Of a stretch of DNA of 64,000 bases, positions 1 through 64,000 are shown one piece after another (within the stretch, counting starts at the first letter, position 1; the number at the start of each line of letters is the position of its first letter). The stretch is taken from NCBI GenBank assembly GCA_002633005.1, contig NMRA01000318.1, forward strand, positions 450,083 through 514,082, written 5' to 3'. A program made the translations under genes and the position numbers. The notes below the pieces were generated by a model, which ran no database searches, was not told where the DNA came from, and saw nothing but the letters and a program-made list of their open reading frames with translations. This DNA is from Phoronis australis (Eukaryota; Animalia; Phoronida).

Positions 1-467
1 TGGGTGGCTATTTATCTAGCCAAGGATAGAAAAGGAGAATATTTTGACTCGTGCGGCCTGCCACCGCTATCGGAGAGAGAGACTTTCTGGAAAGAAATAC
101 CAATGGATGGACAACCCGGACCAGACAACATGAGGTGTGACGTCATTGATACTTCCATCCGGTAGGCGGATGATGTCACATAATACGTGACCTTTGACCT
201 TTCCCTTTGGATTGATGACCTTTGACTGAGGACCCGCAAAAACGTGCCACGAAAACAACATGCTGCCTTACTGTTCTGCTTTGAGAAACAAACGCGTTTA
301 TGAGAGTAGAGTAAACTGTGTAACTTTTTTGTTTTTAGCCAGCTAAACAGGGCGAAATTCAGCTTTTATATGCGCTAACTGCGAAGCGATACCGAAGCTC
401 GTTTACAGTGAAACAATATGAGTAGGTGAGATAAAAGGTCATATATATTATGACAAACTAAACTACT
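1..467 (+). mobile_element. Polinton/Maverick remnant: adenovirus-like cysteine protease fragment plus right terminus
   Basis: Frame 1 from nt 1 reads WVAIYLAKDRKGEYFDSCGLPP, then frameshifts to FLERNTNGW. This matches the adenain-type (H)WVA..YFDS(Y/F)G.PP motif. The segment ends in ACTACT (462-467), the reverse complement of the AGTAGT Polinton terminus. Confidence 0.7.
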
Positions 468-1048
468 ACAGATTTTGATAAATACAAAAGTTATATAATA
501 TGTTGAGCTGTAAAGGTGGGTGACAATCTGTCACAGATGCAGCAGAAGGATGCATCCGCCCACCCAAGGGACAAAAGTAGCATGAGTAAAAGGGGCTAAA
601 AGTAGGCACGAAAATGAGAAAAAGACGAACACGGAGTGGGACAGCTAGGCAGCATGACAAAAAACACAACAAGGTGTCGAAATCATAGTAACTGAAACCT
701 TAGCGGAATATAAAGCTATAACATGAATAGATAAAAACTAAGGAATATACATAAGGAACATACAAAACCAACAAAAAGCCTGCTGTCTACACAGGTATAG
801 GTAAACAGAAACGGCGACACGTACCGACAAACATACATACAGATAAGAAGCAGCAAACGGAGGCACCGTCAAAAGTAAACCGATATAACGCATGGAAAAA
901 AATTGCGAAGTAGGGAATAACCCGTAATAGGGCATGAGGTAAACCAACAACAAATATAAAAGGGACGGGAAAGCGTGCCCGGCAGGGCAAACCCCGAAAA
1001 GGTGAGTGGAAAGGGCGCGACAATGAAAATGGAGAGTGAGTGAATCAG

Positions 1049-1258
1049 GACACTGGCAATACTTGCGTCCTAGGGTGAGAAATGGGGGGAGTGAAATAGA
1101 CACTGGCGATATAGGTGCCCGTGAACGGGACACTGGCAATACAGTTGCCCCATGATGAGAGGGGATTGGTGAGTGAGACGGGGCACTGGCAATACAGTTG
1201 CCCCGGTGTGAAGAAACGGTGTAAGGAGGGGAAGCACTGACGATACAGCTGCCCCTGG
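1049..1258. repeat. Five spaced copies of CACTGGCAATACAGTTGCCCC-like motif downstream of the recombinase
   Basis: Degenerate copies near 1051, 1101, 1131, 1184 and 1235 with variable spacers. Confidence 0.75.
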
Positions 1259-1269
1259 GTGGTGAATGA

Positions 1270-2230
1270 TTATGTCAATGAAGGAGTGGGAATGTTAGTA
1301 GCGGGGATGTTTAAGGATGAGAGGTGAATGTAGTTCTTGAGCGCGTCGGACTTCCAGCAGCCCATACGCTGAATGGTGGAGTCTGGAATTTGGAGGGTAG
1401 CAGCGGAGGTGGCTGCACCAATACGGAAACTATGAGATTTATAGAGTTGAGGATCGAGACCGCCACACTCGAGTACCAAGTTAAGGTGGCGAGTGAAGTA
1501 AGAGCGAGTTATGGGGGAACCATTGGGGGAACTGGAAGAGAAGGCCAGGGGAGTGTTTGGAGAGATTGAGGTAGTGCTGAAGTGTTGCAACAAGACAATG
1601 GGGACCGGTAGAACGGGAGATGACGAGAATGGTAGGAGTATGGTCATGATGTTTGTAGTGGGAGGTAATGAGAGACATGGACGTAGAGTTGACTGAGACA
1701 ACAGAGACCTGGAGGACAGAGATGGGGGGGTGAGGCAGAGGTGGCGACAGTAAATTCGCGTGAAAGGCGGTGGAAAACATAGCAGCACAGAGAGATGCGT
1801 GGAAGTGAGAGTTGAGAGCAGAGGGTAAAGCCTTGAGAAGGCGGTGAAAAATAGGTGTTTTTATCGGGAGCCGGGTGTCCACGGATGGCCGCGAATTGGG
1901 CACGCCTTTCAGAATTCTCTTGACCAGAAAGGAGGAGGTAGGTTCAGGCAAGGAGTCCAGTTTATGAATGAAACCTATGGCGGAGATATACGTAGAGATG
2001 GTGGATGCAGTTAAGCCAGACGAGAAGAGGCGTGCTATGTAAGAAGCTAGGTTCGATGTGGAGACAGGAAACACAGGCAAGGGACATGCTGGTGATGAAT
2101 GGTAATGGAGGAAAAGGGAAAAGACACGGCGGTAAGTTGAAATGGTGGATGGGGCAAGGGACGCCCGGAGGAGCGAAGTCAGAACGTAAGGAATTGCTGA
2201 GGAACTGAGTTCAGTGTTGGAGAGAGCCAT
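1270..2230 (-). pseudogene. Frameshifted tyrosine recombinase of the DIRS/Ngaro element
   Basis: N-terminal SLAPSTISTY...STISTYISAI...DTRLPI. C-terminal catalytic boxes YKSHSFRIGAATSAA and IQRMGCWKSDALKNYI lie in a different frame. Confidence 0.88.
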
Positions 2231-2809
2231 GGAGCCATGGAAAATGCATCCTGGAAAAGAAACTGAGACAATTTATCGGCAATGAAATTAGTTTTGCCAG
2301 GAATGTGTTTGGATTTGAAATGGATGTTATGGTGCAGGGTAGGGAGGACGAGGTGTCGGACAAGGCGCATAATGTTAGGGTCTTAAGAGGAAGTTTTATT
2401 GATGATATCTCAGTCGGCAGTCTTGATTTGAGCAAATGTCTGGCAGACGAGGGCGGGAATCGGTAATTTGTAACTTGAAATAACATTAGAAAAAAACACT
2501 GCGATACTTATTGTTTTATAGTGCTGGTCAAAGCTAATAACTTCAAAAAGTCTGTCCGATTCAATAGTAACCCTAAAGATGCGTTTTTCAGTTTTAAAAA
2601 CGATATCTTTTATTCTCATAAAATAAGGCTCATAATCATGTGATAAAATTCCATTTCCGTGACCTAAGAACATCTTAACTGTTACCGATCCGGAGATCAC
2701 GAGTTTCATGACGACTCAAGAAACCGCTTTAGAGATTATTGGTGCTGGCCAACCCTAAAGTTATGAATTCCAAAGTGTGCTACTGTAGTAACAGCTGGCA
2801 GACACGGCA

Positions 2810-4206
2810 ATGTCTACGACAGCCTACAACTGCGATTTTGCATTATGTGACTGCGACAGCGACTCGTTACAACATAATGTGGACTAGGTTTTACTATGTT
2901 CAGATGTTTTGACACACATGGTCATTCTTCTGACTATTGTTTTAAACTACTTGTTCTCTCTTATTACAGTTCCCATCGACACAGAACAGTTCGTAAGTAT
3001 CCTAGTTGAATAAAAAGTAAGGTAAAAAATGTTTTGTGGAAGAGGGAAATTTTCAAGAAATTTTGTATAAATTACAGGTGAGTGAAAATTAGAATTGAAG
3101 TGACATTATGGGTGACAAAATTCCTTTTTTGAGATCTGCTGCAGCGCGGAATTGAACCTGTCACCTCGTATGTTTTAGTCAACACTCTGCAGGGGCGGAG
3201 CTAATGCTATTCGATAAGTGTCTTATTGTGGTAAAGTCTCCAACTTTGATTTCAGCCAATGTCTGGTAATAAAACCACAAAAACAGAGAAAATTTTATTG
3301 TTTTGTAACTCTGTTCAAAACTCGTAACTTCAACAACAATACAACACACAAATGCGCTTTTTCGGGCCAAAAACAATAATGTCCCTTGAGAGACGTGTAA
3401 TTGTGTTACCTACAACAAAAGTGTCACATAAACTTAAGATTACTTACAATTATAATAACTTTTTTACAGAATGATTTTCTGGAAGAATTTAGGAGTTTGA
3501 GAGTGACGATTGAAGAACAGAAAAGCCAAATCACAGCTTTAAAGCACGAGCTTGAAACTCAGCGAGAACAATTTCAAACCCGATTTGATCAGCTGGAAGG
3601 GAAAATAATGCAGTTGAAAGATGAGAACAGACAATTGGGAAGGAAGGTGGAGAAGGCGGAAACTGGGAAGGTTCTGTTTATCATGATTTTAAATATCAAG
3701 TATAACCGTAGTCGTAGTCTGTTTTGAACATACATTCGGGCATTAAATAAACGGGTCCTTTCTCAAACTGCCTTGTCCCAACGTTAAGCTCGCTCCAAGT
3801 TGTCTTGTTTGGTTTCAACATGAAAAGCATTGCCTATGCGCTGGGTTATTTCCATTTGCATCTCCCTCCCTCTCCCTCTCCCTCCCACTCCCTACCTCCA
3901 TCTCTCTCTCTNNNNNNNNNNNNNNNNNNNNNNNNNNNNNNNNNNNNNNNNNNNNNNNNNNNNNNNNNNNNNNNNCTCTCCCTCTCCCTCTCTCTCCCTC
4001 TCTCTCTCTCTCCCTCTCTAGCTATGACAATTGTATTGTGCCTAGTTATGAAGTTATGATCATTGCATTGTCCCTCTTTCCTTTATTAGAATGCACTCCA
4101 CCTAACGCTCCTTGCGGCGGGAGGGGCGGCACTGATGGGACCGGCGGGACTGGCTGCAGTGATTGGATTGGGTGGTGCCGCTGCATGCAAAGCATTGGAT
4201 TACTAA
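2810..4206 (+). CDS. Locus A: spliced small coiled-coil protein with Gly/Ala-rich hydrophobic C-terminus (possibly a pseudogene); exons about 2810-2887, 2970-2992, 3470-3670, 4090-4206
   Basis: Canonical AG/GT sites: ttacag|2970, 2992|gtaagt, ttacag|3470, 3670|gttctg, tattag|4090. Exons join in frame as PIDTEQF-NDFLEEF...KAETGK-NALHLTLLAAGGAALMGPAGLAAVIGLGGAAACKALDY*. The first exon (ATG 2810) hits TAG just before its donor, so the start is uncertain. Confidence 0.6.
3862..4020. repeat. CT-rich microsatellite containing an assembly gap (N 3912-3975)
   Basis: (CT)n/(CCT)n tracts on both sides of 64 Ns. Confidence 0.95.
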
Positions 4207-4296
4207 GAAACAGCCAGCGATGACGTCACACCGGCCGAGTGAGCAATGGTCGTCATGTGTTGAGTTCTTAGAGAGTCTATGTGTTGTTTGAGTTAA

Positions 4297-5847
4297 AGAC
4301 GTAGTTTCACACCAAAACTGCTTTTCAACACAAATAATAGCACTGGGTGAATCTGTTGCACAGGGCAGTTCTTGTCCGCACAGCTTGGTTAATGAGAACA
4401 GCACAGCATTAAAAGGTTCCTGAAGTACAATAACATGCATTTTTAATGTAATTTAATTGATGAATACAGTCTATATCAGAAAGCACATCTTTGTTATTCT
4501 TTCACATTTTTGTAAAAAAGCGTTTTTCCCAATGTTAATTTCTATTGGCTAACGCGCGTCTGACGTCCCTGAGGCTGTACAGTGAGTGAAGGCAATGAGA
4601 TAAATTTAGCTTAATTATTATGCATAGGCCTATAGCTACATGGCATTGTGTGAATGCCTCTCGGCTAAAGAACTGACGCGTATAACTGGTCTGCGATCTC
4701 GCATTTTGATCAAAAGTTCATAATACAAGTTTACTTTAGTGTAATGTTGACTATTATTAGAACGATGCCGTTTTCGGCATCAGGCTACGGAAGGGCCCCG
4801 TAACCTTGCCTTGGTGTGAGCTGTACACATCCTAAATGTACAGTCGTTACACCGAAAAAACGTAAAAACTGATCAAATAAAATCTGACACAAAATTAGTG
4901 TCATTAAAAATTACTCTCTTCCTAGAGTAAACTAAATTAGCTTATTTACCGGTGTTGAAAAAATGGCGTTCTGTCGTTCACTCTGCTGCTAAAGTTTAGG
5001 TGGACTCTTTCAGGTCGGCTTTCGGCGCCCTCTTATTGGCCAATTTCATTCCTCGAGTTGTTCTTCCAAGTATAACAAGCGATCGATGCGTACATGTCCG
5101 AACAAATTGTTTGAGCTGATTTCATTTCCTTTCAATTTTATAGAATTTTAAAACCCGGAAACCGAATTTCAAATTTTGCTCCTGTGAAGCTGTCATCATC
5201 TTTCGACATAGGTAGCAAAATTTTAGGAAATAGCGCGTGCTGAGCGCACTGTTTTCTTCGTTACAAAAGGCTGAGAATTATGAGATAAAATAGCGTTTAC
5301 TAGATTTTCACTTAAACGGTTCCAGCGGGAAAGGTGAGTGTCTGTTGACACCAGATATTCGTACGCTCCCGTGCCGGTTTATAGCTCTACATGTTCATAT
5401 AGCGGCGACGAGGTTACGAGCAGAAGTACATGGGCTATGTGAAATTTCTGAGTCTAACGGAGCTCAACACACAGTGCTACTAGTACCTAGCTGTAGTTTG
5501 AAATTAGTCTTCATACAGCTAGCTGGCTGGCTAGGACCAGGATGAATCAACGTCACAGGAAAGAAAAACGAAAAAGGTTGTGAGTATGCACATGACTGAT
5601 GTGGATCTGTCGACTGGACTACGTACTCGCACGGCTAATGACCTTTATCTCTTTATGCTGTACAGCCTCGGTGACGTCACGAAAAACAGCGCTTGCAGTG
5701 GGGCTTTACGGAACTAATACATTTTTACTTTTCGAAGTAAAAAAGAAAAATACTGTGCACTATTTAAGAACATGTGGATGCCAGTAACCAACCTTTATAC
5801 GTTCAAAATTCATATTTAAATGCTGAAACATGTAATTCGGGCCTCTT
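4297..5847. mobile_element. Possible non-autonomous Kolobok-type DNA transposon
   Basis: TTAA|AG at 4293-4298 and CCTCT(T)|TTAA at about 5842-5851, with only weak terminal inverted similarity and no intact ORF. Confidence 0.35.
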
Positions 5848-8800
5848 TTAATGACCTTTTCCTACTGTAATATCAGGTGTTTTAATTAATTGAAAACGAG
5901 TGTCTCCCAGCTGCGTGACACGTTTAGTAACAATGCCAGAACAGATACGTTAGCAAAGAAATATCTGCCATTGGCATGATCGAGTGAGTATTAACTGCAG
6001 ACAAAACACCGTCAAACAGGCATCACAAAAAGTGCAATGAAGAGAACCCAACATTAACATGTGATTGGATAAAACGTTGAAACCAAGTCTCACTACATAC
6101 CACAACTCCCTTTCTTCGGTCATATTGTTATTGTTACACTAGGAGTCACAGCAAGATCTCCACATAGAATCTCCTCCATTATGTCGAAGTGCTCCCAAGT
6201 GCGCCGCCCCTGACCAGTTTTTGCAGGACAGTCTTATACCTAAAACATATCAATCACAACCGCATAGAAAGATAGACCACATTAAGGTGGATATATTACC
6301 GAGACTCACAAATTAATAAGATATATGTAGTCAGTTACACAAAATGACTCATTTCAGACATGAACCAGCAAAGGACCATGACAAAGTAGCTCATTTCAGG
6401 CAAGTCATGTCAGGAAATGGACGACAAATGTATGAACCAAAGTTGAAACATTTTACCCACCGGAATTTCATGTTGTCAAACTTTTTCAGACATAATTCCC
6501 ATGACATTTGGACCCCTTTTGATTTCATGTCCTCTGAAATGGCTGTCCAGAAATATTTATCTTAGGGTATACATTCTTTACATGCTTTCGATTACGATAA
6601 CACTCCAGTAAACATCTTAACATTTTCTGGGGTCCATTTACACCTTCAGATTCTGAAAGTAAACAGAAGTACTACATTAAAGATGTCTCATTAAATCGTG
6701 AATATGCAAATGAAATACTAGTTTACAAACAACCCCAGGTCTTCCGGTGAGCCAGAAATCATCGGAGAACCACTTACCATTACAATCTTGCGAAAGCCTT
6801 GTTTACAATACTATTTTTATGTAAATGAGTATGACAATATGTCATCATTACCATAATAAAACAAGGCACAATTTTAATGCATGGATTACATGTTCATTTC
6901 ACTATCAAATAACGATTGCAGAATATTTGGAATTACTAGGGTTTCCTTTATATTCACATTTGTTTTTCAGTGTATCAGTTGTGGTGTTTTCTTTAAAACC
7001 GTAATTTATTTACCAATCGTTTCTTTTATTGATTATACTTGTACACACAGTTGAGTTCTCCAGGAAGTCACAAGATGACACTCGCTTCAAATTTGAATAT
7101 TCTCGATTACATAGCATCCAATGCAATGTGTCAGCTTCGACTTCTTTGTATATGAGCACTGCACCATTAAAATGACAGCCAAAGTTATAGGTTTGCAGAT
7201 AGAAAATGAAGTTGGGAAAAAATTCCAGCAGTGGAAATGGGCAAGCATGAATCTATTCAGAAAAATGGAAAGCAAATGTACATACTAGATCAACAACATG
7301 TCAACAAATGGACAGATACAACATCACATAAATGAATGCAGTAACTGTTTTCTAACACTCATAAACACCAATTGTTAATTAATTAAGTGCTACAAAACCA
7401 ACCTTCGCCATTTTCTAACTGCTCATCTACCACAGAGGCTGTAGCTAAAATTAAATTAAATTATCGTTAAAAGATGTATTGTTTCAAAAACAACTATCAT
7501 GACAAACACTTTAAACAAGCAACCCCAAAACCACTACACTCACACATAAAGGTTATTGCTAACCATTACGAGAAAATCTGACTTACCCCATATCCTATTA
7601 TAGTATTGCAAAATTCTCATGCAAATAAATGAAACATCAAATATTTTTTGTATAAGCTGCTACGACTTCGGGCACAAGTGCTTCTATAAAATTTTGTTCT
7701 GCTCTGGTACAACATTTAATATATAACAAAACCACCACAAGGGTTTACAGCCAACTTAAACATAACAAAGACTAAAGAGTGAAATGCAAGCCGTACTTCA
7801 CACAAACTGATAAAAAGGAGCTCTAAGATATAACTGGTACAAGAAGTGACATTAACTAAACCATTTGTGAAACATCAATTGTTTTTGGTACTTCAATTAA
7901 TAAACCATAGGTCCTCCAAAATCGGCGCATGTATTTCAATATGTCTAGCTTTGTGGATGAATTTACCAATGTCCACGATTTCTACGATCCCTATTTAGTT
8001 GGTACTGCCAGACACAGAGAATCTTTCTTATCAGTCCAAAAACTAGGATCATTATGAACCTGATGTAAAGAATTTTTAATCCGAATCACTGACCAACAGC
8101 AAACTACAAATCTTGAGGGGTGGTAACTGAACTGATTTTCAGGTAAAATAAACTGAAACATACTCACAGCTTCTACTGTCTAACTGTATAAGACTATCAT
8201 GTGCTGCAAATAAATAACAGCTTGATTCAACCTCGGTCAACAAATTAATGCAACAATTCTATAGAAAAAGCCTAAGAACAAATACTTGAGGTTGTAAAAA
8301 CGTTATCACATGATCTGTAAAAATGCATTTTTGCATCATTTATTCAATATGTGGCACAAGAGATGCATTTTTTGCACTTTTGAGCATGAATGAAGACCTG
8401 TTGTTTAGGCAGCAACTGACCCTTGTCAAGAGAATAAAGGCATATATATCGAATTTATATGACTACTTGATTAATTCAATTACCGTTTGTAGTAAAAATT
8501 TACTATATGCCATTATGTTTCTGGAAAATAGAATATGTCCTAAGAGAATTGTCTAGTCTGCAAACTGCTGCTACGCTACAAAAACTTTACATAAAGCACT
8601 ACGATAGAATATCAAGAACAGAGTTACAGTTTGTTACAACATGACCTTTTCCATTTAAGAATTCTCGAGGTTTACATTCATGAAAGTTCTAATTTTGATG
8701 GCCCTCAAGTAGAAGGTGACCGTTTTAAGAAAAAAATTCTAATAATGTTTTAGTGTTTGAATCATAGGCTCTAGGAACAATGACAAATTTTATAAGATTC

Positions 8801-9149
8801 TGATCAGCAATTTCTGGGAAATGGCATTTCGAAATTAACCACCAAATTTGGGCATTTTCTACAGGTCCTACTTAAAAGAGTTAAGCATTTCTTGAAAACA
8901 TGGAATACAAATGCTTGTTATACAAAGCAACCAATAACATACTCACAATTTCTGCACTCAACCGGTACTAAAACAAAAGTGTAGACCAATTGAACATCAA
9001 AACCTCAACTAACATTTTCTCATAACTTTTACATCAAATAATAAACAGATGGTACACTTTGTTTCAAGTAGTTTACAAGCTTATAAAACCACTTACACTC
9101 TTGGTAATTAACACACTCCTCAGCATTATTTCTTATCCTTTTAATCAGG

Positions 9150-9800
9150 CCTCAGAACACGCAGCCTGACAATAGGGGAAACATCAGGATAACATTGCCT
9201 TTTGTGCCAGGGATCGCTGACCAGATCAAATCTCATATGAGGGGACACGACATTGCTGTTGTATTCAAACCTGTTAACACCATTAGGAGTACACTGTGAA
9301 ATGTGAAAGACAAAACCAGCAAAGAGAAAACATAAAATGTGGTGTATGGCATTTCATGCTCGGAACCAGGGTGTGGAGCAGCATACATTGGGGAAACCAA
9401 ACAAGCCCTGAAAAGTCGTTTCAACCAGCATCGGAGGTCCAGTTATGGGGACTGCTATGATTCTGCAGTTTTTAATCACATGGCTTCCACAGACCACTCT
9501 TTCGCCATGGAAGATGTGAAGATCCTGGATAGAGAAGAAAATTGGTTTCGGAGAGGAGTCAAAGAAGCTATCTACTAGAGAATTGAGAATCCTAGCCTCA
9601 ATAGACAGGGGGGCTGCGGTTTCACTTACCTAGTACATGGGATAGGGCGCTGAAGAGAATCCCGCGGAAACTGTACGACAGGTCACATGACAAGACACGT
9701 GACAACTCAGTGGCCTGATGAAGTCCTCGAGAGGAGGACGCAACGTAGCCATCTCCACGTACCGTAAGTCCAGTAATAGATTTATTGATTCTTATACTAT
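9150..9800 (+). mobile_element. Penelope-like retroelement 3' fragment (GIY-YIG endonuclease)
   Basis: ITLPFVPGIADQI...VFKPVNTI, VVYGISC...YIGET, SAVFNH, ILDREENWFRRGVKEAIY and PSLNRQGG, with in-frame stops. Confidence 0.92.
9709..9752 (+). ncRNA. Minimal type I hammerhead ribozyme of the Penelope element (GAAA core changed to GCAA)
   Basis: TGGC-CTGATGA-A-GTCCTC-gagag-GAGGAC-GCAAC-GTA-GCCA: stem I TGGC/GCCA, 6-bp stem II and cleavage triplet GTA. Confidence 0.8.
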
Positions 9801-12348
9801 AACAATCATTCACTACATTTGAAGTGACAAGCTGCAGGTAAAAGGCATTTGATTAAACGTAATAACACACCTCCTGCTCTCACCCTCTCTGCAGTGAACA
9901 TATCGAATTTACATTTAATAATAAGGCCATCTGGGTAAGTGGTTGTGACTGTTTGCCAATGCCTGGAAATAATTAACAAACATATACGCAGTTTTACACT
10001 GGCCAATACTAGCATATTAATGTTCAATAGTTAGTAATACGTCAACCACTCATGCCTCCACGGTTGCCATGGTCATTTCGTTGAGCACGCATTGACTACA
10101 GTAAATGGGTTGACAAATTTAACATTGCTTTACGTTCTTTTCTTAAGGAGGCGACACTACTCTAATGTGCAATTGAACACACCTCAGACAACAGACGGCG
10201 TACTTAAATAAAGCAAAATTTGCCATCACAGCAGGTGCTGCTAGAGATCACAAAACTTATCCATTGAGAACAGAAAGAGTTGGCAGTCTAAGTAATAAAA
10301 AGTCAATGGTGAAAAGAAAATTGTAAGTTGTGAAAAAAAATTTGCAAAGGGCGAATGTCTAACATGAACAGTAACTGGGGTACATATTCATTTCCAGTTG
10401 TGTGGAAGCAACTTATACCAATGACCCAATGATGGTGCTGAAATGAGATGAAATTCTCTATGGAGAATCTGACACACGAGTGGAGTCTTTTGACAGAGTG
10501 TTCAATAATGTAATGGTTAACCAAAGAGAAGATTTTGAAAGAATAAAATGAACTTTGGCAATGTAAAACCTACCTAAAATTTAAATGATGTTAATGTACA
10601 ACACAGTGACTGCCGCAGTAACTGCCTAGGGAATGTTTTTGCTGTGAAGCACAGCGTGTATCGAATACACAACACAAATACGTTCTGTATACAAGACTTT
10701 CATACCAAAACATATAGTCAAAATGTCCTGGTTACACAGGTGTTACGCTGTGTAATTTACTCCCGAATAATGTACACAACATAAATGATCTAACTGACTT
10801 TTGTAAGACCCATTTACATTTCTTGATGACTCGACATGTGAGTGCCACATTTGTGAGTACACTAAGACTGTAATGTTTTAGACAGTTTTTTTTTCAATAA
10901 ATGTCTATCTATATGTAGTTCTCTTAAAACTGTAAAATGTTGTATAATTTTTATTCACCTTCTGTCGAGGAACAGCACATGTGCTAATGTCTTATGTGTT
11001 TGTGAACCACACCAACGTGAAATACACCTTTCGATCCCCCTAAACTCCCCGTAGATCCGCTTTTGGCATTACTTGATCGTTGGTATACATACTGTCTTAC
11101 TGTGAGTGACAAACATCAGTTACGTTTTACTTTGAAATGTGTTTACAAAGTACAAAAAAGTAGACAAAATTTTGTTAGCAAAATAAGTAATATCTTTTAG
11201 CGACCAATGATATGCGACCAAAAATGTCAATAAAGTTCGTTCTAAGTTTTTTAGGCGTATTTAGGCCCCCTTGCTTGTCTGCCAACAAGATTACTCTACA
11301 AGACCACAAATAGTAAAAATGACACAGAAATAAATTTTGCCATATTAGTAGGATGCTGCATCTAATTGTGCGCCTGTTGAAATGTAAAAAAGACTTCCGA
11401 GTACAGTGGTCGTGTAGTGTAGTCGTAAAGCTGCAGGAACATACTGGCCTAAGAGATTCAGAGAACTGAAGCAGACGACACAGCCACAGGTATTTTGCCA
11501 CGAACGACATTTATGTCATTCAAATACAAATCTGATGGGAAGTAGAACAGACAAACTCAACAGTGCTACATTTTGTTTAACACACGTGCCTTAATTGGTG
11601 CTTCTGTCAACAATTGGCTGGAAATTTTCGAAAAACGAACGAAAATCATCGGCTTACCCTTCAATATCCGCCATTTTGCTACGCCTTGTACTAGCGTGAT
11701 CTTGCGAAGTCTTGCGAGACCTTGCTTTTAAGCTAGGTCCTAGCGTAGGTCCTAGCGTTACTGTACGCACGTCAGGTGTATTTGCCTGCTTCCTTAATTT
11801 ACGTTTGTATTGTTACCGTATTTGCATGAGGGTCCACCATATGACAGGTGTGCTTAAAAGGCCTGTTTAAACTGTGACATGGTTGATAAGAATGAAGCAA
11901 TGAAAGTTACAATGGTTATATTTCATAACTCGTGTCGAGCTCCGCCTGAATGGGACACTTGTGCAACATTTAGTACCAATTAGCGTTACAGATGAGGTAT
12001 AATGTAGCTAATGGGCAAATTTGCTTAATAATGGCTATGAAATCATCATCATTTTATGCACTGTATTGACGTTAGTCTGATCTGAATTTCAACATTCATT
12101 ATACTTACCTCAGATTTTGAGTTTCGAAAAGAAAGATATTAATTGAGATATATTACACGGTTTCGGAGATTTTCTTTCATTGTTGGACCGAGAACGTGTA
12201 ATTAACGCAACGTTTTAAATTAACTATGTCATTGTCAGTTCGAAAATATATGCTACTGATTTTGAGTAGCAAACAGGATTAGCGAAAACCGTAATAATCT
12301 AATTATGACAATTAAAACGAAATGTATGGTGTCTCTTTTGATTATTAG

Positions 12349-12423
12349 GGTCTATGGGCTTTGGGAGCCTTGGGATCCGCTTCATACAGTGGCAGCAAAT
12401 TCTTGTTCCACAAGTTGAATTAA
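12349..12423 (+). CDS. Orphan or alternative terminal exon of the coiled-coil gene family (GLWALGALGSASYSGSKFLFHKLN*)
   Basis: Acceptor attattag|12349. The upstream intron (11930-12340) aligns with 56210-56570. The downstream motif CACACCG.CCGAG...ATGGTCGTC.TGT is shared with the 3' UTRs after 4206 and 56724. Confidence 0.5.
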   Translation, partial: GLWALGALGSASYSGSKFLFHKLN

Positions 12424-13099
12424 CACTAAGAAGACGCCACACCGACCGAGAGAAAAGAATGGTGAGTGAGCCATGGTCGTCGTGTTGTGTTATTTGTGAA
12501 TATTGCTTGACATGTAATGTAATTTAACTTTTTGGGGTTGACTTGGTAACAGTCATTCATTCAAACATATAGTCTTGAAACTCCATGTTATCAGATTTTC
12601 AACACCATGTAAAAAGGATACTAAACCCTGTTTTGATTTCGACGATTTCAGCCAATCCTCGTTCAAGTATTACCGGCTAATGCATCAATGTTGTCAATCC
12701 TGAAAGATGAAAGCAGGAATCAACATATAAAAACTCATACCTCTTCTTTCACAAATTGGACATTGTGGCTTTGGTGGGTGCTTTTTCCGAGTAATTTGCT
12801 AAAAACGTAAGTCACTTTCACCCGTTTAGCAGAATTTGAAAGGAGTTTTCAAAATTTCCTTCAAACTTTTGAGGATTGTGGAGGGTTACAGAGAACTGCA
12901 CGGGGAAGTCGTTTTTAGTTTATGTTAATAGGCCAATATCGGGTTTGGTATCCTTTAAACTTTATAAGTGCCTACTGGTGGAGAGGTTTCGAAAACGTTT
13001 GGTGTGCCGGGACGAATTAGAATCAAGACATTGTACGAATTCGTTCAAATACACAGTAAACATAAGAGTACTGCTATACATCCTTGCCATGTTCTAACA

Positions 13100-13600
13100 C
13101 TACAATAAAAAGTCAGCCATACCATTCTGCGTTGTCACACATGTCGGAAGTTTGTTATACATTGACTTCGAGGCTCTTAAGCAATGATGAAAACCACTTT
13201 TGCAGTCTCAGCAACTAATGGAGAATTCTACAAATACTTTAAGAAATCAATGAAAGCAACAACAAAACGATATTTTTTATTTGCAAACTTGTGGACCATA
13301 GCTGACAATGTAAAAACTTTGATCGACATTGCTGTATTGTTGAAGCTCCTTTCGGAACCCTGTTTTCTCTCCTTGAGAATTTGTTGAAGATCCGTGAGGA
13401 GATAAAATCATTGTAGTAATTGAACTTGATTGTCAAAAGCAGACAGATTTTAACTCAGAAACATCAACATTTCGAGAATCTGTTCTATCATCTCAAGCAA
13501 GAGAGTGGAAAATTTAAATAATGTCATATTGGCTCTTCCTACAGCCCCGGGCGATATCGTCTTGACTTCTCATATGAATCTAGCATTGGCTTTCAAGTCA
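13100..13600 (-). mobile_element. Ancient LINE reverse-transcriptase fragment
   Basis: Minus strand reads QILKERKQGSERSFNNTAMSIKVFTLSAMVHKFANKKYRFVVAFIDFLKY, resembling the Q.GFR...IFTL...AFIDF.KAFD RT motif. Confidence 0.6.
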
Positions 13601-16600
13601 AAGCGTTACATCAAAATCGCGTTGGAGTCTTATGTCATCTGCGGGCGGGATAGTCTCCACTCTATTTTACATGGGGGTGTGACAACGAAGCTTATTTGCC
13701 CTTTGTGGTTCCGTTCCCCCAGTCGTGATTCTTTTGTTTGGCTTAACAAATGCTTGTCTCAAAAAGATGAGCATATTTGGCGAATGTTCTTGCGTTTAGA
13801 AAGTCGAACGCTACACACCGCACATCAGATGCAACTTGATCGGACTTCGGGAGAAACACGCACTAGACGCGTGTACACTTAACTAGTATTGCAATGGCAA
13901 TACACAAGTTACCCACCAGTAATGAGCTTCTCTGCCAATAACCACGAAAAAACCTACCGCAGTCTATTAAGGAGGTAATAGTCGGAGGCACAAAATTTAC
14001 TTTGTCAAACTTTACACACATGCTGCCATCGCTTGTGTCCCACCCCCAGGTCGCTACTGCTTTCTACTACTTTCATCTTCCGCATCGCCACCTCTGTTGC
14101 TTTGATCAGGTAACTATTTAATACTCTTCGAATCAGGAATTATTGGGAAACTCTTCACCAATCTCCGCCCAGACTCCACCTTCCTACCGCGCTGTGGTGT
14201 TACCCACTTAGGCAAAATCGTTCCCACTGACACATTATCGCGAATAAAACAAATATTAAGAAGGTTAGATACAGCTTTAATTTATCACTGATACTTTTAA
14301 TTTTCAAATATTGTATTTTGGTCCTTGCGTACAATGAAAACGTGGGATTATGGGATTAGTTTTCTGTTACAGGTACCTAAAAAGAGACTTATCTTTGACA
14401 CATTTACATGGGTTACTGAAAAGACACCTCAAATTAAAGTAATAACTGAAATTCTTTAAAAAAATCATCACTTTAGTTGCACGATGTTAGCTTTGAAAAA
14501 TTTAAAGTCAACGTTTTAATGACATAAATTTTATTTACTGGTTTGCTAATTTCCTTGTGTCGGCGTTTTGGTTTCTACACAAAAAGTTAATTTTTCTTTG
14601 TTGTTTTACTTTATACCCATTGTGTTTTCTGTGAAATAAAAAAATTAAGGGTCACCGATTTTTAGCTATATTTCTTGAATATTTCCGCTGAGCAAATCAA
14701 TGCAATTTGAACGGATGTCGGGAGAAACGCGCCCTAGACGGAAAGTCTTTTCGGCCGTACACTAAAATTAACAGTATTACAGTGGCCGAGCTCTAGACTG
14801 GGTTTTGAATTTGTTTTCAAACCCAATTCACGTTTTATGTCTGCCAAAATAGCTGAAGATTGCAAATTTGTCACAATCGAATTCCGTATGATATTTGGAG
14901 GCGCTACGAATCAAAAGATGAACTCTGAGTCATCATAGTTAATTTTACCTTTGTGGTTCATGATGTAGGAAAAACATTCAACATGCCAGTTCGGTACGAA
15001 TGGTGCCCACCTCTTGTTTTCCAAAATATAATAACAAATTATCAATGGAAGGATGAAATAATTATTGTAATGATGTTTTTGTGCGCGATAGCATAACATG
15101 GCTCCAAAGAGGGCCCTGAGCCGTGTAGGAGAACATTTCGTGGATACTTTCAAATGACATTTTTCTTCTATGACAATATAAAGTATTCCTAATTCAGTTT
15201 TTTTAGAATCCACGTTTTTAGTTGCTCATTCTTTGTAAAAACGATGTTTATATGCATTGAACTACAACTTTCTTGAGCATAAACAACAGCATCAGCCAAT
15301 CGCGAACTACGAAACATATTTCTACTACCCGCGTACAGCAGAGTAAGAAATTCTCGGCTCATAGACAGAAGTATCGTCAAAAACGTTTAGCCTTAGGTTA
15401 CTTAAGTTGTTGATCGAAATCAGAATAAAAATAACATGTGACAGAGTATTTTTGGCAGCGTTTTGGAGGTCTGGACAAACAATCAAATTCAATTGATTTG
15501 ATCAATCAAGTACAGCCTAGAATTATTATGATGTTGATATGTACATTACGTTCTATTGATATTAAAAACAATTATGTCCTCTTGGAAGAACATCTTTTGA
15601 GAATACAGTACGTTTGAATGAAGCTGGTTTTGCGCTAAAATTCATTTTGTACAAAAATTAAATCCAGAGTTCTTTCATCTTCTCTGAGAGCACTGTAATC
15701 ACAATTAAATTGTTTTGGTATAAATTTTTGAAAACAACATTCAAGAAAATTATTCTGAGTAACATAAAGTACCGTGTGAACGGGCACAACAAGAAGAAAG
15801 ACTGACTCCACGTTTGAAATTTTCTGTTTTGTTTAACAATTCCAATCATTTAGTGCACCTAATTGGTACTCTATAACAGGATGTATCTACAGTAATCAAT
15901 GTTGGCAGATTGTTGCGACCTCTACAACGACTACAATATGTATGACACCAACGCTATTAAGTAGAACTGCATCCCACTTCAGCCAACAAAAAACAGTTCT
16001 GTTGATGTACGTTTTACTCACACACTTTTAAAAAGCATTACATGTTATCAAAATAATATTTACGCAAAAAAACAATGAAAACACCATTTGCATAAGTGAA
16101 AGGCGCCAATCTTCGAACACTATCTTAGCAAGTAAATTATATTATATCATTAGAGCATTGCAAATTACCAAAAATGATCAATTTAGGGTAACAAATCAAA
16201 ACTCTAAGTATATGATAAATGTTGATCAATGTTCAATTTTTGCCTGTCACTTGTCTCAGTGAATATAGAGTAACACAGCAATTGAGTTGCACATGACTTT
16301 ACTTCAATGTGGAGGAGGGCCGTATGAGATCAGGGCGAGATATTGTTTGTAGACGAGTGCTTCTGACCAAACTGAACTTATGCGTTGATTTGACACATTT
16401 CTATGGCCCTATAGTGTGTCCTGATTGTGATATCTGATGAGTACCCCTGGTAAAAGTCGAGCGGTGAAATTAATTCATTATTAAGACACACTTTTTTCTC
16501 TACTTTTGCCTACTATTTGCCTCACAATTCCTAATTTATCATACTTTTTGTTTTCCAAATCTCCAAACCGTTCTCATAGTTAGTCGTTGAATTGAAACAG

Positions 16601-16649
16601 CTTGAAAATCTTAGTTCATCATTTGTTTAAAGTAAACGTAATCTATTTT

Positions 16650-17400
16650 TCAGGGATAAAAGACGACCTATGCTGCAGAGTGAACAAGATGAGGATTGTG
16701 AATAATGTCATTTATTATGATGTATAGTAGAACTAAAGAAGACTCTGCAAGATGGGCATGGAATAAACGCCACCGGCGTGTACATAGAAATGACCTTAAT
16801 AATGGAACAAAAATAATACAATTTAGAAAAGCCTGAAGGGCTTAACATATACGGAATAAAATAAAATTAAAAATAAAAATAGGCACCGGGGATGGCGGGT
16901 GGGAAAAACACTGATAAAAACTGGCGTTGAGGTCTTTTGGACAACGAAGTAGGTGGCTGAATGACCACGCTATACTGAAGAAAGGAAATATGAATGACCA
17001 ACCAGGTGTCGAGTGTAGAGGTGTATGAATACAAAAGTAGACTGCGGAGGATATTAATAGAAATGGGTAATGTTAAGTAAATCCTAATGGTTGATGTAAA
17101 AGTAAAAGTGACAAATGACACAATAATGGAGATAAATGCATTTAACAAGTTAAACTTAATTTATCGTAATCTATTTGGCCGGTGTACGCCACGAGCTACA
17201 TGTATGCTGCAGATAAAACAAGATGATGATTGCGAATAATGTCATTTATCATAACGTAAGTAAAAGGAAATAAAGAAGACTCTGGAAGATGGGCTTGAGG
17301 AAAAACGCCATCATGGCAGTGTGGCCATACTGCAGTATGGGAATACTGCCGAGGAAGCGTAACCCGGTATTAACAACAATAGGCTATGTACATAAATATA
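16650..17400. repeat. Diverged direct duplication (about 16670-16790 versus 17200-17400)
   Basis: Both copies share CTGCAGA..AACAAGATGA.GATTG.GAATAATGTCATTTAT...AAAGAAGACTCTG.AAGATGGGC. Confidence 0.7.
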
Positions 17401-18367
17401 GAAAATGAACAAAGGTATAAGTAAATTTAGTAATATTGAAGTTCGAATGAACTCTGAGATAAAAGGTACATGGTACTACTGGCTAGAATTTGCAAAGGCT
17501 GCAGCGACATTCCTTTGGAGCGCCTGCTGCAGCAACAGACATGCACATGGGAGGAGGTAGGCTGCAACAACAGACCTGACCTGGGGTTGGGAAGAAATGA
17601 CGATAGGCTGAAACCACGGACCCGTCGTAGTGGGAGGAGACTGAAAAATAAAGGGATCAAAATGGGGAGCTGAAACAACAGACTCCCCGGGAGGTGTCAG
17701 ATACATGATTATGAGGAAAATGCATACAGTCACGCGGATGTAGATTTTAGTGCCGCTGACGTTTCAACTCGGCAGCCCCTTTTGCGTAGTCGACGGCGGG
17801 CATCGAAGGGTGAGATTCAGCAGAGCGCTAGTTGACTCAACTCTTAAGACTGAAGATTCTAACATTTTTCTCCAGTGGCGCGTGTTGAACATTTAACAGA
17901 CTCACACTTGAATACAGACGAAAATTGACTCAACGTTTTAGTCAGTCATACCACTCAAGTGGAGAAACGTTTGGGTCCATGCTTCATTATGCGAAACTGC
18001 GCCTACACCAGGAATTAGGCGCATGTGGTAATATGTGAAAACTTAGTGAAAAGCAAGTTTTTCAAATATTATGCAAGTGAGACTTAACATAAGTTATTAA
18101 ATAAGACGATTTATTAAACATTTGAGGAACACTTCTTTGAAAATGGATTGTTTTGAATAGCAGAGCATATGCAGTAATGATGCTTGGTGGTACCATCTTA
18201 CCGAGACTCCGTATCATGAGCTCGTAAACAAGTAGCGGGATTGTGCAATTTATGTGTACTGTACTCATATACGATGGATATTATCATTCATCTAGATGGG
18301 TAAAAATTATAAATCACATTTTCTGGAATTTAATGCAAAACAACAATCCCGACGTTGCGGAGCCGCC

Positions 18368-18756
18368 TGTGCCCGATTGTATAGAGCAGTCTCAAATAGA
18401 GACTCAACTAAGTTCCCTAAAATATTTGTGGGCTTGTGAAACAATGAATGCCCTCTCTTATGCTGTTTGAGTATCATTACTAAGCCAGTTTTGGCTTGCA
18501 TACAAATCGAGAGTGAACTCGGCGCTGAATTCTAAATATTATTGGAAATACGTAAGGATCTTTTCATGCAACGCTCCTAAATTAAGGACTAAGTCCCTAA
18601 TTACTTAGATTGAATTAAGTCAAACAGGAGCTTATAATAAAGATAAAACGATAGATAAATGTTTCATCTCTGAACAAATAACGAAACAAATACGCAAAAT
18701 ATTTAGGGAACTTAGTTGAGTCCCTGTTTGGGACTGTTTCATGCAACTAAGGCCTG
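18368..18756. mobile_element. MITE with long imperfect TIRs; an oppositely oriented copy lies at 36259-37015
   Basis: CAAATAGAGACTCAACTAAGTTCCCTAAA at the left end and TTTAGGGAACTTAGTTGAGTCCCTGTTTG at the right end. Confidence 0.75.
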
Positions 18757-19479
18757 GCTCCTACTTTGGATTGACGACCAAAGAAATAAATTAAAGTATA
18801 GCTCATTATTGATGGCTGACTGGTCTCCCGAAAATTTCGATGATTACAGACAAAAACCATAATGCCTTGGACAATGATTCAAACAACTTAAATCTGACAA
18901 CTCCACGTCGATTCAAGGAGGTGTTCTTGGTTTAAACCAAACAGCCTCTCTGACACCTCGTTCGAACCGCGAACCCTCTCTATCCCAAGCGCGTGCACAA
19001 CCTAAAAAAGGGAGCGTTGATTTCTAAATTGGATTGCATACGCATGTAGATTACTAAAGAAACCAACTGAGCGCACGTGTTACTTTCGTGCTTAAATTAA
19101 TTGTTGTAAAATTGCCGTCGCATATGCCTAGAACGTGAGCGCAATAAACCCAAGATAACGTCTTTATCAGCATCTGGACGAATAAATTATTTCATACTTT
19201 TATTTATTTAAGTAACACCACAAAAGACCCTGACTTCTGACTCTGACAGCAACTTACTGAAAAATTACATGTACGGTATGCCTACGTGATGTAACATGGC
19301 TCCTGAAACGGAGATGGCTATTTGTAAGTGCAGCATAGGCCCCTACGTGTTGCTATGTTTGGAAAATGAAGGTCTCGTTGTCATTGAACATTAATGTTCT
19401 AACTTCACGTGATTGCTAAACTGCCCATGGAATATGCAGCACACTTTTTCTACGTTATTTACTGGTCGTCGAAATTCAA

Positions 19480-21200
19480 AACGACACTTCTGAGTTGAAG
19501 ACTACGTGGATGCCTTCTGGCAAATCTCGACAACACTTCTGAGAGGTCTATCGGCATGTTGTAATGAATATGTATCAATGCAAGTGCCGATGGAGGATCG
19601 TCAGTGGCGGATCTACGATACAATAAGGAAGGGCCAACATCCGAAGATGACGTCTCGGGTAATTGGGCAAAGCATGATTGTGTTTGCAGCAGAGATCCGA
19701 AAGTTGCGGGGACCGGTCTTGTGACCCTTCTGTTCGGAATACCTTGTCCGCTACCGTTCCTGGTTACTCAGCATTTCCTCACGCTTTGCGCCGTTGCTGT
19801 TCCAATTTGCTTTCGGCAGCCTAAATCCGCCTATGATCGTCATTCATACAAGCGCGTGTAGAGACGTCTCAAAGTACTTGCACTTCGCTCACATCCATTA
19901 CTAGTGACAGGTAGTGTGAATCTGATACGCAATAGCGTATGGATGTTGGGGTACATCATGTCATCGCATGGTTCAAGCGCTGTCCTCAGTGTTGAAGGAA
20001 GTTGATCTTCAGGCATGACCCACAACTGGACGCGCCATTTCAGTAACTTGTCGTCAACTGCATCTGGAGATGGAAGATCTGCAGCGTATGTGGTTAAGGC
20101 CGATGTTTGGTTTCTACATGGTGGTCATAGCAGTAAGAACGACACTAATCACAGTGGCCACTCTTCTGTGTAGCTCACTGAACCGCGTTTCGAGGTGTTT
20201 TCTAACGTGTACAATAAATGGTTGATCCTGCAATATTGCTCAGGAAGAAGATCCAACACTGTGTCACTATTACCCCGGTTGTGCTGGACGCCATGGTGAA
20301 AGGTCTTCCTTCCCAGCCATACCCTAGGCAAACGCGCAAACACTGCTGAACGACGAATCCAGAGCTATATGATCGCACACAGGACAGGTCTCGCTTATCA
20401 TGTTATAGGCACTTACAATATCAAGTTCGCGACCTTGCGACATTGTGGTTATCCCATAAGTGGCTCACAAACTTGTACACCACTGCGAAATTTACCAAAA
20501 AGATCAAAGGAAGGTATAGCATGTAAAATACTGGCTGCTCTACCCCTGTCTTCACCTCACTAAGAACGATAGAAATCGGGATTGTAGCATCCAACGTGCA
20601 GGATGTTGCTCGAACCAACGTGTTTTTACACAAGTCGATGATGTGCTTTTTGCTCCCGCTGCTTGAGCAATATCAACGAGGATTCGCCCATTTTTGGGAA
20701 AAATAAGCACGTTTCTTTTAACTTATAAGTCTTGTTGCGGATGCTGTATATGGAACATGACTGCGCTATTACCAGACTCAAACAATGTGATGAACAGTGC
20801 ACGTAAAATGCTAAAGGGGCTTTCTTTCTTATGAGAGCCTGTGAGCCGTTCTGAGCACTGGACATATTAGAAGCGCCGTCGTATGTCGGCCCTCTCATGT
20901 TGCTCATGTCCATTTTCAAGTCATCGAGTAATACTCGCTGTATTTCATTCTCAATGTGGTCTCCTGTAATCATCTTAAGTGTATTGAGCCCCTGGTGGAC
21001 CTTTATACGCATTCCACCGCATGGCTCGAGCTCCCGTGTTATTCATCGATATTACAGCTATGAATCGTGCATTCGCGGAATTGAACAGAAGATTGACTCC
21101 TTTGTCTGCTTTTTCAGAGGTGTACTTTTTTGCTCTCTTCGTCAAATGGATGGCTCCTTCTAGCCCCCCGAGCCTCCCTCCCCCGAGTACGCACGTGAAT
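19480..21200 (-). mobile_element. hAT transposase remnant (ZMYM1/P52rIPK-like, with hAT dimerisation domain)
   Basis: RGPTYDGASNMS...APLAFYVHCSSHCLSL (20626-21012), YPNIHTLLRI..TLPVTSNGCERSASTLRRL (19840-20025) and ALALIHIHY..PIDL..FARRHPR (below 19600). Many frameshifts. Confidence 0.88.
19602..19835 (+). mobile_element. MITE, CAGTGGCGGAT...ATCCGCCTATG family, 5-bp TSD ATCGT
   Basis: TIRs are visible and ATCGT lies at 19597-19601 and 19836-19840. The element interrupts the hAT C-terminal coding region. Confidence 0.85.
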
Positions 21201-21490
21201 AAGTATCCCGACGTCCGCTATGTTAAACGAGAGTCACTAAGGTGATCGAACGCTGCAGAGTTTATAGGTGAATTTGTTACACAAATATCTGAAGACGCTG
21301 TCATTTTCTCACTTATTGTATACAATACACTTTTGCAAAATATGGCACAATCCTTTCTAGATGTATCTTGTACATTTAGCAATACCACTTGTATTTATTT
21401 CTTATTTCCCTTGTAAAAATTGGTCCTTACGATTCACTTTTATTTGTAGAACTCGTTATTTTCTTTGAAAAATTATTGTGTCCTTTTTAG

Positions 21491-22040
21491 AGCAAGGCTT
21501 CGTTACCAAACTGCGAGATATTAGGAGCAAACGACACCAACTAGATGTTCATGATTCTCAAAGCCGCTGTTCAAACTAGCGACTTTCACATCATCACTGA
21601 GGGCCCTCATGGACAGCAATGTGAGGTGATGGGGCTACCCTCATTGTAAATATTACATTTACAAATAAATAAATGAATAAATAATTGACGGAATGGAAAA
21701 GCAGTTATTGCTTTTTGAAAAAGAAAAACGTTCGTATAAAATACTTATACCAGCCATGGTGAGAATGCTAAAAGAACAGAGTTCTTTCATAAATGTTTCG
21801 GTTCCTTGTGTAATCAAAAGTGAAAGTCATGGAGTTAAATTCCTTCTCCTTGAAGACCTGTCCTCCCATGGATTCTTTCTTAAAAATTTTGACAACAAAT
21901 TCGATTACGATAACTGCAAACTCGCTGTCGAAGGAATAACCACGCTTCAAGTGCCATCTTTGGTGTTAGGTCAGGGTGAGGTTGAAAATTTTGGATTGAT
22001 TTTGAAAGAAAGTTGTGAACGACTTCAAATTCATTGACTT
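21491..22040 (+). pseudogene. EcKinase/CHK-kinase-like (DUF227) fragment
   Basis: LFEKEKRSYKILIPAM...VP...FLLLEDLSSHGF...FDYDNCKLAVEGITTLQ resembles the F..E..FY..I.P / LEDL...GF / L..LA.FHA pattern. The catalytic C-lobe is missing. Confidence 0.6.
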
Positions 22041-22183
22041 GCAGCTAGCAACAGTCGGGTCACCTGCAGTTGATCTGGTTATGATGTTATACACGGGCAC
22101 GACTGAGACTTTTCGGAGACAAAACTTGAATAAAATTCTCTGTGACTATTACGTCAAATGGGACTATTCGTAAAATTTACATT

Positions 22184-25100
22184 AACTAGAGGGCGCGCGT
22201 GTACTAGTGGTGATAGATTAAGCAGCCTCGATTTCGCAAGCCCTTAAAACACATGGTGAAATGGCTTGCAGCCGTGCCAACTGAATCTGAGATTGCGTGA
22301 AGAGGGTGCTTCTATGAGAGGAAGTAAGCATTACCTTATACAAAGGTAAGGTTTGTGATTATTTTAATGATTATTCAGTGTTTATTCTACAGATGCCTGT
22401 TAACTGAGGTATTCGCCGATGTCCACTTCGCGGCAGCCGCAAGTCGGGTTAAGCTTTGTTTGTTGTGATGTGTGTTACGATTCTTGACGTAGCACTTGGG
22501 ACCCTTTCGTACACTCAAGCAGTATTACTAATGTTTGGAATGATTTCTAACAGGTTTATCAGTGACAGTTACATCAATCAATGCTGAATGTTTATGCTGT
22601 CAACTCCATATTGGTTAGTGAGTTAAGATTACAATCCAAGTCCAAGCGCAAAAGGTACGTGACTAATATCCATTAGACTCTTTACTCCTTATCCTATGTC
22701 TTCAGGAAATCTATTACACGTTGAAATGGAAATCTAACATGTCTCCTTTTCACGTGATCTTTGGTTTTTGGGTTTCAAGGCTTGTACCGTGCAGAGGAGA
22801 TATGCATCACTTCTGCACCTTCCCAGAATGGACAAAAATTGGTTTAAAGCAGTTGACTGCAGCTAAACAACAAGATGTTCCCATCCAGTGCAGATATGTT
22901 GTCAAAGCGTACTTTCTAGATCGGAGACAACAAGCAAAGCCTCTGAAAAGGGACAGCTATTTTTAAAGAAAGGTATGTAAGTCGTTTTCTTAATTTACCT
23001 ATTCAAGCCCTTAGCGGGGGTTGGCATAGGGGGTTGGGGTTGTAAAATTTGGTGCAACTGAATGTGTGGAAATGACAGGTAATAGTGTCCGGTGGAAAGA
23101 GCATGGTGAGGTAATTCTTAACCATCATGAAGTTTCTTCAAGTTCATTTCATGAAACTGTTTGATATCAATTGTAAACCGATAAAAATATATTACATTTT
23201 CTGAATTCTCAGTGACTGAATAGTCTGAACTCATGTCTTGAAAGGTTGCACGTCGTTTGTAAATTCAAATGACTGTCATTTTTGTGAAAACTACATTTTT
23301 GATGATGCCTTACGATTTGTAATTACTCTTAAACAACAGAAAGATTATCCATCATTTTTTAAATCACTCTAGTCTTCATATCTTCTATTAGGAGAAAAAT
23401 AAACGTTTGAGAAACGGTTCCCTCAGCCTTAGACCAGAAGTATGCTTGACAGACCCATGAATCTGTAATTGGAGCTTAAAATTGATGAAAGTATCAAAAA
23501 TAAAAAGGCTTGAAAATGGGTAACAAAGGTATGGAATTGTCTAAAATAACTTGCATATTTTGAAGACAAGTGAGGCATTTAAAGAATATTTATGGCTACG
23601 AATGAAAAATAATGACGCAGTTTTATACAATACTTATTATATACACCCTTGCTTTCTGGAAATAGTAATTTTTTTTAATTTTGTGTGAAATTGTAGAGCA
23701 GTCACCATATCATATTTTTGCAAAACAGGGGTTGCATTTTTGACCAGACCTGGAGTACTTCATTATTCATATTTCAATATTTGTTCCAGGTTCAGTGACA
23801 TTTTAAGGCCACTTCAAGCAGCAACATAGACAAGCTTTGATACTCCTTCCTCTTCCCACAGCGTTTCCACACACCAGCAGTGATGCATGGCACAATGTAC
23901 AAGTCAGTGGCCCTGGAAAAATGTGAATCGCAGTACTAAGTTACCATAAGACAATATGCCAGTGGATTGTTTGTGTATGGAAAGGAACTATATCTGACTG
24001 CTAAAGAAGTCAGTCTCGTTTAGTTGGTGAGGATGACATTTCAAAGGCAATATGAGTCGTGTGGACAATAGCTTATTTACTATCTTGGAAGAAACATGAG
24101 GGACTGAATCTGAAGAAGACCTAGTGACACTCTGGACTAGTTCAGGGTCCGATTTTGGACACAAAAAGAGTCAAGTGGTATGCTGTTGTGTTTACCTTCA
24201 AGGATCTAATTGTGGATGCTACTGAGGCTGAATGAGGTTACATGAAGGAAAGACAGATGCCGAAAGTGAACCTTTTTACAAGCGCTTCTATAGGCCATTG
24301 AAACTAAATCCCAGTGAAATGAAAACCAAAAGCACCTGGTATAACTACCTGTCCTTTCTCACTGAGTGACATTAACTTTTCCTTTCAGAAGAAAGGCTTT
24401 ATACTAATGGTAAAAACTTTTTAATTTGGTACACATTATGGGGAAATGACATTCAGTGACTGCATCGATTGTCTTATTGTCGGTAGAAAGCCCGTTAATT
24501 TTACACTTTGATGATCGAATAAATTTTTCATCAACACGCAAGTTTGTCACTAACTATTGAAACCACAATATTTCCTCAGTTTTTAAAGCCCCATACAATG
24601 CAGTTGTGCTTATTCTTTATAAAGCTGAAATAATTACGGATTACACTTGCGAATTATTATTTTCCTGTTGACCTCTAGAAATGTGCAGCGATCAAAATGA
24701 AGTATTGCCTTTGTTTGCATTTGATTTGTTTGTGTCTGTAATTATTTTTAGAGCTTTCTTAAGAAGGCCTTTAACAAATTTAAGGTTTGTGTTAACTTGT
24801 CTACAACAAAAATTGCACAATCAAGAAAAGTATGTTTTCAATTATAGCTAGCTGGATAAGAATCTGCTATGCACAAGATTCGAGAATAAACAGTTATCAG
24901 TGTATTTAAAAACAAAATGGCAAACTGAACAACGACATACATACAAAGAAACAACATTGTTAAAAACAATTGTAATTTTGTCCATAATCAGGCATATCAA
25001 AGGCTGACTTTCTGAATTAGGTTCAATTCTCTCAGGTTATTGCTGAAGGATTGCTTTTCACTTTGTCCAAAGGGAAAATAGACTTTCAGGCGGCTAGTTT

Positions 25101-26071
25101 CAGTCGTTTTCTCTCATCTGTACAGAATAGTCAGAGAAATATTAGCAAATTATAAAAGAAAACGCAAGACAAAACTACCTTTGTAAGGCAGAACATACTT
25201 GACGTTTCATCTTCATGTTTATATGTAGAAACTTTGTACCCAAGTCTTGTTTAAGATGTGAATCAAAATATGTGAAACAGGGCAAAAGTGGTTTAACAAT
25301 GTGTTTTTTCACGACACCTAAAATCTGCTTCTGACCTAAGTAAAACTAATTCTAGGTGTCAATTTTCCAGTGCAATGTTACGACATTTAGTAAATAGCTT
25401 ATTCATGTTAATTCGGTAACTAATCTGGTAGTCCAGAGTGTGGGGTCCGCTATAAAATAAGGAAACTCACTCATCTAGAGAATTTTATTGGATATAGCAC
25501 AGTTTTGAAGAGAAACTGCTGTAAAAAAGTCACCCTTGACTTCTGAGCGTAACGTACCATACACCTCTTATATTTGGCGCACTCCCACCCAGGACAATAA
25601 TGAGTATGTGCTGCTAGCCTACCCAGCATCCGTGTCCCGGGTGAGTTTCCTAAAAGAAACACTTAGTTGCACTCAATAAACCCGTTATTCAGTGGGGTAA
25701 CTGGTGGGGATAACATCACCGAACGATGTCGATAGAAACTGATTGCTAAAAACTTACCGAGCACCGTTACGTAGTCTCCCAAAGAAAAAGGAATAGAGCA
25801 CACACGGGGCTTCGGCATCCACACACTTTTTGTCAGTTGGTTGACCCTTTTGACCGCAATTCTCCACGCCTGTAGTAGCCTTCATTCTTTTGGGAATTTG
25901 TGACCACCTTTCGAAGATTTGAACCCGGGAAAATAGCAATAATAAGGCTTAGCGCAACGACGTAATTCGATAACAATTCCGTCTTTTTATCAGCTGTTTA
26001 CATGCAGACAGCGACGCATGCGCAATTCAATCACCACTAGTACCATTTTCACGAATGACGTCGCTCTAGTT
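22184..26071 (+). mobile_element. Degenerate ISL2EU/PIF-Harbinger-like DNA transposon with THAP-like N-terminus
   Basis: Perfect 14-bp inverted repeat GTACTAGTGGTGAT (22201-22214 / 26030-26043) plus AACTAGAG/CTCTAGTT outer arms. Internal remnants include FCTFP..NWFKAV (THAP-like), LIVDATE, STWYNY and YGEMTFSD (DDE_Tnp_4-like). An opposite-strand exon lies at about 25757-25890. Confidence 0.55.
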
Positions 26072-26715
26072 CGTTGGCGACTAGTCTTCCACATATGGCA
26101 CATCACATTTACAAAATACCGCGAAAAACGGGTGGTAAGACTGGATCTCGCGAGATCATATCGGTTCGTATCCGCGCCAAATAAACCTCAGAAAAACGTT
26201 TCGTCATTGTTGTAATTTGAATGAGTTTTATAGCAGTTAGGACTATGCTCTTAAAAATGGTATCCTTGTACCTGAGAAAATCTGTATTTGTCGACTCGTT
26301 TATGTATCAAAATAAAGACTTATCTTCCTTGTCATGCATACTCGGGGAATTCCCTATCAATGGAATCCCCGAGTAGAATCGCGACGAATGCGGACGATGT
26401 TGGAGTACTTGTAGTATTAAGTGAAGCAATTTTAAAACGAAAAACATCATTGATACGGTTTAGTTATCACTAAGTGAACACAAAAGGTTCACTGTGTGAT
26501 TAAAATGAAATAAAACTAGCAGAAGAAACACAGTTGACAGGTTAGCTATTTGCGCTACTGATGTTCCCACACTGAACTGCAATTTTTTTTGCTTATTAGC
26601 CCTGAAGTTCACCAAACTTTAGTAGATCTTTTCCGTGCACTAATTACAATACCAGAACAGCAAAAAATTTTTGCGAGACATTAGAAGCTAGTGGTGACGT
26701 TTTGTAGCACTGTTG

Positions 26716-27038
26716 TAGTGGCGGATCAGGGATACCAGAAGGGGGGCCTAACATGTTGCCTCAGGGAATTGGGCAGAGTGCAGTTGTGTGTGTGCAGGCG
26801 TCCCGAAAGTTGTGGGGGCCCAGAGTATGAACCTTCTGTTCGGGAAATCTATCGACTAAAAAAAAGTAAAAAATAGAAAAAACGGGAACGAGAGCCCGCC
26901 ACGATCTGGGGTCTGAGTCCCCCTTTTCTCCAGTACCGGTCGTAGTTATATTTCCTCACGCGTCGCGCCGTTTCATTTTGTTTGCGGCAGCCAAGGGGGG
27001 GTTGGGCCCCTGCCCCCTCCCCCCTAAATCCGCCAGTT
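26716..27038 (+). mobile_element. MITE, CAGTGGCGGAT family (degenerate copy)
   Basis: TAGTGGCGGATC...AAATCCGCCAG ends, with the internal GCGGCAGCCAAGGGGG block shared with the other copies. No TSD is recognisable. Confidence 0.7.
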
Positions 27039-28717
27039 AGTGATATAATTAAAGGAAACTGTCAAGTAGTGTATGCTAATCATGGAGCTCTGACATCAAC
27101 AAGTGATGATGTGAAACGCGTGCAAAACAAGGAATTAGCTTCCAAAACAAGGAATTAGCTTCCAATGTGGCAATTGTGGTAATCAACGAAGGACACATTG
27201 CGTTAGAATGGTGAATTTAATGCAGACAAAAATACTTTCAATAACATCTATTCATATCACAACAGGGTTCACAGCACCAATTTTTATGCCTTTTCTAATA
27301 CCCAGCATTTCCAAATCTGAGCCTGGAAGTTTTACGGAAATCTGGGTAAGCTGCAAAAAATAATCGAAAACATAAATGTATTCAATGTAGATGCACTAAA
27401 TAAAAAATGCCTACCACGAGACATGACAAAATGGAATTAACATGGAACCCAGCAGCCCGTTTAGGTCACCCTGATGTACAAAAATTGGGACAAAGTTGGA
27501 AGTCCACATCATTAAAATGAGATTTCCATGGATGATTTTACTGTCAAAATTGCCCTTTATTTTTTTATTTTTGATAGAGTAACGCCATCAGTGATAGTGT
27601 TATCAAAGCAACAAATGTACAGAGAACATCATGTAGGCATGCATTCTTAACCTTAACTATATATAAGAAATCCAAAATCTGTAACATTTTAAATGTTTAT
27701 GTAAAAGTAATCCTGTATTATACATTGACGTTAGATGCTAAAGCCACAATTGTTACGTTTCATTATCTCGTTAAACCATTTATTTTTTCCAAAACACATG
27801 TAAACAATAACATTTTATCACATGGCACAAGTTGCCTTGGTATGGTATCAGTCTAACCAATAAAGATATTATTCTTTGATCAAAACCCCCTTAAGCATAT
27901 TAAGCCTGAGATCATTCAGTGGCTAACTCACTATGCAACTGATTTTAACATTACACACACACATCATTTCTTGTGAAAAAAAAAACTCATAACTTACATA
28001 TCAGAAAGTTACTCAAGATTTTTAAATCGAAAGCATTATGTCATGACTCTTTCACCACACGGGTACTGCCACTATTATCATCTGCTTCAGAGTTATTAAC
28101 TGAAATGGACTATTGATATCTGTTGTCACTTATGACTTTTACCTTTCGTAACGGACATTTTTAAGCTGGTGTAAACTACCACACCATTACTTAAGATCAA
28201 AAAACTAAACAATAAATTGTCATCACTTTTACAACCTGTTTTCTTAAAGCAGATCTTATAAACAAGAACAGTCATCCATCAGTTTTACAGTTAACTACAC
28301 ACTGAATTTCAAAAATTAATTACGCAAAAAATTCTCTAGTTTGAGACAGTGAATGATTATTCTGATCAAAGTCGGAGCTTGTCCCAATTTTTACAAATTC
28401 ACACGTCTGTCAAAAATTCAAGGGGAATGGTAACAATTCATTAAATATTTGCCATGAGAGTCACTTTTTATGAACTTACAGGAGCATTCTTGCAACCTGT
28501 TATGCTACAACATAGCGTTAGGAATTTGAAAAGTACGAAAATATACAAATCACTCACGCCTCAAATTTCAGGAGGAAAAAATTGAATTTCAGCCATGATT
28601 TCTGTGTTCTGAATTGAGGATCTGTCTCAATCTGGAGAATTTTTAATGTAATATATCACCGATCTAATGGCTATCATCATCTATGTCACATTTGCTAAAA
28701 ATATGTGTCCAAAACAA

Positions 28718-29557
28718 TTATAAGCTATAAATGTGATCCATCTCTTGCAATGAAAAATGTTCAAACATACACCATTGCCAGCATGATGACGAATACACCC
28801 AGCTGACAATATCCTCTGTACAGCACAGAGTTAAGGGTTTTTGGCAAACATATACACATATCCCATACATTATGGCTACAGTGAAGTCATTCTTAGTCAT
28901 ACCAATGTATAGCGAATGACATAGTAACAGAAGCGGTAGCCCATGTGGACAATTTCCCACTTCTTTCACAATTTTCCAAAGAAGCGGCTTGTCATCCAGG
29001 TCCCTCATGGGAAGTCTAAGCACATTTTTTTTCTGAAGTCTGGTAAAGATAATCCAAAGATGTACTGATTTTAAACAACAGTTTCCGATCAAGTTGCTCA
29101 GTTGAATCTTTAGACACGTTTGACAGGAAAGGGTTGCATTGTTGATAATCCCCAAATACTGAATACCCATGGTCAAATAACTCGGACTCAAAATTCAACA
29201 ATCTCTTTGCTCCTGTTGGCCTCTTAGAAACAGATGGCGAATCAATTAGTACATGTTTCTGTCGAACTTCAGACTGAGCAATGAGAATGCTGACATCCAT
29301 TCTCGCTGATTTCTGCAGCTGTGTGAGTTTTGAACAAGACAAAATGCATGAGCTGCAGATAAACACAGGCCTAGTGTCCAGCAAATCATTGTTGAATTGA
29401 ATGTAAACGGGTTCAAAAAATCCAAGTACCTCTGCTTTAATGCAGCATTTTTTAACTTTGTGTACGTGAGAGTCAGAGTATAACAGTTTGCCACATACAC
29501 TGTAATATGCATGTCTTTGACTTTGCCTATTTCACTGGAGTATTACAGTACACCATC
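28718..29557 (-). pseudogene. Frameshifted exon ending in a PHD-finger-like Cys pattern, probably transposon-encoded
   Basis: Three overlapping minus ORFs, an acceptor ttaatttcag near 29558 and a C-terminal GICVYVCQKP...VSWVYSSSCWQW. Confidence 0.3.
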
Positions 29558-31501
29558 TGAAATTAAACATACGTAAATAGCAAAGGCTTTCAATTTTTAC
29601 TAGCATGACTGGTGTGCCACCTAGAATTATTTGTGTTCAAGTGAATTGACTTACGGCTGTAAAATCTTTGTCAAGCTAATCAATTTTAGTACTGCAGATG
29701 GGAGATATGTTCAATTAACCTTTTGCAGAAATTCTATAGTTACAGAATTACGATCTGCTCGGATATAATGGTCCCTGACATGGATAACAAGTTTTATCCA
29801 CTGATAGTGACATACGTCGGAAGATTTAAGGCGACGTATGCCTCACACTGGCGGGCGCGGTAAAAATAGGTGGGCGCACAGTGTAAAACTGGCCTGTTGA
29901 TGGTTTGGGCAACTGAACGAAGGACTGATTGAAGAAAAAGTTATATTACAGGAGTATTTGTTTGCGTTGGAAGAAATTAAAGACATCAATGGGTACCTAA
30001 GGTGTCCCTCTATGAGAAAAAGGTACTTAAACAACGTGACTTTGATGTTTTAATCAGTGTGAGGCATAAGTCACCGAAAATCTATCAATGTATGAAACTC
30101 CCAGAGGAGCTTCACTGTCTCTACTGGGGCCAACTAGAGATGGTGGTCAGTGTATAATCCACTGAATAATAGAAATGTTATTCAGTTGTTACATTCATCA
30201 ACCTTTTTCGACCATGTCCTTGTCCTGTTGTTCGTTTCCCATTTTTCCCTAGTACAAAGTGACCAACAACACGTGTATTAGCCTGGTTAAATCTAGACAT
30301 TTGCTGTCACTGGTGTGTTTCATCTGGCTAACACTAACAGCCTGATTCCGTGAGGTATAAGTAGTGAACCTGCCCTGAAGTTATTACAACATATTGATAG
30401 CGTCATTCTCAAAACCAAGGAACATTTTATCCGACTTGTCTCCAAAGTAGTTAGGTGTGATAAGACTGAACTCTGAAGTCGAAGTCCAAGCGATCACAGA
30501 CACAGCGATGAGTAGAAAATCACCAATTTATCTTCAATTCAGACCCCTTTTAACTCACCTTTTACGCAAGTACAACCGTACAGGCTTACATGGCTAGTCC
30601 AGGTTAGATTCCCGGTTCGGAGATTGATCTGAGTCGGCATTTACAACAGTTGTTCAGTAACATTTACATTGATTCAGAAAGGCGATAGGCCTGCTGCCTA
30701 AACCAGAAATCGCGAGCCACCATGTTTACAAAAGCGCCATCTACCGAGCAAAATGATAGAAGTGAACTACTTTCGCGCAGGCTAATGTACTCCATGTGAG
30801 TAAGACAATACACGCAGTGTTGGCTTACGTAGTGAATGCCACTAACACAGCAGCGACACCGCGAATAGCCCCATTAAACTACGGGTTGACTGGAAGTAGG
30901 TACCGCGAGCAGTTCAAAGAGAAGCTCCTACACTCTTTCACAGTGCCACGAAAGGTTACACTGTGGAGTGTTGTTTATCGGCTTAATTTCTCAGTGGTTA
31001 CAGCAATGAAACCGACGTCAACATTCAGTCATTCCCATTGGTTGAAATATGGGAAACCCTTTCAGTTTACTGTTACGTAGTATGACGACCACCTTTGACT
31101 TGAATAGTTGCAATATATTAAAACGGGTAGTGATCGAAGTAAACAAAATCAAAGTAACCCCGACCCCGACACTAAGCCCAAACAAGTACAGCGCATTGAA
31201 GGTGTGTGTAAGCGGTGGTGATGTGGTCGATAAACTTCCAACCAAGCATGCGCATTGATGCCCACACATGGAATTCCGTGGGTAGTTCATGTTTCCACAG
31301 GGCCACTTTTCAGTATAGGTGGCGCTTTGTCAGAAGGTATGAAGCTTTTTACTTTTGATGACACGTATCCGATGTTGGCCAAAATGTCATCGAAGCATGC
31401 CTGGTGGTCGCGCGCGTCGAACTCTTCGCCAAAAGTGCTGTCGTCAGCATAGGAGCACATCAAGACTACGCCACACAACACCGTCTCTTACGGTGCTTAT
31501 A

Positions 31502-31828
31502 CATAGGCAGATTTAAGGGGGTCCAGGGTGCCCCCCTCCCCCTGTTGGCTGCCTCAAAAAAGAGCAACAGCGTGGGAAAATATTGAGTTTCGTAATTAAC
31601 CCCGGTAATTAAAATGCGGCTGAGATTGGCTCAGACCAGATTGCAAGAGTCCGATTCAAAGCACGGCGCAACGCAATCCCTTTTTTATTTTTTAATCCTC
31701 CGTTTGTTTTTAGGTAGAAGGTCCTCATCCTCAGCAATTCGAGCCTCCCTATATTCTAGGCTAGGTGCGAGCGTGCATTAAAGACAAAATGTTGGGCCCT
31801 CACCTATGATATCCTAGATCCGCCACTG
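31502..31828 (-). mobile_element. MITE, CAGTGGCGGAT family, TSD TTATA/TTTTA
   Basis: CATAGGCAGATT at the left end and GATCCGCCACTG at the right end. The 5-bp flanks match at 4 of 5 positions. Confidence 0.8.
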
Positions 31829-33133
31829 TTTTAGACGCTACGTGAGCCTACGTTCCACTATACCATAACTTACGATGCGTAGGTGCTACTTTAAAATCCA
31901 AAATGTAGTGGCTGCGCTTATGTGCACTTACAGCACTGATTTTAACCCAGAGACCGATAAGCAGCCTACGTACAGGAAATGACACTCAGCTGTTACGCAG
32001 TGAGACTTAGGGGAAATTTCATTGGCACGATGATGTCATATGTACCACTTTACAATGATTGGTTGAGAATTTCTCTCGAATGGGTTACGAATTATGGCCG
32101 AAATTTAAGTCGCAATTAATTACTGTCTGTGTTGTGCAAGAAACAAAAACAATATTTCATTAAAAAATACTTGTATTTCTGGTGTTAAAAGAGTGTTTTA
32201 GTCGCTGGAGGCCATTTTAAAGCGAGCTCAACAGGAAGCTATTTTCGTTCAGCATTGTATGTAGTGTCAGCGATAGCCTTAACTAAAGATAAGCTGCCTC
32301 ATATGAAATACACTTGGAACCTGGCCAATTTTATTGCGCACCATAAAAGCTTCGATAAAGGTGACAATTTTGCACTTTCTAAGAGACGTCTCAAAGATGG
32401 CATCTGGCGGTAAGTACATGTGATGTTTTTGTTTATGTTGTTTTATGTTCAGTAATTACTAGGTGGAACATCTCAAATACAGACGAACTAAGTGTATAGC
32501 ATGGAAGTATACCAATAAGAAGCGTATTTCAAGTATGTGATATAATGGTGTTCCTTCTATCTTGAAATTGCAGATTTTTGTATTGTTTGCGTTAGTTCAT
32601 TTCTCTGTTTGATAATAATTTATCACTTTTAAGGACACATAGAGGATCGAGAAGCAGGCAAACTTTTTAAAAAGAAACGGAAATTTGCAATGCATATAAC
32701 GCAAATCATATTAAGTATAATTTTGCACCCGTCTTTAACATTTAACACAAAGTCAAGTATTTGTTGGAATCATCCAATTGAAATTTAAACCATTTTAATA
32801 GTGTAATTTTTCTCTAATGGTTGACAACCATTTCGACATTTCTAATTCGTTTCATATCACTTAATTGAATTGTAAACAACATAATATGCAATAGCACAGA
32901 CGCTCAAATTATGAACATAAAAGTTTCACCTGTTAGTCTCGTTATTTTCAAAGTTAGGGATTGTATTGTCTGATCTCATCTGTTAGCTTTATGGTCTAGG
33001 GATACATGTATGTACTGCAAAAATGAATTTGTGATAAGTACATATAATACGAACATGATGTTCGTAAAACTCTTAATAGTTCAAGACCAAAACGTGATTT
33101 TACCTTGCTTTGCCCATGATAAAATCATGAATA

Positions 33134-33425
33134 CGATTCCCCTGATCCGTAGCAGTTCTAAGCCGGCTGTCAGACGCTCGACGAAGCGAACAGCCTGAGA
33201 GCGTATGCACTGCTGAGGCAGTCCACGGGAAGGTCCAGGCAACGTTCCGAACACGACCTGACGGACTCGTTCAGTCCACGCCCGTTCCAGGCCCGCATCC
33301 TACCCCAGCCCGACGGACCCAGTCCTTAGAGCCAATCTTTTTCCCGAAGTTACAGATCTAATTTGCCGACATCCCTTACCTACATTGGTTCTACTCGACT
33401 AGACCTTCTCCGGATATGGGTATGG
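33134..33425 (-). rRNA. Dispersed 28S (LSU) rRNA fragment, non-functional
   Basis: Reverse complement of conserved eukaryotic LSU blocks: GATTCCCCTG.TCCG..CAGTTCTAAG, CCTTAGAGCCAATC.TT.TCCCGAAGTTAC.GATC...TTGCCGAC.TCCCTTACCTACATT and GGATATGGGTA, with an internal deletion. Confidence 0.9.
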
Positions 33426-33869
33426 CAATTGGCGAAGATAATGTGTAATAAGATGACACAAGTTACACATGAGGCCGCCGGCTTTTTTCGCCTGCCGATC
33501 AATTTGTTGGTTTGTGAAAATAAAAATGTGATAAGGGTAGCGGCGGAGCCGACTGTGACCTCAGAAATACGATAATGTTTTCGGTTTCCCCTCAGTCATA
33601 TATTATTTTGAAACGTCCTTCTGTTCGAGATTATCCTTCTGACTCAAACGTACGCCGTCCCAGTAAACACATGCACGCATCCAGCCTTTAATATTGGGAG
33701 CTAGAATTTCTGACAAAATGGACCTTTTGGTAACAAAACATCGGGATGACTAAAAAACCGGGGTATCACCTTCAGAACTGTGAACTCTGCGTCTGAGCCT
33801 TTTTAGTGGACTTTTGTCTCATTTTCTCAGACTTTTTGTTTCTCTGAGGCGGACTTTTTTACCCACTTC

Positions 33870-34860
33870 GGCAACCAGTGAAGAGTACCCTTGCGAGTTT
33901 GGCGAGATTGTCGAGTTTGGTTGGTGTTCACCTTTTTTATCATTAATAGAGATGATTAGCGAAATTTTTTGTAGAACAAAGAACGATATTTGGTTTGGCT
34001 TCCATGTTGAACGCACGTGACTAAAAAGTTGAACACATGTGACTAAAAATGACCACGAAAAGTTTTTTATTGCTGTTTAGGTACAAAATATCTGACAATA
34101 AAATTATTGTTGAAAATGAGGTACAAATCATAATACATATTCAATGGATCGACATCAGACTACGTAGTGCTCTTGCGAGTTTGGCGAGTTTGGTGAGTTT
34201 GGTTGAGCTTGACTTCGCTGTCATAGATTTATATGAGAGTAGAGTATCCTTGCGAGTTCGGCAAGTTTGGCGACTTTAGTTGAAATTGACCTTTCTTACC
34301 ATAGATAGAGATGAGCATAGAGTATCCTTGCGAGCTTGGCGAGTTATAGAACAAGGAATGATATTTGACTTCCACTCATTGTTCACGTTACTAAGAATGA
34401 TAACGTAAAATATTTTATTGTTTAGTAGATAAAAAATCTGTGTCACTAAAACTATTATCGAAAATGAGCTGCAAATCACAACACATGCTGTGATAATTTG
34501 ATATGTGAGACGAGTTCGTTGCGAGTTGGGCGAGTTTGGTTGAACTTGATTCTGCTATCACAGATCTATGTGAGACTAAAGAAACCTTGACAGGTTGGAG
34601 AGTTTGGTTAACCTTGACTTTACCATCATAGATATATGTGGGACAAGAGTACCATTGTCTCTCATAGAGAGAGAGAGGTGAACCTGGAGCGTGTTTGGCG
34701 AATTTGGTTGAACTTGACTTTGCCATCATAGATTGTGTGAGACAAGACTACCCTTATCAGATAGGGAGTTTGGCGAGTTGGGTTGACTTTGATCTCTAGC
34801 TCTCATATATAGAAGTGAGCCTAGAGCGAGTTTTACGAGTTTGGTTGACCTTGATCTGCT
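33870..34860. repeat. Degenerate minisatellite, about 60-70 bp unit
   Basis: Recurring AGAGTA.CCTTGCGAGTTTGGCGAGTTTGGTTGA.CTTGACTT.GC.ATCATAGAT. Related units occur at 60100-60258 and 61460-61500. Confidence 0.85.
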
Positions 34861-36258
34861 AAACAAGTGGTCATGTGGTCAAGGGTGTGGTCATGGCTGA
34901 TTATATTTTATGGTAATATGGGAGATTACAAGCTCATGTTGGGAGTGTGTAACCTGGGAGTATTTGATATTGGTCCTAGGTGTAACTCAGTTTTCTCTCA
35001 TAACCTGGAATGTGTTTTGACACGACTGGTTTATAACACCGAGTGCGTAATTTTTTTGATATTACATGGGCAAATCACAAAGTAATGCGAAGTAGAAATA
35101 CACGCGCCTTACATTTTATTGTCTGCGAAACACTAAGACAACGAAACGCCCGCTAACCTAAGAATGCCGGAATTCTGAGAAGGTGACACGGGTATGATTG
35201 ACAAATCGGGTGTCGCAACTGTACGTACTTCCAGTTGGAAGGACATGCAAATAGCTTCTTTAACGAACCTACCTTCGGCGGCGAATTTCATGTCCACGTT
35301 CATTCACACGGTGACGAACCCAACTCAAGAAACGCGGCGAGACTGTCAAACTGTGCTCAAGCGCGGGGAAGCCTTGCTGACTGCCATTTATGAACATTTT
35401 TTAAGTTTTAATATTACAACTTCAAAAACTCTTTATTAGATTCTAACATGAATATTTGCTACGAAAGCTGAATGCAATTTAAATTTGTTAAGTGTAAAAT
35501 ATAATTATTAACGAAAAGTAAATAAATTACTTAGCATTGCGCAACAAAAGTTGCGTCATGTGGTTCAAAGTTTTAGACACGTCGAGTTTTTTTACGGTTC
35601 ACGTGAGAAAACAAATCCTACACTCGTCTCATAAACCTGAGACTTGTGTAGGATTCTCAATTTATGTTATATCCCATTTTGGCGCAGGCGAGGTCTCAGG
35701 TTTAAAAATTGCCCAACGACCTCTTTTGAAGTCACGTCTACCACCCATTATCTATAACAATATTTCCCCCTCTTATCTTTATTGCATAGCTACTCATAGA
35801 TCACATCGCCACAATAGCTGCAATTGTTCATTATTTACAAAAGTTTCTGCCAGCAGTCTTTTTACAACACCAACGTCAGGAAATGGAACAGCCTACAAAA
35901 CCAATTGCGGATAATAGAATTTCCGTCAAAGTTCAATACCAAATGTAGCTTTTAATTCATCAACTTACAAACAACGAATCTGGCGCTTTTTATAAAATTT
36001 GACATCATTTCGTCATTCAAACTTGTATATCTCCTCTTCTAATTTTTGAAATTTCTTGATACATATATTTATTTATGTGAATGTATGTTTTTTATGTATC
36101 TACCTATTATTTAATTACTTATTGTGGTATTAAATCTTTCTACATAGGACTGACCGCGATGGAAATAAGTAACTACTGTTTCTATCATCGGCACATTGAT
36201 TGCTCTTTTTACTTGAACCGTTGTCTCATTTGTCATCGTCACTTTTAGTTTGTATACT

Positions 36259-37015
36259 GTGCCGGGTTGCATGAAACAGTTCGAAATAGAGACTCAACTA
36301 AGTTCCCTAGATCTTTTGCATATTTTTGCCTTTCTTTACTCACAGGTGAAATCTTTTTCTATCATTTCATCTTTATTATGAGCTCCTCTTTGACGAATGA
36401 CATTTTCTAATAAAATTCAGTGACGGATCTAGGATACCATAAGGGAGGCCCTACATCCGAAGATGACGTCTCGTAGAATTGGGAAAAGCGTGACTGCGTT
36501 TTCAGCAGTGACCCGAAAGTTGCGGGGACCGGTCTCGTGACCCTTCTGTTCGAGAAATTTGCTGTTGGACTAAAAAAAACGGGAACGCCGCGGTCCGGGT
36601 TCTGAGCGCCCCCTTCTCCGCTACCGGTCCTGATTACACAGCATTTTCGCACGCTTTGTGGTCTTGCTGTTCCACTTTGCTTGTGGCAGCCAAGGGGGAG
36701 GAGTCCGGGCCCCCTGCCCCCCCCATAAATCCGCCTATGAAATTACTAAATACTGAGCTCTGAATTCAATGAAAATAAATAGAGACTTAGTCCTTAGGTT
36801 AGGTGCGTTGCATGAAAAGCCCCCTTTTTTATTTTCGATAACATTGAAATATCAACGGGGAGTTCACTCTCGATTTGTAAGCCAAAAATTGACTTAGTAA
36901 TGAAACTAAAACCGCGTCAGAAAGGACAATCAGTGTTTCCCAAGTCCATAAATCTGCAATAGATTTAGGTAAATCACTTGAGTCCCTAGTTGGGACTGTT
37001 TCATGCAACCTGGCA
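36259..37015. mobile_element. MITE (same family as 18368-18756) with a nested insertion
   Basis: TIRs TGCCGGGTTGCATGAAACAGT / ACTGTTTCATGCAACCTGGCA. Confidence 0.8.
36418..36739 (+). mobile_element. MITE, CAGTGGCGGAT family, 5-bp TSD AAATT
   Basis: CAGTGACGGATC...AAATCCGCCTATG flanked by AAATT at 36413-36417 and 36740-36744. Confidence 0.85.
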
Positions 37016-37154
37016 CTGGTGTATCTCTGCCAGTCCTTGTGTTGTGTTGTACCAAATTTATTGTGTTATATTCTTATATTTCACTGGTCAATCAGTGTTA
37101 AGGAGTTCCCACCATGATCATGTGTTTCAAAAAAAATTTATTAATATATCTTAA

Positions 37155-38147
37155 GAGATTTAATAACTTTTAGTGTACCTGAAGCAAGCAAAGATTTTAA
37201 ATATATATTTTTTCTGGTTGTGCGTAATGGGTGGAGACCGTCTCCGTCGTTGTTGTTCTTACTAGTGCAATACTGAAGAGTTGTGAGGATAGTTCGCGGA
37301 GAGCCGCCTTTTTCAGACACGAAAAGATACGTTTGTGGAAACTGTAGTAACAGCAAGTTGGCTGAGAACGTCTCTGTGTTCAAATTTCCTAAATACGTGA
37401 AAATTGCACAGAAATTGCATCGTTGCACAAGAGTGGAAATGTCATTGAGAAACACGCGATTCAATCGTAAGCCACAACTTGTTGGGCACATTTCAGGGAA
37501 TCGTGTTTCGACCAAACACAAAAGTGGCGTTACGATGAAGGACTCGCCACCTTTTAAATGTATTTGAAATTTTTATAAATAACGTCGAAACTGCCTGCAT
37601 TCCCGGGCAAATGATGACGGCTCTCGACCCTGGCCCTAGTCGAGTGCTACGATACGTAGATTTATGCATTGTGTTTAGACTATACTCATTCCACAATGGC
37701 AATACGATGACCCAGGTTTACTTTAGCCTTTGTCATCATTGATTATAAAGTGTCTATTTTGTGAATATTGGCCATTCCTCTGGTTCACGTGGTTGTGGCT
37801 AACATATGTCTGCAGCATTTCTTGTGCAAGTGGGTCGAGTTCATACGGCCTCAAAGCCGACGAAACTTCGCCAAGAGGGAAATCGAATTCATTGTCTGAT
37901 TCTTCAAGTACTTGAGACTGATGCCCATATCCAAACATTGCAATTGATTTTCAAGTGACAAAGCGTCTTCCACCCATTACATCACTTGGTGGGAAACTTG
38001 GAAATAACTAATTTTTCTTCTAACTTGGAAATAACTAATTTTTCTTCTAAATTCACGACTATTTGGCTTCAAAAGTTTTTATTTAGTTAGATGTCTTGAT
38101 ACTTATTTCATATTAGTTAACTTAAACCTCAAAAACTAAGAACCTCT
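37155..38147 (-). mobile_element. Kolobok-like element with decayed Cys-rich KolX/P2X7-C-terminus-like ORF
   Basis: TTAA flanks (37151-37154, 38148-38151) and weak TIRs. Minus-strand remnants RPYELDPLA, YCHCGM, CPGMQAV and PTSC..RLNRVF appear in the expected order. Confidence 0.55.
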
Positions 38148-39819
38148 TTAAAACAAAAGAAATTTAGCCTTGGAATGCCAACTCCAGCATGTTACCCAGG
38201 TATTCTATATTATTAGAGCTTGCGACCCAGACACTAGCCGCCAGAGTTCGCACTGAGAATTGTCTGCTCGACTGAGTTTATAACGAGTGTTGTAGATGTC
38301 AAATGAAGCCAAATTTCATTGCTTTGTTTTTCACTTTGTCACTTTTAGTCATCAAGCGAGACTCTTGAGGTACGGTTCAATGCAACAAACGATTTGTCAC
38401 AAACCCGACACTTACATTGGTCATGACCTTTATACGGTTCGTCCTGTCGCCCTAGCTGGATGCCGGGAAAAGCCTGCCTCTGATATCTTTTCAGCTCCGG
38501 TCTTAGAACAACCTATGTAACTACATGCTAGAAATTTTTTAACGACGCATTTTTGGGTGTTAAAATCATGTCACTTACGGAATGAAGTGTCACTTGGTTT
38601 CTGAGTGTTTGTTCTGTAATTATAAATGCAAAGCGTGCTCAAGTAACTTTCGAAAAATACTGAGATTTATGGCACTCTGACATAAATCCTATTATTTGGG
38701 CAAATACCATTATAGAGCCCTTTATGCTTCGTATCCAACTGCTGGTTAGTTCCTACCAAGTCCGATGGTTGCGCTGTTTGTTCTTTCTCTCCAGCTTCCT
38801 GTTGGCCCAGCCTCAAGCAACAGTACATTCACTCGTAAGTTTTCCTAATTAGACAAGTTTATAACTAGTAGACTCCTTCCCGTTCGTTGTTAATTGTCCT
38901 GGACAAACGATACTTCCCTTATCTATTATTTGTAGCCACAGATGGCTTTTCTAACGGCCGATTTCTTTCGATTTTAATGATCCCTCAAACCCAAACCAAT
39001 TCCTCGCCATTTCACCACTTCCCTGGGTATAAGTGGTATATCGTGTGACAATCGCCGTCTGCTTTGGGGATGAGACCCGGCGGCGAGGTATAAAGGTTAT
39101 CAACGGGGCTGGTAGGACAGGGGCTAGTCAACGCGTAGACCCTCGGTTAGCCGGTTGGGGGCTAGAATACTTCCCATCCCTTTCTGCACCATTTCGTCTG
39201 GCCAAATCCGGCCACTGATTTTGAGTTTAACCTCGTCAAAAATACATTCCACACCTAAAACTATCACTTAGAAAAGCGCTTCATTTCTTCATGGATCCAT
39301 TTATTTTACTTCTATACATATCTTCGATGAAGCTTAGTTATGAGATTGGGGTGATTTCGCCGAAGAATTTCAACTCCACTTTTTTGGTTCCCGTTGGCTT
39401 TTTCACCGAAAGTATGTCCACTGAGTCACGCGCGTTAGGCAAAGGCTAGCGCGAGACAGAGAAGCGCGTGACGATAGCGCGTGACACTAGCTATTTTAAG
39501 CCTTGAACAAGGAGTTGGGGTCTGGAAACCCATGTAGAACGAGCTTGAATGCCAGCGGTTTGACAAGTGCGTGACCTCGGTTGCAGACGTACTTATGGTT
39601 TGGGTACATGGCGGATACTGGAATTACATTACACTAGACTTGGTACTATTCCAACAGGACTGGAGGTATTATTGATGTAAACAGATGGGATTTACAATGG
39701 TTAAGACCTAGATGGGAATATATTCCATATCGCCCTGAAGCCTGGTGCGATAAACCTCGAAAGTGCCGCGTCTAACACATGGGAGTATCCTCACATAGCG
39801 CGCAACCACCTTGGTGGGT

Positions 39820-42090
39820 AAAACAATAGTAATAAAATTTAGGTACTAAGTAAAACAAAACAATAATAAAAAATAATAATAGTAATAAAACAAAAATAAT
39901 AATAAAAAAGTAAAAATAATTATAATAATAATAAATAATAATAATAATAAAGTAATAAAAACTAATAATAAAAAAAAAACCTTTGGATGTCATTGTTGAC
40001 ATTTTATTCGACTTTCCATGAAAGATACGGAGATACTGTACTCACCCTTGGATATGTTGTTTATTAGGCCTTTTCAAGTACTTCGTCACCGGCCCTAACC
40101 CTACCATGTTTATCTACGCTTTTGATCGGCATACTTCCTTCCGAACAACACTTAAAAAATATGTATACTTTACCGATGCATGAAAAAAAAAACAATAAAG
40201 AAAAATTAAAAAACCAACATATAATACAACTAATAAACAAACTAAAACGTACACTAAAACATTGCTACAAATTAAATAAATAATTGAAAAATAAACTAAT
40301 AAAATGAAATTCATAACAACAAAATGTGTTAAACATTTTAAAACACTCCTGTCAATTCTATCACATAATACTTCACATTTCGTTCTCTCGGCATAATTTA
40401 CACCTATTCCAACCGCGCTTAAGTTACGGTAGTGCGTCAACTTTTCTTTTCGTCTAGCATTGTGGTCGGGTATTTCCCACCAGGACGATTTTCGAATAGT
40501 CGGCTACTGTAGTGGCAGATAGGCGGACGTTATGATCGATGAGATCACGTCTCACATGCCTGCTAAGTTGTCCACTGCCCAGGCGCGTATAGCTTAGTCA
40601 TACGAAATCTGCGCTCGAGTGCCTCCAGAGCTGTTTCCTTTAATTTTACGATTTTCATATATACTAGTTCATTTCGGTGTAATTAGGTCTAAGCCAGTCA
40701 CTCTAACAGTTGTCCTTATCGGCTGAAGTAGGGTCGTTTTCATCTGCAACCCAGGATCCACTACACCCGGGCTATTAGTAGACCTAAACAGTAACCATGT
40801 CACGGCGCCAAGTTTTTGAAAACGCGTCACTCACACTAGTGGGTTACATCTGCCCGTTTAGGCGTATAAATCATATCAGATTCCAGTAATGGCTGACATA
40901 TTTTAACACAAGATTTTTAATTTACGATTTCAAAATCTTGTAACCTTTCATTTTGTTAACCTATATTGCACGCACATGTGCCTAACCTACTTCCTAAAAT
41001 TTTGTCACCAAAGCACACTGGGATCACACTAGCCCAAATTCAGTTGAAGCCCTCATTATCCAGATTTCATGGTAATGGGCCAGCCTGTGGTTTCACTCTT
41101 ATGTAATTACATAATAACTTGTTGCATAGTGCTGATGACCTCGTGCCAGCAATGGAATTTTCTAGACTAAATTTTCATGATACCAGAACCCTAGGCTTAG
41201 TTGCATTTACTAACTAGTTGTGACCATCTTTTCCTGACATCGACAGCACAAATGTCATTTGTCCTTTTGCTTAGCTCTAGGATATTCGTTGAACACATTG
41301 GTAGGGTGCTAGGCCTTTACTGCCAATCATATTTTGTAGACCAAGTTGCTTCCTGATTTGTGTACTTGATGTTGTCTATTATATAGGACTCGGGGTATCA
41401 TTATTCCTGAGAGCCTATTGCTCTCTCCTCTCTCGTATAGTTGTGTTCTGTAGGATTTTTATAGATATTTTAGTTTTCTTAGACATATAGTAGACATGCA
41501 AGTTTCCGTATGAAGGTCTGTCTGTGGCAGATAGCTTGATACATGGTTTTAATTAATGATTTTTATCAATCGGTCAGTTTTCATCTTTAAAGCATCAGCA
41601 AATAAATAGGACTGTTTGAATAATGATTTTCGATCTGTTCATAATCTTTATATGAAATGAAATCTCCCATGCTGATGGTCCTTTACCTTTCCTGCACCAT
41701 TACTTCTTTTCTAACTTATATAAAAAATAAGAAATAAAAACAAATTAAACCATTTAAAAAAACTAAATAACAAATATAAAAACTAAATAAAAATAGATAT
41801 TTAAAAAGTAAAATAATATTAAAAAATAAATAAATAAAATATTGTAAAATTTACATAAAATATTTAAAAAAACACAAATGAATGTATAAAATAAAAAGAT
41901 AAAAACAATTCAAACTATTTAAAAAATAACAAATATAAAAACCAAATAAAAATATATATTTAAAAAAAAGTAAAATAATATTAAAAAAATAAATAAAAAA
42001 TATTTTAAAATTTACATAAAATATTAAAAAAAACAACAATGAAAATATAAAAAAAGAATAAATAAAAATGTTTTTTTAAAAGAAATCTAC
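39820..42090. repeat. A-rich low-complexity tracts (39820-39980, 40180-40330, 41715-42090), the last with an internal duplication of about 175 bp
   Basis: (TAA/AATAAA)n composition, and 41740-41880 is repeated at about 41915-42040. Confidence 0.8.
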
Positions 42091-43049
42091 AATTTTTTCT
42101 GTTCTCAGTACAATTTTGCAGCGAGTTTCCCTAACAGCACATGCTTCCGTGTGAGGTCACTCCCCACCCATTGTCATAACGCTTACCTCTCCTGGTACGC
42201 AAGTTAATTGTTCCACTGCAATACCAACACCTTCGCACATAGGAGCCTGAACGCCAGTTCTCTGCGGCTGCTCTACCCTAGCTCATACATGTACATGATG
42301 CATTAGATTCGTAATAATTGGGGGGGGGGGCACTAAACTTGGGGTACTAAAGTGTGCCCTAAACCGTCTGAATTTCGCTAGGATTTGCCGCGGTATGAGT
42401 GAGGGTTAGTTGACCTTTGGGGGTGGCTTGGACCCGGGGAAAGCCCGGCCAGGAGTGTAGGGCGGTTCTGTGCCATGCGATGCTCAGGTGGAACCACCGC
42501 AGGTCCTCCAGGTAGGTTTGTGCTTGCACCGTTATGTGGTGCAATTTCCCTTGTAGTTAAGGCATAGCAGAGTCTGCTAGGTGAGTGTGGTATGGGGTCA
42601 GTAGAGGTGTCTGTAATGTGCAGCAATCACAACTGTCTCTCGGCGACCAGGGTGTGGCTGGGCTTCGACCTTGGCGGGAGCGGTACTGTTAACTGTGAGG
42701 TATCCAATCTGTCCTCGTGTGCCGTGCCCCAAGTCTAACATCGTGCCTGCATCCCGGAGGGCGGGGGGGGGCAGCTTCACTGCATATGGAGTCAAATCCG
42801 GGACTGGTATTAGTCCTTTTCTCATTGGTTGTGACTACCTTTTTCTCCCATCCCCTGTCACTCCCCTACCAGGGTCAGGGCCCCCACGTGAGTTGTGGCG
42901 GTGGACAGGATTGTTCATCCATGAACAACCCTGCCCATGTGGCACATACTGAGCCACAACACCACGTTCCTTACAATATCTCTTTTTATCACTCCGGCTG
43001 GTCTGCTCACTCAGCTTGTCCGGAACCTGCTTTGCAGGTTGTTATAGCC

Positions 43050-43270
43050 CAGTTGGCTGTTTGGTGTACCCACTTGGTACTTTATATGATATTTGCCCAT
43101 TTGGCAGTTTGTACCCACTTGGTACTTGTTATTGAATTTGCCGCTTTGCTCGACCCAGTTGGTAGGCAATCGGCCAATACCCATTTGGTATTATGTACCC
43201 ATTTGGTACTATGCTAACCTGTGCCACTTAGTATCCGATACTCAGTTACACTTTGGGTATCGGAAATGTG
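43050..43270. repeat. Short tandem repeat of (G)TACCCA(C/T)TTGGTA motif
   Basis: Several copies, at about 43066, 43096, 43111, 43178 and 43196. Confidence 0.7.
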
Positions 43271-44289
43271 TGTGTTATCTCTTGTAATTAAGGAACTCAT
43301 CTGGTTCCTTCTGTGAAATATTTGTAGAGCTGTGACCCTGAAATTCCCAATACAACTTAAAATATTTATTATTCTTGTTGTTTTATTTGTCCCCAATAAT
43401 CGTATTTGCGTGAATAAGTGTTACGTGTGCGTGTGTGCATCAATTATTACTGTTTTACGTGTTTCTATAGTAATTCATTTCAATGTTAACCTGTTTTCGT
43501 TAATTCGATTTCTAAGCAATGAGTGTTACCTATACTCGTGAAATAAAATTTAAAAATGAGAAGTTTGTTTTGTAAAATAATTAAATCCAATACAGTGTAC
43601 ATTGTAATTGCCAATTGTCTCTCTCTTGGCGGACTGTCCCACTTTTTGAATGTCTTCCCACCATCTCGTCACACCATAAAAAGGCCCCGCTTTCTGACAT
43701 ACCGCGAAATTGACATATTATCATCTTCTGTTTTAAATTTCCTCGCTACATATCCATTTTTCCGTTTGACTAAAAAAACGGGACTTTCTTGGGTTTTTGA
43801 GGCACCCGCAAATTTTCATTTGCTGTAAAAAACGGCATCGGGTGCTTTTGGTGTTCGACAAGTAACATTAATTTCTATCTTTGTAATGAAGATAGTTATT
43901 TTTCAGAGTCGTCTTTCCTTAGTAACAATCGTAAAAATGATACCATTATTTTTGTTTACGGTAGCACACATGTTATGGATCAGGGTCAATAATTTTTACT
44001 TCCTTGGGAAATCGGTTTATTTATAATAAATATATAAACTACTGTGGAAAGTCCTACAATGCAACTATCCACAGCACAAAAGCTGTTTGCTCGTTTTTAT
44101 CTATGGGAAAGCCTTTCTGTGTAAATTTCGTTGATGTGATTACAGTTATTAGTTGATCACATATTTTATAAGTGTCACTGCATCCTGAAATTGTACTGAA
44201 GAAAACGGCACCAAAGGTCCAATTAATATAATTGATGTACAGTTTTGGAAAAATGCCTAACTAAATTCTTGACATCAACTGTGAGAGAT

Positions 44290-46720
44290 CTATTTTCTAA
44301 AATCTCTGTCTTGATAGGGAAGAAATTTTTTAATCACGTGTTCGGCTGTTTCATCTCCCAGACTGCATTTTCTGTACACTGTGTCCTCCGCTCGACCGAG
44401 TTTGGCAATCCAATATTTCAACTTTATGTGGTGTCCGCTGCGTAATGGACTGAGAGAGACCTGCTCCTTCCCGCTCATCGTCATCTCTGTGATGCGGTTG
44501 ATGTTGACGCCTCAGTTACCGTGCACTCGTTGTGTTCTCTTGTGAGACGCCGGTCCGCCTCTTGTCGCTCTCCGGATTGCCGTTTTGGCGTTATCATAAT
44601 AGTGGTATACTGCTTCCTGTTCTTGTTTGGTACCCTCTTTTGCCACTTCGTCGGCCAGATCATTCCCGATGATCCCTGTAAGGCAGGAACACCAGGTGAA
44701 GGTGACTTGGCAGCCTCTTCCATGCAGCTCGGCAAGGGTCAGCATGATGTGGCGTTCGTCGTCGTTGTTGGGTGGCTGAGATAAATGGATTGTGTGAAGG
44801 CGTTGAAGCACCGACTCATTGTCACTCACTATTCTGACATCTCTTGCTAAGTCTTCTTCTTGGATCACCTTCAGGGCACTGCTGATGGCCTCCATCTCCG
44901 CCTGGAACAAATAGCACCACTTGCTGGTCGCATGGATGGCCTGTAGTGACAACGACTTCACCACCGCCTGTCGTATTACCGTCCATTGCTGATCTGCCTG
45001 TGTCGTATTTGCTCCATCATTCCTCAGTCGGGCGATGGCCCACTGCCGGTCCGCTGCCACATCGCCCGTTTTGCTGCCCATCGTCTCGAACCGATTTTCA
45101 CCTATTTCTAGCCATGGGGGGAGAAGTTCTGCGGCCCTTTGGTGTCAAAGATCGATTTCCATACTTTCCTGGCTATTTCTCTCCAGCTCGTCTTCTTCGT
45201 CCGCTGCCGCACAGTCTTGTCTGCAGTCTGATATCTTGGGTTCTGGTTTGCCTGTCTCAGTGATTTCTCATAGGCGATATGGTCGACAGGTTCGCTGCCG
45301 CAAGGATAGCTTCAGCTGGGGTCGTGATTGCACGGAATGCAAATCTCTGGCTTGTCTCCAATTTGTTTATAGTTGATTGTGAGGCCCACGGCAACCAAGC
45401 AGAGGCAGAATATTCAACTGTTGATCTACACGTGGCAATCAAAGTTGCTCGGGGTGCCCTTGTCATACCCCTAGTCTGTGGACGCCAAGTTTTTCAGTGC
45501 ACCTGCCCGTCTTCTCGTCTTCCTGCTAACCATCGCACCGTGTGGGGCGAATGTCAGTTGATGATCGTAGGAATTTTGGTTGGGGATGTACCGTATGGGC
45601 TGGCCGTTTAGAATAAGAGAGGGCTTCGTGGGTGTTTGTGATAAAGAACGAGCACTCGGACTTCTAGACGGCAATTTCCATCTTCCACTTGTGACCATTC
45701 TTGAATCTTATCTAGCACGGATTGAATCTCCTTCTCAGCTTCCGCCAGGTCATTGCTCTGTGTCCACCAGGCCACGTCCGCATACAAGCTCACTTGCGGG
45801 CTCCGGATGAAGTCGGGAAGGTCGATGATGTAGAAGAGAAACAGGAGGGGTGATAGTGCCGATCCTTGCGGAACGTCTTGCTTGAAGTGTACTGTCTAGC
45901 TCTTCACGCTGTCTAAGGTCACCCAGGTCAGGCGGTTGGACAGCCACATCTGTGTCCAACGAATAATTTTCTGCGGTACGCCGCACCGTTGCATCTTCAG
46001 AAGAAGAGCATCACGCCAAACTTTGTCGTAAGCTCGTGAGTAATCAATGAGCATCAGGAGGGTTCTTTGCATGGGGGTTCTGGAATCCATCACTGATTGA
46101 TGGCGACAAGCGGAGTAGTTGGACTTCGGTGCTGCGCCCCCGCCGGGAAACCCGCTTGATTTTGGTGTAGAGTCTTCGTTTTTTCTACGATATACCTCAT
46201 AAAGTTGGCCATCAATGGCTCCATGGCTTTCCCGATTGTAAAGGTCAGGGATATGGGTCTGTAGTAATCTCGCTGCTGATGTTCTTTGGCTGTTTTCGGG
46301 ACAGGTCGGATATCGACTTGGGAGACATTTGTCGTTGACCAGGACAGATAGTAGATTCTCAGTAGGAATGACTTCGCTACTGGTCCTAATTGGTGGAGGA
46401 ATTTGTGGTGAATCTTTGTCCGGTCCTGGGGGTTTTGAGAGTTCTTAAAAGACTCTTCAGCGCTGCTCTTAACTTGGAACTATCCGCCCTCATTCGAGCA
46501 TTCAACGTCTTCTTCAAGCCTCTATCTTCCTGCTCAATCTTCAACTATCTCACATTGCGGTACATTCTTACAAACGCGTCTGCTATATTCCCCGGGCTGA
46601 CATAGTTCTTGCTCTTGTGTGTGATGATTCGGGCGGTATCTTGTCCTTTTTGGGGCGTTCAGTTTCCGAAGGAGCCAACACATTTCTTTCGATCCTTGGT
46701 TTTGCTGCGTGGAGGATACG
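44290..46720 (-). mobile_element. RNase H-containing non-LTR retrotransposon (I/Ingi/Nimb-like group), 5'-truncated and degenerate
   Basis: RT motifs LIDYSRAYDKVWRDALLLKM, VPQGSALSPLLFLFYIDDL and SLYADV. RNase H motifs AEMEAI, IVSDNESVL and GIIGNDLADEVAKEG. C-terminal LRSGH...C...ETAEHVI knuckle. Confidence 0.92.
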
Positions 46721-46889
46721 TTCGTTGTAATTAGACACTCTGAGGTCTATGCTTTCTGCCGTCGTATCAACCGGGAGGATAAGTAGATTACGTTCATACA
46801 GGAACTGATGAGTAATAATAGGCCTAGTCTCCTCATTACTGTTATATTGATTGGTTACAATTGACTGAGAGCGCTGGCCCAGGGCAAGG

Positions 46890-47700
46890 TGTACCTAAAA
46901 CCTACACGGATAAGTATCTAGGATTTGACTCCCACCTCCTGTTAGTTCGGCGTGATCTGGACACTTGCGTACAGAGGGGAAACCATTGTTTCAGATCACG
47001 TGAACAAGGAAGAGGAGAGATCACACGTGAACCAGGCGCTATCTAAGCGCGGCTACCCCAAATGGGCGTTCACTAATGCAGGTAGGACGACTGAACATAA
47101 GAAAAGGGAACGTTCTTTACCGGTGACATCGTTTCTGCACGTTAAAGATGTCGGAGAAGCTAAAACGTATCTGTAGCCAGTATGGCATAAGGGTGACACA
47201 TAAACCGGTTAGAACATTACGACATTTACTTTTCCATATTTAGGATAACCCAGAGTAAGAACAAATAAGTGGAATTGTGTATGGAATTCAGTGTGAGGAA
47301 GAGAACTGCAAGGCCATGTATATTGGAGAAACAGACCAACCATTAAAACAGCGCATGTACCAAAATAGAAGGGTTGCTGGTGAGGGTGTGTCTTTGGCTG
47401 CTTTTAATCGTCTCCGGGACATGTCGCGAATTTAAGAGCACAGTTCAAGATTGAGCTCGGTTCAAAGTGTCGTCCACAAGTGTTTATGTGAGGTCGGTAA
47501 CCAGAGCACGACACGGCGGTTCCCTCCAATCTTCAGTACCATCTTCCCTTTGAAAGAGGCACGATGCCTCCGAGGTTCTAGGTGCTCAGTTTTGTGGTTA
47601 TTGTCCTGCATACCAGATTTTGTTGGAGTACAACCTCTGCGGTTCATTGCTTATATTACTATTACACTCTGTTATTTTTCGCATTTAGAAAAAATCTTTA
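46890..47700 (+). mobile_element. Penelope-like element 3' fragment (RT thumb plus GIY-YIG)
   Basis: TYTDKYLGFDSH, ALSKRGYPKW, THKPVRTL and GIVYGIQCEEENCKAMYIGET. Confidence 0.88.
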
Positions 47701-49765
47701 AATATGCATTAATTTAGCTACCTCTTCATTAATTTTAGTTACCTTTTGATATAATCATAGACCATCAACAGGTTATGTAATTCGGTTGAAAAATGGAGGC
47801 GACACAAAAAGTTTTAGTGACAGTAATTACTATAGTAGGAACCAACACCGGTACAATAGAATGCAAACAAACGCCACGTGTGCGCGGCGCGACCTCAGCC
47901 GCGCAAGATCGCAGTTGGCATTCCAGAGTGATAATTAAAAGTAGTCAATCAACCAAGCAAAGTTCTTGGCGTTACATCTCAGCTATGGAGCTTTGCATCT
48001 TGTTCACATTTTACCAAGGTGGAGGTGGGGCAACCCCACGTGACAGCCGATTTTGGTGACATTCAGGTATCAAAAGTCACACTTACAGTGAGAAAATCCA
48101 GCGTAACTTCGGAAATGTTACTGGAGCGATATCCCTAGTAAAAAGTTTTAGATTTTGCTCCCGTTTTGTACCGATTAAGGCACTAGTCGAGTTTGGTGAA
48201 GCTGGCATCTTTTCTAAAGTGAGAGCGACCAAAATCCTGTTTTGGCTAGACCAAATGTTTTTGTTGTGATATCTCAAGAAGGGAGCTTATGCATATGGAC
48301 ACACACGCTCGCGTACACACACATACACACACACATATAGATCTTTATGTGAAGGGAAGTACGAGCGACAGTAAAATTTCGTGACATTTATTGCTGATGC
48401 TTTTTACGCTGGAGTCTCAATTGTTTTCATGCTGAAAATTTTTTAACTATCATACTTAAACAATTGGAAACCTAAAGGCTTCTGTACTTCGCTTAGTTTT
48501 CAAGACCACGTAGAAAATGAGTTCACTTGCTCTAGTGAGAAGGAAGTACACATATCTCATACAGTACTTTGATACTTGTTTAATTTCAATGTTGGTTCAA
48601 ATCTTTTGATTCAATCTATAAAGTTTTCCCCTTTGTGGGCTGACATTTGGGGATTCTATGATATGAAATATTGTGAAAAGGTCCAAAACCTTTTTATGGG
48701 ACAAGACTCTTGTCAAACAGTTCTATGAAATGTGACACATATGCATGTGGTCTCATATTGAAAGATGGGTACCCAAGTTCCTGTTGACTGGCTCCCCTGG
48801 ATTTGCAACTTCCGCGTGCCTATGGTGGTAGATGAGACCACGAGGGTAGGGAGGAATTGCTGACGATAGGAGGAAATATGAAAATCGGAAACACGGCGAG
48901 CAAAAGCGTCGCGAAATCGAGTTAGTTTGCTCCTCCCAACTATGACTAAACGTTAATAACAAAGACTTCAGCCTTTTCAAAGAATTTTGAAGCCTTCAGT
49001 CTCGGCTCATGTACATGCATCGGTCTCCTTCATCAATCGAGTTTTGCTGCTTTTAAATTCGATTTCCGAATTTACAATTTACGAATTACCGAATATTTTG
49101 ACCCATTTTCTTTCACATTTTAACTGTTTTGACTAATTCATAGTATCTCTTGGTGTTTGATTGAAGCGTGGCTCCAAAGACAATAAAATATGTATACAGA
49201 ATTATTTAATTTTCGTGGAAGACCCCCTCTTGGCTACATGCCTTGAAAGTAGCGAGTAGTATCAAATGTTCTTATTACTGTCCCGGGTAAGTAAGTCATA
49301 TGACTTCTGGGCACATTGATGATAATAATCAATAGAAAATCATCAATAATTGTCATTATTTGTGTATATGACCGTGCACATATCAACTGAATGTCAGTTC
49401 AAGACGCAAAATCAGAAAATTATATTTATAACAAAATTCCAAAGTAGTAGGTATACTTTTCTCTAGACTAAACCTTGATGATATAATTGTTGCCATAGTG
49501 ATAAGCTTCGGGATTTCTACCACCTAACGTACTAGCATTGCAGCTGGTCCGCTTTCTACATCAGATACAGACGTAATTAGAATAGTCTGGTATAATTTGA
49601 GAATCTTGTCACCTTTGCCTCACAAAATGAGTTGACTGCAACTCTTTACAATATTATGCGGACTATCTAGGTTTAAGTGTTCTATGTCTACATGTGTTTT
49701 GGCTCGCATGTACATTGTTCTGGCTACTGTTTTAAACTGCATGTTTTCTCATTATAATTACAGGC

Positions 49766-52700
49766 ATGACCACTGACGAGGTGAAGGTAAGATGTAAGGT
49801 AGAAAATGTTTTGTGGAAGAGGGGACTTTTAACGAATTTTTGCATGAATTACAGTTGAGTGAAAGTGACGTTATGGGCAAGAAAAGATCATTTTCTGAGA
49901 TCAGCCCCATTGCGGGATCGAGCATGTAACTTTCTTCGTTGTAGGCAAACGTTCTACTTGCGGAATTCAATGCCATTTGAATGAAGTCTAGTATTCTAAG
50001 CGTATTTAACTTGTAAAGACACCGGCATTAATTTCAGCGAATGTCTGGTAGACAATGGTGAGAGTTAGCGATTCGTAAGAAATTCCCAAAAACACAACAG
50101 TTTTCATTGTTTTATAGCTCAAGTCAAACCAAAAACTTAAGAAATTCAACAAAAATATTACAAATACGTTTTCGCGGCAAAACGATAATCACCGGAGGTG
50201 TCCGATTGTTTAAGGTTTATATTGGACCTTATCGGCAAGACAAATACCACCAAAAGCATATATTTTCTGAAGGTAGAAATTTCGTAGAACTTGAGTTTCG
50301 CTTTTTACAGATCTGTGTTTATTTTGGTCCCGTGACCATGCTTTTAGTATAATTTGATAAAAAGAGAGGTACGTTCATGGCAAAACAACGCTATCAATCA
50401 ACAAAATTTGTATGATAGCAGTGTTTGAGATAAAGTCTCAAAAAGGCTGTTACAGTTTTCTAAATTATGGTTTCGTTTTAGTTTTATGCAACTTCAAAGT
50501 TTTTTCACAACAATCTGTTCAAGCTATATTTTTGATAGCCTTCAAGCAAAAGTGGAAAATCTAAGAAAACAATTTGTAACTGTGTTTTAGAGAACAGTGC
50601 GTAAAGCAAAGTGCATGAAATTTTCATATAAATCCAATCAACCATTTCTGAAATATCATGCTCCAAAGGTGGCTAGAATTGGACATTTGTGCAGGGTACT
50701 ACATACCCTTAACGCGCAACAGAAGCGTCAGATAGAGATTAGCGTCAGCGTACCCACAGTGCATCCACGATCGAAAGCGTGGCGATTTTCATGGAACAAG
50801 TGGTCTTTCCTGTTGAAATCTCTGACACACACAGCTTGCAATATTCGCGTGCCAACTTGTTTACTGAATCACACTTCCGCAAAACTTTGTTGTCTTGCAT
50901 CCATAAACGGCGACAGTAACAAGCTGAAGTAACAGAAGAAGCAGGCGACATCTATGTTATCCATTTTTCTAAGAACTGTACATGAAATGGTTTTGAAAAT
51001 TAATAAAATTTAGTTGCTAAACCATCCAATTTAACCTGGTCTTCAGGACAATACTCATAAAATTAGAAATTAAACTCTTAGTACCTTGCAGGCATCACAC
51101 CTCCTTCAAATGGAAAATGAAATTGAAGACTGGCGGGAACCATGGTCTCTGGCTTCCTCACCAAATCTCATGTGGTTAGCAACCTCATGCAAGTTCAATC
51201 CCAATCTCTCCATCGTGTGAGGGTTTGAATGACTTGATAAACAAACCTCCTGGACACCTCTCTGAATCCAGTTTATTTTTTCCTGTGCAAGATCTTGACA
51301 AGTCATTTTTAATTCGAGACCTGTGTCCTGGAGGTGCTTAAACACAGCAGAAGACACGCATTCTCCCCTGCAGACCCCCTATATGGGTACATGCCCTGTT
51401 TCTATGACACAAATATCTCCCTCACAGTGAATTCAATTCACAATTCCACTGACACGGACTTTCTCTTGTGAATCCTTAGGATGGATAAGTATCTGCCGTA
51501 ATGTTCTAACTGGTGAATGAGTCACCCTCATGCCACACTGCCCACAGATATACGTTTTAGTTCCTCCGACACGGAAAAGATGTCATCGTTGAAGGACGTT
51601 CTCTGGTGTTACCGTCACTCACCCTACCTGCATTCGTCAACGTCCATCTTGAGTAACCGTACATAGCGATGTCCTGGTTCACGTGTGATTTCTCCTCTCC
51701 ACTGTGCCCAGGGCCCGAAACTATGGTTTCCTGCCTTTCTGCATGTGAGAGTCCGGATACCGACATTAGTCTCCACTAACGGGTGGTGGGAGTCGAAGGC
51801 TAGATACGTCTTTCAACTGTGACATCGTTTCCGTACGTTAAAGGTGTGGCCAGTATGGCAAATTAGCTGTGGCCGATGAACCGGTTAGAACATTACAGTA
51901 GATATTAGTACTTCTTAAAGATTTTCAAAAGAAAGAGCGTGTTCGTGGAATTATGTTTGGAATTCAGTGTGAATGAGATAACTGCTAGGCTTCGTATGTT
52001 GGAGAAACAGAACAACCGTTATGTGCCAAAATGGAATGTCTGTAGGTGAGGGTATGTCTCCTGCTGTTCTACTCATCTCCAGGACACAGATCGCGAATTT
52101 AAAAATGACAATCCTGAGAGAAAAACTATTTTCAGGGAGGTGTCCAAGAGGCTTTGTTAATCAAATCACTTAATCTCTTACTTAACAAACTTCGGTTCAA
52201 AATGCCGTCTGTTAAAGATGAGTGTATGCATCAGGCTGTTAACCAGACGAGACCTCGGAAGATAGCAAGAGGCGACGGTTCCCGCCGACCTTCAGTACCA
52301 CCTTCTCTTTGAAGGAGGCGTAATGCATCCGAGGTGCTAGGAGTTTAATTTTGTGAGTTTTGTCCAGTAGAGGAGATTTAATTCGAATACAAGCAGTGAA
52401 AATTCCTCAATTTATTTTAAGTAAATTGCTACTTGTCAGGAAATCTCCACGACTTCCAGAGATCTGATTTGGAAACGGTGAGCTGTGTAGTCGATCGTGG
52501 ATACACACTTTTGCAAAACAAGTGAAATGTTTTGTATTGCATGTAAAATATTGGTCTCTTGATCGATTTTCCCTTAGCTGATATCTTTCGAAAGCTCATA
52601 AAAATATGTATTATTACATTGAGTATGTTTTTCAGAAATCTCACTGAATTTCTATGTAAATACAACAATAATGCGAAAAGGCGTCGAAAATGAGTACATT

Positions 52701-55700
52701 TACTTAACAATAACTTTTTGACAGAAGATTGTTTTGGAAAATTTCGAAGAACGCCCAGAAGGCTTCTTAGAGGAAATGCCAGCAGCAATCAAAACTGAAT
52801 ATCAACATGTTAAAAGACCGATCAACAAACATGATGAGGAACTTGAAAGCCTCAAAGCGCAGTGCACAGTCCTACAGCAGGAACTTGAGCAGTTTAAGAG
52901 TCAAGAGAAAAATCGCTTCCGCAAATACAAGGTTTGTGTTTTATCATAGCTTTTAAAATCTGGTATTTAAGGGATACATGTCCTGTTTCTGTTACATGTA
53001 TTTTCCCTCACACTGAATTCCATGCACAATTCCACTGGCACGGACTTTCTCTTGTGAATCCTTAGGATGGATAAGTATCTGCCGTAATGTTCTAACTGGT
53101 GAATGGGTCACCCTCATGCCACACTGCCCACAGATATACGTTTTAGTTCTTCCGACACACGTTTAGCGTACGGAAAAGATGTCATCGTTGAAGGACATTC
53201 TCTGATGTTACTGTCACTCACCCTATCTGCATTCGTGATCGTCCATCTTGTGTAACCGCACTTAGCGAGAGCCTGGTTCACGTGTGATCTCTCCTCTCCA
53301 CTGTTCCGGGACCCGAAACTATGGTTTCCTTTTTGTATGAGAGAATCTAAGTTACGACACAATTCTCCTCTAAAGGTTGGTAGGAGTCGAATGCTGGAAA
53401 CGTCTTTCAACTGTGACACCTTTTCCAGACGCTAAAAGGTGTGGCCAGCATGGCAAATTAGCGGTGGCCCATGAACAGGTTAGAACATTACAGTAGATAT
53501 TAGTACTTCTTAAAGATGTGCAACAGAAAGAGCGTGTTCGTGGAATTATGTATGAAATTCAATGTGAAAGGGATAACTGCTAGGCTACGTATGTTGGAGA
53601 AACAGAAAACCGTTATGTGCCAGAATGGAAGGGCTGTTGGTGATGGTGTGTCTTCTGCTGTTTTACTCATCTCCAGGACACAGCTCCAGAATTTAAAATT
53701 GTCAATCGTGAGAGAAAAACTATTTTCAGAGAGGTGTCCAGGAGGCTTTGTTAATCAATTCACCCAATCTCCAACTTAAGAAACAAGGAGGACTTCGGTT
53801 CGAAATGCCGCATGTTAAAGCAGAAGACAACTTCCTTTTTCGTGTAAGTTTTAGTAAAAATGTGATTCGTTGATTATTCAGACATTTGTTTCGGTTAATA
53901 ACTGCTTCCCGAAATTTTATTAATTAGTTGTGCTTTACTTCGGAAGTGCCGTTTAGGGGATTAAGAATTTCCCGCCATTTCTTCTTCATGTAGTCTGACT
54001 GTTAGACCTGACGAGTCAGTCATGGCTTTACCTCGGATGTAACAAGTTCGGTTGTCGTTTGCGTTTGTTTACGAGTGAACATGCCGCAAGATTGCTGCGT
54101 ACCAGGGCGAACTCATTATCGTCTTTGGGTATGCCATTACACCGCTCTCCGAAAGATGACACGCTCCGCCGTACATGGCCTGTTCGTGTGAAGAACGCAG
54201 CGTTACCGTCCACACAACTTAAAAAACTGTGGAGAACTACCGATTGTGTGACAAGCATTTTCTGCCTTTGAATTACGAAAGAGATATGTGCATGGAATTG
54301 ATGAGAGTTCCTTGTAAAAGAACCCACGAAGAAGGGTGCCATACTGCCGCTGTTGATTCCTGGTAGTGCCCCGTAGCTACCCCCCGAGAAGTGCATTTTG
54401 GAAGCGAGAAGCCTTGCGAGCTGTGGTCTCTACAATGGCTGAGGCCCTTCACCTACTGTCACCCGTGCCTCCGAACTTACCACCAGAACGTGCAATTCCG
54501 GGAACTAGCAGTGATTCTCCCTGTACTGGTGTTGTCTCCAGCCCAAAGCCTGTAAGTAGCCCTGCGGTGATGTTGATTAGTGGGAGTCAATACAGGCCGA
54601 TTTCGACACCCAGTGAGAGAACAATTCGTCGTTCAGTAATCAAGCCGGTGAACTAATTTTTTAAGTTCATTCTGGACTTCACTAAAGCATTGGTGCTATT
54701 TGGAATGTGCCAGGTGGGTGGCGAGGGAGTCATATGGCTGGATGTAAGGGGTTTAGGTGTTTAGGTCACCATCAAGTGGGAACAGAATAGGCATTCCGTT
54801 AAGATCGACATGATAGTGCACACTTAGCCTTGCACCAACACGTCCCACCACGTCTGTCCTCAGTTTCTGCCTCATCCCTCTCAACAGCTGTCTGTATTCC
54901 GCCTCACTAAAAGATTCCTAAATCCAACACAATTGAGTTCTCTAACAACCCAGCTTGTCGTAGAATACTCGTCGATGGGAAGTGGTGACAATTTTAGGAG
55001 ATCAGCATGAAAGCTCAGATCCTCATAGTAACTCGAATGCACTAGAAACGATTTACATGAAATGTTTAATCCCCTAAACGTCACTTCCTGAGTAGTGCAC
55101 GACTATTTAATAAAATTACGAATAGCTGTAATTAAGTGAAGCATGTGTTTGGGATAATCAACGGACCGTATTTTATAAACATGACACGAAAAAGGTTGCC
55201 TTACCCTTTAAGGATGAGTGTTTGCATCAGGCTGTTAACCAGAAATGATTTCGTGATAAAACACGAGACGACGGTTCCCTAACCTTCAGGACCACCTTCC
55301 CTTTGAAGGAGGTATGATGTCTCCGAGGTGCTAGGAGTTTATTATTTTGAGTATTGTCGCCTTAATTTAATTGGAATACAAGTAAACTGTTACTTGTTAG
55401 GAAATCTCCACGACTTCCAGAGACCTGATTTGGGAAACGTTGAGTTGTGGAGTCGATCGTGGATACAGCCACACTTTCGTGAAACAAGTGCGATGTTTTC
55501 TATCGCGTGTAAAATTTTGGTCTCTTGATCGATTTTCTCTTAGCTGATATCATTCGAAAGACCAGAAAAATATATATTATTACGTTGAGTATGTTTTCCA
55601 TAAATTCCACAGATTTTGTGTGGAAGTACAAAAATATTTTGAACAGGCGTCGAAAATGAGTACACTCATGTTACAATATCTTTTTGACAGCGTCTTGTTC

Positions 55701-56724
55701 GCGCAAATTTTCGAAAAATCGAAAACGACGTATCAAAGAAGTCACGAGCAGTCAAACATGAAGTTCAAGGAAAGGCCGACAGAGCTGAAGTTGAGGAACT
55801 CAAGGAGAAATTAATATCCACAGATCAGAAACTTGACCAGTTGTTGGAAACTATCACCAGAGATGACAGGGTTTGTGTTTTATCGTGGCTTTAAAGTGTA
55901 GTAATTCCGGGGACGTTGTCTGTTTTGGGCTTACATTTGGATATTGAACAATAACTGTCCTTTCTCAAAGTGTTTTGTCATACCGAAAGCTTATTTCAAT
56001 TTATCTTGTTTGATTTCACTATTTCATTCAATTTGCAGTACAATGGATCAACCTCTAATTCCTTGTCATTTGTGTATTAATTTTGCCACACAAAAATCAT
56101 GCCTTTGTCTAATATACGCTGGGTCATTCGTTACGGTATGTTGTAAGTGCAAACAGCTGCTCACTCTGAAGAACGAATTGAGATACTGTAGAATGTTTGG
56201 TTTTTTATTGATTGTATGTCGAGCACGCCAAGTGTGGGACATTAGCGTAATATTTGGTACCAATTAGTGTTACAAATGATGGAGTTTTACCCAAGTTATA
56301 AAACCATAATCTCTGTATGCACTATGCTGACTAGGGTGACTCACATTTCAAAAAATTGGCCAATTCATTATATTTACCACAAATTTTACTTTCAAAAAGA
56401 AAAGTTCATCGTAATGCTTCGGGGAGTGTTTCTTGTTATGGGGTCGAGCAAAGTATATGAAGGCTATGTCAGTTCAAAAAAGCTACCTGTATTGTGAAAC
56501 AAAAAGGATTAGTGGACATCTTCATGTTAATATAATTGTGACAATTATATTGTGTATGTTCTGTTCATCAGGGTCATCGCGATGAGCCTACCACGAAGGG
56601 CATGACGATAACGGATGCTTTCAAACGTGCAAAACAGGGATATCAAATCTTCTGTATGATCAGGGACATCTGGGATACGATAAAGCCCTCAAGAGGGAGT
56701 GGAGAAACCGCGATGAAGTCATAG
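49766..56724 (+). CDS. Locus B: spliced small coiled-coil protein (186 aa if all exons are used); exons 49764-49786, 52725-52931, 55691-55870, 56572-56724
   Basis: All junctions are AG/GT and phase 0, giving MTTDEVK-KIVLENF...RKYK-RLVRANF...TRDDR-GHRDEP...AMKS* with no internal stop. An upstream exon ends ctag|gt at 49670. The introns are homologous to locus A. Confidence 0.68.
51060..52400. mobile_element. Penelope-like element in head-to-head inverted arrangement (minus about 51060-51808, plus about 51810-52400)
   Basis: The minus arm starts at YLAFDSHHPL and runs through GIY-YIG remnants. The plus arm restarts at VTSFPYVKGV. Both are the same family as 46890-47700. Confidence 0.85.
52971..55910 (+). 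repeat. Tandem duplicate of about 51384-52970 (Penelope arms plus coiled-coil exon), later interrupted by a Kolobok
   Basis: 53030-53420 aligns with 51445-51830, and 55212-55690 aligns with 52215-52724. Confidence 0.88.
53819..55207 (+). mobile_element. Kolobok DNA transposon (internally deleted): THAP remnant on plus, KolX-like remnant on minus
   Basis: TTAA TSD (53815-53818 / 55208-55211), AG...CT termini and imperfect TIR AAG.CAAC..CTTTTTCGTG. The empty site GTTAAAGATGAGTG is at about 52211. THAP remnant MPQDCCVPG...LHRSPKD..LRRTW...YRLCDKHF (54081-54360). Minus-strand EDRRGGTCWCK...CTIMSILTECLFC (54760-54870). Confidence 0.88.
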
Positions 56725-58959
56725 TGATCGAGCAGGAAGAAAATGGTCGCCGTGTTGTGTCTATAGTAAATTTATACTATATAAAGCGACTAAATAAATT
56801 TTGTGAGAATTCTGAACTTTTTTAAGTAACTTGTATTTTGCTGTTCACGTGGAGTACCGTATGCAGTCGAATGCCTTCACTTTCTGTTAGTCCTAAAGTG
56901 ACACGTTTCAGTTTATTTGACCTTTAAAGGATGTTTTAGTTCATTCCCAAGTTTGTTCTTGATGTTTTGTCGGTTGCTTGCTTTGTACCTTGAGTTTTCG
57001 AATTTTCGCCCATTTGAGTTACACGCGCTTATTAGTTTTAATCCTTATGTCGTTTACCTGCTTCACTCATGAGAGAATAAATGAGTTTAAATCCTCGTCT
57101 TTGGTTATGGTTGACACCCTTGGCAGCCAGTGAAGACATTTTGTTAAGACCTCCTGTAGTTTAACTTGGTAAGTGTACTTTGGTAAAAAAGCTTTTAGTC
57201 AAGCATGTAGTGTTGAAAACGCACCTCACTTTATAAATTTTAAAGATGTCCACTCATAGAGAGGTTTCAAAAACATTTTGTATTCAGGGTAACTATGGAA
57301 AAATGCTGTAGACGTGCTATTTTTTGTCGTTCGTTGCCTTTTTTCGTAACGCGTCGTCGCCTACCGCCCTGCCCCCCCCCCCTCGTACATGTAGGTTAAT
57401 TTTCAGCCATACAAATGAAAACTCTACCTTTGTATCAACTCTATATCTCTTCAAGTCGTCCCAATAGAACCTTTTTGAGCTCAACTCGAAGTTCGAGGCA
57501 AATTAAGCGCCCGTAAAACATGGCATTAATCCGTACGCGCTTTTGAGAACACAATGGCAAGCATGTGAGCATCCGGGTAATCACACCGTTTACTGTAGCG
57601 CCTTCTGAATGTTGTTGTGTTGTTGGCCGATATTCCGTATTGAAATTCTTTGTTTTTTGCCACTTACGTCTTGATACGACCTTGCCTTAACTGTGCCACT
57701 TGCCCGTGCAATAAGCCAATGGGTTGTTGTACGGTCACGTGACCATAAAAATAACCATCGTCACGTGACCAAAACAGAACTACTTTCTACGGTTGTAATT
57801 CCAAACATTCAACCAGATCAAGCTGAATAAATTATATGGATTTACGCTTACTAAACAAACGTGATACACTGGAGAGCATTTGGTAATTAAAACTGCAAAT
57901 TCTCCTCAAAATAAATGCACATTTTTTGCCACTCTAACTTTGTTTTCACTCCTTCCCCAAACTCACCCATTCACGATAGCTTGTAAATAAAGCCGGTGAA
58001 ACTGATGATTGTAAATGGCAGTGGTAAGTACAGTAGCGTTCTGTTTTCATTATTTTGAGGTGTAAAAATAAAAGTAGTGATGCCCAATTAAATTCAATCA
58101 AAAACTTTTATTCATATGACCATAGATTACAGACAACTATAGTCTATGATATGACGCATCAACAGGATTTGTGTGCCTTCAATACGGGACCGAAGCAGAA
58201 ACCAAGTACGTATCAAAGGAGATCAAAGTAACCATAGAAATATTGCTAAATAAATATCAAATATACACAAAAATTCGGCCTCGTGAGAATAAGCACACGG
58301 CGCATCATAACACACCCACATAAAACACGTGTAGTCTAACATATATTTCATAACCAAGTATTCTAATCTTCTTCTTAAGACTGGAGTAAAAATTTTGCTT
58401 CTGATATTCAGTAGTGTTATACCTCTGTTGTTATCAAGTTCTTCATCGCCAGTTTTAAATCAAGGGAATATTAAACCAGTTAAACATTTTTGGAAAACTA
58501 GTTTTTTAAGAAATTGGGAGAGTTTCATTCAATCGTCGCACAAAAGAACTATTGAGTGCCACTATAATCTTAGAGAAGGCTTCCATTTTGGCGACTGAAA
58601 AGTATAACTGCAGCCGAACTTTTTCATTCCCAACATTCACTGAAAGTGTAATGCCTATCTCAAAATTGCCATCAAACCTGGCCTGCCCCAAATATTTAAT
58701 TTCGGTAAATTGCCCGCTGCTACAGTCTAACTGTACGGGGCCACGTTTATAAGAATCAGTAAAAAACATTTACGTTGTAATAGACCCGTCTTAATTAGGT
58801 CTAAATGACCAACAAATGTTTAAGTGTCCACTAATTGAGGTCATATGGCAGGCGATAAAAGCAACTCCATTTGTGACGTCATCAAGTGTAAACACCAAGG
58901 ACGAATGAAAAATGAAAACACTCACAGTCTCGGTGGATTTTTGTTTTTTTTTAACCTAA

Positions 58960-59140
58960 TGGGTGTCAATTGGCAAAGATAACGACAATATGACAAAAGT
59001 TACAGGAGGTGACATCACACGTCATGTGGTTGCTGGCTTTTTTCGCCTGCCGATCAATATGTTGGTTTCAGGCACTAAAAATATGCTGAGAGAGACGGAG
59101 CCTACTGTGTCCCCAGAAAATACGATAATGTCCTCGGATT
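58960..59140 (+). repeat. Dispersed repeat also present at 33425-33590
   Basis: Shared CAATTGGC.AAGATAA...GGCTTTTTTCGCCTGCCGATCAAT.TGTTGGTTT...GGAGCC.ACTGTG.CC.CAGAAA.TACGATAATGT. Confidence 0.8.
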
Positions 59141-60258
59141 TGTGTTGATAGATATGTTACACGACAGACAATATCTAGTATTTTTTGCATTCAACCTCCC
59201 AAATTTTGACGATTGCCTGGGTTCCCAGTCAATCAACTTGGTGATATGTAAAACTGCAGTGATATGGTATGTTGTTGGAGTTGTTCTCGGTCTGAAAACA
59301 ACGATGCAATGCCAAGTTTGGTTCTTGAAATTAAGTACTTTCTCACATTCAGATTGGGATACGGCAGACTCTTTTGAAGCCGAATGTGGGAAATTAGCTA
59401 GACCTGTGTAACTGGTGTTTTCTTAACAGCACAAATGTTTGTGAATTTCGGGACTGCAAATGCTTGTGAAGCCCGGGACTGCAAATGCTTGTGAAGCCCA
59501 GTGCGTATTTCGAGCACAGACAGGATTATTGACACGATTGTCGTACATCACATAATGTTAAAAAGATCAAAGACATCGAATTGCAATTTAATATAAATGG
59601 CTGGTGGTTCGACAACGCTAGCCCATTCATGTCTGAAAAAACGCATATCATTTTTTTTTGTTCAAATTGATAACTAGTCGACACAAACGGCTTAAAAATC
59701 ATTGTTGTAAAAATGCATTGAATTCTGTAAAACGACTATTGGACGTATCCCCTTTCGTGAAGTAGCTATTAACGCCCGCGAGTAGATAAATTTCCAGACT
59801 AAAATAATATTTCTAAATGATGAATAAGCTTGGACCTAGAAACCATGAAAATGATGGTTTCTGCTTCATCTTGTCATTCTGACTACAACTGTTGCGTCTG
59901 GTACTGTAGTTTAGCTTCTACCAATAAAAGTAAATTATAAAGATGTTGAATCAAGTTTTTCGATTTTCCTTAATCTATTGTCTAGATCTATTATAAAGAG
60001 ACTTATGTATGCTAACAATTAAAAAGTACGACAAATACGCCAAACTGTCAAGTTCGGTTCATTCAACCATACCAAACAGCATAGCTAGAGATTAGACTTG
60101 AGCTGCAAGAGGTAGAGAATTATGCTACAGTATCATGGCAAGTTTGGAGAGCTTGGATGACCTTGACTTTCTATGAAAAAAGAAGAGACTAGAGTACACT
60201 TATAGTTTGGTGAGAGTGATAGGTAACTTTAACTGAAATGGACTTTGCTGTCATAGAA

Positions 60259-61459
60259 CAGGGCCGTAGGAAGACAAAAATTGTTGGGGGGCACATACGA
60301 ATTCGACTTCGTCAAACTACCCTCCCCCTTCCTATCCCCCACCCCCCTCCCCCTCCGCATAACGTAGAATTGTGGGACTTGAGGACTTGACAGGGACCTC
60401 AGGGGTCTCACACTCCACTGATTTATCCACATTATTTGAAAACGCTTTGCCCAGTCACACATTGTGTGTCATAAAAGAGATAAGCATACCTGCAGCTGAC
60501 TCAGCAAGTAGATCTACTCTTGTTTATCGCATTGGTGTAGATTCACAGTTGAACTATGGTTTTTTGTTGACCCCAGACCGTCCGGAGTTGCACCATATAC
60601 GGACGGTCTCTCACAATGATTTTGCGTTATGGGATGCCCATAGGCACAATTGCCCCGAACCGCCCCACCGAAAGATACTTCCGAAATGGGACACCTTTTA
60701 AAAGATGAAAGGTTAAACATCATTAACCTTGGAAAAGAGTTACACTTCATTCCATCGTCGTGTGACCCTGCAAGAAGTGACCTTCCTCAATATGGAAGCC
60801 GGTTGTACGATTTCACAAAAACACGAAAATAGAGGTGAGCGGCCCCTTTAGAATTTCTCAATAATAACACGAAACGGGTGGTCACTTGAATGTCATCAAT
60901 GGCACCCTTCAAGGGCTGGGCCCCTGAATGTAAAAAGATCTATATTTTTAAAAATCAGGAAATTCACAGCAAATGATGTTGTCTTTCAGGTCATCAATTT
61001 TTCTCAAGTGATACACAATTTTGAGAGAAATAAACGACAGTTGCCTCCTTTATACCTTGCCAGAGAGGCTGTGGAAAAACATAGTTTTGCATTCGCAAAA
61101 TTGTTCTATTGACTTTACAAATCCAGTGAACGCAAAAGCTTCGTTTTACAAATTTTCTCAATTTTTCGAAATATATATTCGAATGAGTACCTTTACACAA
61201 CCTGTGTTGCAAAAACGGAGACCCTAACAACAATGGCCTTGCCAGCGCCCTAAAAGGGTAAACCATGCAGTGATACTGAGTTGTCAAATGCTCTCTTGAA
61301 TTTTTCTCTTATCAGTAATTTGCAGTCACCGCTTTCTTTTCTCGACTGTCCCCGGCTCCACGCCTATGTTTGTTTCCGCGGTTTAACCCTGACGCCAGCA
61401 AGTTTTATGGGAGGCACGTGCCCTCCCACCCCCAAACCGCTCCGCTTTCTACGGCCATG
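60259..61459 (+). mobile_element. Non-autonomous hAT-like element with 5-bp TSD (TAGAA/TAGAT), inserted in a minisatellite unit
   Basis: TIR CAGGGCCGTAG / CTACGGCCATG. The flanks rejoin to the unit GACTTTGCTGTCATAGAT...GAGACTAGAGTACCCTTG. A faint dimerisation-domain-like PVNAKASFYKF..IYIRMST lies near 61100-61190. Confidence 0.78.
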
Positions 61460-61519
61460 TAGATCGACATGAGACTAGAGTACCCTTGGCGAGTTTGGCT
61501 ATGGGCAGCGAAAAGGTTC

Positions 61520-61775
61520 AAAATAGACAACACTGCCAAATAAACAAGTGGTTTGACAAACAGACAAGTGGTTTGCTAAACAGACAAGTGATTCGTCAAA
61601 TAAACAGGTCAAGAATGCTATGGTTTTCCAAACAGACAAGACAACTTTGCAGATTCTGTCGGATAAACAAGTGAGTTGGCAAATGATTAAGTAGGTTACC
61701 AAACAGACAAGTAACCTGGTAGGCTCAACTTGTCGAACAGACAAGTCATTTGTTAAACGAAAAAGACAAGCACGG
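61520..61775. repeat. Short-period repeat of AAA(C/T)A(G/A)ACAAGT, about 20 bp unit
   Basis: About ten degenerate copies. Confidence 0.75.
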
Positions 61776-62625
61776 CAAATGAATAGAGGGCGCTACTTGA
61801 AAACGAATGACGTCACGGAGTCTCAATCTGACTGATCCCCGAACCTGCATTATGGTATTTTTATTTTGGGATGAGACAAAAACTGCATGCTGCGGCTTTG
61901 CGCCATTGGACGTTTTGAAGCTGTAGCTGAAAGGTGATCACAAAATAACAAACCTGATCACACATGATTGCAGGTCATAATATTAACGGTTTGACTTCAA
62001 ATTATGGAATAACGATTAATTGGCGGGGTGGCCGAAAAAAGCTTTGAATACCTGTTTGTGTACGTGGTCGTGAAACAGTTCAATCTACCATTTACTTTTA
62101 ATCAGCGGCTTGGTTTAAACAAGCAAACGCATCACGATTCCATAAATTTATTTAAGAATGGTCGATGACAAATTGAGAACAGTCCTATGAACGAATTTCA
62201 GTCTTCACTGCAACAGATCACCAATAACAACTTTTTGGAATTTTTGTGCTCATTGCAGGGCTCATGACTTCGTGACGTCAACCGTATTTCTTTTAAGAAA
62301 CAAAAAATAAAAGTTGGAACAGCGCCATCTGTCCTGTCTGTTCGACTACTACGTCTGTTTGGCAAGGGAGCGGGACAATGTCAACGAGCCAATCCAGGTG
62401 GAAGTGACGTAGTTCACGCGCATGCGTTCTATCAAGAAGGATTCCCTTTCTTTACATCCTGTCGAAGTGTTTTTGTTTTAGCAGAGAATTTCTCGATTTT
62501 CAAGCACTGTGACAGCGGCATTGGATGAATTTCGACATGGTACTTGTGCCTGATTTATTATATTTTATGAGCTAACAGAAACCAATGCTCTTCGTGAAAG
62601 GCGCCGCCTGTTTAAAAATGTGTGT

Positions 62626-63010
62626 GTGATGATACCTGGATCAGCTAGTTGACATTTGCAAAATGTCAACCAGCGGAGTCAGGTAGGACCAAGCATTTGT
62701 ATTTTTGTGATGATATCTGGATCAGCTAGTTGACATTTGCAAAATGTCAACTAGCGGAGTCAGGTAGGACTTAGCATTTGTATTTTTGTGATGATACCTG
62801 GATCAGCTAGTTGACATTTGCAAAATGTCAACCAGCGGAGTCAGGTAGGACCAAGCATTTGTATTTTTGTGATGATACCTGGATCAGCTTGTTGACATTT
62901 GCAAAATGTTAACCAGCGGAGTCAGGTAGGACCAAGCATTTGTATTTTTGTGATGATACCTGGATCAGCTAGTTGACATTTGCAAAATGTCAACCAGCGG
63001 AGTCAGGTAG
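62626..63010 (+). repeat. Young 81-bp tandem repeat, about 4.75 near-identical copies with an internal palindrome
   Basis: Units start at 62626, 62707, 62788, 62869 and 62950. Each contains GTTGACATTT-gca-AAATGTCAAC and CAG|GTAG. Confidence 0.95.
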
Positions 63011-64000
63011 AACTAGTTGTATGGTAATTCAGAAGTGTTTTTCAAAAATTTCAGGTTATTTGCATGGAATTTTTTGATGGCGTTGTGCTACCCGATAGCA
63101 ATACAGGTAACTATATGAAAATGTTGAATTTCCATGTGTAAGTTATTCACAGGTGCACAATTAATTGGTGACATATGTAACTCACTGTGCAATTTTAGGG
63201 CAATTCCTGATAATAATTAAGTTTCATTGTCATTCTAGTGATCATTTTTAAATATTACACATTTCATTTTTAGGATGGCCATATTTACTCACTAGTTATG
63301 ATATTGTTTCATATCTTTCAAGTTATTCAATTTGTTTAAAAGTTAGCATCACAAAGAGTGTTAATTCCCAGCTTAGACGTCTCTGTGATGATGATCTTGT
63401 GCAAAAGGCCAAATCGATACATAACACACATGGACGGCGCACCATAGGGGGCTGGGAGGGCTATAGCCCCNCAGTGGAAACCGATTCTGCATTCTGGAAC
63501 ATAACACACATGGACGGCGCACCATAGGGGGCTGGGAGGGCTATAGCTCCCCACTTTTTTCAGTGCTCCGGCGCCCATGGTCTATGGGCGGTGTACCACA
63601 GGGGGATGGGGGGCTGCGCCGCCCATGACACATATGACAGTTTGTCTTTGATTCTACAAACATTGACTATCATGATCTTAAGTGATTGTCTTTTATATTT
63701 TGAAACTTTAAGGTTTTGTTTTGTGATATTATTTTAAGGATGAGTCCTCATGCAGCGGACAAGCTTACTTAATAATAACATTATTTTGCTTTCTCATCAG
63801 ATCACTGTCAAGGCTCAGCAGAGTTTATTCATGAAGACCATGGGCATTTTCAGTGTTGTTGCCTTACTCGAAGGGAAGTAAGCAGTAAGAATTTTGTCCT
63901 GATGTGCCACCACTCCGTTCATGTAGGAGGATACCCAGCCGTACCAGGCCTCTTCCCTGTGAAAGTCATAAAGAAAGATCTCTGCACACACATAGAGAAA

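Follow-up and report, generated by a model that had tools for sequence, protein, structure and literature searches.

The window, a stretch of 64,000 nucleotides from the phoronid Phoronis australis, contains related copies A and B of a gene with coiled-coil exons and a third, partial copy, C. Locus B is a real, spliced gene, and all the introns of loci A and B from the micro-exon onward have GT-AG borders. The features lie on the forward strand as follows.

49202..49286 (start approximate), + strand: likely untranslated first exon of B, as judged from its donor GT at 49287
49764..49786, + strand: micro-exon of B, 23 nt, spliced to B2 in data sets X1, X2 and X3
52725..52931, + strand: B2, first coiled-coil exon, 69 codons, phase 0 and open, spliced in X1, X2 and X3
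55691..55870, + strand: B3, second coiled-coil exon, 60 codons, phase 0 and open, joined to B2 in RNA
56572..56724, + strand: B4, terminal coding exon, 50 codons and a stop, open to the stop, joined to B3
56725..57100 (end approximate), + strand: 3'UTR of B, with AATAAA at 57076
51385..55914, + strand: tandem duplication of a unit of ~1.6 kb (repeat fragment, intron and coiled-coil exon) that gave B2 and B3, seen as a self-match
2810..2846, + strand: possible coding first exon of A, speculative (ATG at 2810, weak phase-1 donor at 2847, 125-aa frame)
2970..2992, + strand: micro-exon of A, 23 nt, lacking an ATG, with AG/GT borders and flanking introns 75–80% identical to those of B
3470..3670, + strand: A2, coiled-coil exon, 67 codons, phase 0, open frame
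4090..4206, + strand: A3, terminal coding exon, 38 codons and a stop, with a Gly/Ala-rich hydrophobic tail that is a predicted membrane anchor
11888..12540, + strand: copy C, recognized by similarity to B, with the last intron, a terminal exon at 12349–12423 (24 codons and a stop) and the start of the 3'UTR

Much of this architecture had been proposed from the letters of the DNA. The micro-exons of exactly 23 nt are present in both A and B, the phase-0 heptad exons (A2, B2 and B3) are open, and the short terminal exons (A3 and B4) are open to a stop. The upstream exon ending in CTAG/GT that the original prediction placed in front of them is probably intron, with in-frame stops in both loci and a weak donor. 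Moreover, it carries a 4-nt indel between the loci, its conservation is at the level of introns (27/36), and the X1 transcript contig places only 25 letters in that bin.

The RNA evidence comes solely from aligning the sequences of four data sets (X1–X4), unlabelled for tissue, stage, sex and infection, to the window; a search of runs gave no match recorded as RNA and one run with a small share. By mapping of reads and transcripts, the junctions of locus B were found in three of the four data sets, so the predicted splicing stands for B, while the exons of A drew essentially no reads. A 976-nt contig from X1 carries all three joints. The joint of the micro-exon to B2 is covered by 100 X2 reads and 60 X3 reads, that of B2 to B3 by 53 and 52, and that of B3 to B4, with an exact GT..AG in X1, by 56 and 49. 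An in-frame donor located 12 nt 3' of the micro-exon (9 and 3 reads) and skipping of exon B2 (4 and 2 reads) are of minor use. The expressed copy differs from the window in length by 21, 0 and 9 nt at the junctions, and thus the reading frame is kept at all three. Depth over B reaches 200 in X2 and is 0 in X4, even across the conserved 3'UTR, the expression being all-or-none among three samples of one study.

The start codon of B is likely the ATG at 49766 inside the micro-exon (MTTDEVK), after the untranslated exon ending at 49286, whose donor is the sole strong donor motif within 48000–49763. In the X1 contig, 85 letters ahead of the micro-exon are unplaced, and the match extends upstream of it by just one letter, which fits a preceding exon ending in GG and not in AG. 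At the other end, the contig reaches 57061 and seven X2 molecules stop at 57075, so that the RNA ends near the AATAAA at 57076. An Rfam scan of the whole window found no histone stem-loop after the stop of B, its sole match being a fragment of LSU rRNA.

In locus A, seven of the eight heptad a/d positions of A2 are hydrophobic. The locus is without a secure start codon, as there is no in-frame ATG in the micro-exon. Across the micro-exon and the A2 core, read depth was zero in the four runs at a likeness of at least 80% (A3 being left out), and no reads fell on the possible first exon at 2810..2846. The chance that the frame of A would stay open at 14% neutral change is 0.006–0.14. A 3'UTR motif downstream of A3 is common to the three copies. 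Copy C resembles B 56169–56575 with 59% identity over 483 nt, and its last intron with 73% (z 16). The block at 11930–12000 that had been aligned with 56215–56285 does align (50/70), but it belongs to C and not to locus A. The terminal exon of C is in phase with A2, and C may be what remains of a copy or may supply A with an alternative last exon. We propose that A and C are older copies that the sampled animals do not express or do not carry, or that died recently; expression was found for one of the three copies, B. Profiles of five intron/UTR blocks gave no further full copy within the window.

The exons change faster than the adjoining non-coding DNA at three levels: between A and B, between B2 and B3, and between the expressed copy and the window. 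At the first level, five intron blocks are 65–80% identical between A and B (z 3.4–16 relative to shuffled sequence), and the sixth block, which precedes the terminal exon, reaches 56% (z 4.0); the blocks 3017–3140 with 49795–49925 (93/111) and 3715–3780 with 55915–55980 (48/64) align just as had been seen by eye. The exons are near the shuffled level and were rightly described as barely alignable, with 5 of 23 letters common to the ungapped micro-exons, z 2.4–3.3 for the coiled-coil exons and z −0.1 for the terminal coding parts. Part of the intron similarity is due to a dispersed repeat, visible as read pile-ups on both strands at 2420–2575 and 3234–3400. Silent sites look more diverged between A and B than the introns. 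The alignment of A2 with B2 or B3 is no better than with shuffled codons, and thus selection between A and B is not estimable from the ratios obtained (0.5–1.0). A MAFFT alignment of three exons was of low quality and was left out of the results.

The duplication inside B provides a clean natural control, in which silent sites, intron and repeat fragment agree on the age and amino-acid sites have changed three times as much. Its two units match at 51385–52217 and 52972–53820 (85.6% identity over 856 nt) and at 52212–52751 and 55208–55718 (77%), and the second holds an insert of ~1.4 kb at about 53820–55208. The neutral yardsticks are the intron (84% identity) and the repeat fragment (85.6%); at the exon border identity drops from 0.78–0.92 to 0.55–0.70, with 45/57/73% at the three codon positions. 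Between B2 and B3, dN is 0.74–0.75, dS 0.21–0.23 and intron divergence 0.18–0.27, the shuffled-codon control giving pN 0.49 and pS 0.55. The diversifying selection that had been predicted is supported in B2/B3, with dN/dS of about 3.3 (3.2–3.5 depending on which of three gap penalties was set; P≤0.003 by bootstrap), a significant ratio that comes from this one exon pair of 60 codons; for A against B it could not be estimated.

The X1 sequence, an expressed allele or close copy, differs from the window at 42/500 coding sites (8.4%) and at ≤4/337 sites of the 3'UTR (≤1.2%; Fisher P=1.2e-6). Among the 31 listed differences, out of about 42 in coding sequence, 27 are non-synonymous and 4 synonymous; the allele-level dN/dS from these 31 is 1.8–2.5, alone not significant (P 0.05–0.20). 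Gene conversion between B2 and B3 was considered as the source of the allele differences. The allele has the letter of the sister exon at 6/21 allele sites, and at 6/10 sites where B2 and B3 differ. This explanation was not accepted, because retention of the ancestral state predicts such a pattern too.

The product of B is predicted to be a helical protein of 186 aa that lacks a signal peptide. AlphaFold gives a helix at residues 20–68 of B2 and another across residues 11–40 of B4 (pLDDT 82–94); the latter includes a predicted amphipathic helix at residues 13–37, whose hydrophobic moment is not significant against shuffles (P=0.084). No 19-residue window of B2, B3 or B4 has a mean hydropathy above 0.06, the N-terminus and the 7-residue peptide of the micro-exon are charged, and there are two Cys in all. 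The lack of a signal peptide, in keeping with the original prediction, holds if translation begins at the ATG in the micro-exon, as is likely. The Kyte–Doolittle 19-mer maximum is 1.85 in A3 (C-terminal, tail-anchor-like), 0.06 in B and 0.83 in C, so that only A has a clearly hydrophobic tail.

None of the searches gave a homologue; the protein queries were single exons, which limits sensitivity. Word-index searches gave 14 candidates for B2 among longer proteins, none of which scored, and none for B4 among longer or for B2 among near-length proteins. HMMER with A2 against 1.84 billion representatives returned two matches: P0001, a protein of 2751 aa matched over 29 residues, and P0002, rejected as a generic heptad repeat. 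The best ESM Atlas score of B4 (0.80, recognition 1619) is at chance level. The PDB sequence search gave one match for B4 (7jrq, E 0.047) and two for A3 (E above 6), and no meaningful solved-structure relative. A metagenome scan found 0 matches to a 21-nt intron motif common to A and B, and 149 pattern matches to B2 protein, 0 of them confirmed. In Pfam, A2 had generic coiled-coil matches only, all sub-threshold (best 25 of 45); no lysin family appeared for B2 (13 listed), B3 (6), B4 (0) or among those 25 for A2, and no family matched any tail at E≤0.5. An ALS2CR12-named family is absent among the Pfam matches listed, the presence of such a model among the profiles being unconfirmed. Open-access full text gave no relevant described family. 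The lineage-restricted, hypervariable family that was predicted is supported. None of the four results named beforehand as refuting occurred: B has spliced reads, exon identity lies below intron identity, dN/dS is above 1 where it can be measured, and no conserved family matches.

A role in recognition or defence is what we infer, and the data do not separate defence from germline conflict. We tentatively favour, as quite possible, that B is a cytosolic coiled-coil bait or recognition protein, docked to a membrane by its C-terminal helix, whose opponent in an arms race is an intracellular pathogen. The coiled coil would serve for oligomerisation and the C-terminal helix or tail for docking; as the heptad pattern alone would keep the fold, nearly every surface residue could vary, with larger steps coming from duplicated exons or swapped tails. 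The three copies have three unalignable tails. The pathogen would be the partner that drives the change, on prior grounds only, given the unlabelled runs and no partner or homologue found. A broader version, which we regard as doubtful, is an intracellular recognition system of leaderless coiled-coil rods evolving at toxin-like speed, in which exon duplication, skipping and interchangeable last exons swap tails; A3 or the last exon of C on A2 would then provide unrelated membrane-binding tails, and allele-specific baits on different membranes. The main rival, possible but in our opinion doubtful too, keeps the same positive selection with another opponent, namely germline or reproductive conflict, with B as a cytoplasmic or membrane protein of sperm or egg, a meiotic coiled-coil protein or part of a selfish toxin-antidote or drive element. 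The all-or-none expression among samples is what a gene limited to one sex or to the gonad could show. Fast evolution is common to coiled-coil proteins of meiosis and of the kinetochore. Abalone sperm proteins reportedly have non-synonymous substitution above intron substitution (title of Metz 1998, cited in PMC9022041). However, known acrosomal proteins carry signal peptides (PMC9022041) and B appears to lack one. The Pfam kinetochore matches (Spc19, Spc24, MAD) are sub-cut-off and of generic coiled-coil type.

It is rather unlikely that B is a leaderless membrane-lytic effector, such as a defensive or venom cytolysin freed by cell rupture or non-classical secretion and acting through its C-terminal helix. 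The folds of snake venom PLA2 and three-finger toxins are disulfide-rich. B has neither a predicted signal peptide nor a disulfide scaffold, and the tails gave no Pfam match at E≤0.5 and no meaningful relative among solved structures. In favour of this reading, each of the three tails is short and either helical or hydrophobic, and they cannot be aligned with one another; venom genes show higher conservation of introns and UTRs than of exons together with wholesale switching of exon segments (PMC7285919). It is unlikely that a larger or conserved gene continues upstream, with these exons as its 3' end or a fragment broken off it and an orphan status due to a partial model: the X1 contig is just 976 nt, in-frame stops interrupt the best candidate for a first exon, the B micro-exon supplies an ATG, and protein-level searches and the DNA-motif scan found no relative, even if the contig has its unplaced 5' letters, the A micro-exon would need an upstream coding exon and the searches used single exons only. 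We consider it very unlikely that the pattern arose without positive selection, through relaxed constraint, hypermutation aimed at exons, or introns under unusual constraint. The synonymous sites of A and B look randomised, A and C may be dead, and the dispersed repeat contributes to intron similarity, all of which would suit it. For B2/B3 it is largely refuted, since dS equals the divergence of intron and repeat fragment while dN is three times higher, a combination that neither relaxation nor hypermutation predicts; the low chance of an open frame in A and the frame-keeping junction indels between expressed copies also argue against it.

Faster change in exons than in introns is known as a sign of molecular arms races. 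The cases compared here concern secreted toxins, proteins of sperm and surface receptors, and a cytosolic coiled-coil protein with this sign points instead to intracellular conflict. B is a concrete gene to test in a poorly studied animal, and its conserved introns and 3'UTR can serve as probes for those paralogues and alleles to which protein searches are blind.

Botryllus BHF is a polymorphic cytoplasmic protein at the inner face of the membrane, tied to recognition; it is described there as largely disordered, with an N-terminal cysteine anchor and with neither high polymorphism nor strong positive selection (PMC12065747), unlike B, with its long predicted helices and one Cys in B2, none in B3 and one in B4. 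The PTC1/GRC and PTC2 genes of Biomphalaria glabrata are hyperdiverse resistance genes, clustered, lineage-restricted and without known domains, with very divergent alleles and presence on some haplotypes only (PMC7494358). They encode single-pass surface proteins, and their synonymous change exceeds the non-synonymous on old haplotypes, whereas in B dN exceeds dS and non-coding DNA is close. The pals genes of Caenorhabditis, clustered, species-specifically expanded and divergent, are the closest functional analogue of the explanation that we favour, as they control intracellular immunity; they are defined by the ALS2CR12 signature (PMC9882112), and the A/B family gave no evidence of that signature or of a sequence link. 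Abalone lysin and sp18 are small tandem duplicates whose divergence hides terminal exons from homology search (PMC9022041). The B family is likewise small and duplicated, with fast-diverging exons, but lysin and sp18 are acrosomal and have a signal peptide, and no B exon matches that family in Pfam. The PLA2 and three-finger toxin genes of snake venoms show accelerated evolution and ASSET: exon segments are replaced by unrelated sequence, introns and UTRs are more conserved than exons, and KA ≥ KS (PMC7285919). Those toxins are secreted and have conserved signal-peptide exons, in contrast to B, with its coiled-coil body, two Cys and no predicted signal peptide; no sequence match was found. Like them, the B family has introns and UTRs more conserved than its coding exons, and dN ≥ dS, with a ratio of 3.2–3.5 in B2/B3.

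The window is animal DNA (about 39% GC) with many transposon remains, in which self-comparison matches two gene loci of one coiled-coil family, A and B, and a third partial copy, C: A 2855–3380 with B 49634–50189, A 3677–3817 with B 55879–56018, and C 11888–12352 with B 56169–56575. The block 11930–12000, originally listed among the intron matches of A and B, is part of copy C and not of A.

Coding exons of the three copies (all introns between them GT-AG)
2970–2992, plus strand: A1, micro-exon
3470–3670, plus strand: A2, coiled-coil exon
4090–4206, plus strand: A3, terminal coding exon
12349–12423, plus strand: C3, terminal exon of the third partial copy
49764–49786, plus strand: B1, micro-exon
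52725–52931, plus strand: B2, coiled-coil exon
55691–55870, plus strand: B3, coiled-coil exon
56572–56724, plus strand: B4, terminal coding exon

The upstream exon ending in CTAG before GT, which the original prediction gave to both loci, is probably intron. It carries an in-frame stop just before its end in A and B, and its 75% identity with a 4-nt indel is intron-like. Contigs of X1, one of four sequencing runs (X1 to X4) compared with the loci, place only 25 letters in this bin (267 nt; depth 17.6 of 187.6), and among the joints listed, with four weaker ones besides, the X1 match extends 1 letter 5' of B1, where an exon ending in AG would give 2. The sole strong donor in 48000–49763 lies at 49287, after CCGG, and we infer that the first exon of B ends at 49286, 14 nt before the read-mapped stretch, which starts at 49300. 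The frame of B1 joined to this donor has stops upstream and its first in-frame ATG at 49766, inside the micro-exon, from which B encodes 186 aa. With this first exon, an out-of-frame ATG at 49266 opens an 8-codon uORF (49266–49286 plus 49764–49769), whose stop overlaps the main ATG and which could damp translation. The A1 micro-exon has no ATG; a possible 125-aa frame of A runs from ATG 2810 via a weak donor at 2847. C3 could serve as an alternative last exon of A, as its phase fits that of A2.

The four runs were mapped on 49300–57300 at 85% likeness, using about 18–19% of each raw run; X1 consists of contigs, RNA by guess. The predicted junctions of B do appear in RNA: a plus-strand transcript containing all of them is seen in X1, X2 and X3, with 100 and 60 reads (X2 and X3, respectively) joining B1 to B2, 53 and 52 joining B2 to B3, and 56 and 49 joining B3 to B4. 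Counted in letters between joint ends, the length differences from the window are all multiples of three (B2 start 21 nt shorter, B2/B3 equal, B3/B4 9 nt shorter in X2 and X3). In minor forms, B2 is left out (4 and 2 reads) or splicing starts from an in-frame donor that lies 12 nt 3' of the micro-exon (9 and 3 reads). In X4, neither the B exons nor the conserved 3'UTR have any depth at this likeness, and therefore gene B is off or absent there. At locus A, mapped with the same runs on 2280–3860 at 80% likeness (A3 and C3 lie outside), the micro-exon and the core of A2 have zero depth in X1–X4, and the exon edges have a few X3 reads only.

The window also contains repeats and other fragments. 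The insert 53839–55173, in the second duplicated unit of B, gathers many both-strand reads in all three raw runs (depth to about 120) and belongs to a repeat family that is transcribed at other places in the genome. Broken tyrosine-recombinase frames just upstream of A (1273–2272, minus strand; Pfam Phage_int_SAM_1 and Phage_integrase) are likely a DIRS-type retrotransposon, which may have cut off the first exon of A. A GIY-YIG endonuclease fragment (9336–9575, plus strand) is likely Penelope-like, and repeats at 46914–47633 and 51025–53820 resemble, by eye, additional decayed elements of this type. There are also a disrupted LINE that contains an RNase H domain (44300–46900, minus strand), hAT transposase remains (19843–21042), an isolated degraded 28S rRNA piece (33122–33373, minus strand; Rfam RF02543, 85 bits), tandem repeats of 81-nt period and 96–98% identity (62625–63013) and a more diverged tandem array (33882–34826). 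An intronless 118-codon ecdysteroid kinase-like (EcKL) fragment (21681–22034, plus strand; Pfam E 1.2e-10) falls in Atlas clusters that are mainly arthropod or nematode, which would be odd if the animal is a lophotrochozoan.

That exons diverge faster than introns between A and B holds in formal alignment, with z against shuffled controls. Introns reach 80% (z 9.8), 75% (z 16.1) and 73% (z 13.6) identity, with lower blocks of 70% and 65% (z 5.5, 3.4) and 56% (z 4.0); at the start of the 3'UTR, identity is 68% (z 7.6). The three intron blocks first aligned by eye are 84%, 75% and 71% identical. The micro-exons share 5/23 letters (z 0.3); z is 3.3 and 2.4 for the coiled-coil exons and −0.1 for the coding parts of the terminal exons. 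Reads pile up on both strands at 2420–2575, 2716–2774 and 3234–3400, the mark of a dispersed repeat, and the A1–A2 intron similarity is therefore due in part to a shared repeat. Alignment of A2 with B2 or B3 does not rise above the level of shuffled codons, and thus no dN/dS is obtainable between A and B. At 14% neutral change, the frame of A would survive with a probability of 0.14 if indels are left out and 0.006 if they are counted; A therefore probably encoded protein during most of its history.

The cleanest test of selection is a tandem duplication within B, whose unit of about 1.6 kb comprises a repeat fragment, an intron and a coiled-coil exon. Between the two units, identity is 85.6% over 856 nt for the repeat fragment and 84% for the intron; in 51-nt bins, identity drops from 0.78–0.92 to 0.55–0.70 at the exon. 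In a frame-preserving, nucleotide-scored alignment, B2 and B3 agree at 45, 57 and 73% of codon positions 1, 2 and 3, and the proposed dN/dS check yields dN 0.74–0.75, dS 0.21–0.23 and a ratio of 3.2–3.5 with three gap penalties (bootstrap P≤0.003). In the shuffled-codon control pN is 0.49 and pS 0.55, which shows that the low pS is genuine and that pN has reached the random level. The non-coding clock is 0.18–0.27; thus silent sites match it, while amino-acid sites run three times faster. The exons are very probably under positive selection.

Between the X1 transcript and the window, 12/165 sites differ in B2, 20/181 in B3 and at least 10/154 in coding B4, versus at most 4/337 in the 3'UTR (P=1.2e-6). 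Among the 31 coding differences listed, 27 are non-synonymous and 4 synonymous, with a pN/pS of 1.8–2.5 that is not significant by itself (P 0.05–0.20). X1–X3 are either alleles or very close paralogues of B. X2 and X3 carry 10/11 of the listed X1 changes in B2 and just 2/10 in B3 among the best-supported positions, and they have no mapped reads at 56612–56627 in B4, a pattern that suggests mosaic alleles. Near the end of B4 (56693–56696), two classes of reads occur in X2 and X3 (51 and 54 of the 105 X2 reads), both carrying two extra letters, which would frameshift the last ~10 codons unless another indel lies outside the positions listed.

Spliced gene B combines on/off expression with a strong excess of amino-acid change. 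Its protein is predicted to be a helical rod that lacks a leader and carries a helix at its end: B2 models as a single helix (residues 20–68) and B4 has a high-confidence helix at 13–37, and hydropathy agrees with the earlier view that B has no signal-like stretch; it has two cysteines. The coiled-coil rod would oligomerise and show a surface forced to keep changing, and the C-terminal tail may put it on a membrane. For a cytosolic protein under such selection, the opponent is most often either a protein of a pathogen or a competitor in the germline. We think that B may act in intracellular defence, a tentative reading with a little less than an even chance, and that germline conflict is a rather unlikely driver of its change. 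A leaderless lytic effector is, in our opinion, improbable. The B4 helix has hydrophobic residues at helical spacing, with a hydrophobic moment that is not significant (P=0.084). Hydropathy is 1.85 in A3, a hydrophobic stretch rich in Gly and Ala, and 0.83, a mild value, in C3.

The A3, B4 and C3 tails are unalignable, yet the acceptors that precede them and the 3'UTR motif that follows are homologous. Pfam gives sub-threshold coiled-coil matches only, and none for the tails. Word-index protein, HMMER, ESM Atlas, PDB sequence and metagenome searches found no relatives with single-exon protein queries and one intron DNA motif; since the protein queries were single exons of 38–69 aa, the empty results argue weakly to moderately for an orphan family. 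That the B exons are a fragment of a larger gene is quite improbable. The shuffled-codon level of A2 against B2/B3 speaks against the reading of selection; with the B2/B3 result at hand, a pattern with no selection behind it is very improbable. The family originally proposed is real, positively selected and orphan, with a gene model that was partly wrong and one copy shown to be expressed.

Exons that outpace introns are an already known kind of pattern; a 1998 paper by Metz, going by its title, reportedly found non-synonymous substitution above intron substitution in abalone sperm proteins. In the open-access text searched, no paper on such a family was found. Venom toxin genes (PMC7285919) and abalone sperm proteins (PMC9022041) show a similar evolutionary pattern; unlike them, B has no signal peptide, no disulfide scaffold and no sequence match. 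Snail PTC genes are likewise clustered, orphan and hyperdiverse, with synonymous above non-synonymous divergence among PTC2 alleles (PMC7494358). For an intracellular role, nematode pals genes (PMC9882112) and Botryllus BHF (PMC12065747) offer analogues without homology. The new part is the leaderless coiled-coil scaffold with exchangeable tails.
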